A stretch of 64,000 nt of DNA, from contig OX337230.1 of the NCBI GenBank assembly GCA_946965045.2, positions 3,596,001 through 3,660,000 of the forward strand. Reading direction: 5' to 3'. Positions within the stretch are counted from its first letter, which is position 1. Each line of letters starts with the position of its first letter. The stretch is from Epithemia pelagica. Lineage: Eukaryota > Protista > Bacillariophyta. Both the position numbers and the translations under genes were made by a program. Positions 1 to 64,000 of this stretch are shown piece by piece. The notes below the pieces were generated by a model. That model worked only from the letters and a program-made list of their open reading frames with translations. It did not search any database and was not told where the DNA came from.

Positions 1-1630
1 ATTAACGATGCCGCCCCCTTCTTTTTGAGCCGCGTCAATGCCTTGCAAAATGTTGGTAGTCGACAAATTGTCATTGGAGAAACGGGATGGGCCGGAGATG
101 GCGTCAATGCCAATGCGAATCCAGCCAATGAACCCAGTATGCAAAAATGGTTGCGCGACTTTGTCTGTTTGGCGCAAGATCAAAATTGGGCCTATTATTG
201 GTTCATTGCCTACGATTCCGATTGGCAACGTTTCAATGCCAACGACCTGGACGATGTGGAAGGACATTTCGGACTCTTTACGCAAGATGGTACTCTCAAA
301 CCCTTTTTTCAAAATTTTGACATTAACTGCACGGAACCGGCCGTGGACTTGGTGGATCCGGCCACGGCCACCTTTGCCCCACAACAACCATCCCTCCCAT
401 CCTCCCTGCCTCCCAGCTCGACTCCGACACGTTCCGTGGCACCCTCCATGGCTCCTTCCAGAGTTCCCAGTTCCAGTCCGACAGTGTCACCACCCACTGA
501 TGCCACGCCAACTTCCCAGCATCCCAGCAATCCACCCAGTCAGACACCGTGGACGACATCTGTGGAACCCAGTTGGACGCCCTCTGCCTCTCCCAGTTCC
601 ACCCCGTCTCGTTCCATGACTCCCAGTGTCGGGGGACCCACAACAACGTCCCACCCGTCGACCGTTCCGTCCGGGGCACCCTCGGGGAGACCCACGGTCC
701 AGGAATCGTCCTTGGACGATAACAGCAGTGACGCACCCAGCAGCAGCGACATGCCTCCGTCCCTCCGTCCCAGCAGCCGTCCGTCCACCACCACCACGAC
801 CATAACGACGACGACGGAACCCGAAACCACCACTCTCACCACGGTCACGGCCATTCAAAATCTGGAATTGATGCTGCTGGGAGTGTCCAGTATGGATGTC
901 ACGGCGGTCGAGCAGTTTGTCAATACCACCAAGGAATGGTATCTCAGCATGTATCAAGCCCCAGGGTCGTCGACTCGTCGTCGTACCCGACGACGACTGG
1001 AAAACGCCACAACGTTTTTGGAATTTGATACCGACATTGTCGTGCGATCCCAAGATGTCACGGACGTGGGCAACCGGGTGACCTATGACCAAGTTGTGAG
1101 CTTTCGGGAAGAAGCCTCGACAACGACATCCAGCAGTGTACCGACGTCTCCGCGGGACCTTGTGCTGAATCCGTTTGACAATGCCACCCTTCGATCCAAC
1201 TATTACACTTTGTTACGAAATGCCGGTCCAACCTTTCAAACGGTCGCCGATTCGGGAACTGCTCCCGACGGGACCGCTGTCCCCTTGACCAATACGGAAA
1301 GTACCACGGACGATGGAGGAGGAAGCAAAAAGCTCGTGATTGTGGGTGTCCTCTGTGCCGTGGCCGGCGTCCTCATGATTGCCATTTTGTACCTGGTCCT
1401 CCGACGACGCGCGTCGTTGGGTCGAGGCAAGCATGTCTGGATTGGACACGACTCGTACGACAACAACAACGACAATGATGAATTGTATGGAGACGAAATT
1501 GTTGTAGAACCCCGAGAGCGACCCACTTCGGAATTTAGTTGGAGTCTGCCCCGGGAATCCGAAGTCAGTGACTTGCAAAATCCGTCTCTCTACGAGTATT
1601 CGCGAGAGGCCGAGTACAGCACATCGACCA
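1..1630 (+). CDS. Exon (5'-partial): C-terminal part of a GH17-like beta-1,3-glucanase, long Ser/Thr/Pro linker, extracellular domain and TM helix
   Basis: Frame is open from base 1. IVIGETGW, YYWFIAYD and EGHFGLF match the GH17 C-terminal motifs. PSxxPS mucin-like linker follows, then TM LVIVGVLCAVAGVLMIAILYLVL and RRR. Confidence 0.8.
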
Positions 1631-1758
1631 GTAAGTGACCATGCGCCGCGAAACACAGAACGAGAGAGGGTTCCCTCCATCTTGCTGTCATTTATATATG
1701 TGTAGGCTGGCCATGCCTGACAGTTTTCTCGTTATGATTGCGCTTGTTCTGTACACAG
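1631..1758 (+). other. Predicted 128-nt phase-1 spliceosomal intron
   Basis: GTAAGT donor at 1631, CTGAC branch-like site near 1717, and TACACAG acceptor ending 1758. Splicing joins A+TG in frame (..STM-DYDYPK..) and removes the TGA at 1636-1638. Confidence 0.75.
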
Positions 1759-2243
1759 TGGATTACGATTATCCCAAAGTGATTGCGGGCAACCAAACCG
1801 TCATTTCCACTACGGTCGGGACACGGGGCGAAAGCACGCAATCGCGTTCGCATCCCGAGGGATCGTCGGCCTCCCGAACTACTACCAAACAAGACTCGTA
1901 TACGGATCATAGTCCCCTGACCATGGGGTCGGATTTTATTTACGACAGTCCCTGGGCCCAACTGGGACCGCAGTATTTGGACGAACGCAACATTTATACG
2001 ATTGACGCCCCGCCGGGCAAGTTGGGTGTCGTGGTGGACACACCGGATGAAGGACCACCCGTGATTTTTGCCATTAAAGAGTCCTCTCCGCTGCAGGGCA
2101 AACTCCAGATTCGCGATCGCTTGTTGGCCGTCGACCATGTCGATGTCACGGCCTTGTCGGCTGTCAACACGTCTCGTATCATTAGTCAACGGTCGACCGC
2201 CACCGACCGGACCTTTACATTGTTGCGGGTTCCGCCCAAGTGA
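1759..2243 (+). CDS. Final exon: cytoplasmic tail with a C-terminal PDZ domain
   Basis: IDAPPGKLGVVVDTPDEGPPVIFAIKESSPLQGKLQIRDRLLAVDHVDV is a PDZ signature (GLGF-like loop, G-D-x-L-L-x-V-like segment). Stop at 2241-2243. Confidence 0.8.
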
Positions 2244-2623
2244 CGAAAGACAATAGAATCATGGGTGGGGCCGTGTCGTTTTGTACGGTTTGTTTGTGAC
2301 AAGTGGTGTTGACGTGTTCCTGTCTAACTGGGTTGTATGGATGCATAGGTCTTGAGGACTAGAGTAATGAGTTTTGGTATCCACAAGGGAAGCCTGATTT
2401 TCTCTTGTACGTACAGCAACAACCAGAACTCTTTCGAGATGCATGGATGGATCCAACATCTATTGATATATTCTCGTTAGGAGTAGTGTGTAGATACGAT
2501 TTGAAATTTTTGTGAGAGCAGTGTGTCCACCACGATGATCCACGTCATGCAACGTAACCCAATGAGTTTCGGAATTCCCTCCAATCACATGGAGCGACCG
2601 AATGTTCGCACTCAACATTCATC

Positions 2624-2640
2624 TGGTTTTCGGATTCGCC
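2624..2640 (+). repeat. Left target-site duplication (TGGTTTTCGGATTCGCC)
   Basis: Exact 17-bp direct repeat of 10774-10790; the two copies flank the non-LTR element. Confidence 0.92.
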
Positions 2641-2777
2641 GACAATTTCGTGGCAGTCGAAATTGAAAGTGACCTGCTTTCTGCCCCTTTAAGAATACTT
2701 TCTGCCGTCTCGTAACTTTAGTACCGAGTCTTACGCACCAGAAAGTGCGTAGAGGCTGTTCCGGAACGCCGACGACC

Positions 2778-4907
2778 ATGGCCGAACCGCCGCCAACCAC
2801 CGCTGCATCAACAAGAGACAATGATGCAACTATGACTGAGAACAACTCGAGTGTTCAGTTTCGCACAGCTGATGCGCCAAACGATAGCCGTGAACAAGGT
2901 TCCTCTACAGAGAATCAAAACACCTCCACCGAAGATGACGATGCAAGTGCAGCAACAGCGACGACTACTCACCAACCGATTGCTTACGAAGGAGACGAAG
3001 AAGAATACACCATCAAATTCGTGTTCCGTCCACAAGACGATCAAGCCAATAGTCAAGTGGCTAAGCATCACTACGCTATTTTACAGATCATTTCCAAAGT
3101 ATACCCCGAGGTGAAAATATACGACAACAGGGGAGCACACTTGCGGTCGAAGAGAATCGAATCTTTGAAGTCATACTCTGCTTATCTACGTCATTTTGAC
3201 CTACATTACTCAAAGGGTAACAAGAATAAAAACAGGACAGCGATCTATGTGGTGATCCACCGGTTTTTGTCGTGTATTCCAATTAGTGAGATCAGGAAAC
3301 ATTTCTCGGTACAGGAAAAACTGAAATCAGGTTCCGCAAAAATGACAAGGCATATGTGGAAAGAGGACGAGACCAGAATCTCTAACTTAGGATTCTTCGT
3401 TGGGTTCGACCCAAGCAACATTCTCCCCGAAGACATGCGCGAGATAGTAGAGAACAAGATTATCAGCCAAACGGGAGTTCGGAAGAAAAAGATACCAAAA
3501 TTTTGCTGCAATTATTCATCACCGATTCTTTATGAAAAAGAAACTGATGACAAATTTGTCACGAAAGCTTTCGATCTACAGTGTCGCCAAAGCGATGCGA
3601 AAGAGCTATTGCAACTCTTGCATGCAACCTACGTTGAAGACCCAGACTTTGTTTTTCACAAATCAAGACACACGCACAAGCAACTTTATATCAACGCGAT
3701 GATGGAACAAAACAGCTACTTACGCGATTGCCGTATTATCCCTATATCAGGCATCCATCCCACAATCATGTGGACACTCGGCGATAAACTATGTCAATTC
3801 GAAGGTGTAACGCGAGTCACCAAGCATAAAGATAGTGACCTCAAAGGACGCTTCAATGTTCACACAAGCGAAAGACACTTTGATACACTAAAAGCAAGAT
3901 TCCGACGCGAAATTGAATCAATGGTGCAATCGGAAAAGAACCTATGCAATTTGAATCCACCACCATACGAGGACGGAGGACCAAGAATAGCATTCAAGCG
4001 CAACGTCTATGGAGACGAGGAAGAAGAAGATTCAGCCAATACTTCTCATGCAGGGTCATACGCAACCTACATTACGGCAATGAACTCACGATACGCCAGG
4101 ACCACCGATGACACGGACGAAGGACCGTTGACAAGTCCACCAATTTCGACAGGACCTGTAACCCAAGCGTGGACAAGCAGTGTGCCAATCCAGACGGTAG
4201 TTGCATCAAAGACAGATTATTCTGTCAAGAGTCAAGTGAGCCAAGAAGAGTATGATCGTATGAAATCAGATCTTACGTCTAAGGTAGAAGAAGTAGAAGA
4301 CAGATTCCGAGCTTTTGTGGAAGAACAACGCCAGAAACAAGAACAAGAACGCGAAGCGCTAATGCAGACAATCATGACAGCAGTCCAACAACAACTAGCC
4401 ACCTCTTTCCAACAACAAATGCAAATGCCACCGGTTCAAGTTCCCTATTATCCAGCACACCAACAAATGCCGTCGACACAAGCTCATCATCAACAAACAG
4501 CACAAGCAATTCCACCTCATCATCCTGGAATGTACCATACCCCGCAACATCACATGATGCCACCACAACCAATGCCGCTGCAACAACAACAATACAATCC
4601 GCATCAACTGCATCAACAGAATCTCAATCAACCGACAACACCGATCCATCCCCAGCAGTTACTCCCGAGAGAAACTGAAGCTCCAACACAAGCAAACAGT
4701 CAGGAACACCAAATGAATGCAAATAACTACCGTCAACCAATTAACACTCCGATCAGGAACCCCAATGAAATGGGTCATAACTCAACAGACCCACAGCAGC
4801 CGGCTACGCCCAACATGGACGTGAGCATGGTCCAACCAAACTCGCCCTTGCAAGCGGACGGGTCGTTGGCCAACACAAGCATGTTTAGTCATGAGTCGAA
4901 ATCTTAA
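2778..4907 (+). CDS. Non-LTR ORF1 protein (coiled coil plus Q/P/H-rich C-terminus)
   Basis: First ATG at 2778, in frame with the 2745-4907 ORF. It lies directly upstream of ORF2 and overlaps it by 17 nt. Confidence 0.85.
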   Translation: MAEPPPTTAASTRDNDATMTENNSSVQFRTADAPNDSREQGSSTENQNTSTEDDDASAATATTTHQPIAYEGDEEEYTIKFVFRPQDDQANSQVAKHHYAILQIISKVYPEVKIYDNRGAHLRSKRIESLKSYSAYLRHFDLHYSKGNKNKNRTAIYVVIHRFLSCIPISEIRKHFSVQEKLKSGSAKMTRHMWKEDETRISNLGFFVGFDPSNILPEDMREIVENKIISQTGVRKKKIPKFCCNYSSPILYEKETDDKFVTKAFDLQCRQSDAKELLQLLHATYVEDPDFVFHKSRHTHKQLYINAMMEQNSYLRDCRIIPISGIHPTIMWTLGDKLCQFEGVTRVTKHKDSDLKGRFNVHTSERHFDTLKARFRREIESMVQSEKNLCNLNPPPYEDGGPRIAFKRNVYGDEEEEDSANTSHAGSYATYITAMNSRYARTTDDTDEGPLTSPPISTGPVTQAWTSSVPIQTVVASKTDYSVKSQVSQEEYDRMKSDLTSKVEEVEDRFRAFVEEQRQKQEQEREALMQTIMTAVQQQLATSFQQQMQMPPVQVPYYPAHQQMPSTQAHHQQTAQAIPPHHPGMYHTPQHHMMPPQPMPLQQQQYNPHQLHQQNLNQPTTPIHPQQLLPRETEAPTQANSQEHQMNANNYRQPINTPIRNPNEMGHNSTDPQQPATPNMDVSMVQPNSPLQADGSLANTSMFSHESKS

Positions 4908-7900
4908 CATCGTGGAGATTAACAACTACATAAACCACAATCAATACACCACAACTATTCAAGAACCCACACAACAGGAAGATTTTCCTGACCATTTTCT
5001 ACATGATCTACAAGAACAAGAAACGCCATCTTCACAAGAAACATTCAAGCACGACGAACCAATCGGAGTGCCATCTCGAGAAAAAGACAACAACACTTTC
5101 CGTGTATTCGGGAGCAATCCCAATGGATTGACACTAGGACACGATGGAGGGGACTTCGCTGAATTATGTCTAGAAATGAGCAATTCGGAAGTCGATTGCT
5201 GGTGTATTTATGAAACCAAGCTAGACACTACGCAACATACAGTGAGAAACAAGCTACATGACACGATTCGGAAACATACTGATCACTCACGGATTGTCTA
5301 CGGAAGTAGTACTATCTCTACAGCAAGAGGACGATCGTATAAACCAGGAGGAATATTACAGGCAACACAAGGACAGACAACAGGCCGCGTGGTGAAACAA
5401 GGACAAGACGCAATGGGACGATGGGCCTATCAAGTATTCTCATGCAGAGGACATAAGACGCTGACAGTCATAACAGCATACCAAGTCTGTCAACAAACGA
5501 TAGTTGACCAATCTACACAAAGACGGAGGTCCTTTACAGCTTCAGCACAACAAATCTCAATGCTACGGCAAATGGACCGGGCATGCACCCCGAGAGAAGC
5601 GTTTGTCTCAGACTTGAGCGTTTTCATACAGGAAAGAACAGCCTGCAACTCAGGCATCTTGCTAATTGGAGATTTCAACGAGGCTTTATCTGATTCATAT
5701 ACGGGAATGTCCAAGTTATGCTCTGATCATAATCTACAAGACCTAATGTGGCAAATGGTTGGTACGACTGAATTTGGAACGCAAGTTAAAGGAAGGGAAA
5801 GAATCGACTACGTTCTGTGTAGCGATTGGGTAGCGGCTGCGGCTCGCAATGGATACTACGAGGCCTTCGGGTACCGCCCAAAAGGAGATCACCGCAACAT
5901 TATGATCGATTTCGATACGGACAAACTGTTTGGAAATCGAACCCAACCTCTTGGACCAATCTCTAGCCGTGATTTCACGAGCCAAGATAAATCATCCAAC
6001 AGAAAGTACATACAAGCGAAACATCAATACTGTACGGATCACAATGTTGGACAAAGATTAGCCGCGCTGAAAGAACGATGGGACTCAGACGAAGCTGAAA
6101 AGCTAGATAGAGACTGGCAACGAGCAGGCGAATTTGCCGCAAAACAATGTTCGAAGAAGCCGAGATCAGTACCATATGTTGCTGAACTGGCTGAGTTGAG
6201 GAAACGCAAAAATTTGCTACTCAAACTAATTTCTGCCGCAAAACTACAGAAATCGTTCGACGCCGGGATAGCACACTTGACAAAGGATGGTCACCAAGGT
6301 GGATTTCCGTCTTCCTTAGCAGAATGTCAAACAGAATGTCGACTTACTCAACAAAAAATCAAGGCAATAACAAAAACAGCAATTTATAGACGACAGAATG
6401 AGTTACGGATCGCTTTACAGGAAGCGATTGATTGTGGTGATAAACAGAAATCTAAAGCCCTCAAGCACAGAATCTCTGCGGAACGCACAAAAGCTATGTA
6501 TGCAAAACTCCGTCAGTGTCGCGAGAACCCTAAAGCTGGCATCACTCGTCTAGACGTTCCCTCCGACAACACGACCACCGACTATAATTCCTGTTCCAGT
6601 TGGATCACAATCGATACACCAGCGGAAATTGAGGAAAGACTGCTACAACGCAATCGCAAACATTTTGGGCAGGCCGATAAGACTTTTCCCACGGTACCAC
6701 CATTCTCAGAATGGTGCGACTGGGGTGCATCAACACATACGGCAGAATTGATACTCGAGGGTGAATGGCAATCCGACGAATTAACTGCCATGCAACAAAG
6801 TTTGGTCAATCATATGAAGGCTCGAGTCGCCTTGGATACGATACCTGATACAATCAACACAGAAGAATGGATAAGCAAAATTCGGTCATGGCCTGAATCT
6901 ACAACAACGTCACCATCAGGCTTCCATCTTGGACATAGTAAAGCGCTGATTTCTAGCCACGATTTGGATACATTATCACCGGAAGGCGAATCGCTTGAAC
7001 AACAACGGTCAGATCTCATCGAATGGCAAGTGTCGCTGTTAAACTGTGCCCTGTCGAATCAATACTCCTTTAAGAGATGGCAACACATAGTGAATGTGAT
7101 GATTCTAAAGGAACCAGGAGACTTGAGAATCCACCGTTTGCGAGTTATACACTTATATGAACAAGACTACAACCTTGTTCTGGCCATAAAATGGCGGAAG
7201 ATGATTCAAGTATGTACCAATCAACAAGCTATACACCCCACCCAATTTGGAGGTGTTCCGGGACGTGATGCGATCATACCTACTCTCTGTGAAGAATTTC
7301 AATATGAGATCTCTCGTGCAAGCAAACGCCCGCTTGTACACCTAGATTATGATGCGACGGCATGCTACGACCGAATCGTACTCTCTTTCGGCAGTCTTGC
7401 GTCAAGAAGTTTTGGACAACACCGGTCCATTGTCTTTATTAACGCTCGTACACTTGAACAAGCCAAATATTATCTGAAGACACAACTGGGGGTATCAGAA
7501 CGCTACTACAAGCATTGTACTCTGTACCCAATTTATGGCACTGGTCAAGGGGCAGGAAACTCTCCGGCTATTTGGTGCGTGGTGTCCAGTATTCTCTTCG
7601 AAACCTATGAAGAAGGCGCCCACGGGGCGTCGTTCGAATCCCCCGATGGCTCAATCCGAACGAAAATATATATGATCGGGTTCGTAGATGATACTAGTGG
7701 CAGTGTAAACGATTTTCGTCGTCCCACTTCAGCTACTCCAGATCACTACATTAACAAGGCTCAACAAGACGCCCAACGATGGAATGATGTTCTTTGTCTT
7801 TCTGGTGGCGCATTGAATCCTCAGAAATGCTCCTACCATTTCATGTACTACGATTTCAACATTGATGGCCTCCCGCTACTTCAAGCTGGTTCTTTCGGTC

Positions 7901-10653
7901 CGACCATCACGATCTCCTTCAACGATGGCACCCAATCATCATCATTATCCCAACTCTCCGCCTTTAAAAGCCACAAGACATTAGGGGTTCAGAAATCACC
8001 CTACTCGACCAACAAAGGCTTATATCTTGCTCTCGCTAAACGCAACAATAGTCATACAAAGACGATGGCTCGCAGCCCCTTCAGCAGGACAGACGCATGG
8101 GCCTACTATCATGCTATATACTTGCCTAGTATGAGTTACCCTTTTCCGTCTTCGACGATCTCGGATTCTTTTTGCACAGCACTACAACGTCAATTCAAGA
8201 AAGCCTTTCTACCAAAATACGGCTTTAACCGAACCATGCCCAACGCTGTTGTGTATGGACCATCGGAACTCGGAGGCATCGGACTTCGCACATTATCGGT
8301 CGAGAGAGGCATTGCTCAAGTTTATCACTTTCTTGCTTGCATTCGGTCAGAGGGCGTGCAACATCAGCTAGCCAAAATTATGGTGTCTTGGGGTCAATTC
8401 CTCGCGGGCACAGGAGTTCCTATTTTAGAGGACGTTCATACATTGCTTCCACACATGGACCCAATGCAATGGCTACCTCAAATGCGATCCTTTTTGTCAA
8501 CAGTGGATTGCCGAGTGGAATTGGAACAGACATTCGTACCTGATTTACAAAGAGAACATGATGCCTATTTGATGGATTTGGCTCTTACATATACATCCTC
8601 ACCAACTGATCTAAAGCTGATTAACGCTTGTCGCATCTACCTTGGTGTGACTTTTGTCAGCGATGTGGCCACTCCAGAAGGATCTTCATTAACTCGAGCA
8701 GCTTATGATGGACGCATGGATGTCCTGACTCAACATCGAGGTCTAATTCCGTATCAACGCCGACCAGGGCCTAAATCATGGACTAAGTGGCGCAAATTCC
8801 TTACAAGTCTCCTTTGTTCGACACAACAGCGACGCCTGATTCAACCATTGGGGAAATGGTTTTTTGGGGGATCATCAACATTTCGCAATTGGCTCTCATA
8901 TCTAGATCGCCCCTCGTCTCGGCTCTTTGTCTCTGCCCCGAACGGTCAATGGCTCGAATACCGTTATCAAGGCATGGTATTTTTACCTACAACGATACTT
9001 CATTACTCGGTTCCGTCTACTGCAACCCCAGCACAAACGCTTACTACTGGTCCTGCCAAGATTCTTTCATCTAGCCATTACGTGATTCCCCGTCCGCTAC
9101 CACCAATTCCAAATACTCTCGCAGACCATTTACTACAATTGGCACCTTGGGAACGGTCCCTGTGTTCTCAGTGCACCTTATTGTGCTCGACTGAAGACTT
9201 TTCTGTTTTTCTACATTCTCCTTCACCTCTTCTGGTTAGCAGCGACGGTTCTGCTGGATCCTTTGTTGGTAAATTTGGATGTGTGTGTGCAACTGAGAAT
9301 GGTCAGCGGCTCTTTCGGATCAACGGTCCCGCGCCGGGTTACAAAACGTCTTCGTTTCGCGCGGAGAGTTACGCCTTCCTCGCAATTCTTCGATTCTTGA
9401 TACAATCTTGTCAATTCTTGAGCTGCTCTCTCCCATCAGCTCTCCAAATGTTCACCGATTCAGAGAGTCTGGTGAAGACAATTCAGAAACGGTTGGAATG
9501 GCTCGTCGAGTTCCCTTACTCCACGATGACTACGGACTGGGATCTTCAGCAATGCATCTCTCGGTCGTTGCGTAAGTTTGACCAGCTTCCTCATATTTGC
9601 CATGTCAGGGGACATCAGGACAAATATCAGGCCTATTCAACGCTGCCTTTACCGGCACAGCTTAATGTTGATGCAGATCATGCTGCAGCGGAGTTTGTGT
9701 ATACACAACAAGTATCTTCGTGCTTTGCACCCATTACAGAAGGCTGTCATGCTCTATTACATGGGGCTAACGGGACTATCACTTCTAATTTTCGCGCTAC
9801 TTTACGTCGGCTCGCTACTTTCGAGAATCTCCGTCAATATCATTGTACCAAGTATGACTGGTCAGAATCTGTTTTCGAGTCAGTGGATTGGCTAGCTCAT
9901 AGCCGTGCTATCAACTCTCATTTTTCCCGTCGTCACTTTCTGTTGAAATTTATCCATGATTGGCTTCCTTTGGGGTACCAGAAGTCTCGCTACGCTGATT
10001 TTTACTCTGATACTTGCCCCCTTTGTTCTACCACTCTCGAGACTCGGTCTCATTTTCTTCAATGTCCCAACCGGGACTGGTTTGGCAATTTGGCAGACGA
10101 CCTTCGGTCCAAATGGCATGACCTTGAGGTTGATCCTCTCATCCGAACCCTACTGATGGAATTTTTCCTTTCTTATATCTCACAAACCACTCCATCCTTC
10201 CCGACTGTACCACATGCTTATCATCACGCAATTCTCTCCCAATTGGCCATCGGACATGAACAAGTTTTTCTTGGACGCTTCTCTTCGCACTGGGCTAAGC
10301 TCCAGGATCAATACTTGCAATCTACTTCTCTCTCCCCCACATTTTTCTCTGGCACTCGGATCATTACCGCCACCATCAATACTATTTGGCTCCACGTTCT
10401 TGCTCTCTGGACTCGTCGTAATCACGATCTTCATGGAGACTCTCCTGAAACTATCGAGACTGCTGCGTATGCTCAGGCTAAGCGTGAGGTTGTCGCTTTA
10501 TATGCTCTCAAATCCCAAGTTCACCCCCACGATATCATTCTCTTCTATGACACACCCGAACTCCATTTCTCCATCGATACCACCTCACTCGCTCTTCGCA
10601 ACTGGCTCAACACATGGCGACCTGTTATACTTCGGTCTGCGTCTTCCTCGTGA
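4891..10653 (+). CDS. Non-LTR ORF2: apurinic-like endonuclease, reverse transcriptase, RNase H and C-terminal CCHC
   Basis: APE: IYETK, GDFNE, RIDYVL, GDHR. RT: DYDATACYDR, GTGQGAGNSP, GFVDD. RNase H: SSDGS, SFRAE, FTDSES, HVRGHQD, LNVDAD. Zinc motif: CPLC..ETRSHFLQC. Confidence 0.97.
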   Translation: MSRNLNIVEINNYINHNQYTTTIQEPTQQEDFPDHFLHDLQEQETPSSQETFKHDEPIGVPSREKDNNTFRVFGSNPNGLTLGHDGGDFAELCLEMSNSEVDCWCIYETKLDTTQHTVRNKLHDTIRKHTDHSRIVYGSSTISTARGRSYKPGGILQATQGQTTGRVVKQGQDAMGRWAYQVFSCRGHKTLTVITAYQVCQQTIVDQSTQRRRSFTASAQQISMLRQMDRACTPREAFVSDLSVFIQERTACNSGILLIGDFNEALSDSYTGMSKLCSDHNLQDLMWQMVGTTEFGTQVKGRERIDYVLCSDWVAAAARNGYYEAFGYRPKGDHRNIMIDFDTDKLFGNRTQPLGPISSRDFTSQDKSSNRKYIQAKHQYCTDHNVGQRLAALKERWDSDEAEKLDRDWQRAGEFAAKQCSKKPRSVPYVAELAELRKRKNLLLKLISAAKLQKSFDAGIAHLTKDGHQGGFPSSLAECQTECRLTQQKIKAITKTAIYRRQNELRIALQEAIDCGDKQKSKALKHRISAERTKAMYAKLRQCRENPKAGITRLDVPSDNTTTDYNSCSSWITIDTPAEIEERLLQRNRKHFGQADKTFPTVPPFSEWCDWGASTHTAELILEGEWQSDELTAMQQSLVNHMKARVALDTIPDTINTEEWISKIRSWPESTTTSPSGFHLGHSKALISSHDLDTLSPEGESLEQQRSDLIEWQVSLLNCALSNQYSFKRWQHIVNVMILKEPGDLRIHRLRVIHLYEQDYNLVLAIKWRKMIQVCTNQQAIHPTQFGGVPGRDAIIPTLCEEFQYEISRASKRPLVHLDYDATACYDRIVLSFGSLASRSFGQHRSIVFINARTLEQAKYYLKTQLGVSERYYKHCTLYPIYGTGQGAGNSPAIWCVVSSILFETYEEGAHGASFESPDGSIRTKIYMIGFVDDTSGSVNDFRRPTSATPDHYINKAQQDAQRWNDVLCLSGGALNPQKCSYHFMYYDFNIDGLPLLQAGSFGPTITISFNDGTQSSSLSQLSAFKSHKTLGVQKSPYSTNKGLYLALAKRNNSHTKTMARSPFSRTDAWAYYHAIYLPSMSYPFPSSTISDSFCTALQRQFKKAFLPKYGFNRTMPNAVVYGPSELGGIGLRTLSVERGIAQVYHFLACIRSEGVQHQLAKIMVSWGQFLAGTGVPILEDVHTLLPHMDPMQWLPQMRSFLSTVDCRVELEQTFVPDLQREHDAYLMDLALTYTSSPTDLKLINACRIYLGVTFVSDVATPEGSSLTRAAYDGRMDVLTQHRGLIPYQRRPGPKSWTKWRKFLTSLLCSTQQRRLIQPLGKWFFGGSSTFRNWLSYLDRPSSRLFVSAPNGQWLEYRYQGMVFLPTTILHYSVPSTATPAQTLTTGPAKILSSSHYVIPRPLPPIPNTLADHLLQLAPWERSLCSQCTLLCSTEDFSVFLHSPSPLLVSSDGSAGSFVGKFGCVCATENGQRLFRINGPAPGYKTSSFRAESYAFLAILRFLIQSCQFLSCSLPSALQMFTDSESLVKTIQKRLEWLVEFPYSTMTTDWDLQQCISRSLRKFDQLPHICHVRGHQDKYQAYSTLPLPAQLNVDADHAAAEFVYTQQVSSCFAPITEGCHALLHGANGTITSNFRATLRRLATFENLRQYHCTKYDWSESVFESVDWLAHSRAINSHFSRRHFLLKFIHDWLPLGYQKSRYADFYSDTCPLCSTTLETRSHFLQCPNRDWFGNLADDLRSKWHDLEVDPLIRTLLMEFFLSYISQTTPSFPTVPHAYHHAILSQLAIGHEQVFLGRFSSHWAKLQDQYLQSTSLSPTFFSGTRIITATINTIWLHVLALWTRRNHDLHGDSPETIETAAYAQAKREVVALYALKSQVHPHDIILFYDTPELHFSIDTTSLALRNWLNTWRPVILRSASSS

Positions 10654-10773
10654 TTTCTTACATTTTTCAGTACTGTTAGTCCTCGCCTAGACTCCTAGGC
10701 CAGGCGCGTCGGTCGACGGCACCCCAGCGGGTCCGCGCGGCAGCGTTAAAATAGACTGTACCTTTTTTTTTTT

Positions 10774-10790
10774 TGGTTTTCGGATTCGCC
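10774..10790 (+). repeat. Right target-site duplication
   Basis: Identical to 2624-2640. Confidence 0.92.
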
Positions 10791-11153
10791 TCGCTCGTGG
10801 GGGAAGTCACGAGGCGAATGAAGGAAACGTCATCTTCGGAGCATTGACGTACGGTGAAGCGTTCCATGGAAGTCCGTGTCGACTGTGATTGGTGGAAAAA
10901 CGTCCCCGCAAACCACAAGAAAAAACCCATCAACGTCGTGCCGAGTGCCAACACGTTTGTGCACAATGCACTACCGTAAGGTAGGTATTGTATCGGATAT
11001 CGGCTCACATTCGAGATTGCAGTGTGTGGCATTGTCATTTGAGTCCAGAGAAGAGAAAAAAAAATACCATTCTCAATCTCTCTTCGTCTCTCTTCTCTCT
11101 TCACTCTCTCTCTCTGTCCAAGGCACAACATTGTATACCAAATCACTCGAGTC

Positions 11154-13100
11154 ATGAGGCCATTTCGATATCAACTCCTCGGCCTATGGATTGCTTCCTT
11201 GTGGTGGATGGTTCTCGAAACCACAACAACGACGACGACGGAGGCCTTTTCCATTCCCTTTGGCAAAGCGGGCGGACGAAAGCCCAACCAACCCGACAAG
11301 ATTGATTCGGGAGACGACGACAACTTTTCCATTGAACCAACGCGGCCATCGGAATGCCGACTCATTCTGTGTCAAATCACGGATGTGTACACCTTGGAAC
11401 ACTTGGCCTCCTTCAAGACCATGATTGCCGATACCAAGGCCCAGGCCGGCCCCGATACCACAGTCCTTTCCATGCTCACGGGGGACTTTTTGTCTCCCTA
11501 TCTCTTGTCGTCGGTGGACAAGGGAGCCGGCATGATGAATGCCTTGGCCAAACTGCCCTTGGACATTTTGACCTGGGGCAATCACGAGGCCGATATTGAC
11601 CATCGCTCGGTCGTGCGGCATGTGCGAAACTTTCCCGGCAAATGGCTCAATTCCAACATGCTGGACTACGAAGCCATGGATGCCCAACAGGAATATGATA
11701 TCATTCAACTCTGTTCCGCCGATGGCACGCATCGTCGCAAAGTAGGATTGTGTGCCGTGCTCAGCAACGATCCAGCTCTCTACTCGCATTTCAAGGCACC
11801 GGGTGCCTTTGGGGGAGCCACCGTGACGGATCCCTGGGAGGCCTTGGCCAAATACAAACACTTGTTGGAAGAGGAGCACGGTTGTGACTTGGTGGTGCCA
11901 CTCGAGCATCTCTATGTACCGGATGATCATAAAACGTGTCGAGACTTTGATTTTCCCCTCGTCTTGTCGGGCCACGACCATCATCGCGTCGATGAGGTGG
12001 TGGACGGAACACGGTTGCTCAAACCGGGCATGAATGCCGTGTATTCAACCGTGGTGGAAATCTCCTGGTCGGATCAAGAACAACGGAAACCTCGCATTCG
12101 AGCACGCTTTGTCCACTGCGCGGATTGGCAACCGGATCCAGTCTTGGCGGAGGAAAATGATCGAGCCTACGACGCACTCATTCCCCTCCGCAATACCGAG
12201 CTGTCGGCCGTTCCGGCCAGTTTTGAACCCTTATCGTCGGGCAATGCGCGAGGAGAAGTCTGTACCATGGGAAAATACATTTGCTCCTTGATTCGATCCG
12301 CCTTGAATGTGGATCGGGCCGACGACAGCAGCCCCGGTGTCGATGCCGTCTTGTTAATGGGTGGCAACATTCGAGGCAATGTTCAAGAATATCCTCCCGG
12401 ATCCTTTTTTTCGTTGGAAGCCTTGGAAGCGGAAACCAAATCCGATGAGGTGGTGGGAATTGTGCAAATGCCGGGTTGGTTGTTGGAACAAGGCGTCCGC
12501 GCCACCCATTCGGGAGATCCCATTCCGGGATGGATGCAATACGATGTGGGCGTCCAACAGGATGCGGCCACCAAACACGTGACGCATGTGGCCGGAGAGC
12601 CCTTGGAACGGAATCGCCTCTACCGCGTGGCCACCAAGATTAGTGATTTGACCAATGGCCAATGTGCTCCGTGGACCGACTATTACACGAAACATAAGCA
12701 CTGCTTGCCCCCGAATGGGGCCTACACCAATATCCAATCGGCCCTCATGACCTACTTTGCCAAGAATTTGTGGGAAGATTTGTGGGACAAAACGTCCGAA
12801 CTGATTGATGTCGATTGTGACGTAGACGACGATTGTGGCGCCGAGGCGCGCATGGAAGTGTTGGATAAAAATGGCCACGGCGTCGTGACCGTCGACGATG
12901 TGCAAGAAGCCTTGAGGGATTTGTTGGGAATCTCGGTCGACGAACGCGAGTCCACCTTGGCCGAAACGGTACATTCCTATGCCGACCAGACGGGAGATGG
13001 GACCGTGACACTCCAGGACATTGAATGCTTTTGCGAAGACATTCAACAAAAGATTATTCTCGAACAAAAACGGGAACCACGGCCCATGGCCCGAAAGTAA
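11154..13100 (+). CDS. 5'-nucleotidase/apyrase-family metallophosphoesterase with signal peptide and two C-terminal EF-hands (paralog A)
   Basis: Calcineurin-like motifs QITDVY, GDFLSP, GNHEAD and GHDH; nucleotidase C-domain GGNIRG; EF-hand loops DKNGHGVVTVDD and DQTGDGTVTLQD; hydrophobic N-terminus. Confidence 0.88.
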   Translation: MRPFRYQLLGLWIASLWWMVLETTTTTTTEAFSIPFGKAGGRKPNQPDKIDSGDDDNFSIEPTRPSECRLILCQITDVYTLEHLASFKTMIADTKAQAGPDTTVLSMLTGDFLSPYLLSSVDKGAGMMNALAKLPLDILTWGNHEADIDHRSVVRHVRNFPGKWLNSNMLDYEAMDAQQEYDIIQLCSADGTHRRKVGLCAVLSNDPALYSHFKAPGAFGGATVTDPWEALAKYKHLLEEEHGCDLVVPLEHLYVPDDHKTCRDFDFPLVLSGHDHHRVDEVVDGTRLLKPGMNAVYSTVVEISWSDQEQRKPRIRARFVHCADWQPDPVLAEENDRAYDALIPLRNTELSAVPASFEPLSSGNARGEVCTMGKYICSLIRSALNVDRADDSSPGVDAVLLMGGNIRGNVQEYPPGSFFSLEALEAETKSDEVVGIVQMPGWLLEQGVRATHSGDPIPGWMQYDVGVQQDAATKHVTHVAGEPLERNRLYRVATKISDLTNGQCAPWTDYYTKHKHCLPPNGAYTNIQSALMTYFAKNLWEDLWDKTSELIDVDCDVDDDCGAEARMEVLDKNGHGVVTVDDVQEALRDLLGISVDERESTLAETVHSYADQTGDGTVTLQDIECFCEDIQQKIILEQKREPRPMARK

Positions 13101-13111
13101 TGGCCCTGCCA

Positions 13112-13114
<3 letters not shown>

Positions 13115-13180
<66 letters not shown>
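13115..13180. repeat. (CA)33 microsatellite
   Basis: Pure CA run 15 bp after the nucleotidase stop codon. Confidence 0.97.
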
Positions 13181-13181
<1 letters not shown>

Positions 13182-13639
13182 GACCCGAATCTGTTTTATT
13201 CGGGTGGATTGTGTTGTTCCAATCCGTTTTTGTTTCTGGTAGAACCACGCAATTCACAAACAACAGTGAGTCGTGGCCCATTGGCAAACGTGCCAACAGG
13301 ACATGTGCTCCAACGTGCGGTCGTTGGCTCATCCATTCCACAGGAAAGGATTGGAAGAACACGACGACGACAATCAAATGCTACCCCAAGCCGCTGGATG
13401 CACACGCGCCAACACAAGAAGGAAGTTGTCGTTGGGATTCCATTCTTTTTCACAAGGCCAGCAACGATTTTTATGGACAAATATACAGCACCAACAGCAA
13501 CCAACGGGTTTTATGGACAAATACAGCAACGACAGCAGCAGCAGCAGCAGCAGCAAACCATGAGGGAGTCACCATCCACTTTTAGAGTATAAACTAGCTA
13601 TAGCTATAGGTCAGGTTTTGAAATCTCCTCGTCGTCTAC

Positions 13640-13975
13640 CTCCATTGGTCTAACCATGACTTGTAGTAGAGTGCTTGAACCAAACACTCTGGTGTTTCGT
13701 TAGCTTCGTTGTGTTCTATGGTTTATGGTAGGAGTACACTCTACACAAGAACTACCTCGCTGGGGACTAATACCTAGGTAGTAGTAGACTTATCATTGTT
13801 CGAGAATAGGGATGTGTCCAGGTGCAACTCATAATGCTTCAACACCGTGTGGTTGTGGTTTGGATCGTCCTTGTCGTCGTCGTTGTAGTAGTAGTTGTAG
13901 TGGGAACAAAAGAGTGGTACATCCAAGGATGCCACCATGGTATCGGACTGCCACCGGACCCGGTCTCCTCGTAGA
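13640..13975 (-). pseudogene. Diverged 3' fragment of a patatin gene plus downstream flank
   Basis: Minus strand reads DTMVASLDVPLFCSH..HYELHLDT, homologous to the C-terminus of 28804-30237. It has an 11-nt deletion (TACGCCGCCTG) relative to the intact gene. Confidence 0.8.
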
Positions 13976-14362
13976 CCACGTTTTCAGTCGGACTCATTGT
14001 TCAGTCACGAATTCACGCCACTCATTCTTCGGGTCATTCGTCACAACCTTTGTACGCGGTTGATACGACAGGTGAAGCAACCTTGATTTTGCACAATGGC
14101 AACCGAGCCGCTTCCTGAATATGGCAGAACAATCCCCAACAATTCCATCCTGAGTGGAATGTTGGTGTCGGTCTCACAGTCCCCCCAACACAGTGTCAGG
14201 AAGACCTGAGCCCGGTTGGACGAAAGAGGTGCGCAACAGTACTCTAGCAGAGCGGTTTTTTCTTGTCGAATGGGAACCAAAACGGTTTCCAAAAATCAGA
14301 CGTGTGCAATGAATCGTTTGGCATCTTCGCGTTCTTAATCTTGTCACACAAAAAGAGTAATC

Positions 14363-16069
14363 ATGAGGGACAGTTCAGCTTTTTATTTATCCTGCATCAA
14401 TGTTGCTGCTTTGGTAGTTTTCGTTTACCACATGTCACAGATCGAGCAACGTGAACAAGAAAGAGAACAACGTGAGCAAGAACGTGAACAAGAAAGAGAT
14501 GGCGAACGCAAGCTGTTGCTGCATTATTTCCCTTTTATGAGAAAGCCCTGGGACAAGTGTAAGATAAAGGTAGGTCTCGAGGCAAACGTTCCCAAGAGAC
14601 CTCGTAACATCAAGACCAAATCGGCCAAATTCTACTTCGAGAACATGAATGTTCCAGATGGACGTTTCAAATGCCTTGTAACGGGCAAAATTGGAGTTGG
14701 TGATGAAGTGAAACTTGCCCACATCATTCCTCGACGTTCACCCGACCAATTTTTCAAATACATTTGCCTGGATCCCAATGATCGTGACCAACCGAGGAAT
14801 ACCATGTTGCTTGCGGACAAACTAGAATCGGCATTCGATAATATGCAGATTTCGTTTTGTGAAACACCGGAATCAATCGAGTGTACTGAAGCGCGAGAGC
14901 GCCAGTACCGAGTCATGGTTTGGGATCAAAACATTCTGAATAAGAGTCTGTGGCCAGGTTCACAGTACACAGTTGAAGACTTTCAAGGTCATGTGTTCTC
15001 TTTTCCACCGGGTAAGGAGCCATTTACGCGCCTACTGAGTTGGCAGGCGCAAGATTCCTATGACAATGCTGTCAAGCTACGATGGGTATCTAAAAAAGAA
15101 TGTAAAAGACCACCTAAATTTGGAACCCCGGTGAGAGAAGTTTTCACAACACCGATTGATAATTGGATTTCCTATGCCCGTGGTGAAAGTCCACAAGCTG
15201 ACGAGAAGCAGTTTCGCGGTTGTCAAGAACGGCTTTTTCAAGATGAAGTCTCAACTAGCATCGTTTCAAGTAGTAATATTCCTTCTACCCTCTCCTTGAC
15301 GGACGAAGGAGAGGGGGTGTCCACTGACGACCTGGAAACAAAAAAAACCCACGACAAGGGTGCACAACGGAAACCAGACTCGTCTGTCGAGGAACTTGGC
15401 GTGCCATCACTTGGAAAGGATGAGTGCAGTGAATCAGTGCAGACGAACCGGACAAGCTCCAAACGGTCCATTACCAATTCAAAGCGGGGCCCTCGTCGAA
15501 TGCTGCATCATCCACCGCAAGACCTGGAGAACAACAAGCGCGTTCGCAAACTCGATAACGACCAGGAACTGGGGACCAATGGCATGGAGTCAATCCAACG
15601 GCCCGTGAGACCACTGTCATCCTCTCGAGCACTGACACGTCCCAGTGCTAGTACTACTCATCCCAGTCAGAAACATCCTGCGTCCAGCAATCAATCTGTC
15701 GTATCCAAAGGCTCGGTTCGTTCGTCGTCTTCGCCTTCTTCCCAACTGCCGTTTGGCAAAGCCGTCGGCAAACGCAGCACGGTCGACGCAGGAGATGAAC
15801 CCGTCCTGGTGGCGACTGCTCCTCGTAAGAGTAGAAGACCAGCAGCGTCATTGTCATCCAACACTCGAGGACAAGAACTGGTACCGCCCGTCCACCAAGC
15901 ACAGGAGCCAGACTTCGAGGAGACCCAGCCCGACCAAGACAACAACAACAATGTCCAGTCCAAACCTCGCACGAGCCGTACCCGGCGTCGCTTGAAATTT
16001 TTCCTTTGTGTATGCTTTTGCGTGGGTGTGGCTCTGACTCTGCTCGTGTTGGTGATTTTTTGGCCATGA
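14363..16069 (+). CDS. HNH-type (CR-HNH/HNH_2-like) endonuclease with N-terminal hydrophobic anchor, coiled coil and C-terminal TM (copy 1)
   Basis: CLVTG..KLAHIIP..RNTMLLADKLESAFD (H120, N146, E155); EQREQ coiled coil; C-terminal FFLCVCFCVGVALTLLVLVIFWP. Confidence 0.8.
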   Translation: MRDSSAFYLSCINVAALVVFVYHMSQIEQREQEREQREQEREQERDGERKLLLHYFPFMRKPWDKCKIKVGLEANVPKRPRNIKTKSAKFYFENMNVPDGRFKCLVTGKIGVGDEVKLAHIIPRRSPDQFFKYICLDPNDRDQPRNTMLLADKLESAFDNMQISFCETPESIECTEARERQYRVMVWDQNILNKSLWPGSQYTVEDFQGHVFSFPPGKEPFTRLLSWQAQDSYDNAVKLRWVSKKECKRPPKFGTPVREVFTTPIDNWISYARGESPQADEKQFRGCQERLFQDEVSTSIVSSSNIPSTLSLTDEGEGVSTDDLETKKTHDKGAQRKPDSSVEELGVPSLGKDECSESVQTNRTSSKRSITNSKRGPRRMLHHPPQDLENNKRVRKLDNDQELGTNGMESIQRPVRPLSSSRALTRPSASTTHPSQKHPASSNQSVVSKGSVRSSSSPSSQLPFGKAVGKRSTVDAGDEPVLVATAPRKSRRPAASLSSNTRGQELVPPVHQAQEPDFEETQPDQDNNNNVQSKPRTSRTRRRLKFFLCVCFCVGVALTLLVLVIFWP

Positions 16070-17367
16070 CGTGGAATTCCCGACCTGACAAGCTGGACGA
16101 ACACTCTATGTGCTGGAATGAATGAATCACAATTTGGGAGAAACACAACACCTGGATAAGAAGACTGCAATTAATGTGAAAGATGAAAAATTTGGTGCGA
16201 CGATCCAGGGGGGGGGGGGGGGTTGAGACTGATTGTTTATTGCCAAGTCATGCAGCCGATGTAGTCAATAGTGTTGAATAATCTTTATGTAATGCACATC
16301 GACCTTAGTTGGGAAAAATGTACCGCAGACTGTTTATAGGGGAAGTAATCTATTGATGTCTCGGCGAGATACCCAACCGAGCAAGTTGAGGAAAAAGCGG
16401 GTGCAGTCGTCATGACTGTTGCCAAAACTGCAGGTTCGACGACTGATTCGCGCAACGACGGACGACTTGTTCAACCAACGAAGAGCAATTTTGAGTTTTC
16501 TTGTTACTCTAGCACGATATTCGCCGATAGAGAGCAAGGCGACAAAGAGCGCCATTGTCGGACGATGGAATGGTATATTCCGTTGTGTGATCCTTCTGGC
16601 TCCTAGAGAAAGTGCAAGTTACCTACGGCGTATGGCTTTGCGGTTGTCGAAATTGCACTGTGGCTCCATCCAAACCAATAGCATTTTGCAACTCCAGAGA
16701 GCTTGCACCAAACACGGTATAGTGATTCGTTTGCTTTGTTGTAACATGGTACACTCTTCACAAGAACTACCTTGCTGGGGACTACCTGGTAGTAGACTCG
16801 TTGTTCCAGAATGGAAATGTGTCCATGTGCAACTCATAATGCTTCAACACCGTGTGGTTGTGGTTTGGATCGTCCTTGTCGTCGTCGTTGTAGTAGTAGT
16901 AGTAGTGGGAACAAAAGAGTGGTACATCCAAGGATGCCACCATGGTATCGGACTGCCACCGGACCCGGTCTCCTCGTAGACCACGTTTTCAGTCGGACTC
17001 ATTGTTCAGTCACGAATTCACGCCACTCATTCTTCGGGTCATTCGTCACAACCTTTGTACGCGGTTGATACGACAGGTGAAGCAACCTTGATTTTGCACA
17101 ATGGCAACCGAGCCGCTTCCTGAATATGGCAGAACAATCCCCAACAATTCCATCCTGAGTGGAATGTTGGTGTCGGTCTCACAGTCCCCCCAACACAGTG
17201 TCAGGAAGACTTGAGCCCGGTTGGACGAAAGAGGTGCGCAACAGTACTCTAGCAGAGCGGTTTTTTCTTGTCGAATGGGAACCAAAACGGTTTCCAAAAA
17301 TCAGACGTGTGCAATGAATCGTTTGGCATCTTCGCGTTCTTAATCTTGTCACACAAAAAGAGTAATC

Positions 17368-19074
17368 ATGAGGGACAGTTCAGCTTTTTATTTATCCTGC
17401 ATCAATGTTGCTGCTTTGGTAGTTTTCGTTTACCACATGTCACAGATCGAGCAACGTGAACAAGAAAGAGAACAACGTGAGCAAGAACGTGAACAAGAAA
17501 GAGATGGCGAACGCAAGCTGTTGCTGCATTATTTCCCTTTTATGAGAAAGCCCTGGGACAAGTGTAAGATAAAGGTAGGTCTCGAGGCAAACGTTCCCAA
17601 GAGACCTCGTAACATCAAGACCAAATCGGCCAAATTCTACTTCGAGAACATGAATGTTCCAGATGGACGTTTCAAATGCCTTGTAACGGGCAAAATTGGA
17701 GTTGGTGATGAAGTGAAACTTGCCCACATCATTCCTCGACGTTCACCCGACCAATTTTTCAAATACATTTGCCTGGATCCCAATGATCGTGACCAACCGA
17801 GGAATACCATGTTGCTTGCGGACAAACTAGAATCGGCATTCGATAATATGCAGATTTCGTTTTGTGAAACACCGGAATCAATCGAGTGTACTGAAGCGCG
17901 AGAGCGCCAGTACCGAGTCATGGTTTGGGATCAAAACATTCTGAATAAGAGTCTGTGGCCAGGTTCACAGTACACAGTTGAAGACTTTCAAGGTCATGTG
18001 TTCTCTTTTCCACCGGGTAAGGAGCCATTTACGCGCCTACTGAGTTGGCAGGCGCAAGATTCCTATGACAATGCTGTCAAGCTACGATGGGTATCTAAAA
18101 AAGAATGTAAAAGACCACCTAAATTTGGAACCCCGGTGAGAGAAGTTTTCACAACACCGATTGATAATTGGATTTCCTATGCCCGTGGTGAAAGTCCACA
18201 AGCTGACGAGAAGCAGTTTCGCGGTTGTCAAGAACGGCTTTTTCAAGATGAAGTCTCAACTAGCATCGTTTCAAGTAGTAATATTCCTTCTACCCTCTCC
18301 TTGACGGACGAAGGAGAGGGGGTGTCCACTGACGACCTGGAAACAAAAAAAACCCACGACAAGGGTGCACAACGGAAACCAGACTCGTCTGTCGAGGAAC
18401 TTGGCGTGCCATCACTTGGAAAGGATGAGTGCAGTGAATCAGTGCAGACGAACCGGACAAGCTCCAAACGGTCCATTACCAATTCAAAGCGGGGCCCTCG
18501 TCGAATGCTGCATCATCCACCGCAAGACCTGGAGAACAACAAGCGCGTTCGCAAACTCGATAACGACCAGGAACTGGGGACCAATGGCATGGAGTCAATC
18601 CAACGGCCCGTGAGACCACTGTCATCCTCTCGAGCACTGACACGTCCCAGTGCTAGTACTACTCATCCCAGTCAGAAACATCCTGCGTCCAGCAATCAAT
18701 CTGTCGTATCCAAAGGCTCGGTTCGTTCGTCGTCTTCGCCTTCTTCCCAACTGCCGTTTGGCAAAGCCGTCGGCAAACGCAGCACGGTCGACGCAGGAGA
18801 TGAACCCGTCCTGGTGGCGACTGCTCCTCGTAAGAGTAGAAGACCAGCAGCGTCATTGTCATCCAACACTCGAGGACAAGAACTGGTACCGCCCGTCCAC
18901 CAAGCACAGGAGCCAGACTTCGAGGAGACCCAGCCCGACCAAGACAACAACAACAATGTCCAGTCCAAACCTCGCACGAGCCGTACCCGGCGTCGCTTGA
19001 AATTTTTCCTTTGTGTATGCTTTTGCGTGGGTGTGGCTCTGACTCTGCTCGTGTTGGTGATTTTTTGGCCATGA
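17368..19074 (+). CDS. HNH-type endonuclease, copy 2
   Basis: Protein identical to copy 1. Confidence 0.8.
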   Translation: MRDSSAFYLSCINVAALVVFVYHMSQIEQREQEREQREQEREQERDGERKLLLHYFPFMRKPWDKCKIKVGLEANVPKRPRNIKTKSAKFYFENMNVPDGRFKCLVTGKIGVGDEVKLAHIIPRRSPDQFFKYICLDPNDRDQPRNTMLLADKLESAFDNMQISFCETPESIECTEARERQYRVMVWDQNILNKSLWPGSQYTVEDFQGHVFSFPPGKEPFTRLLSWQAQDSYDNAVKLRWVSKKECKRPPKFGTPVREVFTTPIDNWISYARGESPQADEKQFRGCQERLFQDEVSTSIVSSSNIPSTLSLTDEGEGVSTDDLETKKTHDKGAQRKPDSSVEELGVPSLGKDECSESVQTNRTSSKRSITNSKRGPRRMLHHPPQDLENNKRVRKLDNDQELGTNGMESIQRPVRPLSSSRALTRPSASTTHPSQKHPASSNQSVVSKGSVRSSSSPSSQLPFGKAVGKRSTVDAGDEPVLVATAPRKSRRPAASLSSNTRGQELVPPVHQAQEPDFEETQPDQDNNNNVQSKPRTSRTRRRLKFFLCVCFCVGVALTLLVLVIFWP

Positions 19075-20375
19075 CGTGGAATTCCCGACCTGACAAGCTG
19101 GACGAACACTCTATGTGCTGGAATGAATGAATCACAATTTGGGAGAAACACAACACCTGGATAAGAAGACTGCAATTAATGTGAAAGATGAAAAATTTGG
19201 TGCGACGATCCAGGGGGGGGGGGGGGGGGGTTGAGACTGATTGTTTATTGCCAAGTCATGCAGCCGATGTAGTCAATAGTGTTGAATAATCTTTATGTAA
19301 TGCACATCGACCTTAGTTGGGAAAAATGTACCGCAGACTGTTTATAGGGGAAGTAATCTATTGATGTCTCGGCGAGATACCCAACCGAGCAAGTTGAGGA
19401 AAAAGCGGGTGCAGTCGTCATGACTGTTGCCAAAACTGCAGGTTCGACGACTGATTCGCGCAACGACGGACGACTTGTTCAACCAACGAAGAGCAATTTT
19501 GAGTTTTCTTGTTACTCTAGCACGATATTCGCCGATAGAGAGCAAGGCGACAAAGAGCGCCATTGTCGGACGATGGAATGGTATATTCCGTTGTGTGATC
19601 CTTCTGGCTCCTAGAGAAAGTGCAAGTTACCTACGGCGTATGGCTTTGCGGTTGTCGAAATTGCACTGTGGCTCCATCCAAACCAATAGCATTTTGCAAC
19701 TCCAGAGAGCTTGCACCAAACACGGTATAGTGATTCGTTTGCTTTGTTGTAACATGGTACACTCTTCACAAGAACTACCTTGCTGGGGACTACCTGGTAG
19801 TAGACTCGTTGTTCCAGAATGGAAATGTGTCCATGTGCAACTCATAATGCTTCAACACCGTGTGGTTGTGGTTTGGATCGTCCTTGTCGTCGTCGTTGTA
19901 GTAGTAGTAGTAGTGGGAACAAAAGAGTGGTACATCCAAGGATGCCACCATGGTATCGGACTGCCACCGGACCCGGTCTCCTCGTAGACCACGTTTTCAG
20001 TCGGACTCATTGTTCAGTCACGAATTCACGCCACTCATTCTTCGGGTCATTCGTCACAACCTTTGTACGCGGTTGATACGACAGGTGAAGCAACCTTGAT
20101 TTTGCACAATGGCAACCGAGCCGCTTCCTGAATATGGCAGAACAATCCCCAACAATTCCATCCTGAGTGGAATGTTGGTGTCGGTCTCACAGTCCCCCCA
20201 ACACAGTGTCAGGAAGACTTGAGCCCGGTTGGACGAAAGAGGTGCGCAACAGTACTCTAGCAGAGCGGTTTTTTCTTGTCGAATGGGAACCAAAACGGTT
20301 TCCAAAAATCAGACGTGTGCAATGAATCGTTTGGCATCTTCGCGTTCTTAATCTTGTCACACAAAAAGAGTAATC

Positions 20376-22082
20376 ATGAGGGACAGTTCAGCTTTTTATT
20401 TATCCTGCATCAATGTTGCTGCTTTGGTAGTTTTCGTTTACCACATGTCACAGATCGAGCAACGTGAACAAGAAAGAGAACAACGTGAGCAAGAACGTGA
20501 ACAAGAAAGAGATGGCGAACGCAAGCTGTTGCTGCATTATTTCCCTTTTATGAGAAAGCCCTGGGACAAGTGTAAGATAAAGGTAGGTCTCGAGGCAAAC
20601 GTTCCCAAGAGACCTCGTAACATCAAGACCAAATCGGCCAAATTCTACTTCGAGAACATGAATGTTCCAGATGGACGTTTCAAATGCCTTGTAACGGGCA
20701 AAATTGGAGTTGGTGATGAAGTGAAACTTGCCCACATCATTCCTCGACGTTCACCCGACCAATTTTTCAAATACATTTGCCTGGATCCCAATGATCGTGA
20801 CCAACCGAGGAATACCATGTTGCTTGCGGACAAACTAGAATCGGCATTCGATAATATGCAGATTTCGTTTTGTGAAACACCGGAATCAATCGAGTGTACT
20901 GAAGCGCGAGAGCGCCAGTACCGAGTCATGGTTTGGGATCAAAACATTCTGAATAAGAGTCTGTGGCCAGGTTCACAGTACACAGTTGAAGACTTTCAAG
21001 GTCATGTGTTCTCTTTTCCACCGGGTAAGGAGCCATTTACGCGCCTACTGAGTTGGCAGGCGCAAGATTCCTATGACAATGCTGTCAAGCTACGATGGGT
21101 ATCTAAAAAAGAATGTAAAAGACCACCTAAATTTGGAACCCCGGTGAGAGAAGTTTTCACAACACCGATTGATAATTGGATTTCCTATGCCCGTGGTGAA
21201 AGTCCACAAGCTGACGAGAAGCAGTTTCGCGGTTGTCAAGAACGGCTTTTTCAAGATGAAGTCTCAACTAGCATCGTTTCAAGTAGTAATATTCCTTCTA
21301 CCCTCTCCTTGACGGACGAAGGAGAGGGGGTGTCCACTGACGACCTGGAAACAAAAAAAACCCACGACAAGGGTGCACAACGGAAACCAGACTCGTCTGT
21401 CGAGGAACTTGGCGTGCCATCACTTGGAAAGGATGAGTGCAGTGAATCAGTGCAGACGAACCGGACAAGCTCCAAACGGTCCATTACCAATTCAAAGCGG
21501 GGCCCTCGTCGAATGCTGCATCATCCACCGCAAGACCTGGAGAACAACAAGCGCGTTCGCAAACTCGATAACGACCAGGAACTGGGGACCAATGGCATGG
21601 AGTCAATCCAACGGCCCGTGAGACCACTGTCATCCTCTCGAGCACTGACACGTCCCAGTGCTAGTACTACTCATCCCAGTCAGAAACATCCTGCGTCCAG
21701 CAATCAATCTGTCGTATCCAAAGGCTCGGTTCGTTCGTCGTCTTCGCCTTCTTCCCAACTGCCGTTTGGCAAAGCCGTCGGCAAACGCAGCACGGTCGAC
21801 GCAGGAGATGAACCCGTCCTGGTGGCGACTGCTCCTCGTAAGAGTAGAAGACCAGCAGCGTCATTGTCATCCAACACTCGAGGACAAGAACTGGTACCGC
21901 CCGTCCACCAAGCACAGGAGCCAGACTTCGAGGAGACCCAGCCCGACCAAGACAACAACAACAATGTCCAGTCCAAACCTCGCACGAGCCGTACCCGGCG
22001 TCGCTTGAAATTTTTCCTTTGTGTATGCTTTTGCGTGGGTGTGGCTCTGACTCTGCTCGTGTTGGTGATTTTTTGGCCATGA
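20376..22082 (+). CDS. HNH-type endonuclease, copy 3
   Basis: Protein identical to copy 1. Confidence 0.8.
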   Translation: MRDSSAFYLSCINVAALVVFVYHMSQIEQREQEREQREQEREQERDGERKLLLHYFPFMRKPWDKCKIKVGLEANVPKRPRNIKTKSAKFYFENMNVPDGRFKCLVTGKIGVGDEVKLAHIIPRRSPDQFFKYICLDPNDRDQPRNTMLLADKLESAFDNMQISFCETPESIECTEARERQYRVMVWDQNILNKSLWPGSQYTVEDFQGHVFSFPPGKEPFTRLLSWQAQDSYDNAVKLRWVSKKECKRPPKFGTPVREVFTTPIDNWISYARGESPQADEKQFRGCQERLFQDEVSTSIVSSSNIPSTLSLTDEGEGVSTDDLETKKTHDKGAQRKPDSSVEELGVPSLGKDECSESVQTNRTSSKRSITNSKRGPRRMLHHPPQDLENNKRVRKLDNDQELGTNGMESIQRPVRPLSSSRALTRPSASTTHPSQKHPASSNQSVVSKGSVRSSSSPSSQLPFGKAVGKRSTVDAGDEPVLVATAPRKSRRPAASLSSNTRGQELVPPVHQAQEPDFEETQPDQDNNNNVQSKPRTSRTRRRLKFFLCVCFCVGVALTLLVLVIFWP

Positions 22083-23381
22083 CGTGGAATTCCCGACCTG
22101 ACAAGCTGGACGAACACTCTATGTGCTGGAATGAATGAATCACAATTTGGGAGAAACACAACACCTGGATAAGAAGACTGCAATTAATGTGAAAGATGAA
22201 AAATTTGGTGCGACGATCCAGGGGGGGGGGGGGGGGTTGAGACTGATTGTTTATTGCCAAGTCATGCAGCCGATGTAGTCAATAGTGTTGAATAATCTTT
22301 ATGTAATGCACATCGACCTTAGTTGGGAAAAATGTACCGCAGACTGTTTATAGGGGAAGTAATCTATTGATGTCTCGGCGAGATACCCAACCGAGCAAGT
22401 TGAGGAAAAAGCGGGTGCAGTCATCATGACTGTTGCCAAAACTGCAGGTTCGACGACTGATTCGCGCAACGACGGACGACTTGTTCAACCAACGAAGAGC
22501 AATTTTGAGTTTTCTTGTTACTCTAGCACGATATTCGCCGATAGAGAGCAAGGCGACAAAGAGCGCCATTGTCGGACGATGGAATGGTATATTCCGTTGT
22601 GTGATCCTTCTGGCTCCTAGAGAAAGTGCAAGTTACCTACGGCGTATGGCTTTGCGGTTGTCGAAATTGCACTGTGGCTCCATCCAAACCAATAGCATTT
22701 TGCAACTCCAGAGAGCTTGCACCAAACACGGTATAGTGATTCGTTTGCTTTGTTGTAACATGGTACACTCTTCACAAGAACTACCTTGCTGGGGACTACC
22801 TGGTAGTAGACTCGTTGTTCCAGAATGGAAATGTGTCCATGTGCAACTCATAATGCTTCAACACCGTGTGGTTGTGGTTTGGATCGTCCTTGTCGTCGTC
22901 GTTGTAGTAGTAGTAGTAGTGGGAACAAAAGAGTGGTACATCCAAGGATGCCACCATGGTATCGGACTGCCACCGGACCCGGTCTCCTCGTAGACCACGT
23001 TTTCAGTCGGACTCATTGTTCAGTCACGAATTCACGCCACTCATTCTTCGGGTCATTCGTCACAACCTTTGTACGCGGTTGATACGACAGGTGAAGCAAC
23101 CTTGATTTTGCACAATGGCAACCGAGCCGCTTCCTGAATATGGCAGAACAATCCCCAACAATTCCATCCTGAGTGGAATGTTGGTGTCGGTCTCACAGTC
23201 CCCCCAACACAGTGTCAGGAAGACTTGAGCCCGGTTGGACGAAAGAGGTGCGCAACAGTACTCTAGCAGAGCGGTTTTTTCTTGTCGAATGGGAACCAAA
23301 ACGGTTTCCAAAAATCAGACGTGTGCAATGAATCGTTTGGCATCTTCGCGTTCTTAATCTTGTCACACAAAAAGAGTAATC

Positions 23382-25088
23382 ATGAGGGACAGTTCAGCTT
23401 TTTATTTATCCTGCATCAATGTTGCTGCTTTGGTAGTTTTCGTTTACCACATGTCACAGATCGAGCAACGTGAACAAGAAAGAGAACAACGTGAGCAAGA
23501 ACGTGAACAAGAAAGAGATGGCGAACGCAAGCTGTTGCTGCATTATTTCCCTTTTATGAGAAAGCCCTGGGACAAGTGTAAGATAAAGGTAGGTCTCGAG
23601 GCAAACGTTCCCAAGAGACCTCGTAACATCAAGACCAAATCGGCCAAATTCTACTTCGAGAACATGAATGTTCCAGATGGACGTTTCAAATGCCTTGTAA
23701 CGGGCAAAATTGGAGTTGGTGATGAAGTGAAACTTGCCCACATCATTCCTCGACGTTCACCCGACCAATTTTTCAAATACATTTGCCTGGATCCCAATGA
23801 TCGTGACCAACCGAGGAATACCATGTTGCTTGCGGACAAACTAGAATTGGCATTCGATAATATGCAGATTTCGTTTTGTGAAACACCGGAATCAATCGAG
23901 TGTACTGAAGCGCGAGAGCGCCAGTACCGAGTCATGGTTTGGGATCAAAACATTCTGAATAAGAGTCTGTGGCCAGGTTCACAGTACACAGTTGAAGACT
24001 TTCAAGGTCATGTGTTCTCTTTTCCACCGGGTAAGGAGCCATTTACGCGCCTACTGAGTTGGCAGGCGCAAGATTCCTATGACAATGCTGTCAAGCTACG
24101 ATGGGTATCTAAAAAAGAATGTAAAAGACCACCTAAATTTGGAACCCCGGTGAGAGAAGTTTTCACAACACCGATTGATAATTGGATTTCCTATGCCCGT
24201 GGTGAAAGTCCACAAGCTGACGAGAAGCAGTTTCGCGGTTGTCAAGAACGGCTTTTTCAAGATGAAGTCTCAACTAGCATCGTTTCAAGTAGTAATATTC
24301 CTTCTACCCTCTCCTTGACGGACGAAGGAGAGGGGGTGTCCACTGACGACCTGGAAACAAAAAAAAACCACGACAAGGGTGCACAACGGAAACCAGACTC
24401 GTCTGTCGAGGAACTTGGCGTGCCATCACTTGGAAAGGATGAGTGCAGTGAATCAGTGCAGACGAACCGGACAAGCTCCAAACGGTCCATTACCAATTCA
24501 AAGCGGGGCCCTCGTCGAATGCTGCATCATCCACCGCAAGACCTGGAGAACAACAAGCGCGTTCGCAAACTCGATAACGACCAGGAACTGGGGACCAATG
24601 GCATGGAGTCAATCCAACGGCCCGTGAGACCACTGTCATCCTCTCGAGCACTGACACGTCCCAGTGCTAGTACTACTCATCCCAGTCAGAAACATCCTGC
24701 GTCCAGCAATCAATCTGTCGTATCCAAAGGCTCGGTTCGTTCGTCGTCTTCGCCTTCTTCCCAACTGCCGTTTGGCAAAGCCGTCGGCAAACGCAGCACG
24801 GTCGACGCAGGAGATGAACCCGTCCTGGTGGCGACTGCTCCTCGTAAGAGTAGAAGACCAGCAGCGTCATTGTCATCCAACACTCGAGGACAAGAACTGG
24901 TACCGCCCGTCCACCAAGCACAGGAGCCAGACTTCGAGGAGACCCAGCCCGACCAAGACAACAACAACAATGTCCAGTCCAAACCTCGCACGAGCCGTAC
25001 CCGGCGTCGCTTGAAATTTTTCCTTTGTGTATGCTTTTGCGTGGGTGTGGCTCTGACTCTGCTCGTGTTGGTGATTTTTTGGCCATGA
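23382..25088 (+). CDS. HNH-type endonuclease, copy 4 (S156L, T329N)
   Basis: Two nonsynonymous SNPs relative to copy 1. Confidence 0.8.
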   Translation: MRDSSAFYLSCINVAALVVFVYHMSQIEQREQEREQREQEREQERDGERKLLLHYFPFMRKPWDKCKIKVGLEANVPKRPRNIKTKSAKFYFENMNVPDGRFKCLVTGKIGVGDEVKLAHIIPRRSPDQFFKYICLDPNDRDQPRNTMLLADKLELAFDNMQISFCETPESIECTEARERQYRVMVWDQNILNKSLWPGSQYTVEDFQGHVFSFPPGKEPFTRLLSWQAQDSYDNAVKLRWVSKKECKRPPKFGTPVREVFTTPIDNWISYARGESPQADEKQFRGCQERLFQDEVSTSIVSSSNIPSTLSLTDEGEGVSTDDLETKKNHDKGAQRKPDSSVEELGVPSLGKDECSESVQTNRTSSKRSITNSKRGPRRMLHHPPQDLENNKRVRKLDNDQELGTNGMESIQRPVRPLSSSRALTRPSASTTHPSQKHPASSNQSVVSKGSVRSSSSPSSQLPFGKAVGKRSTVDAGDEPVLVATAPRKSRRPAASLSSNTRGQELVPPVHQAQEPDFEETQPDQDNNNNVQSKPRTSRTRRRLKFFLCVCFCVGVALTLLVLVIFWP

Positions 25089-26386
25089 CGTGGAATTCCC
25101 GACCTGACAAGCTGGACGAACACTCTATGTGCTGGAATGAATGAATCACAATTTGGGAGAAACACAACACCTGGATAAGAAGACTGCAATTAATGTGAAA
25201 GATGAAAAATTTGGTGCGACGATCCAGGGGGGGGGGGGGGGTTGAGACTGATTGTTTATTGCCAAGTCATGCGGCCGATGTAGTCAATAGTGTTGAATAA
25301 TCTTTATGTAATGCACATCGACCTTAGTTGGGAAAAATGTACCGCAGACTGTTTATAGGGGAAGTAATCTATTGATGTCTCGGCGAGATACCCAACCGAG
25401 CAAGTTGAGGAAAAAGCGGGTGCAGTCGTCATGACTGTTGCCAAAACTGCAGGTTCGACGACTGATTCGCGCAACGACGGACGACTTGTTCAACCAACGA
25501 AGAGCAATTTTGAGTTTTCTTGTTACTCTAGCACGATATTCGCCGATAGAGAGCAAGGCGACAAAGAGCGCCATTGTCGGACGATGGAATGGTATATTCC
25601 GTTGTGTGATCCTTCTGGCTCCTAGAGAAAGTGCAAGTTACCTACGGCGTATGGCTTTGCGGTTGTCGAAATTGCACTGTGGCTCCATCCAAACCAATAG
25701 CATTTTGCAACTCCAGAGAGCTTGCACCAAACACAGTATAGTGATTCGTTTGCTTTGTTGTAACATGGTACACTCTTCACAAGAACTACCTTGCTGGGGA
25801 CTACCTGGTAGTAGACTCGTTGTTCCAGAATGGAAATGTGTCCATGTGCAACTCATAATGCTTCAACACCGTGTGGTTGTGGTTTGGATCGTCCTTGTCG
25901 TCGTCGTTGTAGTAGTAGTAGTAGTGGGAACAAAAGAGTGGTACATCCAAGGATGCCACCATGGTATCGGACTGCCACCGGACCCGGTCTCCTCGTAGAC
26001 CACGTTTTCAGTCGGACTCATTGTTCAGTCACGAATTCACGCCACTCATTCTTCGGGTCATTCGTCACAACCTTTGTACGCGGTTGATACGACAGGTGAA
26101 GCAACCTTGATTTTGCACAATGGCAACCGAGCCGCTTCCTGAATATGGCAGAACAATCCCCAACAATTCCATCCTGAGTGGAATGTTGGTGTCGGTCTCA
26201 CAGTCCCCCCAACACAGTGTCAGGAAGACTTGAGCCCGGTTGGACGAAAGAGGTGCGCAACAGTACTCTAGCAGAGCGGTTTTTTCTTGTCGAATGGGAA
26301 CCAAAACGGTTTCCAAAAATCAGACGTGTGCAATGAATCGTTTGGCATCTTCGCGTTCTTAATCTTGTCACACAAAAAGAGTAATC

Positions 26387-28093
26387 ATGAGGGACAGTTC
26401 AGCTTTTTATTTATCCTGCATCAATGTTGCTGCTTTGGTAGTTTTCGTTTACCACATGTCACAGATCGAGCAACGTGAACAAGAAAGAGAACAACGTGAG
26501 CAAGAACGTGAACAAGAAAGAGATGGCGAACGCAAGCTGTTGCTGCATTATTTCCCTTTTATGAGAAAGCCCTGGGACAAGTGTAAGATAAAGGTAGGTC
26601 TCGAGGCAAACGTTCCCAAGAGACCTCGTAACATCAAGACCAAATCGGCCAAATTCTACTTCGAGAACATGAATGTTCCAGATGGACGTTTCAAATGCCT
26701 TGTAACGGGCAAAATTGGAGTTGGTGATGAAGTGAAACTTGCCCACATCATTCCTCGACGTTCACCCGACCAATTTTTCAAATACATTTGCCTGGATCCC
26801 AATGATCGTGACCAACCGAGGAATACCATGTTGCTTGCGGACAAACTAGAATCGGCATTCGATAATATGCAGATTTCGTTTTGTGAAACACCGGAATCAA
26901 TCGAGTGTACTGAAGCGCGAGAGCGCCAGTACCGAGTCATGGTTTGGGATCAAAACATTCTGAATAAGAGTCTGTGGCCAGGTTCACAGTACACAGTTGA
27001 AGACTTTCAAGGTCATGTGTTCTCTTTTCCACCGGGTAAGGAGCCATTTACGCGCCTACTGAGTTGGCAGGCGCAAGATTCCTATGACAATGCTGTCAAG
27101 CTACGATGGGTATCTAAAAAAGAATGTAAAAGACCACCTAAATTTGGAACCCCGGTGAGAGAAGTTTTCACAACACCGATTGATAATTGGATTTCCTATG
27201 CCCGTGGTGAAAGTCCACAAGCTGACGAGAAGCAGTTTCGCGGTTGTCAAGAACGGCTTTTTCAAGGTGAAGTCTCAACTAGCATCGTTTCAAGTAGTAA
27301 TATTCCTTCTACCCTCTCCTTGACGGACGAAGGAGAGGGGGTGTCCACTGACGACCTGGAAACAAAAAAAACCCACGACAAGGGTGCACAACGGAAACCA
27401 GACTCGTCTGTCGAGGAACTTGGCGTGCCATCACTTGGAAAGGATGAGTGCAGTGAATCAGTGCAGACGAACCGGACAAGCTCCAAACGGTCCATTACCA
27501 ATTCAAAGCGGGGCCCTCGTCGAATGCTGCATCATCCACCGCAAGACCTGGAGAACAACAAGCGCGTTCGCAAACTCGATAACGACCAGGAACTGGGGAC
27601 CAATGGCATGGAGTCAATCCAACGGCCCGTGAGACCACTGTCATCCTCTCGAGCACTGACACGTCCCAGTGCTAGTACTACTCATCCCAGTCAGAAACAT
27701 CCTGCGTCCAGCAATCAATCTGTCGTATCCAAAGGCTCGGTTCGTTCGTCGTCTTCGCCTTCTTCCCAACTGCCGTTTGGCAAAGCCGTCGGCAAACGCA
27801 GCACGGTCGACGCAGGAGATGAACCCGTCCTGGTGGCGACTGCTCCTCGTAAGAGTAGAAGACCAGCAGCGTCATTGTCATCCAACACTCGAGGACAAGA
27901 ACTGGTACCGCCCGTCCACCAAGCACAGGAGCCAGACTTCGAGGAGACCCAGCCCGACCAAGACAACAACAACAATGTCCAGTCCAAACCTCGCACGAGC
28001 CGTACCCGGCGTCGCTTGAAATTTTTCCTTTGTGTATGCTTTTGCGTGGGTGTGGCTCTGACTCTGCTCGTGTTGGTGATTTTTTGGCCATGA
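26387..28093 (+). CDS. HNH-type endonuclease, copy 5 (D294G)
   Basis: One nonsynonymous SNP relative to copy 1. Confidence 0.8.
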   Translation: MRDSSAFYLSCINVAALVVFVYHMSQIEQREQEREQREQEREQERDGERKLLLHYFPFMRKPWDKCKIKVGLEANVPKRPRNIKTKSAKFYFENMNVPDGRFKCLVTGKIGVGDEVKLAHIIPRRSPDQFFKYICLDPNDRDQPRNTMLLADKLESAFDNMQISFCETPESIECTEARERQYRVMVWDQNILNKSLWPGSQYTVEDFQGHVFSFPPGKEPFTRLLSWQAQDSYDNAVKLRWVSKKECKRPPKFGTPVREVFTTPIDNWISYARGESPQADEKQFRGCQERLFQGEVSTSIVSSSNIPSTLSLTDEGEGVSTDDLETKKTHDKGAQRKPDSSVEELGVPSLGKDECSESVQTNRTSSKRSITNSKRGPRRMLHHPPQDLENNKRVRKLDNDQELGTNGMESIQRPVRPLSSSRALTRPSASTTHPSQKHPASSNQSVVSKGSVRSSSSPSSQLPFGKAVGKRSTVDAGDEPVLVATAPRKSRRPAASLSSNTRGQELVPPVHQAQEPDFEETQPDQDNNNNVQSKPRTSRTRRRLKFFLCVCFCVGVALTLLVLVIFWP

Positions 28094-28803
28094 CGTGGAA
28101 TTCCCGACCTGACAAGCTGGACGAACACTCTATGTGCTGGAATGAATGAATCACAATTTGGGAGAAACACAACACCTGGATAAGAAGACTGCAATTAATG
28201 TGAAAGATGAAAAATTTGGTGCGACGATCCAGGGGGGGGGGGGGTTGAGACTGATTGTTTATTGCCAAGTCATGCAGCCGATGTAGTCAATAGTGTTGAA
28301 TAATCTTTATGTAATGCACATCGACCTTAGTTGGGAAAAATGTACCGCAGACTGTTTATAGGGGAAGTAATCTATTGATGTCTCGGCGAGATACCCAACC
28401 GAGCAAGTTGAGGAAAAAGCGGGTGCAGTCGTCATGACTGTTGCCAAAACTGCAGGTTCGACGACTGATTCGCGCAACGACGGACGACTTGTTCAACCAA
28501 CGAAGAGCAATTTTGAGTTTTCTTGTTACTCTAGCACGATATTCGCCGATAGAGAGCAAGGCGACAAAGAGCGCCATTGTCGGACGATGGAATGGTATAT
28601 TCCGTTGTGTGATCCTTCTGGCTCCTAGAGAAAGTGCAAGTTACCTACGGCGTATGGCTTTGCGGTTGTCGAAATTGCACTGTGGCTCCATCCAAACCAA
28701 TAGCATTTTGCAACTCCAGAGAGCTTGCACCAAACACGGTATAGTGATTCGTTTGCTTTGTTGTAACATGGTACACTCTTCACAAGAACTACCTTGCTGG
28801 GGA

Positions 28804-30237
28804 CTACCTGGTAGTAGACTCGTTGTTCCAGAATGGAAATGTGTCCATGTGCAACTCATAATGCTCCAACAACGTCATATTGTTGTGAATTGGATCGTCG
28901 TCGTCGTCGTACAAGTAGAAGTGGGAACAAAAGAGGGGTACATCCAACGATGCCACCATGGTATCGTACGCCGCCTGGACTGCCACCGGACCCGGTTTCA
29001 TGTTCCACGGTCGTACCGGCGGCAAATTTTGAATGGACAAGGACAGAACTTGGCGGCACGGTGGTTGTGTGCGATGATTGCCATTGCCATTATGGTCCCC
29101 AACAATGAGTCTGGAAACCTCCAAGGGTCCCGGTGGTGATGGTTGGTGAGACGACCGAAACGAACCCACCTTGAGATTGACGACACGCTCCAATTTGTTC
29201 GTCTTGTTGTTGCCCTTGTTGCGGCGCGTGGCAGAAAAGGACTCGAGGAGGGCTGGCAAGGCTAGGATACCGGACCGGTCTTGAACGCCACCATCAATCA
29301 AGTAACGAGTCCTGTACGAATGACTGCCATCATTCTGTTCGTCATCATGACTTGCAAAAGAAGTGGGACGCCAACGAACGGGTTGAAACAAGAGCGGAAA
29401 GGTCGCGGACGCCCGAGCGGCTCTTGCCATGTTGCCCGTCGTCAACACCCGAGTCGTACGACTGCGCACACAAAAGGCTGTCACCGCCACGGGAACCAAG
29501 GCATCTTGAAGCTGCAACGAAGATGTGGTGTTTTCAAATTGTCGTTGTTGTTGATCCTGTTCTTGGAGAAGGAACTGGTCCATGAGTTGTTCAAACCACT
29601 TTCCTCGAAAGAGACCTCCCCATCCGGGAAAATCTGCATACTTGTCCAACGTTACGGTAGAACAAAAGTCGGCGGCTTTGCGGGGAGCAATACCGGCCGC
29701 TGTCAAGACAGCCGCCATGGCACCGGCCGAAGCTCCGACCAAACCGTGGACCAACTCCAACAACGACGGTGGTGGATCCAAGGATGACGACTGTTGTTGT
29801 TGTTGTGACAAGTGTTCCTCCCAGGCGGCCAAGACACCAAAATAGCCATAAAATCCAAAGAATGCCGGTGCCATGGCCAAGGAAAATCCATCCTCGTGCT
29901 GCAAAAAGGATCGGAGAGTCACATTCGACAAGGACACAGTGACATTGGTACCACCCTTCGTGGAGTTGTTGTTCCATGCGGCGCCTTGTGGTGCCAGAAT
30001 GTGCGGATGCTTCGTCCAAACGTTGTGGAATGCCGGATCCTGCCATTGCTGTACATTTTGGTCTTGATGATGGTTTCCACGCTTGGTAGGAAACAACAAC
30101 AACAACAAGTGTTGTGTCGTACTTCTGCTACTACTTCTTCCTTTGGCAAACGTCGATCCTCGGTGGACAAACAAAAAGCTGCTGCTACTGCACCCAAATA
30201 AAACCAACCAGATCAACACAAGCGCAAATGGCTTCAT
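28804..30237 (-). CDS. Patatin-like phospholipase with signal peptide
   Basis: GASAG nucleophile, DGG motif, ARAARASATFPLLFQPV, glycine-rich APAFFGFYGYFG and a hydrophobic N-terminus. Confidence 0.88.
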   Translation of the reverse strand: MKPFALVLIWLVLFGCSSSSFLFVHRGSTFAKGRSSSRSTTQHLLLLLFPTKRGNHHQDQNVQQWQDPAFHNVWTKHPHILAPQGAAWNNNSTKGGTNVTVSLSNVTLRSFLQHEDGFSLAMAPAFFGFYGYFGVLAAWEEHLSQQQQQSSSLDPPPSLLELVHGLVGASAGAMAAVLTAAGIAPRKAADFCSTVTLDKYADFPGWGGLFRGKWFEQLMDQFLLQEQDQQQRQFENTTSSLQLQDALVPVAVTAFCVRSRTTRVLTTGNMARAARASATFPLLFQPVRWRPTSFASHDDEQNDGSHSYRTRYLIDGGVQDRSGILALPALLESFSATRRNKGNNKTNKLERVVNLKVGSFRSSHQPSPPGPLEVSRLIVGDHNGNGNHRTQPPCRQVLSLSIQNLPPVRPWNMKPGPVAVQAAYDTMVASLDVPLFCSHFYLYDDDDDPIHNNMTLLEHYELHMDTFPFWNNESTTR

Positions 30238-30739
30238 GCTACAACTGGTTGAGCATCACACTGCATCTAGTACCTAGATCGATCGACCTTTGCTCGAATA
30301 GAGTACAGAAGCGTATTGTAGTCGTTTTGTCGTCATGGTCGACCCAGATGAGGCGAAGAAGTGCGTCAGACGAACCGTGATTCAAATGGGGCATAGAGCA
30401 GTCCTGTATAGAGCTGCTAGAGCGAGTACCTTCTCCTGCAGGGACACCCGGCAAAGTCGACAAGAAACGACAAAAGCGACAAAGTGCTAACACGGCTAAG
30501 ACACGAGATTTCGAAAGTGAATTATCATCTATTATGCATAGCGATGTTCACATACCGTAGTAGCACACTTTCTTCGTCTTACTCCTACCTACTCCTACTC
30601 CTACCTACCTAGAGGTCTTACCTATGTGCTATATGTTCTGTGCCAATAGTCTACTAGGAGTAGGAGTATGTGGTATTTTGCGCGTTCTAATGAGAAATTC
30701 GCAATAAGAGCGACCCAAAGCGACCGAATATGTCAGAAA

Positions 30740-30851
30740 CACGACATTGTCACGACATTCTCACGACATTTAATGTAATTGTCACGACATAGACACGACA
30801 AGTACACGACATAGACACGACAAACACGACAAACACAACATTTTCACGACG
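30740..30851. repeat. Array of CACGACA motifs, mostly at 11-bp spacing
   Basis: Perfect copies at 30740, 30751, 30762, 30783, 30794, 30805, 30816 and 30825; variants at 30834 and 30845. Confidence 0.9.
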
Positions 30852-31750
30852 ATGGTGCACTAGAGCTAGCATTTATAAGTTATCCGTAAGGCCGTTCCTA
30901 TAGCATCGACAAAACCAAACCTGAAGCGTGACACGTCACTAGAAACCCGGAAATATGACGTCAAATCCGGGTTTTCTGTCATTTCAGGTTTTGCAACGAC
31001 AAAAGCTGAGCGCAGGTTTTGTAATTTTTTTAACCCTCCAAACCAATTTTTACCATTAGGGATAATCCGAAATGACATTAGGGATAGTGTTCTATCTATG
31101 CTAGTGTATGTTTTTCCTACAGAAATGACAAATGACGGTTACTATATGCGCGGTGCGCGTTCGACTTCAACGGTCACCCTACTTGTAACCCCAATGAGGC
31201 TACATGAAACATGCGGGCTTGATGTCCTACTTTCAAAACTTTTAGTATTCAACTATTAAAAGTGAATATGGGGACTGTTGGGGGCCTTGGGGGAATGCAG
31301 CGCGGAATCGGGTTTTGGTTTTGCCGGTGCTATAGGACGGCGAAACGCGCCAAAACTGAATTCAGTGATCACATTCCATCTTCTCCTTCTTCTCCTTCTT
31401 AATACGCTGTTTCATCTTCTTCTTCTCTTTCGGGTCAGCTCGAGGTAGAAGACAAACTTCTGACGTCGGATCTCCTGGCGGATACGCTGCCGCAAGATGT
31501 CCGGATGAAATTTGCGATACTGCGGTCGCGAGTTCCAGAAGTCGGATGGACTCAGACTTTCATGAACCTTAATGGGGCATGACATGAAATGTCTTCTGCC
31601 TGTCGGGAAAGTCGCATTTTTGTCGTACTTTGTCGATTTTGCCGGGTGTCCCTGCTGTGCGAGCGGGATCAGCACGACACAACACCACCAAGGCACCGCA
31701 AGCAGCAACAGCAGCAGCCGCACACCGATTGATCGTATATTTCGAGCACA

Positions 31751-33365
31751 ATGTCTGGCGACCAATTGATGGAAATCGACGTCGAGCTCTCCGTTGGCCT
31801 ACAAGAAATATTGGAAGCAGGTCAGTTTTCCAAATGCAAGATTGACCTCACAACACTTTTCGATGCAAACGGAAATCTGAACGCTGAGGTTGGTGAATTT
31901 TTTCAGCTATCGTGCCTGGGAGCGCTACGTAAGACTTCCACCCATTTTGTGCCTGATCGAATATATGTTCGTTCGGAAATGAAAGATCTTTTCCCTGGTC
32001 TGTTGATTAAAAGAGACCAGGATGAGCGCAGGAAAATTCTTACTGGATCTCCGGGGATTGGCAAGTCGGTCCTTTTCTTCTTAGCGGCCCTGCGTTGCCA
32101 ATTGCTACCACAGAATGCCAACAAGAAAGTTGCCTACATACGCAAGGTCGATGAAGAACCAGTTTCTTACTATTTGATGGAGCCTGGATCATCTGGAAAC
32201 TCTGTGAAGATGATATATTCCCAGAATATTGAACCAAGCGACCACGAGAATCTCTTCGTCATGTTTAAGGAGTTCCGTGGTTACACGAACAAGATAAAGA
32301 ACGAGGACTATGTGGCGTTCGTGGATGGCCCAAATCATAACCAAAAGATGGATTTGCTGAACAACGGTTTTGACTTTCTTTGCACTTCGGGTGGGTGGCC
32401 CACCCCTTCTCAAAGTGCAATTTTTGTGGAAGATGCCATAATTTTAGGTGCCTGGAAGGAAGTCCCTGAAAAAAGTGATGCTACTTATGGGTCAAACCGA
32501 GGAACAAGCCCAAACTATTTACACACTGTCTGGCGGTCGAATCCGCTTGGCTATCTGGGGCATGCAAAAGGAAGGTGGAATTGATCGAATCAAGCAGTGG
32601 TACGACCGGCTGATTGAAGGCATCGAGTCAGAAACAGTGCTTTTGGCCGTAACAAGGCTCGATTCTTCTGCATCTTCAAAGAGCAGCGACAGGTTGCGCT
32701 CCCGTTTTCTCAATTATGATGGAAAGGAGAACAGTCTGTTGATAGTTGACTCTCTATATGCAATGACTAAGCTGAGAGACAAGGTCAGCTTCGAACATTT
32801 GTTTGAATCCTACAATTTGGCTAGAGCTTGTGGTCTCAGCTCTGCACGGGGTTGGTTTTTCGAGGAAATTATGCATTTGTGGTTCAGACAAAACAGGGAA
32901 CCTACCGGTACCATCCAGGGCTGGGTGAGAAGTCAGGGTACCAGTTCTGAAGGCATCCTGGCACTGGTTGGCCGGAATATTTATTGGATACCTGTCACAT
33001 CCAATTTTGCTAACATTGACGCGGCTGTTCTTAATGGCAGGGTCTTGCTGTGTCTTCAGTACACTGTCCAGACTAAGCATGGCTTTGACCCGCACACATT
33101 CTGGGAGTCCTTTGCCAGTAAGGTGCACAGCAAGGCTGAGACTTCCTTTGATTCTGTTGAGATTTGGTTTGTCTCCCCGAGTGATACCAATTTCCACAAC
33201 GACCATGTCAGCTACAGCCAGTTCATTTCTGGTGGATCTCTCAGCCGAGGTGAAGCCAAGAATATCCACATTTCATTTCTCACTGCAGAGGTGTTGTGTG
33301 CAAGCGCAAGCCAGCTGGGAGATAGTGTACCTCAATTGGAATTCCTTAGGAGTGAAAGTGCATGA
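31751..33365 (+). pseudogene. Crinkler/RHS-type P-loop NTPase plus PD-(D/E)XK-like nuclease gene with one frameshift (~32461)
   Basis: Walker A LTGSPGIGKS, FVDGP, CTSGG and LSGGRIR; C-terminal YWIP..NFANIDAAV..LQYTV..H. ORFs 31751-32584 and 32448-33365 join at AWKE/SLKK. Confidence 0.75.
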
Positions 33366-34034
33366 GAAAGAGACACAACCAAACTGTTGCGTGCTTGATA
33401 ACATCAGCTGCACGCGCGATTTCGTATTTCGTTGATGCCAGTGACGACGCAGTGAAAATGTACCAGTAACCGGCAGTTAAGATAGCGAAACAATAGAGCT
33501 CTCACATTTGCCTGTCCTGTCTCAGGATGGACCAAATTCTTCTCATTGGGTCTGTGCAGCTTCTCCTCGTCATCCTCTAAGTGCCAATGAATCAATTGTC
33601 GCTTGTGCGTTCCTTCGTCGCCCTTGACTTCCTCCCTCATCAACGTCGTCTCTTCGATGATGTCAGACGCCTCCATGACAGTGTCAACAAACAACACTCC
33701 ATTTGGCGTACCCCTTCGAAGACCATCCATGATCCCGTGTTCTACTGTGGCCGCAAAGTTTATGCATTGGTTTGGCGGGCCCTCGTTTGGCTAGCTCTGT
33801 TTCGTAGGTGGGTTCAGCAGTCTGAGGCAGGTGGAGGAGCCCATCCTGAGCCTTCGTTCTGGCCGTCACTGGTAGATACGCAGTCAAAAGCAACAGACCT
33901 GAACCTTGTATGGAGAGAAGGCTCACTGATGTGTGCTTTGGTGCGTCGCTAAAGTCCAAGGGTAAGGGTGGGAAGATGGATGTGGTTGCAATGCACGTGG
34001 ATTTCAATCGGTCAAAGTTTCGCTGACAAGGTCC

Positions 34035-34502
34035 AAACAAGGTCCATTGACGTGCGTTCTCGTGGTGATTGTGTTGGCTGGCCTGTCGGTGCATGGGCCA
34101 TGATCCATCCAGGTGCCACGGTGGAAAGCGATTGGACCTTGTTGTTGGGCCTGCTTGTGGGCGTGCCGCTGGGATTTCTCATCCGATTAGTGCTCGGGGT
34201 CTTTGCCTGGTGTGGAACCACAATCTCCAACAAATTATTGCGTCGTTCCGGGACGAAGTTTTGACGCATGGCTACGAGGTGGAGCTGGATATTGACCGCT
34301 ACTACAGTGGTTGCTATCCGGACCTTAAAATGTGCGTTTCGTGGAGGTGGCGAACCAGGAGACCATGGAACAACAGCCGGTCACAAAGTAGTATGGTTGG
34401 GTCTACGTCAGAAATGACGACGAACACTGGACCTGCGACGATGAGTCATCCGTGGCGCCACTCGAAGAACCACCCATGGATCCTGCTGCTCCAAGAGTTT
34501 GA
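34035..34502 (+). pseudogene. 5'-truncated, frameshifted copy of the two-TM membrane protein gene at 49754-50404
   Basis: Clear DNA and protein similarity (GAWAMIHPGATVES, HGYEVELDIDRY, WVYVRNDDEHWTC) is spread across different frames. Confidence 0.8.
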
Positions 34503-34989
34503 GTGTTGTGGTGTGCCCCAAAAGTTTGTGCGGATCCTCCCAAACCATGGCGATATCCTCGTATCCCATGGACGACAGAAATTCCCTTTTCGTCGTCGTC
34601 CCCATGGTGATTTTCGTCCTCCAAATCATGATGAAACTAGGGGAACTCCTCCACTACTGCAGGATTTAGAACAAGGCAAACTTGATCCATGGTCCTCTGT
34701 AGCTCTCCGTCCAAAGTCTTTTTCTCGACATCACGAATGCGGGGTCATTGAGAAGAATGCACAGTTTGTCCTTCAGGAACTGCTGTCCGAGTTAGACGTA
34801 TCTGCGCTCGATGGAATCATTCTTTGTACCCAGAACTAAAGAAATCTTTTTCGTTTCTGATCCATCCTCTACTACTAAGATAGAGCTTTATACGCAATAT
34901 GTCTCTTGAACCCCCGAGAAGCACAGTACTCCTACTGAAAACCCTTATAAATCCCGGATGTTCAACGTCCCCACGTCCACAAAAAAATG

Positions 34990-35562
34990 CTAACGGCCAT
35001 TCTTGTTGGCAGACCCAATGGTGATCTCTTGAGCCAGGATTCTGGCTTCTTGAGCGTTGAGACGATCGGAGACAGTGGTGAGGCGATCGGACACGCCGAT
35101 GAAGCGATTCGATATACCCACAGTATTCGTCTGCAGGCAAATAATAGTCGCCCCAAACAGGGAGATCATAAGGCCCCCCAGCCCAAACCCTAGCCCGATC
35201 GTCATTCGATCAATGACTCGATCAAATTTAGCATCGGCTCGATCAAATTTAGCATCGACTTTATCAAATTTAGCATCCGAGTGGTCCTTGAATTCCCTGA
35301 GTCCAACGCTCAACTTCTCGAGGTTGCGACTAATATTCGATAGTTCCTTTGATAAGTTGGGCGTCTTATCTTCTTGGGCCATGGCTGTGGATTTATGGCG
35401 GCCAACACGACGACTATACATGGTGAGAGCCCGTTGGCTAATGCGGCGGTGAGAAATCACCTCATGGCGCAACAAAGGATGAATGGTAAGGGTACGCAGT
35501 TGCAAAAGTGAAGAGTTGTTAGTGACGACTTGTCGCAACAAGAGTGGGGATGGGAGGAGCAA
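34990..35562 (-). CDS. Small coiled coil-TM-coiled coil protein (CCDC90/DUF1640-like); true start uncertain
   Basis: DAKFDKV/DAKFDRA/DAKFDRV heptads encoded by a 21-bp DNA repeat (35221-35277), then TM GLGFGLGGLMISLFGATIICL and a second coiled coil. Confidence 0.5.
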   Translation of the reverse strand: MLLPSPLLLRQVVTNNSSLLQLRTLTIHPLLRHEVISHRRISQRALTMYSRRVGRHKSTAMAQEDKTPNLSKELSNISRNLEKLSVGLREFKDHSDAKFDKVDAKFDRADAKFDRVIDRMTIGLGFGLGGLMISLFGATIICLQTNTVGISNRFIGVSDRLTTVSDRLNAQEARILAQEITIGSANKNGR

Positions 35563-36372
35563 GCAAGAGGGTAGCCCCTAGCGGAAGGTGAGACCTGGTT
35601 GATCGTGATTGACAGACAGACCAAGAGCATTCTGAATCTCACCCCCAAGGCGCGACTGGCGATTTTCCGACTTTGACCCAAACTCACAACAACCACAACG
35701 CAAACACCACGAGGCCCATCTTGCTGTGGTTGTAACAAGGTCCATCAAATCAGTTGCTCTTGCAATGATTTGGATCATGCCGCCATGGAAATACAACAGA
35801 TTGGTGCTGTTCCTCTTTCGTTGTCTTAGGTCGTGGAAGTATGCTTGGAATTGTCACCGTCGTCATCATGGAATTGTCACCGTCGTCATCATCGTCCAAT
35901 GGGGGAAATTATTCACTTGACCACTCAATGATTTTCGCAAGCGGTGAGGCATCCTACTTGATTGCCCAACAAACGAAGCAGTGTTGCAACGGTTGTTGCT
36001 GGTGGCTTCAATACTGCTTGGTATGGACGTTTCCTGGGCCTCCGCATCACCATACGCCTCTCGAACCTCGTACTGGGACCGACGGTGTCGCTTGTGTGAC
36101 GAACAGGACTTGGAGGACGACATGGTAGGCTGTTGCACCTCCACCCACCGTGGTGGATACAGTGAATGTGTGCAATGAAATTTTGGTTTGGGTCAAAGTG
36201 GGCCGTGGGGGTGAGTTTCAGATTGCACCTTTACCCATTCACGAGCAGGACTCACCCTTCCGCTAGGGGGTAGCAAGATGGGAGCAGGGTTGATGTGGAG
36301 TAGCGTGGCCGATGCTGGACAGACTTCGGCGACTGACATTCCAGGTACGACCGACCCGCCTCGTCGCTACTA

Positions 36373-36978
36373 AGGGCTGGGTAAGCCGATCCATGTTCGG
36401 CTAAGTAGGCTCAGTACATTAAGCTACGTAGAGTACATAAAATCAGATAGTACACGTCACGCCGGAAATGGTCGGAATTTCAAAAAAATGCAAAAACGCT
36501 CGACAATGATGGCGAGATCCGGTGACGCCGTATGCATTCACCCATGCATCGCATAAACATCCAACCACCGTAAGTCCTTTGCCTTTACCTTTGAAATTGT
36601 TGTCTGAAATTACAGAAGATTTGCCAAGTTGGCTGAAAAGGTACGCTCATTTTTCTGCAGTGATGAAATCGAACGACCGCCCTAACTCATTCATTTTTCA
36701 AGGGTGCCTGAATCAAAGTGAAAGCAAAGTTGCTCTAGTAGTAAAGATTCTTATTGTAAAAGTGATTCAGGCAGGCTCAATTATTGAGGAAGTTATGGCC
36801 ATGGGGGTGACGGCTTCCACCATTGTCGAGTGATGGCTTCCAATTTGCATTGTTTCTCGTGGCAGCAAGTTTTCAATTTGAGACCATCCGCCCCACTTGT
36901 TACACTGATGAAAATAGTACTACGTAAATTAATGTACTGAGCCTACTTAGCCGAACATGGATCGGCTTACCCAGCCCT
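36373..36978. mobile_element. MITE/non-autonomous DNA transposon, 606 bp, with perfect 50-bp TIRs and a probable TA TSD
   Basis: 36373-36422 (AGGGCTGGGTAAGCCGATCC..CAGTACATTAA) is the exact reverse complement of 36929-36978. TA lies on both sides (acTA|element|TAgt). Confidence 0.88.
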
Positions 36979-38070
36979 TAGTCGCGAGGCGAACATCCGA
37001 TTTCGTTCCCTCTGTTCCACGATTTGGATATGACATATGACCGAATGCGTGAAAAGAGTTTTCACCTTTCACCCTTCTGGATTCCAACACCCTTTCCGGC
37101 CTAAAACGAGTTCAAGACGATCGCAACGATCATTAGGACCTTTCAGGAAACCACACTAGCTAGCTAGCTAGCTAGCTAGTTTATTTTGCTCGCAGACTTT
37201 CACCATGACCTTTCTGGATGCCATCCCTTTTATCGACAAGGAAACAACGAATCTTCACTCGTGGAGGATCTGTTGTTGTTTCTCAGCAGGATCAGGATCC
37301 GCACGACCAGAACCCCAACGCTTCTTTTTCTTGTGGTGGTGGTGGTCGTGCCCCTGGGATGGATTCAGCCTCTTCCTCCAAGGCTGAAAGGAGGTGGATC
37401 GTTTGACAACATTACTCGTACGCTGCTCTCTCGTCTGACTCTGAAATCCAAGAGATCCCCCCCCCCCCCCCCCTCGTGACTGGAAGAACACAAGTCCAAC
37501 AAGAAGATCAAGCCCAAGATCACAGCGAAAGATCTGAAATTGCAATCTACCGCTCACCACCCAGCTTGAGAGGAGACGACAGTCCCAACGTCGACACCAC
37601 TGAATGATTGGATGTTACGACAACCACGCAAGTAAGATCGGAGAGGAAATGGACCCGCCCGCAGGAGGAACGAGGAACCGGGGCAGATCCAGAAGTGGGG
37701 TGTATTCTTCTGGTGTGGCGGTCCAGGAATGATTGTTCGAACAAGACCTCCCCATCCGGGAAGATCCAAACGAACGCCAAACAAAAAGCTTATTCAGCTT
37801 CATACCACATATATACATATACATGGTTGGACAGAACACTGCATCGAAATGGTTCAACCTTCTTTTCTTGCCCTTGAGTACCGAATCGTAGACTGCCCTC
37901 TCCTCTTGCGTCTCTCTATAACACAAAGCCCTATTTTATAACTATGTATTGGAGTAGCTAGATATGGAACGTCAATCTGTTCTAGGTAGTAGTAGTATCC
38001 CAAAGCCTATGGAAAGAACACGAATGGTTCTTCTTCCAGTCCTGTGGATTCGATCGTTGGAGCCTTTTTT

Positions 38071-39066
38071 TTATTCGAAGGCACCCACCTCGTCGTTGTT
38101 GAGAAACATTTTGAGACTCAGCGACGAGGATGGCAGAGTGAGTTTGTCCTTGGTAAAGTAGGAACTGGGATTGGACACATGCACGGCCGTGGCCAATTTT
38201 TGCATTGAGGTTGCCATGGCTTGTTTGGTGAATTCGTTCCGATCCGACAGGGCACAGACGCCCGCGCAACCCTTATCGGTCAAATCGCAATGCCCCATGT
38301 TCCTGCCGCTTTCCTCCAATTGAATTTGATACAAGACGCGATAGTCCGGCGAGGATTGTTCATAGCCATATTTGCCACCCGCATTTACCGTCACTCGACA
38401 GGTATCTTGCGAATTGCCCCACATGACGGTCGGAATCGAGGTCAAATCCAAACCACTCCAGGGTTGAGCATTGGAAGGAAGACGTCGGTATTCCGGTTCC
38501 AATCCCACCACGCCATGAATGGTCAGTTCCGATGACGATCCTTGTTCTTGACTGACTTGGAGGACCACTTCTCCCACAGTCAAGGACGAGGCCGAATGAC
38601 CGCCCAAAATAAATTTGGTGGGAACATTGTCACACACTTGATGCACATGAGAGGCAATATTGGCTTGGACGTACACGGCCAAGTTGTAGAGTTTGTCGCG
38701 GGGGTCCTTGTCCCACCCCCACCAGGCTTGTTTAAAAGGATTGTTGGGTCGATGATCGGCCACCACAACGGCAATACTCGTCCCACGAGCCGTCACGGTG
38801 GACAGGGTGGAATAATCGCCCACCGACATGGCCGTCCCCACGGCAATCATGACCACGGTATCAATGCAATTGACGGTTTCATCATAGGCGACGCGAATCA
38901 AGCCTTGAGTACGAGAGTTGGGAGGCACCAAGACACCCTTGTCATCTTCCGGATGAAAGACGACCGTTTCGGTGGCCCGAGCGACTCGAATGGATGCCGA
39001 GAGGGCCAAGAAAACCAAGAACAAGGTGGGGAGTCGGAGAAGCGAGGAACCAAAGACAGTCTTCAT
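38071..39066 (-). CDS. Secreted alpha/beta hydrolase, chlorophyllase-like (paralog A)
   Basis: Signal peptide; GGHSAS nucleophile elbow, GLEP, and GHCD catalytic-His-like motif. Confidence 0.72.
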   Translation of the reverse strand: MKTVFGSSLLRLPTLFLVFLALSASIRVARATETVVFHPEDDKGVLVPPNSRTQGLIRVAYDETVNCIDTVVMIAVGTAMSVGDYSTLSTVTARGTSIAVVVADHRPNNPFKQAWWGWDKDPRDKLYNLAVYVQANIASHVHQVCDNVPTKFILGGHSASSLTVGEVVLQVSQEQGSSSELTIHGVVGLEPEYRRLPSNAQPWSGLDLTSIPTVMWGNSQDTCRVTVNAGGKYGYEQSSPDYRVLYQIQLEESGRNMGHCDLTDKGCAGVCALSDRNEFTKQAMATSMQKLATAVHVSNPSSYFTKDKLTLPSSSLSLKMFLNNDEVGAFE

Positions 39067-39654
39067 GGTTGTCGTTGTCGTTATTGTCTAATAGATATAG
39101 AGATGGTTGTGCTTTCGTCGTTATTATTTGTGACACTCTGCCAATGATGATGACCTCACAATTGGCTCGTCGCAATCCTCTTCTTTAGTAATCACGATTT
39201 TTCCAAGACAGGGTCTTGTGCCTTCTGCATAATATCTATCTCGAGACGAACCCAACAAGGCAAAAAAGATCGCGAGAGCAAAGATACCTCAACCTGGATC
39301 GGTCGCACAAATCTCCAGAGACACATCCAAAAATCCGGTCTTTTTTCCACTAAAATCTACGTGTTTGTGTCGACGAGAAAAGAGGGATGACTTTTTTCCA
39401 AAGTACAGTACTCTGGAGAGAATTTTGGAATTTGGAGCATTTTTCGGGGAAAAAGCCACTGCCAATACTGACGTGATGTTCGTCAAGAAGTGCAAGAAAA
39501 GACAGGAGTCCTCGGCTTGTTCAACGGCTGCTCGGGAGAGTAATGAACCGACGTGTGTTGTTTTCGCTGTCCTGCTCCAAACAAGGTCGCAATTCGTACT
39601 GTAGCAGTAGTAAGATCGTATCAGTCAGTCGTCATCGATAATAGAGACCGCCTA

Positions 39655-40812
39655 ATGAAGAACCAGAATTCGACTCGATCGCTGGGGCACCGTCGTCGGT
39701 GTCGCCCTGTTGGTTCGTCGTGGGTGGACAAACGGTCATGGTTGTGTGTGATGCCGGTAGTCCTAGCAATACTGGGCCTCCTCCTTCTCCCTGTTACAAC
39801 ACGGGCCGCGGTGGTCTTTGATCCGGACGATGACAAGGGTGTCATGGTGCCTCCAACCAACTCTCGGACGCAGGGCTTGATTCGCGTCGCCTACGACGAA
39901 ACCAGTCCTTGTATTGACACGGTCGTCATGATTGCCGTGGGGACGGCCATGTCGGTGGGCGATTATTCCATCTTGTCGCGTCTCACGGCCCAAGGGACGA
40001 GCATTGCTGTCGTGGTGGCCGATCATCGACCCAACAATCTTTTTAAACAAGCCTGGGTGAATTGGGATACCGATCCCCGCGACCGACTCTTGGCCTTGGC
40101 CATGTATGTGCAAAACAATATTGGGTTTCATGTCCATCACGTGTGTGCCGACCGCAAGACCCATTTCATTTTGGGTGGTCATTCGGCGTCGGCCTTGACA
40201 GTGGGAGAAGTCTTGTTGGAAGTCCATCGGGGAACCAAATCCTATCTCAAGGTGGATGGTGTCGTGGGATTGGATCCAGAATATCGACGATTGCCCATTT
40301 CTCCCCAAATGTGGAACGAATTGGATTTGACGCACATTCCCTCGGTCATGTGGGGTCATTCGCAAGATTCCTGTCAGGTCATGGTCAATACGGGCGGCAA
40401 ATATGGCTACGAAAAATCCTCGCCGTATTACCGTGTCTTGTATCAAATGCAATGGGAGGGACCGCAAAATCAAGGCCATTGCGATTTGACCAATGACGGA
40501 TGCATGGCCTTGGCTTCCATTCCCGGTGTGGGATCCATTCCCATTTGTGTTCTGTCCGATCGACATGCCAGTACCAAACAACTCATGGCCTTGTCGATTC
40601 AAAAATTGGCCACGGCCGTCGATCGACCCGATCCCAGTGCCTTTTTTGAAGAACAAAAACGAGAGGCCCAAACCTCCTTTGCCGGTACGCCTCGTGATCT
40701 CAAGGTGTTTTGGAATACCGATACCGTCGACTTTTCCGCACGGGCCCAAGACGGAGGAGGAAACCACCGAGGAGGAGGAGCAGGACGACTCCGGATTCCG
40801 CCTCCTCATTAA
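39655..40812 (+). CDS. Secreted/membrane alpha/beta hydrolase, chlorophyllase-like (paralog B)
   Basis: GGHSAS, GLDP and GHCD motifs; strong similarity to 38071-39066. ATG at 39655, with an alternative at 39751. Confidence 0.72.
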   Translation: MKNQNSTRSLGHRRRCRPVGSSWVDKRSWLCVMPVVLAILGLLLLPVTTRAAVVFDPDDDKGVMVPPTNSRTQGLIRVAYDETSPCIDTVVMIAVGTAMSVGDYSILSRLTAQGTSIAVVVADHRPNNLFKQAWVNWDTDPRDRLLALAMYVQNNIGFHVHHVCADRKTHFILGGHSASALTVGEVLLEVHRGTKSYLKVDGVVGLDPEYRRLPISPQMWNELDLTHIPSVMWGHSQDSCQVMVNTGGKYGYEKSSPYYRVLYQMQWEGPQNQGHCDLTNDGCMALASIPGVGSIPICVLSDRHASTKQLMALSIQKLATAVDRPDPSAFFEEQKREAQTSFAGTPRDLKVFWNTDTVDFSARAQDGGGNHRGGGAGRLRIPPPH

Positions 40813-41590
40813 ATTCAACCACAACCACAAGAATATACAAGTGTCCAGAGGGACCGATTGCCCGCGGTACTGCAGTGTTTCCTTCCAATAGCCACCACCA
40901 AACACTATTTATCGATTGGAACAACGGTATGTTCCTTTTCCTTTACCAGAAAAGAAGAAGAAGAATGGGGGATTCCATCTCTATTGTACATACATTCACA
41001 CACTTTAATATCTACGAATACATCTACTATGAGAGGTTCTGTGGAATAGTGGCGCAACAGAGGCACTGTGGAATAGTGGCGCAATACGGGAACTGGGTGC
41101 ACACCATGGCCATGGTGGCGGCGATTGACATACATTGGTCAAGTCACTCCGAAAACTGTGGGATGATTGAGTAGGTAGGTCCCTATCATCTTTTAGCTTC
41201 CTTGTGGAATGCAATGATCCATAGTGACTCCAATTGGCTTACCATCATAGAGTATCCAAGTCGACTCCATTTGGGTGACCATCAAATTGGTTCTGTGTCA
41301 CCAAAAGAACGACACACATGCGACCCAACTACTCACCCCCAGTGGGGGTAATCGTAGGTCCTCCTCGCCCCACCCAATTCTCGGCAGTTTGCGACCGTCC
41401 GTCGGCGGGATATACTCAAACCCAGAAAACTCAAGTTTTCTCTCGAATTCGTCGCAGTGAGAGTAAGATGTGTACCATTACAATCAGCCCCGGTGTTGCA
41501 TCCATGCCAGCGACGACGTGAATTGCTTGCTTGTTATTACTCGCAGGACCCCCCATCGTAGACAAAACTTGAGCGTGTTTTCTCCTGAGG

Positions 41591-43900
41591 ATGGCGACGG
41601 CGACCAAGGATGCATCCGTTGTGGTGAAGGAGTTTCTGACGACGTACTTTGAGAAGAATAGTGACTGCATCAAGCTTGAACCGGCCCTCGAAGAATTCAG
41701 CCTCAATCAAAATGCCGTTTTGGCTCCATTTTGGAAACCATTTGTGCGTGTCCCACAGCGTCCGTTCCATTCGGGCCGAGATGAAGGATTCATATCCAAG
41801 ACGTGCCCAGATCTTCTATTCTTCGGTCTCAAAGACAAGATTTCACAGCCCGCTGCGTATGAACACATTGCTTATGCTCAAGAACAATGTCCTACCTTTC
41901 TCTATGGAACATCGGGTGCAGGAAAGACACGAACAATCTTTGAGTACTTGAGTCGACACAAAGGCTTTTACCTTGTGGCAGGCGACTTGGTGAGAAACCC
42001 AGGCTCGAATGATCTTTGTTGGGTTCTTAGATGCAACTTGAACGTGGTGCCGCTGCATGACTCATTCCAGGATAGATGCAATCGGGACAAAATCATCCGC
42101 TGGCTTTCGATGCTCTTGTTTGTTCGGTTTGCTGTTCATGAAATGCTTGAACAGCATTTGGATCGAGAAATCACTCCTTATGAATGGTTGCTTTATCAAG
42201 TGTTTCCGACGCAGCTCCTTGGTGCAGATTTATTCTTCGATGCATTGATGCATTGCGAGAATGAACACGTCGAAGAAGAAATTCCATTTTTCAAGTGGGG
42301 TGACCGTGGGACAAAGAAGGTTTGGTCAGTCTTCGTTGACGAAGCACAAATTTTAATGGAATTGAACAAGCACCAGTGTCTGAGTAAAGATGGCAGAAAA
42401 CATCGGGCTGCTTTGTCGGCAGTGGTGGAAGGACTGCTGCTTCAGCAACCATGGGAGGAAGTTCACTTTCCAGTGTTCTCGGGCACAGGTTTCTCGCTAG
42501 ACGGTTTTTACAGACAAACAAATTCAATCGTTGGGAAAATAAGAGGTGGCATAGCTCGTCCCTTTTTTGCTAATTTCCAATCGCTCAGCCCGACGATGGT
42601 CAAGTCTTTCCTCGATAAAATTCTTGATTTATCCGATGCAAATGGTGATGTCGTTGAGCACGTCTGCAAGTGGCTTTGCGGTCGACCCAGGTGGACGGCC
42701 TCCTTTGTGGAGCTCTATTCCATCCGCCAGGAGAAGAAAAGCTACGCGAGTCAACCATGGAGAACGCGTGGTAAGGTCGAATGCAAGAGTGTAAAACTTT
42801 TGGAAGCTTTGGATCGCTTTTTGAACATCATGACACGTAAGTATGAGGGTCGGGAGTCATGGAGCGCTGGGGAGACTTCAGCGTACGCGTGCTTTCGTAG
42901 AGCGCAAAACATGGGCCTGTCACAAGAAATCCTGAGCGACCTGAAGCTTTCGGTGTGCAAGTATGCTGTTGGGAAGGGACACCATATCTTTTCCGATGAA
43001 GCATCAAAGGTCTTGATCCGAAATGGAGTGGCGGTCGTGCTCGATACAGATTGGAAAGGGACCATGATAAAGGGTTACCTACACGAACCTATCATCGTTG
43101 CAGCTGGGTTGAATTCCTACGACCTTGACAAATTCCTCCGCGACAGTATGGCGAACCAGGAACAAGGCGGCCTCGGCGAAGCATTTGAAAGTTTGATTTT
43201 GCCTGGCCTATTCATGGAAAAGGAAAGACTTCCAAAATTCATTCAAAATAACGTGAAAGAACAAGACTTTTCAGTTTTAAAGTCCTTCGAAGTTTCACAA
43301 AGGTCTTCGTACGGCGTGGTCTGCGTTGATGCGAGACAGAATATTAAAAAGACGATTGAAAGGATGACAGCGATATGGAATTCCACTTTCGAGGGTCAAG
43401 TTCCTCCTTTTTGTTATCCCGATGTTCATTTCGGGCCCGATTTGATGTTCTTTTTGCGCAACCTGGAAGATTATAAAGACTTTCGAGCTTGTTTGCTGCA
43501 GTCGAAGTACGTTACGGACGTGGGCAATCAACAAGATGCACTCCGAACACTGGTTCCGGATGTACTTCACTGCGAGAGTCGGGGAAAGGAAGGCAAACAA
43601 AAGTTTTCTGGGAAAATCGACCAAGATCTTGCGGAGAAGTGGAGGGATCTCAAGGACCAGCTAGTATGCGACGAGCGGCCTTGCCTTCGACTACTCGTTC
43701 AGATGCCCGCCAAACCTAGTTCATCAGCGAGTACTGGAATGGTTGCGTCCGGTGCAACCGGTCCAATTCCCACAAAGAAAGGAAAGAAGCGCGACTGGAT
43801 GATTGTCATCGATGACAACGAGGCGGGGGAGCTCTTCAGTGCAAAAAGTGCCGATTTAGTTAGGCTTTTGAAGAGAAAGAAGGAAGAGCAAGTGGAATAG
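41591..43900 (+). CDS. Intact Crinkler-type P-loop NTPase plus C-terminal restriction-endonuclease-like domain (769 aa)
   Basis: Walker A YGTSGAGKT, Walker B VFVDEAQ, helical-domain GRPRWTA, and C-terminal YPD..FGPDLMFFL..LLQSKY of PD-(D/E)XK type. Confidence 0.78.
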   Translation: MATATKDASVVVKEFLTTYFEKNSDCIKLEPALEEFSLNQNAVLAPFWKPFVRVPQRPFHSGRDEGFISKTCPDLLFFGLKDKISQPAAYEHIAYAQEQCPTFLYGTSGAGKTRTIFEYLSRHKGFYLVAGDLVRNPGSNDLCWVLRCNLNVVPLHDSFQDRCNRDKIIRWLSMLLFVRFAVHEMLEQHLDREITPYEWLLYQVFPTQLLGADLFFDALMHCENEHVEEEIPFFKWGDRGTKKVWSVFVDEAQILMELNKHQCLSKDGRKHRAALSAVVEGLLLQQPWEEVHFPVFSGTGFSLDGFYRQTNSIVGKIRGGIARPFFANFQSLSPTMVKSFLDKILDLSDANGDVVEHVCKWLCGRPRWTASFVELYSIRQEKKSYASQPWRTRGKVECKSVKLLEALDRFLNIMTRKYEGRESWSAGETSAYACFRRAQNMGLSQEILSDLKLSVCKYAVGKGHHIFSDEASKVLIRNGVAVVLDTDWKGTMIKGYLHEPIIVAAGLNSYDLDKFLRDSMANQEQGGLGEAFESLILPGLFMEKERLPKFIQNNVKEQDFSVLKSFEVSQRSSYGVVCVDARQNIKKTIERMTAIWNSTFEGQVPPFCYPDVHFGPDLMFFLRNLEDYKDFRACLLQSKYVTDVGNQQDALRTLVPDVLHCESRGKEGKQKFSGKIDQDLAEKWRDLKDQLVCDERPCLRLLVQMPAKPSSSASTGMVASGATGPIPTKKGKKRDWMIVIDDNEAGELFSAKSADLVRLLKRKKEEQVE

Positions 43901-44305
43901 AAGACTGTGGACTTTCCTTGTGTACACGAGGGTTCATGAAAAAGTCCTTGTGAAGTTCTTGATGATATTGGTGAAAAGTTGACCGCGTGTCATCGTAGTC
44001 AGCTGTAAAGCCCGCCTGATTGGTCATCAAATTCTCCTGTCTCGCCGACATATCTAATAGATAACTACTCCTCTAAACAGTCTGCAGTACATTTTTCTAA
44101 CTAAGGTCGATGCGCATTACAAAAGTTCAATGTTTTCAGCACTACCAATGACACCAGCTGCAAGGCTTGGCAACAAACAGTCAGTCTCGGATCGTCACAC
44201 CAAATTTTTCATCTTTCACATTAGTTGCAGCCTTCTTATCCAATTGTGTTGTGTTTCTCCCAAACTGGCATCGTCAGCGCGATTCTCCATCGGTGTTATG
44301 AAAAC

Positions 44306-45484
44306 TTATCTCACCGGGGTGCCAAATGGAAGTGGTCTTTCACAATATTGTGATGATATCCATCCTTCCATGACAGCATTGTCATAGGACTCTTGCGCAT
44401 GCCAACTCAGTAGGCGCGTAAATGGCTCCTTACCCGGTGGAAAAGAGAACACATGATCTTCATACTCAGCAACTGTGTGCTGTGAACCTGTCCACAAAGG
44501 CTTATTCAGAATGTTTCGATCCCAAACCGTGACTCGGAACTGGCGCTCTCGCACTTGAGGACAATTGATTGATTCACGCGTTTCACAAAACGAAATCTGC
44601 ATTTGATTGAATGCAGATTCAAGCGTTTCCGCAAGCAACATGGTATTTCGGGGTTGATCACGATCATTGGGATCCAGGCCAACGTATGTGAACATTGGGT
44701 CGAATGAATCTCGAGGAAGGATGTGAGCAAGTTTCACTTCATCACCAATCCCAATATGGCCCGTTACAAGGCATTTTGTACGGAAATTCCTACCGAAAAC
44801 CGGAATGTCCATGTTCTCAAAGTAGAACTTGGCTGATTTGGCCTTGATGTCAGGTGGTCTCTCGGGAACGCTTGCATCACGATTGATCAAAAACGCGAGA
44901 TTCTGCAGCATCAGTTTGTATTCGCCATGTCCTTCTCGCTCACGCTCACGCCCACGCTCATGCAGCTTCTTCACGCTTTTCTGCTCAATCTGCTCGAGCT
45001 TGCAATCACGTTGTTCTCTTTCTTGTTCACGTTGCAGCAACAGCTTGCGTTCGCCATCTCTTTCTTGTTCACGTTGTTCTCTTTCTTGCTCACGTTGCAG
45101 CAACAGCTTGCGTTCGCCATCTTTTTCTTGTTCACGTTGTTCTCTTTCTTGTTCACGTTGTTCAATTTTCTTTATCTTTTGCTCAATCTGCTCGAGCTTG
45201 CAATCACGTTGTTCTCTTTCTTGCTCACGTTGCAGCAACAGCTTGCGTTCGCCATCTCTTTCTTGTTCACGTTGTTCTCTTTCTTGCTCACGTTGCAGCA
45301 ACAGCTTGCGTTCGCCATCTCTTTCTTGTTCACGTTGTTCTCTTTCTTGCTCACGTTGTTCAATTTTCTCAATCTTTTGCTCAATCTGCTTGAGCTTGTA
45401 AACGAGAACTACACAAGCAGCAACGTTGATGCCGGAAGCAACAGCAGTGATGCAGGATAAATAAAAAGCTGAACTGTCCCTCAT
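44306..45484 (-). CDS. Inverted paralog of the array HNH gene: expanded coiled coil, C-terminally truncated (possibly a pseudogene)
   Basis: Same N-terminus (MRDSSAFYLSCI) and HNH core (CLVTG, KLAHILP, RNTMLLAETLESAFN). A GAA>TAA stop follows FGTPVR, and ~0.96 kb encoding the C-terminal TM region is missing. Confidence 0.8.
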   Translation of the reverse strand: MRDSSAFYLSCITAVASGINVAACVVLVYKLKQIEQKIEKIEQREQEREQREQERDGERKLLLQREQEREQREQERDGERKLLLQREQEREQRDCKLEQIEQKIKKIEQREQEREQREQEKDGERKLLLQREQEREQREQERDGERKLLLQREQEREQRDCKLEQIEQKSVKKLHERGREREREGHGEYKLMLQNLAFLINRDASVPERPPDIKAKSAKFYFENMDIPVFGRNFRTKCLVTGHIGIGDEVKLAHILPRDSFDPMFTYVGLDPNDRDQPRNTMLLAETLESAFNQMQISFCETRESINCPQVRERQFRVTVWDRNILNKPLWTGSQHTVAEYEDHVFSFPPGKEPFTRLLSWHAQESYDNAVMEGWISSQYCERPLPFGTPVR

Positions 45485-46182
45485 GTTTCCTCTTGTTGTG
45501 TGACAAGATTATGCGCCGTTTGAAGAAAGCAAACATGCCAAACGATTCATTGCACACGTCTGATTGTTGGAGACTGTTTTGGTTCCCATTCGACAAGAAA
45601 AAACCGCTCTGCTAGTACTGTTGCGCACCTCTTTCGTCCAACCGGGCTTGAGTCTTCCTGACATTGTGTTGGGGGGGGGGGGGGGGGACTGTGAGACCTA
45701 CACCAACATTTCATTCAGGATGGAATTGTTGGGGATTGTTCCGCCATATTCAGGAAGCGGATCAGGAAGCGGATGATCAATACTTGTAGAGCAGGAACAT
45801 CTCGGTTGCCTTTGTGCAAAATCAAGTTTGCTTCACCTCTCTCGTATCAACCGTACACAGGTTGTGACGAATGACGAATGTCAATGTGAATTCGTGACTG
45901 AACAATGAGTCCGCCGCCAACGACGACTGTCCAAAAATTCATTCAAGTTTTGTCGAGAAATTGAAAACGAAAAGTGCAAAAATGGATCATTTGTCGAGAG
46001 TAATAGTGTCCAAAACGAAAACTGCAAAAATGGATCACTTTTTCACTCTTTTTTATTGTCGTCAGTGCCATCAATCGTCGTTGACACCTTTTGATGAGGG
46101 GAATCCAAAAGATTCCAGTCTATACGAAAGGCAAGAAGAACGAAAGAGCGAGAGCGAGAGAGAGAAGGTAAAGAAACAGACC

Positions 46183-48225
46183 ATGAACCATTGGTGGCTG
46201 TCTGCCTGCTTCCGAGGTACCGTATTTTGGTTTGTCCATATAATAGCTGGTACAGCTTTACTTGTCACTTTCGATTTTGATGTCGTTGGTGCCTTGACCG
46301 TACCACAACCACCACAACGACGGAAAGCCGCAGCAGGAGGACGAACCCCTTCGCAACCAGATCGTCTTGACCAGCGTGATAGCAACGACGACAGCAATGA
46401 TCTAGGAGAGTGGACCATTCAACCGACGCAACCATCGGAATGTCGACTCATTCTGTGTCAAATCACTGATGTTTACACCTTGGAACACTTGGCCTCGTTC
46501 AAAACCATGATTCAAGATACCAAAACCAAGGCTGGGCCCGATACTGCCGTGCGTTCACTCTTGACGGGTGACTTTTTGTCTCCCTATTTATTGTCGTCCG
46601 TCGATCGAGGCGCTGGTATGATGAATGCCTTGGCCAAACTTCCCTTGGACATTTTGACCTGGGGCAATCATGAAGCCGACCTTGATCATCGAACAGTGGT
46701 GCGCCATGTCCGTAATTTTCCTGGCAAATGGCTCAATTCCAACATGCTGAATCATGAAGCCATGGATGCGCAACAGGAATATGATATCATTCAACTCTGT
46801 TCCGCCGATGGCACGCATCGTCGCAAAGTAGGATTGTGTGCCGTGCTCAGCAACGATCCAGCTCTCTATGCTCATTTCAAACCACCCGGTGCTTTTGGGG
46901 GTGCCACCGTGACGGATCCCTGGGAGGCCTTGACCAAATACCAGCACTTGTTGGAACAGGAGCAGGGATGTGACTTGGTGATTCCCCTCCAACATTTATA
47001 CGTCCCCGACGATCACAAGACGTGTCGAGACTTTGATTTCCCCGTCGTCTTGTCCGGTCACGATCATCATCGGGTCGATGAGGTGGTGGAAGGAACACGA
47101 CTCCTCAAACCCGGCATGAATGCCGTGTATGCAACGCTCCTTGAAATTTCGTGGTTGAACCAAGAATCACCGCCTCGGATTCGAGCGCGGTTTGTCCATT
47201 GCGACGATTGGGAACCGGATCCGGTATTGGCGGAGGAGAATGAACGCGCCTACACTGCCTTGCTTCCTCTTCGCAACACGGAATTGGCTCGCGTTCCATC
47301 CTACTTTGAACCCTTATCGTCCGGAAATGCCCGAGGCGAAGTGTGTACCATGGGCAAATACCTTTGTTCCTTGATTCGATCGGCCTTGAATGTCAAGCGT
47401 CGACAACGCCAACACAACATTGATGCCGTCTTGATCATGGGTGGCAATATTCGAGGCAATGTTCACGAATACCCTCGGGGATCCTACTTTTCCTTGGAAG
47501 CTCTGGAAGCCGAAGTGAAATCGGATGAAGTGATTGGCGTTGTCCCCATGCCCGGATGGCTTTTGGATCAAGGCATTCGTGCCACACATGCCGGAGATCC
47601 CATTCCGGGATGGATGCAATACGATATCGGTGTCCAGCAAGATGCTGCCAAACACGTGACCCATGTCGCCGGAAAACCATTGGATCCCAATCGCATGTAC
47701 CGCGTCGCCACCAAAATTAGTGATTTGACCAATGGACAATGTGCTCCCTGGACCGACTATTACACACAACACGCAGACTTGTTACCACCCAAGGGAGCCT
47801 ACATCAATGTCCAATCGGAACTCATGTCCTATTTTGCCCGCAACTTATGGCGTAAAATTTGGGACAAGACGACCGAATTGATTGGCAGCGACACTACGGA
47901 CGACGACGACGACGAAGAATGCTACGTGGATGGGTGTGATGCCCCGGCCAGGTTGCACGTCTTGGATACAGCGGGAGACGGAGTGGTAACAGTGGACGAT
48001 TTGCAAACAGCCCTCAAGAACTTGTTGGGGTATTCCGTCGATGCCCGTGAACCCACCTTGGCCCAATTTGTCCATGCCTTTGCCGACACGACCGGAGATG
48101 GGACAGTGACCGTGGCCGATATTGAAAGTTTTAGCGATGAAATTCAAGACTTGTACCAACAAGACGAATGGCGTCTGGCCTTTCCTCGATCCTCCAGTCC
48201 ACCACCGGATGTCGTGCGGTCCTAA
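46183..48225 (+). CDS. 5'-nucleotidase-family metallophosphoesterase with EF-hands (paralog B)
   Basis: Same motifs as 11154-13100. ATG at 46183 precedes a hydrophobic leader. Confidence 0.88.
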   Translation: MNHWWLSACFRGTVFWFVHIIAGTALLVTFDFDVVGALTVPQPPQRRKAAAGGRTPSQPDRLDQRDSNDDSNDLGEWTIQPTQPSECRLILCQITDVYTLEHLASFKTMIQDTKTKAGPDTAVRSLLTGDFLSPYLLSSVDRGAGMMNALAKLPLDILTWGNHEADLDHRTVVRHVRNFPGKWLNSNMLNHEAMDAQQEYDIIQLCSADGTHRRKVGLCAVLSNDPALYAHFKPPGAFGGATVTDPWEALTKYQHLLEQEQGCDLVIPLQHLYVPDDHKTCRDFDFPVVLSGHDHHRVDEVVEGTRLLKPGMNAVYATLLEISWLNQESPPRIRARFVHCDDWEPDPVLAEENERAYTALLPLRNTELARVPSYFEPLSSGNARGEVCTMGKYLCSLIRSALNVKRRQRQHNIDAVLIMGGNIRGNVHEYPRGSYFSLEALEAEVKSDEVIGVVPMPGWLLDQGIRATHAGDPIPGWMQYDIGVQQDAAKHVTHVAGKPLDPNRMYRVATKISDLTNGQCAPWTDYYTQHADLLPPKGAYINVQSELMSYFARNLWRKIWDKTTELIGSDTTDDDDDEECYVDGCDAPARLHVLDTAGDGVVTVDDLQTALKNLLGYSVDAREPTLAQFVHAFADTTGDGTVTVADIESFSDEIQDLYQQDEWRLAFPRSSSPPPDVVRS

Positions 48226-48544
48226 TACCATCACCATCACAGTACACTGGACCGTCGTACACCGGGACCCTCCTGCTCAACAGTCTCTACTGTCATGTCT
48301 CCCTCTACTGTCATGTCTCCCTGATCTCATTATTGGAGAAAAATCACGAAACAAGAAAAAACCAAATCGTTCTTCTTTGGCGAAACAAGTCGTCGTTGCG
48401 CAAGTCAGTCCCCGAACATGCAGATTTGACAACAGCCGTGACGACTGTACCCGCTTATTCCTCGTCGTCTCCAGAGGTTTCCGTATTCTTGCTGGTATTT
48501 TGGTCGTCCATTCGAGTCGACCACGGATCTGGTGCTATTTGACC

Positions 48545-49203
48545 GGCAAGACGACAAAAAGAGTGTCTAGGTTCCTCCTCATAGCCGTACTCATGGCTTG
48601 GTTCGAGTCGCCTACGATGAAAATGTCAAATGCATTGATACCATTATCTTGATTGGTATCGGTACCGCCAGGACGCTTTTTGGGCGGTCATTCGGCGTCG
48701 TCCTTGAAGTTTGGAGAAGTGGTCGTCCAAGTCAGTCAACAAGGATCGTCGTCTGATCTAACCATTGATGGCGTTGTAGGATTGGAACCGCAATACCGAC
48801 GTCTTCCTTCCAATTCTCAACCCTGGAGTGGATTGGATTTGACCTCGATTCCGACCGTCATGTGGGGCAAACCTGTCAAGTTACGGTGAATGCGGGTGGC
48901 AAATATGGCCATGAACAATCCTCGCCCGACTACCGCGTCTTGTATCAAATTCAATTGGATGCGGACCGCAAAAAACACTTTGGACATTGCGATTTGACCG
49001 ACAAGGGTTGTGCTGGAGTCTGTGCCTTGTCCGATCGGAACGAATTCACCAAACAAGCCATGACAGCCTCGATGCAAGAATTGGCCACGGCCGTGCATGT
49101 GTCCAATCCCAGTTCGTACTTTACCGAGGACAAACTCACTCTGCCGTCGTCGCTGAGTCTCAAAATGTTTCTCAACAACCATGAGGTTGGTGCCTACGAA
49201 TAA
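48545..49203 (+). pseudogene. Degenerate copy of the chlorophyllase-like hydrolase (closest to 38071-39066)
   Basis: VPPHSRTHGLVRVAYDE, GGHSASS and YRVLYQIQL fall in three frames; it carries an internal deletion, a stop and a frameshift. Confidence 0.85.
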
Positions 49204-49753
49204 CAAGACCAAACTATCGAGTAACTATATCGAATCAATAGGACTTGGAAGAACGATTGGTGTTCTTTCCACAGGCTCTGCGATACTTCTTATAGACCAG
49301 ATTGACCTTTCATACCGACTCCAGTACATAGTTAGTCCTAAGGGCTTTTTCTAGAGTATATTATAAGCTTTTATTCTGCGATGCTTTATATTCTCGCAGA
49401 TGGGGAGGTCTCTTTCGAGGAGAGTGGTTGGAACAATTGATGGACCAGTTCCTCCTCCCAAACACCCTTCTTTCGGATTTGTCCGGTTCCTCTTCCTTCC
49501 TCATAGCCGGTACAGTTTCTCCGATCGTACACGGGTTTTCGTAAAATCGAATTCAGTGTCGACTTGGGCGGTCTCCTCAAGCTGTGGCGAACGACAAACA
49601 TCAATTTCAAATTCAGCTTTTTCTTCACTTGTCTGTCGTCCCATACCCCTGGAGGACAATAGTGCTTGGGTCAGAGAATGCAGAAATACATATGTATAGC
49701 AAAAGGAACATGGTTTTGGAGGATCCGCACAAACGTGGGGCACACCACAACAC

Positions 49754-50404
49754 TCAAACTCTTGGAGCAGCAGAATCCATTTGTGGTTCGAGTGGCGCCA
49801 CTGATGGCTCATAGTCACAGGTCCAGTTTTCGTCGTCATTCCTGCCGTAGACCCAACCATACTTTGTGACCGGCTTTTCCATGGTTCCCTGTTTCGCCAC
49901 CTCCACGAAACGCACATAGTAAAGGTCCTGATAGCAACCACTGTAGCGGTCAATATCCAACTCCACCTCGTAGCCATGCGTCAAAAAGTCGTCCTGGAAC
50001 GACGCAATAATTTGTTGGAGATTGTGGTTCCACCAGGCAATGATCCCGAGCACTAGAATGAGAAACCCCAGCGGCACGCCCACAAGAAGTCCCAACAAGG
50101 TCCAACCGCTTTCCACCGTGGCACCTGGATTGATCATGGCCCATGCACCGAGGCCAACAAACACAATTACCACGAGAACGCCAATGGACCTTGTTTTGAT
50201 TCGGCAGGCACGGCGCAAACGAGTCGCAAACGGTGTCCATATCTCGTCCGGGATGGCCGCCAGGGCCGTTGGTTTGCCATGCTTGAGAAACAAATAGCCC
50301 GACCCCCAAGTCTGTTGCGCTTTGGAAGAATCCAAAGCTATTCGAACTTCACCGTCGGGCAAAAGAACTTGACGGTACAGCTTCCATGTCCTGTCGTTTG
50401 TCAT
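49754..50404 (-). CDS. Uncharacterised two-TM membrane protein
   Basis: Open frame from the ATG at 50404; two hydrophobic helices; a decayed duplicate at 34035-34502 supports a real gene. Confidence 0.65.
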   Translation of the reverse strand: MTNDRTWKLYRQVLLPDGEVRIALDSSKAQQTWGSGYLFLKHGKPTALAAIPDEIWTPFATRLRRACRIKTRSIGVLVVIVFVGLGAWAMINPGATVESGWTLLGLLVGVPLGFLILVLGIIAWWNHNLQQIIASFQDDFLTHGYEVELDIDRYSGCYQDLYYVRFVEVAKQGTMEKPVTKYGWVYGRNDDENWTCDYEPSVAPLEPQMDSAAPRV

Positions 50405-50524
50405 GGGCGCGGAAGGGGTCAATCATCATGTGATGTACTCCTATATATTATATTGCGTCCGTCAAAGCAGCAGTGGCAGTGCCCCCTTGAGCCGTACTCT
50501 CTAGCTAGAGGAGCTATATAGCTA

Positions 50525-50760
50525 GGGTACTCGCTAGCAAGTCTACAGGACTGATCTATGCCCCATTTGAATCACGGTTGGTCTGACCTGCCGACACATT
50601 ATTTATTGGTCGACCATGGCGGCCACACCTACTCTATTAGAGCAAGAGTAAAGGTCGAACGATCTAGGTAGATGCAGTGTGATGCCCAACCATTTGTAGC
50701 ATGAAGCCATATAAGGTTGTGTTTATCTGGTTGCTTTCATTTGGGTGCAGCAGATGTCGT
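50525..50760 (+). pseudogene. Patatin upstream region plus 5' CDS fragment (inverted copy of ~30190-30430)
   Basis: ATG at 50701 gives MKPYKVVFIWLLSFGCS versus MKPFALVLIWLVLFGCS. The upstream sequence AACCGTGATTCAAATGGGGCATAGA is shared in inverted orientation. Confidence 0.8.
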
Positions 50761-51117
50761 TTCGTCGGGTCTATTCTTATTTGCTAGTAGCCAAGCTTGT
50801 CGTCCCATTCTTGTTTGATTGTTGATTGAATCGCACTCGATGATAATCCCACGTTGTAACTCCATTTCTTTCGGCCAGCCAAATTTCACCTAGAGGAATA
50901 CATCTAGAGGTGTTGGGGCACATTGGAAAAGAAAGATAGGTAGCAAAGGTATCGTCTTATTATGGATGCCCATCCATACTATTATGCACCTACATAGTTG
51001 CACTCACCGTTGTATTTTGTTCGGATACTCTATTATACCAGAAAACACGAAACAGAACCAACACCATGAGAGATGAGCACCCGGACTGCTGCAAGCATAT
51101 AGCCACCAGAAAAAAAG

Positions 51118-52235
51118 ATGAAATCTACCGCGGATCTTGATGCACCAGGCGTAGCCGACTTCGAGGATGTGTGGACTGCATTGTGCATTTCCGAGAAAAG
51201 CCTCACAACGGCAGAGTCCCTTTTTGGCAACGACAGGCAATGGTTCATTCGCGCGTCCTACATCAAGCTCTACGACGACATTGTGGCTGACAAAAATAGA
51301 AGACATGCTCAAATTGTCAATGGTACCGCGGGCGTTGGCAAGTCGTCCTTTTTGCTGTATGCGTTGGCTCGATGCCGATGCGCAGGCAAGTCCGTTCTGT
51401 TGCATTATCATCCTACCGACAAGGAAACAGCAACTGCAGCCTTTTTCCCACCAATGGCACGCCTTTGATCATGAGTACATGTGACTCAGGTTACTTGGCA
51501 ACGTTCCGAAAGTGGTACAAACAGATTGGGAACGAATAATCCCTATTCTTAGTGGATGGCGTTGTGTCCTTTACGAAGGATGACTTTCAAGGTGTTATAT
51601 ACGTGGCAGCCAGATCTCCCAGTTGTAGCATTGGCTTTATGGAAAAAGATCAGAATCGATGCGATCGCTGGCTTGAATTTTGGACACACTCGGAGCTACT
51701 CGCCTACGCGACAACTGTTGGTATTCCAAACGCAGCCGAGATTATCTATGACAATTGGTGTCATCTAGGAGGTGTCTCCAGGTATGCCTTTACTGCCAAC
51801 GCTGCTAAGGAGGCAGTCATGAACGCTATTTCAATTGTGGGCGCAACTTCACTCCTCAATGTTGTCATGACTGGCCTTATGGGACAAAACGAACAGCAGA
51901 AGGTTGTCGACAGACTTATTCACCGACATGCACCTGACGACAAGATTGGAGTCTATTGCACTACCTTCACGTTTGCGTCGGAGTTTGTCGCAACCATAGT
52001 TTCCATGGCTATTTGTCTTGAGACAAAGATTACAACCGATGAGCTCTTGCGTTGCTTTGAAGGGGTTGGTGCTGCGGGTGACTTGCGTGGAGTCTTGTTT
52101 GGGGCATACGCGGCACGAAGACTGGCAGCTGGGGGGAACTTTCCGATAACTACTCTGACTACCTGGGGCAGCTCGGACGATCCATTTGTCAAAGTCTACC
52201 ATCGCGTCAGCATTGAGCCAGCCATCATGACGTGA
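51118..52235 (+). pseudogene. Disrupted Crinkler/RHS-type P-loop NTPase gene, truncated near the start of the nuclease domain
   Basis: WFIRASY, Walker A VNGTAGVGKSSFLLY, LGGVSRY, FTFASEFV and RGVLFG; frameshift near 51449 and in-frame TAA at 51537-51539. Confidence 0.75.
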
Positions 52236-53472
52236 CACGCCATAGACGCCGGGTATCGTTGTGAGTTGATTGTAGGAGGTAAAAAATCACTTCCTTTACT
52301 GCAACCGTATGATCCCGAGCATCAAAAGACCCCAGTGTAGTCGGGTCCGCAACGCCAGGAATAGCTGTCGTCCATGTCAATTGGAATATGCCATCTGGAT
52401 TTGCTAGCTCCTCCATGTGAAGAGAAACTCGCCGATTTATTTCGCAGTCAATATAGAGGGGCTGGAAGTATCGGTAATTATCCTCGACATGAATGGATAT
52501 ATTGTTCGGGAGGAAAGGCCGCCAAGTTTGCTCTTGTTTCGCTTGGCGCAACCAAAGATGAACCAAAAGACGATCCACATCTTCTCCGTTCACAAAATGG
52601 ACACCATCCATAAATCTTATTGGCTCAAGGCAAACTTGCGGAATTATATCCAGATTCACCCCATTGCCACGTCCAGTACCATCGAATTGCTCACGAGCAT
52701 CATTGGAAAGCGCAAGACGATTAAATTTCTGTTTGTCGAGCCACTCATACACTCCTATGCACTTAGCTTTGGGAAAGATGTGCGCACCTTGCGCGTTGCA
52801 TCTACCAAATGCTGCGTCAATCTCAATGCGTTGGAACTTGAACACGGTGTCATTCTTCTTGTAAGACGATGGGGCAGAGGACATGTCGACCGAGGAGAAT
52901 TCGACATTACAAACAGGGGAGTCGTTCGGCGATTCGCCCTCGGGTTCGTTTGGTCGATACTCACTCTCGTACACAAGGGCCGGATCATCAATAGGATCGA
53001 CAGTGCGCCGTTCCAGATGAGGACTTGCGTAACAACGAATGCCACTATTAGAGTTGACATAGCCATCGACAGCTCTTTGGAATTGCTCAGCGGAGGATAA
53101 ATCGCGAAACACCACGGACAGGGAAAGCAGCCTTTTTTCTGGATCGCTGGGATGAGTACTTGTAGCAAAAGCAGTATCGACAGTTGTGCCACTGGGATAG
53201 TACCCATTTAGTGATGCAAGCTGCATCATTTTGAATCGAACTCCAGCAGTAGCTCGATTACGCTCTATCGTTCCATAGACATTATGCCACACATGCTGTT
53301 GTTGTTGTTGTTGTTGTTGCTGCTGCTGCTGCTGCTGCTTGTATTGAAGGAATTGATCACGGAGACCTCGGCGGTCGTTGAAGGCAAGTTCGTTAAATTC
53401 TTTCTCTGCGACCGGGTAATTTATCAGCCATGATTTGTATTCATCTTCTATTAGTTCCCAAGCAGTCGTCAT
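52225..53472 (-). CDS. Crinkler-like protein: short helical header, poly-Q and CRN-type HNH-like C-terminal domain
   Basis: MTTAWELIEDEYKSWL header and Q-run. FQRIE..AQGAHIFP..YEWLD..NRLALSNDAREQFDG resembles oomycete CRN C-termini as recalled (QRIE..SCHL..NRLALSR..H..FDG). Confidence 0.65.
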   Translation of the reverse strand: MTTAWELIEDEYKSWLINYPVAEKEFNELAFNDRRGLRDQFLQYKQQQQQQQQQQQQQQHVWHNVYGTIERNRATAGVRFKMMQLASLNGYYPSGTTVDTAFATSTHPSDPEKRLLSLSVVFRDLSSAEQFQRAVDGYVNSNSGIRCYASPHLERRTVDPIDDPALVYESEYRPNEPEGESPNDSPVCNVEFSSVDMSSAPSSYKKNDTVFKFQRIEIDAAFGRCNAQGAHIFPKAKCIGVYEWLDKQKFNRLALSNDAREQFDGTGRGNGVNLDIIPQVCLEPIRFMDGVHFVNGEDVDRLLVHLWLRQAKQEQTWRPFLPNNISIHVEDNYRYFQPLYIDCEINRRVSLHMEELANPDGIFQLTWTTAIPGVADPTTLGSFDARDHTVAVKEVIFYLLQSTHNDTRRLWRVTS

Positions 53473-54780
53473 TATGATGTTGTGATTTGGTTTTCTTGTC
53501 TTCGATGATGCACCTTGCCAACACATCTTCGTCTCGCAGCACCTATTCATGAAACGATGCAAACCTCTAGATACTAGATACTATGTCTGAACAAATCCCT
53601 TCGAGAAAGGCGGCCGAGTTCATAGTCATAACCATACCTTACGGTAGACAGTACTCCTACAAGGAAGACGAAAACGTAGGAGTAGAAAGAAACAGCGAAG
53701 GAGTACCCGCTACGACTAGGAACGCTATATATGTCGAGAACTAATTTGCACTGCTCCTGTGTCAAACAAGCGTGTTCAGGGTTCAGGGGGTATGTTATCG
53801 GGCGCGCGGAGCATGGGCGGAGCATGGATATGGGCGGAGCAATGCATGCTCCCCGATGCATGCTCCGCGCGTCGATATTATCGGTGGGCAGATGTAGACT
53901 CCAACCCCTTCCACCACCATGAATGGAACCAACGATGCAACCAAAGGCACCGAAGACCAACCTTCGCTCTCTTTCCGCCAAACAATGGCAACCCCTATTA
54001 CCTCCCACAATCCCTGCCCGGTGGATTCCTCCCTTACAATCACGGCCATGGGGCTGGCATGTCCGTGGCACAACTCACCCATGGACTCTTGACCCTTCCA
54101 CACTTGTTGTTGCGGGTGAAACTACACTACGAACCATCCCACGCAACGACAATGACGACGATACGGACCAATCCAGGGCCGCGCCCCACGACGAGTCGTT
54201 GTGCATTTTCCAACAAAAACAACAGGCGCTCCTCGTGTTTTTTTTGCCGAAACGCCCCCCATTGTCATGCAAGTGACGCATCAACAATTGTCCTACTTTT
54301 TACAGGGGCCTCCACCATGGATTGTGCCACCTGTAGTTATTTGCATTGGAAGGGATGGGAATCTTGGATTGGTTCGTAGCATTGCCATGGAGGAAGAGGA
54401 CAACGACAAGGACAATCCGTTTGACAACAATGGGACCGTGCCAACGAATCCTAGAACCACAACGACCCATTCGTGTGAGGTCTGGCAACAAGTGCATGCA
54501 TGCATAGAAATCGTTCGTACTTTTTATTTAGTAAGATTCGACTTTTACACCTTCGGGAACAATGCCTTTGTTCAGTTGGCATCTCTATAGCTGATTGTGT
54601 TGTTGTTTTCGGCGATGTTTTTGTCGACGACTTGTGTTGTAGGGAGGGACAACCGTACAAAGGTATGGTGCGCTGAAAACCTTGTCTTGGCATCGTTTTG
54701 TTGGGTCTGTGGAAGACGACGACATTGGATGCGATATAGGGCTACTGCACCTCCACCACTGTGATCAATGAGGGGATTAC

Positions 54781-54991
54781 TGTTGAAGGATGTCCCGTCA
54801 TCGGTCGCGGAGGCGGATGCAACTGCGACCAAGGATACGTCGCCTGGAGCACCAGATGGAGCCGAATGGGTGGAAGTTGAACGACGTGGCAAGCAATCGA
54901 AGAAAGAGAGCCAGAGAGCTCATTCTAAGGAGAATACGTAACTTGTAATCGATTGTTGCCTTTACAGCACAGTTGTTAATAGGTTTCAACA
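54781..54991 (+). repeat. 5' LTR
   Basis: One mismatch (G54797 versus A60681) to the 3' LTR. Confidence 0.97.
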
Positions 54992-55042
54992 TATTCTCCT
55001 TAGAAAATAATCTCACATTGTGCCGTGAAGTACTGCCGGTCA

Positions 55043-55705
55043 ATGTCTGAGGAACCAAGTCGCCTCACCACTTTATTGAACCAGTTGACTTTGTTATCGA
55101 TCGAGCAGCAAGATCGCATCAACGAGACCTACCGCAGGCACGAGCATAACGTGCAACAGCGGGAAGAGGCGTTTCGTGAGGCCCGACGCGAGCTTGAGGA
55201 TAATCACTAAAACGAGATCGCGCACGACCGGCGCCTCCTCTGCGACGCTAAGGATCGCATTTACGCCGAAATCCAAGAGAGGCGCAGGAATTTATTGATT
55301 CAAATCCGTTCAACTTCAACTGTGACTGAAGAACAAGAATTGGTGCCAAAGGTATCCAGGACCGTACAACAACGCACCTCGGAAGCAGAATTGGATTCAT
55401 CTCGGGACGAATCTGCTGAGCTAGCGGACAATATCAGGGAACTAGAGGACGGACGCATCGAAATCATCATCGAGATTCCAGATCTCCCCGCAGACGCAAC
55501 CACCAAACCAAAGAAGCTGGCGATCGGTAGTGACGTGTGGGTGTTGAATCCTTTGAAGCTCGCTCGTGTTCAAAAACGAACACACCTCAAGGCCAAAGTG
55601 ATTGGAACCACCCCATCCGGACAATACAAGCTCCAGGTGTGGAACCCAATCCTCAAGGTAAACGAAGAGCATCGACGAATCCGGAAGAATCTGGCCCTCA
55701 GATAA
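55043..55705 (+). pseudogene. Extra ORF upstream of gag (coiled coil plus small beta-barrel-like C-terminus), interrupted by one in-frame TAA at 55208-55210
   Basis: ORFs 55025-55210 and 55295-55705 share a frame, and the gap between them translates without further stops. Its stop lies 2 nt before the gag ATG at 55708. Confidence 0.65.
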
Positions 55706-55707
55706 TC

Positions 55708-58700
55708 ATGTCACGCCAAGAACAACCACAACCAGACGGCGCCCCATCCTCAACAGCTAGTGGCACGGGGAGATATGGACGTAATGGTGGCCGCGGACGC
55801 GGTCGAGGTAGAGGAGGACGTGGCTCAGGTGGCCAACAAGGAAATACAAAGTTCCAAGGGCAGGAACCGACCCTTAAAGACTGTATCTTCGATTATTCAG
55901 AAGACCCACAGTCCAAGCGTTATCTTCGGAACGTCGAACACTTGATTGGTTATGTTGGGACAACGTTCAAGAGGTACAATCTCCAATTCCAGCAAGCTCT
56001 GGAGAATCTTGATTTACCACCACCCGATGAAGTTGTGCCTCCCAAGGATACGACCAACACCATCAAGGTCGAAGAATGGAAGATGAAATACAAGATGAGA
56101 GAAGAGCAATTGATCGAATATCAAAATTTTCGTGCCTCCCTCTATAGCCTCATCCTGGGTCAGTGCACCCAGTTGATGAAGGATTAATTGCAGGCCAAAG
56201 CGGAGTTTGACACAGTAAAGAAATCAAGAGATGGAATCGAATTGCTCAAGTTAATCAAACGGACCACATTCACCTACGATTCAGGGCGGATTTATGCTCT
56301 GGTGGGCCGTGACAAACTCAAGGAAGAATTCTACGGGTTGAAACGAAGACAGAATCAAAGTATTCAAAGCTACTACGAGCTTTTTCGTGCGAAAGCCAAA
56401 GTAATCGAGGAGCTTGGCATTCTCCTCTATGACGATGACCTTGCACAACAAATTGCAGCAGACAACAGACACACAACGGGGCCCACCGAAGAAGACAAGG
56501 AAGAAGCACAACAACGTTGCATCGCCATTCGCTTCATTCGCTCATGTGGGGCGAGGGAGTATGAAACACATTTACAAAATACGTTTTTGGACGGTCCGAA
56601 CCATTATCCGAAGACCCTCGCCGATGCCCGAGCCATTATCGACAATAGACTGTCAGGGCATCGCAGCGGGCACGGGCTGCAACCGGTACAAGAAAGTAAT
56701 GCCACCGGACTGGCTTACCATGCTAGAGAAAGCACCAACAATGGCGACGACGATACATCAAGTCTGACAGGAGCCACATTGAACACGACAGGACATCAGA
56801 GTGGAGCAGCCAACAATGATGGAGCACAGCGCAATCCTCCGAACACAAACGGTACAGTGACGTTTAACAGACAGCAAACAGAGCTGTCAGCAAATTCTCA
56901 CCACTTCTCTTTCGCGTCCTCCTGCTTTCAGCCTCGTAACCTATCCAAAGAATGGCTCCTCCTTGATAACCAATCTACTGTGGATATCATTCACAGTGGA
57001 CACCTTCTACAAAACATACACACAGCCACTACTCCCATCACCATCACAAGTCATGCCGGGGAAAGACAACTTACACAGCAAGGATTGTTCCCTGGGTATG
57101 GAATAGTATGGTATGATCCCGAAGGATCAGCCAACATTCTATCTTTGACCAACGCTCAACACCGATTTCGAATTCATTACGACAGCCACGACGGCAACAC
57201 CTTTCAACTCTTGGACCCTGCTACGGGCAGACTCAAGCACAAGTTTACTCAGAGCCCACAAGGTCTTTACTACATGCATCTCGATTCCCTACAAGGTAGT
57301 AGTTTCGTAACTACGGTTAACGATAACGAAACTCATTACACTGCCACCGAGATCAGTAGGGCCAAGGGCGTACGTGCATTACAAGCCAAGATAGGGCGCC
57401 CTTCCACAAGGGATCTCATCTATATCCTCAACCACAAGCTCATCCCCAACGCTCCTTTCACCAGCGACGATGCGAGAAGGGCAGAGCTCATATATGGTCC
57501 TGATCTGGGATCGTTAAAAGGAAAAACGACCAGAAGGCGTCCACCAGTTGTTGACACCACAGAAACAGTACCACCACGCCTCGCGGAAAAACATAAAGAC
57601 GTCACGATTGCTTTGGATGTGATGCATATCAACAACATCTCCTTTTTGGTTACAACCTCACGCGTGTTCCGGTTTTCCACCATGGATGCCATCAAGGATA
57701 AAGAAGAAGACACGCTGATTCGATCGATCAGAAAGACATTGTCCGTGTTTCGTCGTGGCGGTCTGCAACCAAGGTTTATTATGGCCGATGGAGCTTTTGC
57801 AAGCGACGGAATGGAAATGAGTATGGGAAACTTAGGAGTGAAATTAAACACCACTGCTCGCGATGAACATGTGGGTCTGATCGAACGTCACATACGAACT
57901 GTGAAGGAACGAATCAGGAGTGTTTATGCAACTTTGCCGTTCCCGACTCTGCCGAAGATTATGCTGATCGAACTGGCTAAATTTGCCACCTTCTGGCTCA
58001 ATAGTCTCCCAACACAGAATCATGAGTTGTCAACTACTATGAGCGCCAGAGAACTTGTCACAGGCGAAACGCTTGATTTTAATCGACACTGCCGGTTTGA
58101 GTTCGGGGAGTACGTACAATGCCATGAGGAGCATGATAATACCATGGCTCCCCGCACGGTGGGGGCACTTGCATTACGCCCAACAGGCAATAGGCAAGGA
58201 AGTTATTACTTCCTGAGCCTCGAGAGTGGTCGTGTGATTACTCGGAACCATGCCACCAAATTACCAATGCCGAAAGAAGTGATCCAGCGGGTGGCACAAT
58301 TGGCAGCTGCCCAAGAGATGCAGCCTGGTCTTGCTTTCGGAAACCGAGATAACCGAATTCTCATGTTAGATGAGGATAATCCCCTCCTGGAGGACGATGA
58401 CAGTGTGTATACTCATGTGGAGGAGGAAGACGATGATCTCCGCTATGATGACGATGTGGTTGATCATGAACTGGAAGACGAGCCAGATCCAAACGGTCCA
58501 CTGATGGAATGGGACCAAGATGGTGTTGAAAACCAGGAAAACCAAGGAGTGAATGACCCAGCTGGTGGTTTCGACAACGGTGACGGTGAGATGGAACCTG
58601 TGGAACAGGGAATCATGGAGGAGCCAATGGAGGTAGAGGCAGGGAATGTGGAGGAATTGATGGAGGGGGAAATGGAACAAGAGAATAATGACAATAATGA

Positions 58701-60825
58701 CAATAATGACATTGTTGTGGCGGAAGAAGATATCCAAAACAACAACTATGAAGAAGCGATTGATATGCCGGACAACGAGGAGATGGAGATTATCTTCGAG
58801 CCTGCAAACGACGATGGAGACACAGAAAATGACAACGAGAACCCGAATGAGGGTGACAATGAAAATCAACGATACAACCTGCGCCCGAATCGTGAGCGCA
58901 GTTACGCTCATCGATTTGGCCACACATTCGCATGTGTTGACAGCCTCGAATCGAAACAACGTTATGATGGATACCTGCTCTGCGGAGTGCTATATCTCAT
59001 TGAGGCAGAGACAAACCTAGCAACCCCACAGATGTCTATGAGGCTAGGGATCAAGATGTTCGGCAACAAAGGAAGAGAAGCCGTTAAAAAGGAAATAAAA
59101 CAGCTGCATGACCGAGGGGTTTTACGAGCCGTCCACAAAGCCGACTTATCGTGGGAACAAATTAAGCAAGCACTGAACTACCTGATGTTTTTAAAACGCA
59201 AGAGATGTGGAAAAGTAAAAGGTCGGGGCTGTGCTGACGGGCGTAAACAACGAGGTGTTGTCCCGAAGGAAGATGCCGCTTCACCCACCGTTTCGACAGA
59301 AGCAGTTTTCATAACGGCAGTCGTGGATGCCGTGGAGAGACGCTATGTTGTCATAGCAGATATCCCAGGCGCGTTTATGCATTCCGACATGGATCCAAAT
59401 GTCCATATGCGTATCGAGGGATTAATGGCAGAATTGCTCTTGGAAGTAGACTATGAAATGTACAGCAAATATGTGGTATACGAATACAACAAACCAGTCA
59501 TCTATGTGGAAATGTTAAAAGCTTTGTACGGCACCCTCAGGGCTGCTCGTCTCTTCTGGATCAAGTTGAGTGGGGTCCTGCAGAGTTGGGGGTACATCAT
59601 CAACCCCTACGATCACTGCGTAGCAAACAAGATCATTAACGCAAAGCAATGCACCGTAACCTGGCACATTGATGATTTGAAAATCTCACATGAGGACCCG
59701 GCGGTTGTTGAGTCGTTCTTAACCGATCTACAGGCTGAATTCGGATCTTTGGGAGACATCTCGGTTTCCCGCGGAAAGCGCCATGATTATCTGGGGATGT
59801 TCCTCGATTTCTCCGAGGACGGGATTCTTCAAGTCGACATGCGCCCATACTTACAAACAATTTTTGCTAACATGCCATCCGAGATGGTTGGCAAAGCCCA
59901 AACGCCAGCTGCAAATCACCTGTATCATGTGAACAATGAAGCAACAAAACTCAATGAGCAGGATGCGGAGCGTTTTCACAGTATCACGATGCAGCTAGCC
60001 TACCTAGCACACCGCGGTCGGCCCGATATTCGAACTGCTGTCGCCTTCCTGTCCACCCGAGTGGCACAACCTGATGAAGACGATTATCGGAAGTTGTCAC
60101 GAGTGTTGAAATATTTGCAAACCACCGTGGATTTGGTTCTTCGCTTGCAAGGTGCAGCTGAGTGGATCATCAGATGGTGGGTAGATGCGTCATATGCAGT
60201 ACACCCCAACACCAAAGGACATACGGGTGGATTCATGAGCCTTGGAAAAGGAACAGTCATCGGCTTTTCAGCCAAACAAAAGTTAGTAGCAAGAAGTTCC
60301 ACCGAATGCGAGTTAATTGGCATTCACGACGTGATGCCATCACTCATCTGGAGTAAGAAGTTTATGGAGGCCCAAGGATTGAATGTGCAGGATGTTATAC
60401 TGCATCAAGATAATCAGAGCAGCATCCTCTTAGCCAAGAACGGTCGACTGTCCAGCTCCAAACGAACAAAGCACATTGATGTTCGCTATTTCTTTGTGAC
60501 AGACCGGATCAAGAACAAAGAGTTGAGTGTGGAGTTCTGTCCTACAGAACAAATGATAGCGGATTTCTTTACGAAACCACTTCAGGGTCGCCTCTTTTAC
60601 CAACTACGGGACCTGATCATGAATATTGCTCCTCACGATAAACATCATTCGTCCCATAGGAGTGTGTTGAAGGATGTCCCATCATCGGTCGCGGAGGCGG
60701 ATGCAACTGCGACCAAGGATACGTCGCCTGGAGCACCAGATGGAGCCGAATGGGTGGAAGTTGAACGACGTGGCAAGCAATCGAAGAAAGAGAGCCAGAG
60801 AGCTCATTCTAAGGAGAATACGTAA
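55708..60825 (+). CDS. Copia gag-pol polyprotein with one in-frame TAA at 56185-56187
   Basis: gag LILGQCTQLMKD*LQAK; protease LLLDNQSTVD; integrase D(ALDVM), D(MADG), E(IERHIRTVKER); RT IADIPGAF and WHIDDL; RNase H VDASYA, SSTECE, QDNQS and ADFFTKPL. Confidence 0.93.
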
Positions 60826-60875
60826 CTTGTAATCGATTGTTGCCTTTACAGCACAGTTGTTAATAGGTTTCAACA
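60665..60875 (+). repeat. 3' LTR
   Basis: Direct repeat of 54781-54991. Confidence 0.97.
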
Positions 60876-61203
60876 ATTACACATGTGGTGTTTGGAGTTT
60901 TGTATCACCCTCGAGAGCTGGGTGGCCGCGCCGTGGGGGTGAGTATACAATTCGCCAGAATACACGACACATGTGCGACTAACTACTCACCCCTGCTTGG
61001 GGGTAGAGCTCACAGCGAGGTCTCAAATAATTATCCTCCCTCGACCTCTCGATTATAGAGCGACGATGGATGATTGATTGACTTGCGAGTTTTCGTGCAG
61101 ACCCATTCAATGTCATCAAAGTGAAGCGAGAGCCTAGAGCTAACTATAGAGTTCTTGTAGACAAGAGTTCTTGAACAGAACAAACCACGAACCAAAAGTC
61201 ACC

Positions 61204-62256
61204 ATGTCGTCAGACAGTTTCAGTGAGGTTCCTGCGTCGTCCGAATACCCTGACGACCCTGCAGGAATGTCACGAAAGGAGCTACAAGAGGCATTGAAAG
61301 CCTGGAGACTTCCCTCGGGGGGAACTAATGTACAGCTTCGAGAGCGCTATTCTCTGTGTATCCTCGGAAAGAGTCCTGAAGAAATCATCACCGCCACGGT
61401 GACAACGTCTCCCCACCAGGCAAAGAAGAGCCCACCGAAACCCAGTCCAAAAAAGAGCCCACCGAAACCCAGTCCGGAAAAGCGTCTACAACGCCATCGA
61501 ACCCACTGTCCACGAGCAACGCAACAGCGCATTGACCGGGCCTGCACCCAGCGCATGTACCTGGTCACCAAAGACGCCGAGCCCGACATGGAAGCTCTGT
61601 GCTGCAATTTTGTAGTCCTCGGTTCCACTGGAAATGTGTACAACGTTGCGATCCAGCGCATCCCGAGCTGTAGCTGTCCAGACCACGCCAGGGGCAATCT
61701 CTGCAAGCACATTCTCTTTGTACTGTTAAAGGTAATGGCGGTCCCATCCAACTCGGACCTGATTTATCAAGCCGCTTGGATCGGCTCGGAACTCCGAGAA
61801 ATGTTTGAGGGCATGCGAATTCGCTTTCGACAAGTCAGTGGAGCGGTACTGGCGAACCAGTTGGTTCAAGAAAGCTATGCCAGGTTGAAGCGTGGAGAAG
61901 AGGTCATTGACGTGGATGATTCGGCGGCGGGCGTTGCTCGTCGTCCTACGGAGGATCAAGACTGTCCCATTTGCTTTGAAGCCTTGGGTACCAATCTCTC
62001 CAAGACCTGCTATTGTCGCTCCCGTTGTGGTGCCAACTTTCACACAGCCTGCATTCAGCATTGGCTGCGATCGCAACGCAGTGAACCAACCTGTCCCATG
62101 TGTCGTGGTCCATGGGAAGATCCAGACAAGAAAAAGACTAGCGGCGACGACGAAGGCTATACCAATTTGGGACGCCTACAAGGACAGTCACCGGATCGTG
62201 ATACGAGCACCTATCATTACGAGTACAGAGGGTACAAGAGATACCGACGCTGGTAA
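61204..62256 (+). CDS. SAP domain, SWIM zinc finger and RING finger protein (ZSWIM2/MAP3K1-like E3 ligase module)
   Basis: SAP: MSRKELQEALKAWRLPSGGTNVQLRER. SWIM: CSCPDH..LCKHILFV. RING: CPICF..CGANFHTACIQHW..CPMCR. Confidence 0.88.
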   Translation: MSSDSFSEVPASSEYPDDPAGMSRKELQEALKAWRLPSGGTNVQLRERYSLCILGKSPEEIITATVTTSPHQAKKSPPKPSPKKSPPKPSPEKRLQRHRTHCPRATQQRIDRACTQRMYLVTKDAEPDMEALCCNFVVLGSTGNVYNVAIQRIPSCSCPDHARGNLCKHILFVLLKVMAVPSNSDLIYQAAWIGSELREMFEGMRIRFRQVSGAVLANQLVQESYARLKRGEEVIDVDDSAAGVARRPTEDQDCPICFEALGTNLSKTCYCRSRCGANFHTACIQHWLRSQRSEPTCPMCRGPWEDPDKKKTSGDDEGYTNLGRLQGQSPDRDTSTYHYEYRGYKRYRRW

Positions 62257-62671
62257 TAGTCGATGTGGCCCACTCTATCGTATAGAAAGTCAAAGCGAAC
62301 GAAAAGACTTGAAAACTTGACTACGAAAAACTGGCATATTAAAAAGGAGTCACCGGATCGTGATACGAGCACCTATCATTAGGAGGACAGAGAGTACAAG
62401 AGATACCGACGCTGGTAACAGTTGATGTGGCCCACTCTATCGCATAGAGAGTCAAAGCGAACGAAAAGACTTGAAAATTTGATGGCGAAAAACTGGCATA
62501 ATAAAAAGGAGTCACCGGATCGTGATACGAGCACCTATCATTACGAGGACAGAGGGTACAAGAGATACCGACGCTGGTCAAAGTCGATGTGGCCCACTCT
62601 ATCGTAGAGAGCCAGAGCGAACGAAAAACAAAACTTGAAAAATTGATTGCGAAAAACTGGCATATTAAAAA
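62186..62671 (+). repeat. Three tandem 162-bp units containing the end of the RING gene and its 3' flank
   Basis: AGTCACCGGATCGTGATACGAGCACCTATCATTA recurs at 62186, 62348 and 62510. Confidence 0.93.
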
Positions 62672-63379
62672 GGCTTCCATATGTCTTGTCGTGAAAGATA
62701 CTTTGAAAGCTGGAGATGAAAAGTACCCACCGACGCTAAATGACAATGGTTCGAAGTCAACACCCAACTTCCCGCAGACGAATTTCCGACACCAAGGACA
62801 GGAACAGGCAAAATACCTCAAGTATAAACACGTTGTTTGTCTGAAATCTCAAGTCCTGGTTGTAGTCTTTGGTGCCAGTGACACGGGCCAATCTGTGGAA
62901 CTGATGGCACGAAGTGCGTACACGTGGTCAGCTCTCATCTGTCCAAAGTAGGGTGGTCTCGTTGGGATGAAACGTAATTATAGTGAGACACACACTGACA
63001 AGGAGCAACGGTATAGGAGGACACTTTCGAGCTCATGAAGAAACTATGCACAATGATAACGAATGGGAATCTTCAATCTTTGATGACAGATACGTCCAGT
63101 GTGTGAAGGGGGTTAATGAGCTTCGAATTGTCTTGTGTCTAGGTAGATGAGATTTGTGGGCGCTGATTGCCAATGACAGCACTTTTGCTTAAAAAGGCTT
63201 GTCAGTGTCTGTGTGGGGCAAGGCCCACACCATCACCTTGTCCCGCAACTCTTGTGCCCACATTTTTCGGGTGGAAACAAGGGCCGCGTGCCTCATGGAC
63301 CCAAAGAGCCCAAACAATGCCCTGCTGCTCGGTTTCCTCCTAGCACAATAGATGTGTTGTTCTATGATGATGATGATGA

Positions 63380-64000
63380 TTATTCCTCGACCCGATGAAT
63401 CGGACCATTGGGAATCCCTGCCAAACGACTGCGTTGGTACAAGTGTTCGTCCTGCACCACATCTGTCGCAGTGGTCCACCAAACGGGTGCACCAGCGTGT
63501 CCTGGCTGTTCTTCTTCTTCTTCTTCGTGGCTGTTGTTGTTGCTGTTGTTGTTTTGGTTGCCCTCCAATGGTTCCTGTAAAGTCCCGAGTACTGGCAAAA
63601 GGATTGGGGGGACAATCTGACTCCAACGATGGACTTGCTGTTCCATTGTCTCGTGATCAAAGGGAGATTCGTCGTGTAGTGTATACGTACGCTTCAAACT
63701 CGGGGCACAACTACTACTCGTACTAATAGAACTTTGCTGCTGCTGCAAGAAGGAGTAGGGTTGGTCAATGAGGATCCACGGAATGACAATCTCGGGATAA
63801 TCACGGCCTCCAGAACCGGGAGGACTTGCATAAGAAAAGAGAAAGGCACCCGCCTCTTGGTATGGATCGCGCAAAAAAGGTGTATCATAGACAAGACATC
63901 CCTGATAGTGTCCGCGAGTGGAGACAATGGGTTTCCAATCCACCAGTCGACATGGCACCAACGGTGCATGGAAAATCGTTCGACGACGATACATTGGATC
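63380..64000 (-). CDS. 5'-partial hypothetical protein
   Basis: Frame is open to the window edge with protein-like composition; no motif recognised. Confidence 0.4.
   Translation of the reverse strand, partial: DPMYRRRTIFHAPLVPCRLVDWKPIVSTRGHYQGCLVYDTPFLRDPYQEAGAFLFSYASPPGSGGRDYPEIVIPWILIDQPYSFLQQQQSSISTSSSCAPSLKRTYTLHDESPFDHETMEQQVHRWSQIVPPILLPVLGTLQEPLEGNQNNNSNNNSHEEEEEEQPGHAGAPVWWTTATDVVQDEHLYQRSRLAGIPNGPIHRVEE

Follow-up and report, generated by a model that had tools for sequence, protein, structure and literature searches.

A young tandem array of a chimeric HNH_2 gene, differing in copy number between haplotypes, in the diatom Epithemia pelagica

Unequal crossing-over gives rise to tandem arrays of variable copy number, such as CUP1 in yeast, DEFA1A3 in humans and Bar in Drosophila. 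Among diatoms, tandem duplicates are abundant in Seminavis robusta (PMC7335047). The cargo of the array described here belongs to the HNH_2 nucleases, a family also represented in the CR-HNH (DBE-type) effectors of the Crinkler class found in oomycetes and other eukaryotes, which include group 38 (PMC5714182) and the proteins PvCRN16 and PvCRN23 (PMC8044898).

The window analysed is a 64,000-nucleotide stretch of the Epithemia pelagica genome (assembly GCA_946965045.2, contig OX337230.1, positions 3,596,001 to 3,660,000 of the forward strand), and all coordinates are given relative to its first base. The explanation favoured overall, at a probability of about 0.6, is that a young array formed by non-allelic homologous recombination carries a chimeric gene for an H-N-E nuclease, and that its copy number would vary almost neutrally, or under mild selection for dosage, rather than in response to an arms race.

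Array structure and the founding crossover

Five head-to-tail units of 3003-3008 bp apiece occupy positions 13822-28865 on the forward strand, as a preliminary description of the locus had proposed; ORF start-to-start distances (3005, 3008, 3006 and 3005 bp) and BLAST, in which the homology extends over 13734-28980 or about 5.07 units, both give this number, although it may reflect a phase-switched assembly path. The units (13822-16826, 16827-19834, 19835-22840, 22841-25845 and 25846-28848) each open with the 17-mer GTGCAACTCATAATGCT, and a sixth copy (28849-28865) ends the array, such that the first base of the set is 13822 and the last 28865; by chance, no copy would be expected.

Each unit contains one intact 568-aa ORF, again as first described. 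The copies, all on the forward strand, lie at 14363-16069 (copy 1, the reference sequence), 17368-19074 and 20376-22082 (copies 2 and 3, encoding the same protein), 23382-25088 (copy 4, with S156L and T329N) and 26387-28093 (copy 5, with D294G, identical to the unit that ends the array on haplotig ctg1177l). The three SNPs previously listed are the sole coding differences, and a pairwise divergence between units of 0-6 substitutions per 3 kb agrees with the amplification being very recent. The ORFs other than the 568-aa one do not exceed 137 aa and are all short, of low complexity or antisense; no second conserved ORF was found among them, and an Rfam search of the unit returned no match. A poly-G tract of ~18 nt varies in length between units and between assemblies, and was set aside as unreliable.

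The array is a very young tandem amplification by non-allelic homologous recombination. All internal joints are one hybrid of two diverged copies of the 3' end of a patatin gene, with the exchange falling within the 17-nt identity: the four joints are identical, each having right-type sequence before the 17-mer and left-type sequence after it. The right crossover partner (28770-29050, reverse strand) is the 3' end of an intact gene for a 477-aa patatin-like phospholipase (28804-30237, reverse strand), and it is this end that seeded the array. The left partner (13690-13960, reverse strand) is a diverged fragment that, when translated, yields about 55 C-terminal codons of patatin and the stop. 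The two copies are roughly 85% identical and delimit a segment of 2.8 kb.

The first duplication was one unequal crossover inside the 17-nt identity, an event that would have duplicated the 2.8-kb segment between the patatin ends. Because all joints are the same hybrid, copy number was altered afterwards by unequal exchange of complete 3-kb units. Unequal crossing-over between pre-existing repeats fully explains the array, and the amplification would most likely reflect the repeat-flanked architecture of the locus. A genome-wide DNA search recovered only the three source loci and a duplicate of the patatin end on C6. A transposon-mediated origin was considered and rejected, as the patatin repeats account for the joints.

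Copy number in two haplotypes

In an independent assembly (ERZ21939226), the whole array is contained in the contig ctg1205l, where three copies are enclosed by the neighbours seen in the window and by both unique flanks. A second contig, ctg1286l, breaks off after 4.03 units, and therefore has at least four copies, while ctg1177l enters the array from the right with about one unit. By these assembly-level counts, the sample is heterozygous for copy number, at three versus at least four; variation in copy number, anticipated in the preliminary description, is thus found between the two haplotypes of a single sample.

The left flank of the window has no mismatches to ctg1205l in 9371 bp, and positions 26285-40233 and 34310-55484 match ctg1177l, of the other haplotype, equally without mismatches. 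The window path therefore switches haplotype across the array, and its five copies are probably the product of this phase switch. Seven or more copies would lie on the second haplotype, provided that neither assembly is locally in error. Unit 4 has four private SNPs found in no unit of ERZ21939226, and an exact-protein look-up of the unit 4 variant in that assembly gave no match, such that this unit rests on one assembly; unit 3 likewise has private SNPs present in the window's assembly only.

The array lies inside a block (window about 13.2-36.4 kb) with an inter-haplotype divergence of 0.08%, in contrast to flanks that differ by 3.5-5%. Given this low divergence, copy number has changed faster than point substitutions accumulate.

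It is extremely improbable that there is one true copy and that the repeats stem from misassembly. The change of haplotype along the window path, the break of one independent contig within the array and the differing lengths of the roughly 18-nt poly-G tract between assemblies would be in keeping with such an error, but the second assembly spans three copies along with both unique flanks, and has at least four on another contig. Furthermore, individual units are distinguished by private SNPs, the first and last carry haplotype-specific variants, and the hybrid joint is of clear biological origin. Both the amplification and the copy-number variation are real.

Origin and predicted product of the arrayed gene

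The locus was originally described as the amplification of a single nuclease gene. The nuclease family is correctly named, but the gene is not single in the simple sense: it is a young, lineage-restricted chimera of two genes. Residues 1-267 derive from a neighbouring HNH_2 paralogue, and a gene at a distance of 2.35 Mb is the source of residues 350-566, among them the membrane anchor at the C-terminus. The local paralogue (44306-45484, reverse strand; 392 aa) supplied the promoter, the N-terminal hydrophobic segment, the charged EQREQ stretch and the 190-aa HNH_2 (His-Me finger) domain. It has the hydrophobic segment and domain in common with the arrayed gene, contains an expanded EQREQ coding repeat, and ends where the captured tail of the arrayed gene starts. 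The distant gene supplied a disordered tail and transmembrane anchor; in copy 1, the captured 3' segment (15431-16083, forward strand), which encodes residues 350-566 with the anchor at 547-565, has 86% DNA identity to G000:C3:1256321-1256979. The downstream flank of the paralogue (44040-44267, reverse strand) matches unit positions 2397-2639, downstream of the 568-aa ORF, from which it follows that the arrayed gene gained an insertion of about 970 bp.

The left neighbour of the array, a metallophosphoesterase/5'-nucleotidase-like gene with EF-hands (11154-13100, forward strand), has a paralogue at 45961-48225. A functional link between the nuclease and either the metallophosphoesterase or the patatin was rejected, as both genes are missing from the locus that encodes the closest relative, in another diatom.

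The only Pfam domain in the 568-aa protein is HNH_2 (PF13391; residues 104-165, 35.4 bits against a cut-off of 21), which, along with a predicted fold like those of HNH nuclease domains, upholds the initial HNH-type assignment. Word-based protein searches, with either the whole protein or residues 60-270, recovered nothing beyond the protein, its paralogue and the donor of the tail; an exhaustive profile search was therefore used, and identified 394 relatives with conserved C104, H120, R145-N146, E155 and D159, with 44 of the 48 that were aligned also matching HNH_2. The extended domain comprises residues about 76-264, encoded in copy 1 by 14588-15154 (forward strand). H120, the general-base His of the motif, is His in 40/48 relatives, and N146, the structural Asn, is kept in 46/48. 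The last His of the HNH motif is a metal ligand; at this position the arrayed protein has E155, and its relatives E (38/48) or K (8/48), defining an H-N-E variant. The putative catalytic role earlier ascribed to E155 accords with this placement and with E being the family consensus.

The beta-beta-alpha metal-finger fold is supported by a predicted, rather than a solved, structure: the AlphaFold model has a pLDDT of 88. In a structural search other than Foldseek, the top matches were the HNH nuclease domains of TagI (Z 9.2) and VcaM4I (Z 8.8), followed by McrA, the Cas9 HNH domain and Cap5, and nearly all of the rows below the first two were HNH nucleases. Foldseek against the PDB gave weak HNH rows only, single-sequence and profile searches of PDB sequences gave no meaningful match, and the best match in the ESM Atlas was a eukaryotic HNH_2 cluster (TM 0.72). 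The modelled fold and conserved residues suggest that the gene encodes a DNA nuclease that depends on metal and belongs to the H-N-E variant (H120, N146, E155, D159). Hydrophobic segments at both termini, detected by a simple hydropathy scan, suggest that it may be held on the endomembrane by both ends, with its bulk toward the cytosol or nucleoplasm. To our knowledge, no member of the H-N-E HNH_2 subfamily has been assayed.

Relative to the paralogue, dN/dS is 0.85 for the nuclease domain and 0.63 for the tail. These values would be as compatible with rapid adaptive change as with relaxed constraint on a young gene that the cell can do without, and for this reason the activity of the domain is not assured. 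It is possible, if doubtful, that segmental duplication created the chimeric ORF by accident, that no working nuclease is made from it, and that the array is a neutral one of a non-functional proto-gene, amounting to genomic noise. A dN/dS near 1, the patching together of the unit from at least three loci and the recording of the exact protein only in genome assemblies, with no transcript record, all point in this direction. Against it, C104, H120, R145, N146, E155, D159, P220 and P256, residues conserved across the family, are kept in the paralogue as well as the arrayed gene despite a dS of about 0.23; the captured tail is in frame and stops just past the membrane anchor; every unit has a paralogue-like upstream region; and the transcriptome of a marine protist (MMETSP member) includes a relative.

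Selection and comparison with known systems

All three coding SNPs in the window change residues, as originally stated, yet this is not a sign of selection. About three in four random changes would be nonsynonymous, and T473T, a fourth variant seen in the other assembly, is synonymous; the three nonsynonymous SNPs consequently carry no signal, and the 3:1 ratio over all assembled units is the neutral one. Similarly, S156L does adjoin E155, but this adjacency lacks the significance attached to it, with position 156 being occupied across the family by K, D, Q, E, T, S, N and I. The alleles of the paralogue give no information on selection, since the haplotypes do not differ in its coding sequence or in some 0.5 kb to each side of it.

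The amplification had been taken as the signature of a gene in genetic conflict, and an adaptive account would have the nuclease acting as a defence, effector, allorecognition or drive component for which dosage was selected. HNH_2 domains form the effector heads of oomycete Crinklers and nuclease modules of bacterial restriction enzymes (PMC5714182, PMC8044898), and the gene is lineage-restricted and fast-evolving, with only two close relatives among 5.8 billion proteins; its copy number is polymorphic, and its neighbour, a patatin-like phospholipase, is of a common immune effector type. However, such an account is unlikely and the earlier reading has no direct support. There is no nonsynonymous excess, S156L falls at a variable position, and the protein has no Crinkler header, sensor or reader domain. 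The unit contains no partner gene: no second component of a poison-antidote or drive system was found among its ORFs or in Rfam. In addition, the adjacency to patatin is not kept in a related diatom, intact ORFs are expected at such an age without selection, and the crossover explains the array.

On present evidence, the locus does not reveal a new defence or drive system and is a tidy but ordinary case. Its interest lies in showing, at one locus, the birth of a chimeric gene and the exact founding crossover of a tandem array whose copy number outpaces point mutation between two haplotypes of one diatom. The phase switch through the array is a warning about the assembly, and the gene draws attention to a eukaryotic branch of the HNH_2 nucleases, of the H-N-E type, that is still uncharacterised. 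A distinctly improbable extension of these results is that the arrayed gene encodes a newborn, doubly membrane-anchored H-N-E nuclease with which the diatom defends itself or carries out programmed cell death. It might, for instance, degrade the DNA of viruses or of the cell itself at the membrane of the nucleus or the ER, and its copy number would then be a dosage polymorphism under selection. Were this true, an HNH_2 subfamily that extends across eukaryotes, with about 400 sequence clusters, would gain its first point of entry for functional study.

With respect to the fold, the predicted domain superposes on the nuclease domains of TagI and VcaM4I over about 115-130 residues, matches being confined to those domains (chain residues 193-311 and 163-309), and the catalytic His and Asn are conserved. 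Unlike these enzymes, the arrayed protein is eukaryotic, lacks a modified-base reader domain by Pfam, has hydrophobic anchors at both termini and has Glu in place of the last HNH His, a substitution found family-wide in the eukaryotic subgroup. Crinklers are likewise eukaryotic proteins with an HNH_2 head, often encoded by tandemly duplicated genes. By contrast, the host here is a free-living alga, and Pfam did not find the Crinkler header (PF20147) in the 568-aa protein, the N-terminus of which is a hydrophobic segment followed by the EQREQ repeat; the match to a Crinkler+HNH_2 cluster (TM 0.48) is also lower than that to stand-alone algal HNH_2 proteins (TM 0.72).

As regards its architecture, the array is a further instance of the known copy-number-variable tandem arrays. 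As in those of the CUP1, DEFA1A3 and Bar type, head-to-tail units trace to one founding joint between flanking direct repeats, and later unequal exchange at the level of the unit has left haplotypes that differ in copy number. It is distinguished from them by its cargo, a young chimeric gene with no known phenotype or selective agent, and by its founding repeats, which are 3'-end fragments of a neighbouring gene rather than transposons.

Structure and founding of the tandem array

Five head-to-tail units were identified in agreement by Tandem Repeats Finder, the ORF list and a repeat finder, with the arrayed ORFs starting at 14363, 17368, 20376, 23382 and 26387 (spacings of 3005, 3008, 3006 and 3005 bp). 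The 17-mer GTGCAACTCATAATGCT, of which no copies would be expected by chance, occurs six times, at 13822, 16827, 19835, 22841, 25846 and 28849, and the interval 13822-28865 therefore runs from its first to its last copy; BLAST of one unit against the window extends the homology to 13734-28980, or ~5.07 units. The 568 aa ORF is intact in all five units, the only coding differences being two in unit 4 (S156L, T329N) and one in unit 5 (D294G), exactly as the preliminary description had reported. With a poly-G tract and the diverged left margin set aside, eight positions vary among the units, each a singleton, and units differ by 0-6 per 3 kb, which bears out the earlier claim of recent amplification. 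The poly-G tract, ~13-18 nt long and ~120 bp 3' of each ORF (16190-16209, 19213-19230 and the equivalent site elsewhere), varies in length both among units and among assemblies, which reflects either errors in sequencing or real hypervariability.

In an alignment of the four internal joints with both flanks, all the joints proved to be one identical hybrid, matching the right flank before the 17-mer and the left flank after it. The right flank consists of the 3' end and downstream region of a patatin-like gene (28804-30237, minus strand), and the left flank, at ~13690-13960, is a diverged piece of the patatin 3' end, the minus-strand translation of which is a recognisable copy of the patatin C-terminus. 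The duplication was therefore founded by a single unequal crossover, within 17 nt of identity between two patatin 3'-end repeats. Because the joints are all identical, later changes in copy number arose by exchange between whole units. A transposon origin was rejected: the patatin repeats account for the joints, and transposon features play no part. Another chromosome of the same genome (G000:C6:3747287-3748448, extracted as L018:3288-4449) has a third patatin 3' end with ~0.6 kb of downstream region; its identity is 80%, and no intact patatin gene accompanies it.

A chimeric gene within each unit

A search of the 60.5 Mb genome (23 contigs) found the family to comprise only the five arrayed copies, one paralogue, one distant member on contig C1 and one fragment on contig C6. 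The paralogue, an HNH_2 gene of 392 aa, lies 30 kb from the array at 44306-45484 on the minus strand. Homology to this paralogue covers residues 1-267 of the arrayed protein and ~370 bp upstream of them (76-83% DNA and 60% protein identity), and residues 350-566 match the C-terminal part of an unrelated 566 aa protein encoded at 1.256 Mb on contig C3 (76% protein and 86% DNA identity), the donor of the tail. The paralogue's stop falls at the equivalent of residue 258, and the flank beyond it (44040-44267) corresponds to the part of the array unit 3' of the 568 aa ORF, so the ancestral gene received an insertion of ~970 bp. This insertion replaced the stop and brought with it a disordered Ser/Arg-rich tail and a predicted transmembrane segment (547-565). 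A hydropathy scan detected an N-terminal hydrophobic segment (6-24) in addition to the C-terminal one; among 148 relatives the former was present in 12 and the latter in none, which argues that the predicted double membrane anchoring is particular to the young chimeric gene.

The metallophosphoesterase/EF-hand gene to the left of the array (11154-13100) also has a paralogue (45961-48225), adjoining that of the HNH gene, which suggests that the two genes were duplicated together in an earlier segmental event (dS ~0.23). The HNH paralogue has an expanded in-frame coding repeat, EQREQEREQ...DGERKLLLQ, present in several copies at 44900-45400, and this motif occurs only once in the arrayed gene.

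Copy number and haplotypes

Exact-protein look-ups led to a second, independently made assembly in ENA, ERZ21939226, three contigs of which bear on the locus. The 193 kb ctg1205l runs right through it and has three copies, bounded by the metallophosphoesterase and patatin genes seen in the window; the 483 kb ctg1286l differs in its left flank, which lacks the RVT_1 retroelement described below, and breaks off within the array after 4.03 units; and ctg1177l enters the array from the right, ending there with ~1 unit. The amplification is present in two independent assemblies and its copy number differs between haplotypes (three in ctg1205l versus at least 4.03 in ctg1286l), in support of the suspicion that it might vary.

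The left flank of the window agrees with ctg1205l at 100% identity across 9371 bp, whereas its identity to ctg1286l is only 94.6%, and the stretches 26285-40233 and 34310-55484 have no mismatches to ctg1177l, with ctg1205l differing there. As its left flank is that of ctg1205l and its right that of ctg1177l, the window's path changes haplotype across the array. Variants at the level of units agree with such a switch: unit 1 has a base specific to ctg1205l, D294G is common to unit 5 and the last unit of ctg1177l, and the final ctg1205l unit carries variants of its own, among them the synonymous T473T. The private SNPs of units 3 and 4 are absent from all eight units of ERZ21939226. Were both assemblies right at this locus, the second haplotype would carry seven or more units: four entering from the left, one each of the unit-3 and unit-4 types, and the last. 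The window's five units would then represent a phase-switched path.

Divergence between haplotypes is ~5% to the left of ~13.2 kb and ~3.5% to the right of ~36.4 kb, and only 0.08% across the array (~13190-36370), so the change in copy number took no longer than ~1 substitution per kb needs to accumulate. This block of low divergence is either a recent tract of identity by descent or one of loss of heterozygosity. Close to the array on its left side, at 13115-13180, a (CA)33 microsatellite differs in length between the haplotigs and roughly marks the end of high heterozygosity.

A non-LTR retroelement (RVT_1) at 2745-10653, with ORF1 at 2745-4907 and ORF2 at 4891-10653, is found in the window and ctg1205l and is absent from ctg1286l; a second, 99.95% identical copy is located near the paralogue in ctg1205l only (L013:14648-21179, in the extracted locus), and the element looks young and insertion-polymorphic. 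A 769 aa gene at 41591-43900, intact there and in ctg1177l, is represented in the other haplotig by ORFs of 434 aa and 301 aa (L013:11585-13890). At 56188-60825 lies a 1545 aa ORF of a Copia-type (RVT_2) retroelement. The two alleles of a neighbouring gene for the conserved splicing factor Yju2 (extracted locus L010:1234-2262 versus P0159 of ctg1205l) have only 94% protein identity, an unusual degree of divergence between haplotypes, or possibly between sub-genomes. Among named sequences, this Yju2 is most similar to those of the diatoms Epithemia (55%) and Cylindrotheca (47%).

The predicted nuclease and its possible role

Pfam assigns residues 104-165 of the 568 aa protein to HNH_2. Since word-based protein searches gave no relatives besides the paralogue and the tail donor, an exhaustive profile search was run, yielding 394 cluster representatives at E <= 1e-3, of which 99 reached E <= 1e-10; the matches cover residues ~76-264, a domain of ~190 aa that extends beyond the Pfam model. 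In a 48-member alignment, C104 is conserved throughout (48/48), as are, to a lesser degree, N146 (46), R145 (43), H120 (40) and D159 (37), and several positions in the C-terminal extension of the domain are conserved too. Position 155 is E in 38 members and K in eight; with E the consensus where the last His stands, the family is an H-N-E variant of the HNH motif. S156L had been singled out for lying beside a putative catalytic E155, but position 156 is itself variable across the family.

An AlphaFold model built from this alignment has a mean pLDDT of 88. The best structural matches of the predicted model among 48,161 PDB representatives were the nuclease domains of two modification-dependent restriction enzymes, TagI (Z 9.2, 115 residues) and VcaM4I (Z 8.8, 129 residues), followed by McrA, Cas9 HNH domains and CBASS Cap5. 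The best ESM Atlas match was a cluster of stand-alone HNH_2 proteins from eukaryotes, most often Chlorophyta (TM 0.72), with an oomycete Crinkler+HNH_2 cluster (TM 0.48) and then bacterial HNH_2 fused to ScoMcrA-type reader domains lower down. The arrayed product may accordingly be described as a putative metal-dependent DNA nuclease of predicted topology.

The preliminary description pointed out that the three coding SNPs all change amino acids, and likened the amplification to that of genes in genetic conflict. The full set of assembled units has four coding variants; three of them are nonsynonymous against one synonymous, as would be expected in the absence of selection. Residues 294 and 329 fall in a non-conserved linker. 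Values of dN/dS relative to the paralogue, 0.85 for the nuclease domain and 0.63 for the tail, would fit both relaxed constraint and fast adaptive change. Neither a second credible ORF nor an Rfam match was found in the unit. The closest relative in another, related diatom-like assembly (ERZ25042306) has 51-52% identity; two inverted HNH_2 copies flank a Copia-type retroelement there (extracted locus L017:3302-3883, minus strand, and 10232-10813, plus strand), with no patatin or metallophosphoesterase neighbours at that locus. Benthic diatoms are rich in tandem duplicates (PMC7335047), and frequent mitotic inter-homologue recombination has been described in diatoms (bioRxiv 10.1101/2020.11.08.373134). 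A conflict role for the arrayed gene, whether as effector, drive element or defence gene, is possible, and drew no direct support from this analysis.

In the His-Me finger classification, members of HNH_2 are found among restriction enzymes (AlwI, HphI) and Crinkler 'CR-HNH' effectors (PMC5714182; see also PMC8044898 for the latter). Unlike these effectors, the arrayed diatom protein has no Crinkler header detectable by Pfam, and unlike the reader-fused HNH_2 restriction enzymes it has no reader domain in the same search. With the assembly caveat attached, the locus is of added interest as a readable instance of the birth of a chimeric gene; the array itself is of the copy-number-variable kind made by unequal crossing-over, and carries as cargo a gene of the HNH_2 family, both kinds being already known.

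Follow-up and report, generated by a model that had tools for sequence, protein, structure and literature searches.

Crinkler- and RHS-type proteins have been described mostly from oomycete and fungal pathogens, where they are effectors, and from trypanosomes, as the RHS proteins. Zhang et al. 2016, as summarised in PMC5289972, describe CR proteins with a P-loop NTPase and a REase C-terminal module, and Phytophthora infestans carries tandem CRN arrays of head-to-tail copies associated with helitrons (PMC5289972). The locus described here, a transposon-rich stretch of 39 kb on a chromosome of the diatom Epithemia pelagica, is similar to CRN genes in its genomic setting, which is transposon-rich, duplicated and contains pseudogenes. 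It harbours a young five-copy array of HNH_2 genes together with several unrelated Crinkler-type nuclease genes, intact and broken (Table 1). Similar to the P. infestans arrays, the array consists of near-identical putative nuclease copies, organised head-to-tail in a repeat-rich region. However, the array can be read here as unequal crossover between patatin-derived repeats and is not helitron-based, and the amplified gene is classed as HNH_2 only. The locus has the appearance of an unstable region undergoing gene turnover, and not that of a new kind of system.

An earlier note on the window, i.e. the whole stretch of 64,000 nucleotides that was analysed, had listed ten nuclease-type loci in these 39 kb, and all ten were recovered at or near their listed positions. 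They comprise five 568-aa ORFs on the plus strand, each matching Pfam HNH_2, a truncated HNH gene (HNH-B), three P-loop NTPase(-REase) loci, each with a Walker A motif (N1, N2, and N3), and the gene of a poly-Q protein. The intact, frameshifted and truncated states that had been described were also found, N2 being intact, N1 frame-broken, and N3 both broken and truncated. The ten loci correspond to about five independent gene arrivals, since the five array copies go back to a single, very recent amplification, and the array gene (HNH-A) and HNH-B are paralogs.

Table 1. Features of the locus and its surroundings, in window coordinates.
Feature	Position	Strand	Remarks
RVT_1 retroelement, 8.1 kb, left of island	2642-10772	+	absent from other haplotype contig
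Metallophosphoesterase/5'-nucleotidase/EF-hand gene	11154-13100	+	paralog at 45961-48225
Tandem array, 5.07 units of 3005-3008 bp	about 13734-28980	+	units at least 99.7% identical
Diverged patatin 3'-end fragment, array left edge	13783-13944	-	tblastn, 61% aa identity to patatin aa 425-476
HNH_2 gene copy 1	14363-16069	+	568 aa, Pfam HNH_2
HNH_2 gene copies 2-5	17368-19074, 20376-22082, 23382-25088, 26387-28093	+	568 aa each
Unit-internal chimeric patatin fragments	16782-16949, 19790-19957, 22796-22963, 25801-25968	-	tblastn and junction alignment
Patatin-like phospholipase gene	28804-30237	-	PF01734, E 4.6e-17; 3' end is array right edge
High-copy element of roughly 1.2 kb, 38-nt inverted repeats	30438-31655		just upstream of N1; repeats 89% complementary
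N1, P-loop NTPase with putative REase	31751-33365	+	two overlapping ORFs in different frames; Walker A GSPGIGKS, then E...D...QTK
N2, intact 769-aa Crinkler-type module	41591-43900	+	Walker A GTSGAGKT; homologs, model, hhalign
HNH-B, inverted diverged paralog, 392 aa	44306-45484	-	HNH_2 match E 1.3e-7, 31.8 bits (cut-off 21)
N3, remnant P-loop NTPase	51118-52235	+	Walker A GTAGVGKS in 51118-51468, continuation in another frame 51552-52235
Poly-Q protein	52225-53472	-	HNH_2-like motif
Copia-type LTR element, right of island	54781-60878	+	LTRs 99.1% identical

N2 encodes a STAND/AAA+-like NTPase part (Walker A at aa 106-113, Walker B at D250-E251), followed by a helical and winged-helix region and a putative C-terminal PD-QxK nuclease domain (E533, D617, Q637, and K639). 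Besides its own gene call, forty-four homologs were found in diatoms, including Seminavis, Nitzschia, Attheya, and MMETSP transcripts, with 29-52% identity. The four nuclease residues, as well as Walker A and Walker B, are invariant across 28 sequences, and the AF2 model (pLDDT 86.5) places the nuclease residues on a helix and consecutive strands, with D617 and QxK on the strands. The profile alignment of N2 with P0046, a Crinkler-header protein of Entomortierella parvispora (Mucoromycota), reached Prob 99.9 and E 2.3e-35 over 658 columns in hhalign, and a phmmer-type match gave E 1.4e-5 in 5.8 billion sequences. The alignment comprises the whole post-header module of P0046, whose header (PF20147, aa 7-113) lies outside the aligned part. 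Both proteins have in common the motifs Walker A GTSG.GKTR, Walker B DEAQ, GRPRW-like, GPDL.FF, and Q.K, and the predicted overall shape of N2 is similar to that of Crinkler-header proteins (TM 0.56). Judged by this alignment, N2 and the C-terminal NTPase-REase module of this Crinkler-header protein are firmly established as true homologs.

Structure searches with N2 were filled by matches to the NTPase part (PAB2304, NLRs, and TnsC at Z 14.6-9.8) and gave no match to the nuclease fold, apart from a weak shape match to AAA_14+DUF4143 proteins. Model residues about 50-510 superpose on the archaeal ATPase PAB2304 of the ATPase_2 type (2qen, Z 14.6), on the NB-ARC modules of NLRs among the STAND NTPases (Z 11-13), and on TnsC or MuB (Z about 10), a likeness that is at fold level only, with 9-15% identity. 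In contrast to these proteins, N2 lacks sensor repeats and possesses the fused, putative PD-QxK nuclease domain. The NTPase and the helical/winged-helix region probably gate this predicted endonuclease.

Unlike the CR proteins, N2 has neither a Ubl or LxLFLAK header nor an apparent signal peptide (PF20147 was not matched, and only about 30 residues precede the module), and its host is a photosynthetic diatom and not a pathogen. The nuclease would therefore act on DNA inside the diatom cell. The N-terminal extension of the Nitzschia homolog has a partial, sub-threshold match to PF20147 (19.5 bits, cut-off 24.6). The other allele of N2, on contig ctg1205l of an independent ENA assembly, carries a 3-nt deletion and a frame-breaking 1-nt deletion. 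The latter falls within an A-run, and an assembly error could have produced it.

The frame break of N1 lies within the ORF overlap at 32448-32584, and contigs from all four runs show it, without gaps over 31333-33900. Some of the RNA-like contigs have an 86-nt GT..AG intron (31821-31906) spliced out, and the depth of N1 in an RNA-like run exceeds that of patatin. N1 thus appears to be transcribed despite its frame break, and 'decaying' may be too strong a term for it. The gene sits in an interval that measures 3.6 kb from the patatin 5' end to a gene for a transmembrane (TM) protein, compared with only 330 bp in the paralogous block. N3 is without any nuclease part and abuts the convergent poly-Q gene.

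The Crinkler-type NTPase-REase assignment proposed earlier is borne out for N2 by alignment and does not extend by alignment to N1 and N3, which are Crinkler/RHS-like by language-model features and motifs only. Their language-model neighbours are hypothetical proteins of Oomycota and Basidiomycota (0.96) and RHSP (0.89), and their Walker A and E...D...QxK motifs were identified by visual inspection. No match to N1 or N3 was detected in Pfam, PADLOC or NCBIfam, and a metagenome scan gave no relatives. N1, N2, and N3 have no detectable relationship to each other, with hhalign against N2 not significant for either N1 or N3.

In each unit of the array, a single HNH_2 gene with its promoter region is combined with a fragment of the patatin 3' end, and both array edges lie in patatin 3'-derived repeats. 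The units differ in eight of 3008 alignment columns, and the encoded proteins by 0-2 residues. Each unit junction is a chimera, in which the patatin fragment of the left edge and that of the right edge are joined, the switch lying inside a 17-bp identity (GTGCAACTCATAATGCT). The array has arisen by unequal crossover within this identity between two patatin 3' fragments. At the start, the HNH_2 gene lay between two diverged direct repeats, both derived from the 3' end of the patatin gene next to it. The 3.0-kb segment was then duplicated by a non-allelic crossover in the 17-bp identity, and later unequal crossovers between whole units resulted in five copies here and other copy numbers on other contigs.

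The array is also present in the ENA assembly, with three copies on ctg1205l and at least four on ctg1286l before the contig ends. The three-copy contig has the same flank, 99.8% identical, which would speak for the five copies being an assembly over-expansion of a repeat and the island being smaller than it looks. However, the depth of Logan contigs (three DNA runs), which by the tool's own warning is not itself a copy number, was 811 and 627 over the array and 139 and 116 over neighbouring single-copy sequence, a ratio of 5.4-5.9 in two runs that suggests roughly 5-6 copies. The second ENA contig and the private differences among the copies also argue against over-expansion, which is extremely improbable. 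Since the depth is raised over the array and the ENA assembly carries it too, the array is not an assembly artefact.

Each array copy matches Pfam HNH_2 (PF13391) with 35.4 bits (cut-off 21), and similar to HNH-B lies above the gathering score. The array protein starts with a hydrophobic segment (aa 3-25) and a QREQERE coiled coil, followed by the HNH_2 core at aa 104-165 (C104, H120, N146, E155, and D159), a conserved extension to about aa 265, an S/P-rich tail, and a second hydrophobic segment at aa 542-568. The core Cys, His, and Asn are kept in the array protein and in HNH-B, whereas in the array protein the position of the last His in HNH_2 is a Glu (E155), making it an H-N-E variant. Among 1.84 billion representatives, we found 310 relatives at E of 1e-3 or below; their N-termini vary, and several of these consist of a hydrophobic segment plus a coiled coil. 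Twenty-eight out of thirty relatives match HNH_2; E155 is likewise E in twenty-one of the thirty and K in seven. In comparison with Pfam HNH_2, the family has a conserved C-terminal extension of roughly 100 residues (IWD...PF.R.LS.HA), and a hydrophobic segment lies at either end of the array copies, the C-terminal one being nearly unique among the relatives. The array protein is a predicted His-Me-finger nuclease, and would be held to a membrane via its N-terminal hydrophobic segment and coiled coil and its tail-anchor-like C-terminus. The array family is a plain HNH_2 subfamily, for which the Crinkler-type assignment proposed earlier is not supported.

HNH-B has 57-70% aa identity to the array protein over the shared domain (tblastn/phmmer). 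Its coiled-coil repeat is expanded (198-bp x 2.1), and roughly 970 bp encoding the S/P-rich tail and the C-terminal hydrophobic segment are missing, with the homologous 3' flank kept. The phosphoesterase paralog next to it marks an older segmental duplication that also copied the HNH gene. The duplication of phosphoesterase, patatin, TM protein, and hydrolase-like genes together with the HNH gene speaks for a region that is unstable in general, and against a dedicated nuclease island.

The poly-Q protein (444-aa ORF) has a helical N-terminus with Q17, a ferredoxin-like domain at aa about 87-192, an HNH_2-like motif (GAHIFPKAKC...FNRLALS...AREQFD), and a beta-rich C-terminal domain. One out of nine family members matches Pfam HNH_2 (E 0.053), and hhalign of the whole profile was not significant. 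A trimmed local hhalign gave P 0.0039, with AHI.P, N.L, and H..FD in register. In the AF2 model, aa 212-305 are below pLDDT 50. The window copy has R where the last His stands in seven out of eight relatives. The label 'CRN-type HNH' given to this protein is hence reduced to a motif-level match (P about 0.004).

A second copy of the RVT_1 retroelement, 99.95% identical, is located just upstream of N2 on ctg1205l, and the 1.2-kb inverted-repeat element reaches a depth of 1500-8000 (about 137 for single-copy sequence). Bracketing terminal repeats or target-site duplications were not found around N1 and N2, and the inverted repeats near N1 bound the separate 1.2-kb element. The dN/dS between HNH-A and HNH-B is 0.82-0.91, compared with 0.22 for the neighbouring phosphoesterase paralogs, and the N2 alleles differ by nine nonsynonymous and two synonymous changes (dN/dS about 1.2-1.25). 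Selection on the HNH paralogs and the N2 alleles looks relaxed. A dN/dS near 1 may also be obtained from diversifying selection on conflict genes, and five identical intact HNH copies could reflect dosage selection.

The nuclease proteins of the window are not of housekeeping type. No synteny was found for their relatives in Nitzschia and in the assemblies carrying HNH relatives, and in other diatoms these genes sit elsewhere. Neither a housekeeping assignment nor a conserved, syntenic locus under purifying selection, which the note had named as grounds for refutation, was thus found. Outside this locus, none of the N2, HNH, and poly-Q families occurs in the one assembly of this genome that was searchable, and their co-location in 39 kb may therefore exceed what a transposon-rich setting by itself would lead one to expect. 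The birth-and-death process proposed for the locus is seen in the young array and its copy-number differences, as birth, and in the frame breaks of N1, N3, and one N2 allele, as decay; it is not that of one family, since the three NTPase loci are not detectably related.

We consider it probable, with some reserve, that this is a fast-turnover, transposon-rich and duplication-prone region, in which selfish or conflict-type, lineage-specific nuclease genes accumulate and are copied, broken, and lost. Nuclease genes of three or four unrelated families would have landed here, among them three unrelated P-loop NTPase(-nuclease) genes that would have arrived independently; N2 is the sole intact one among them, and this on the present haplotype alone. 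With this reading, a selfish or conflict role of these genes would be in keeping; the results stop short of a coordinated system, an integrated effector or defence island, or secreted effectors. A functional effector or anti-parasite (immune-like) island, whose nucleases are deployed together against viruses, oomycetes or competitors, with arms-race-driven HNH amplification and Crinkler birth-and-death, appears unlikely. Such an island would agree with the Crinkler-type N2, the modular and variable N-termini of the HNH family, the dN/dS near 1, the young, polymorphic array with all five copies intact, and the transcription of N1, and known Crinkler genes likewise occur in transposon-rich regions and head-to-tail arrays (PMC5289972). 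Nevertheless, none of the window proteins showed a Crinkler header (PF20147 was not matched in N2 aa 1-100, the poly-Q N-terminus or the HNH proteins), a signal peptide or an LxLFLAK motif, so that the term 'effector' used earlier remains an analogy. Two out of three NTPase loci are broken, as is N2 on the other haplotype, the poly-Q protein has lost the last His of its family, and the HNH gene is without depth at its 3' end in an RNA-like run. Moreover, non-nuclease neighbours were duplicated too, and conserved co-occurrence was not found in Nitzschia or the assemblies with HNH relatives.

The NTPase-nuclease genes might instead be self-inserted cargo or machinery of mobile elements, with a TnsC/MuB-like ATPase and a TnsA-like nuclease, and the cluster a transposon graveyard. 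The resemblance of the N2 NTPase to the transposition ATPases TnsC and MuB points in this direction, as do the N1 interval, which exceeds the corresponding one in the paralogous block by 3.3 kb, and the origin from prokaryotic transposons assumed for the Crinkler NTPase-REase pair (PMC5289972). However, neither terminal repeats nor target-site duplications flank N2 and N1, this genome has a single copy of N2, whose next relative (51% identical) is from another source, and housekeeping genes surround the Nitzschia homolog, all of which makes this quite unlikely. It is improbable, and put forward as speculation, that diatoms possess a Crinkler-type 'conflict' repertoire acting inside the cell, as immune- or addiction-like nucleases. 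The locus would then be a recruitment hotspot, in which a membrane-tethered H-N-E nuclease was dosage-amplified by unequal crossover under current pressure from pathogens or selfish elements, and the copy-number variation between haplotypes a standing adaptive polymorphism.

With gene turnover in an unstable region as the preferred reading, N2 is a well-supported header-less Crinkler-type member in a free-living photosynthetic diatom, whose homologs are expressed across diatoms and listed in databases only as unknown proteins. It extends the view in which these modules are conflict or selfish genes of eukaryotes in general and not weapons of pathogens. How a tandem array is born can be followed cleanly in the HNH array, a natural case with the crossover read to 17 bp and the copy number still differing between haplotypes or assemblies. 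Together, N2 and the HNH array provide handles for experiments on genome plasticity and possible defence in diatoms.

Among the three P-loop NTPase(-nuclease) loci of the window, named N1, N2 and N3, N2 is intact and encodes a protein with 44 homologs in diatoms (29-52% identity), besides its own gene call P0003. These homologs come from Seminavis robusta (annotated as 'expressed unknown protein'), Nitzschia inconspicua, Attheya and MMETSP transcripts, and a distant match was found to an Entomortierella protein whose name refers to a Crinkler N-terminal domain. In an alignment of 28 sequences of the N2 family, the Walker A motif, the Walker B motif (D250-E251), E533, D617 (in GPD), Q637 and K639 are invariant. 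In the confident AlphaFold model of N2 (pLDDT 86.5, pTM 0.88), E533 belongs to a helix, and D617 is followed on the next strand by Q637-x-K639, which is the usual PD-(D/E)xK layout of the catalytic residues of a putative nuclease. In the fold search, residues ~50-510 matched the archaeal ATPase PAB2304 (Z 14.6), NLR NB-ARC modules, TnsC and MuB; the match lists were taken up by this NTPase part. The overall shape of N2 is similar to Mucoromycota Crinkler-header proteins and unannotated Basidiomycota proteins (TM 0.56), and the language-model scores against these proteins are 0.92-0.99. Profile searches of the N2 family alignment (A1) and of alignment A2 against PDB sequences gave no match.

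The diatom N2 alignment matches the Entomortierella protein with E 2.3e-35 over 658 columns, all of them downstream of the PF20147 header of that protein (aa 7-113). In N2 only ~30 residues precede the module, PF20147 has no match, and no signal peptide is evident. The earlier note had listed all three loci as P-loop NTPase(-REase) genes of a Crinkler/RHS-like island. N2 is a genuine Crinkler-type module; N1 and N3, which match neither a library profile nor the N2 family, are weaker cases. A longer homolog of Nitzschia inconspicua has an N-terminal extension with a partial PF20147 match at aa 116-155 (19.5 bits against a cut-off of 24.6, E 0.0017), and therefore some diatom members may keep a diverged Crinkler header. 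The Nitzschia homolog is surrounded by housekeeping genes, with no HNH gene near it and no synteny with the window. Between the two N2 alleles, 9 changes are nonsynonymous and 2 are synonymous (dN/dS about 1.25); such a nonsynonymous excess has a probability of 0.0035 under omega = 0.2, and the alleles appear to be under no constraint. The allele on ctg1205l, a contig of an independent ENA assembly, has a 3-nt deletion and a frame-breaking 1-nt deletion, the latter in an A-run, where it could be an assembly error.

Walker A motifs are clear in N1 and N3, and in N1 a nuclease motif, E...D...QTK, is plausible as well. Pfam, PADLOC and NCBIfam scans yielded weak P-loop matches only for N1, N2, N3 and the poly-Q protein. 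The pieces of broken genes were searched separately, and the breaks were neither bridged nor joined. The comparison of the N2 family with the N1 and N3 pieces by hhalign was not significant, the alignment of N1 with N3 is confined to the surroundings of Walker A (E 8e-4), and no relatives of the N1b piece were found in the metagenome scan. The language-model neighbours of N1, hypothetical proteins of Oomycota/Basidiomycota (0.96) and a trypanosome RHSP (0.89), make a weaker case for a Crinkler/RHS label of N1.

The frame break of N1 lies within the ORF overlap at 32448-32584 and was seen in contigs of all four runs. One run behaves like RNA, with patchy coverage; its depth is 164 at N1 against 21 at the patatin gene, and it is zero at 28000-28196, where the fifth HNH ORF ends (94 nt of it) and its downstream sequence begins. 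With a frame break in all runs and this depth, N1 looks like a transcribed yet damaged gene. The same run contains an 86-nt GT..AG joint at 31821-31906 next to unspliced contigs, and splicing at this joint would leave the ATG at 31751 in a different frame from the remainder of N1. An intron was rejected as the cause of the N1 break, since the RNA-like contigs, like those from DNA, run collinearly with the genome over 31904-33900. It was also rejected for N3, since a stop lies at 51466-51468, ahead of every donor site that would be plausible. The frame of N3 changes after 51468, and its end abuts the convergent poly-Q gene.

The five array genes encode proteins with a hydrophobic segment (aa 3-25), a QREQERE coiled coil, an HNH_2 core (aa 104-165), a conserved extension to ~aa 265, a long S/P-rich tail and, directly after RTRRRLK, a second hydrophobic segment at the C-terminal end. 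The Pfam HNH_2 score is 35.4 bits (cut-off 21). An exhaustive phmmer search of 1.84 billion representatives with aa 52-285 detected 310 relatives at E <= 1e-3, 79 of them at E <= 1e-10; those looked up belong to metagenome and metatranscriptome assemblies, including an MMETSP transcript. The HNH_2 profile matched 28 out of the 30 aligned relatives, and a Crinkler header was absent from all 30. The family signature is C..TG / AH..P / RN / IE.AFD, with Glu at the usual position of the last His in 21 of the 30 members; C104, H120, N146, E155 and D159 are retained in the array copies of the window. The N-termini of the relatives vary strongly, several being a hydrophobic segment followed by a coiled coil, and the C-terminal anchor is nearly exclusive to the array protein. 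Relatives with known placement are single genes, one of them adjoining a Copia element, and no arrays or NTPase neighbours were found at those that could be placed. As judged from its profile match, the array gene is assigned to HNH_2.

A sixth, inverted HNH_2 gene, HNH-B, lacks the ~970 bp coding for the tail, with the homologous 3' flank directly adjoining, and its coiled-coil repeat is expanded. The coiled-coil region of HNH-B (44982-45398) was enlarged through nested tandem repeats; a 198-bp unit is present 2.1 times at 97%, and this unit is itself composed of 63-bp and 21-bp stretches that code for QREQEREQ...GERKLLL. Between the array gene and HNH-B, dN is 0.22, dS 0.25-0.27 and dN/dS 0.82-0.91, against a dN/dS of 0.22 at dS 0.86 for the neighbouring phosphoesterase paralogs, and little constraint is thus seen on the HNH paralogs. 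Both pairs belong to one segmental duplication, and the dS of the HNH pair (0.27) is far below that of the phosphoesterase pair; the HNH pair would have duplicated later or been homogenised by gene conversion.

The poly-Q protein has seven relatives (42-54% identity), which share the motif GAHIFPKAKC...FNRLALS..GHQQFDGTG. In a trimmed local comparison all three motif elements are in register (P 0.0039). The whole-profile comparison of the family with HNH_2 by hhalign was not significant. In the Epithemia pelagica copy R replaces the motif His. Pfam HNH_2 matched one of nine family members (E 0.053). The HNH-like stretch is unfolded or not confidently folded in the model, and the fold search, which gave only generic ferredoxin-like or ACT-like matches at aa 87-192, returned none for this not confidently modelled stretch. 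An HNH-like domain in this protein is plausible, and not established.

Features of the window
Feature	Position	Strand	Remarks
RVT_1 retroelement	2642-10772		8.1 kb; ORFs of 720 and 1920 aa
Phosphoesterase paralog pair	11154-13100 vs 45961-48225
Diverged patatin 3'-end fragment	13783-13944		left array edge; more diverged than unit fragments
HNH_2 array ORFs (five)	starts 14363, 17368, 20376, 23382, 26387	+	568 aa each; ORF listing
HNH paralog pair	14363-16069 vs 44306-45484
~1.2-kb element	30438-31655		38-nt inverted repeats, 89% complementary; directly upstream of N1
N1	31751-33365		P-loop locus; two overlapping frames
Small TM protein paralog pair	34069-34839 and 49501-50422		common NHNLQQIIASF...GYEVELDIDRY
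Alpha/beta-hydrolase-like paralogs	38071-39066, 39553-40812	-, +	divergent; third fragment 48678-49334
N2	41591-43900		P-loop NTPase locus; intact, 769 aa
HNH-B	44306-45484	-	sixth HNH_2 gene, inverted; 392 aa
N3	51118-51468 + 51552-52235		P-loop locus; frame change, without nuclease part
Poly-Q protein	52225-53472	-
Copia-type element	54781-60878		RVT_2 ORF of 1545 aa; LTRs 99.1% identical
ORF with SWIM zinc finger and RING-H2 finger together	61171-62256

ORF listing and self-comparison recovered every locus that the earlier note had named. The five array proteins differ by 0-2 residues, and the array units are 3005-3008 bp long, with 8 variable columns out of 3008 in their alignment. Every unit contains a 3'-end fragment of patatin, whose source is the neighbouring patatin gene. 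Both edges of the array, the right one being the patatin 3' end itself, were aligned with two of its unit junctions; each junction matches the right edge up to GTGCAACTCATAATGCT and the left edge beyond it. The array originated by non-allelic crossover inside this 17-bp identity of two diverged direct repeats; unequal exchange of whole units after the initial crossover would then have expanded it. That the array is an assembly artefact is very improbable. The depth of read-derived Logan contigs is 811 and 627 in the array against 139 and 116 in adjacent single-copy contigs, a ratio of 5.4-5.9; such a depth is no copy number, and it is taken only to show that the array is clearly multi-copy, with roughly five to six units. 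The independent ENA assembly also has the array on two contigs: ctg1205l, with a left flank 99.8% identical to the window, has three units, and ctg1286l, the other haplotype with a flank 95-99% identical, has at least four and ends within the array. Therefore, the copy number varies between haplotypes or assemblies. The array is real and young, and its origin is readable.

An older, rearranged segmental duplication, detected by self-comparison, copied the phosphoesterase, HNH, patatin, TM protein and hydrolase-like genes together, and duplication in the region extends to genes other than nucleases. The small TM protein pair, which belongs to this duplication, has no family match; the hydrolase-like paralogs are secreted-looking and possess a GHSAS motif, with no Pfam match. 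Transposons both flank and interrupt the stretch, including the RVT_1 retroelement, the 1.2-kb inverted-repeat element and the Copia element. The retroelement is missing from ctg1286l, and a second copy, 99.95% identical, is located directly upstream of N2 on ctg1205l; therefore, its activity is very recent. The 1.2-kb element contains a nested inverted-repeat pair at 30896/31337, has an internal depth of 1500-8000 against ~137 for single-copy sequence, and looks like a high-copy MITE-like repeat. No telomere repeats were found within the 64-kb window, so a subtelomeric position is not supported.

We consider it probable that selfish or conflict-type nuclease genes have passively built up, and are turning over, in a region that is unstable and rich in transposons. 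This is favoured because the proteins of the window have neither header nor secretion signal, most NTPase loci are damaged, the nuclease families are mutually unrelated, the amplified gene is not demonstrably tied to Crinklers, and neighbours of ordinary function are also duplicated. The same observations leave the evidence short of a functional effector or defence island, which the earlier note had proposed. Nonetheless, in the searchable genome assembly no second locus was found for any of the HNH, N2 and poly-Q families, and therefore their co-location may exceed chance, a point in favour of the island; a functional island is unlikely on balance. A mobile-element origin of the locus is given slightly less credence again, and no terminal repeats bracketing N1 or N2 were found. 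The description of the locus as one of birth and death is fair, given the young array, the copy-number differences and the damaged NTPase loci. The proteins were not assigned to housekeeping families, and conserved synteny under purifying selection was not observed.

The CR-HNH and CR-NTPase definitions used here are those of Zhang et al. 2016 as relayed in PMC5289972. According to the summary given there, CR proteins consist of a variable header and an enzymatic C-terminus, NTPase plus REase being the commonest pairing, are known from free-living eukaryotes as well as pathogens, and stem from prokaryotic transposon-linked genes; CR genes are located in transposon-rich regions, at times head-to-tail (PMC5289972). 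The literature that was searched yielded no description of Crinkler-type genes of diatoms themselves. N2 is similar to CR NTPase-REase proteins in its module and differs from them in the absent header, and it is therefore filed as a header-less member.
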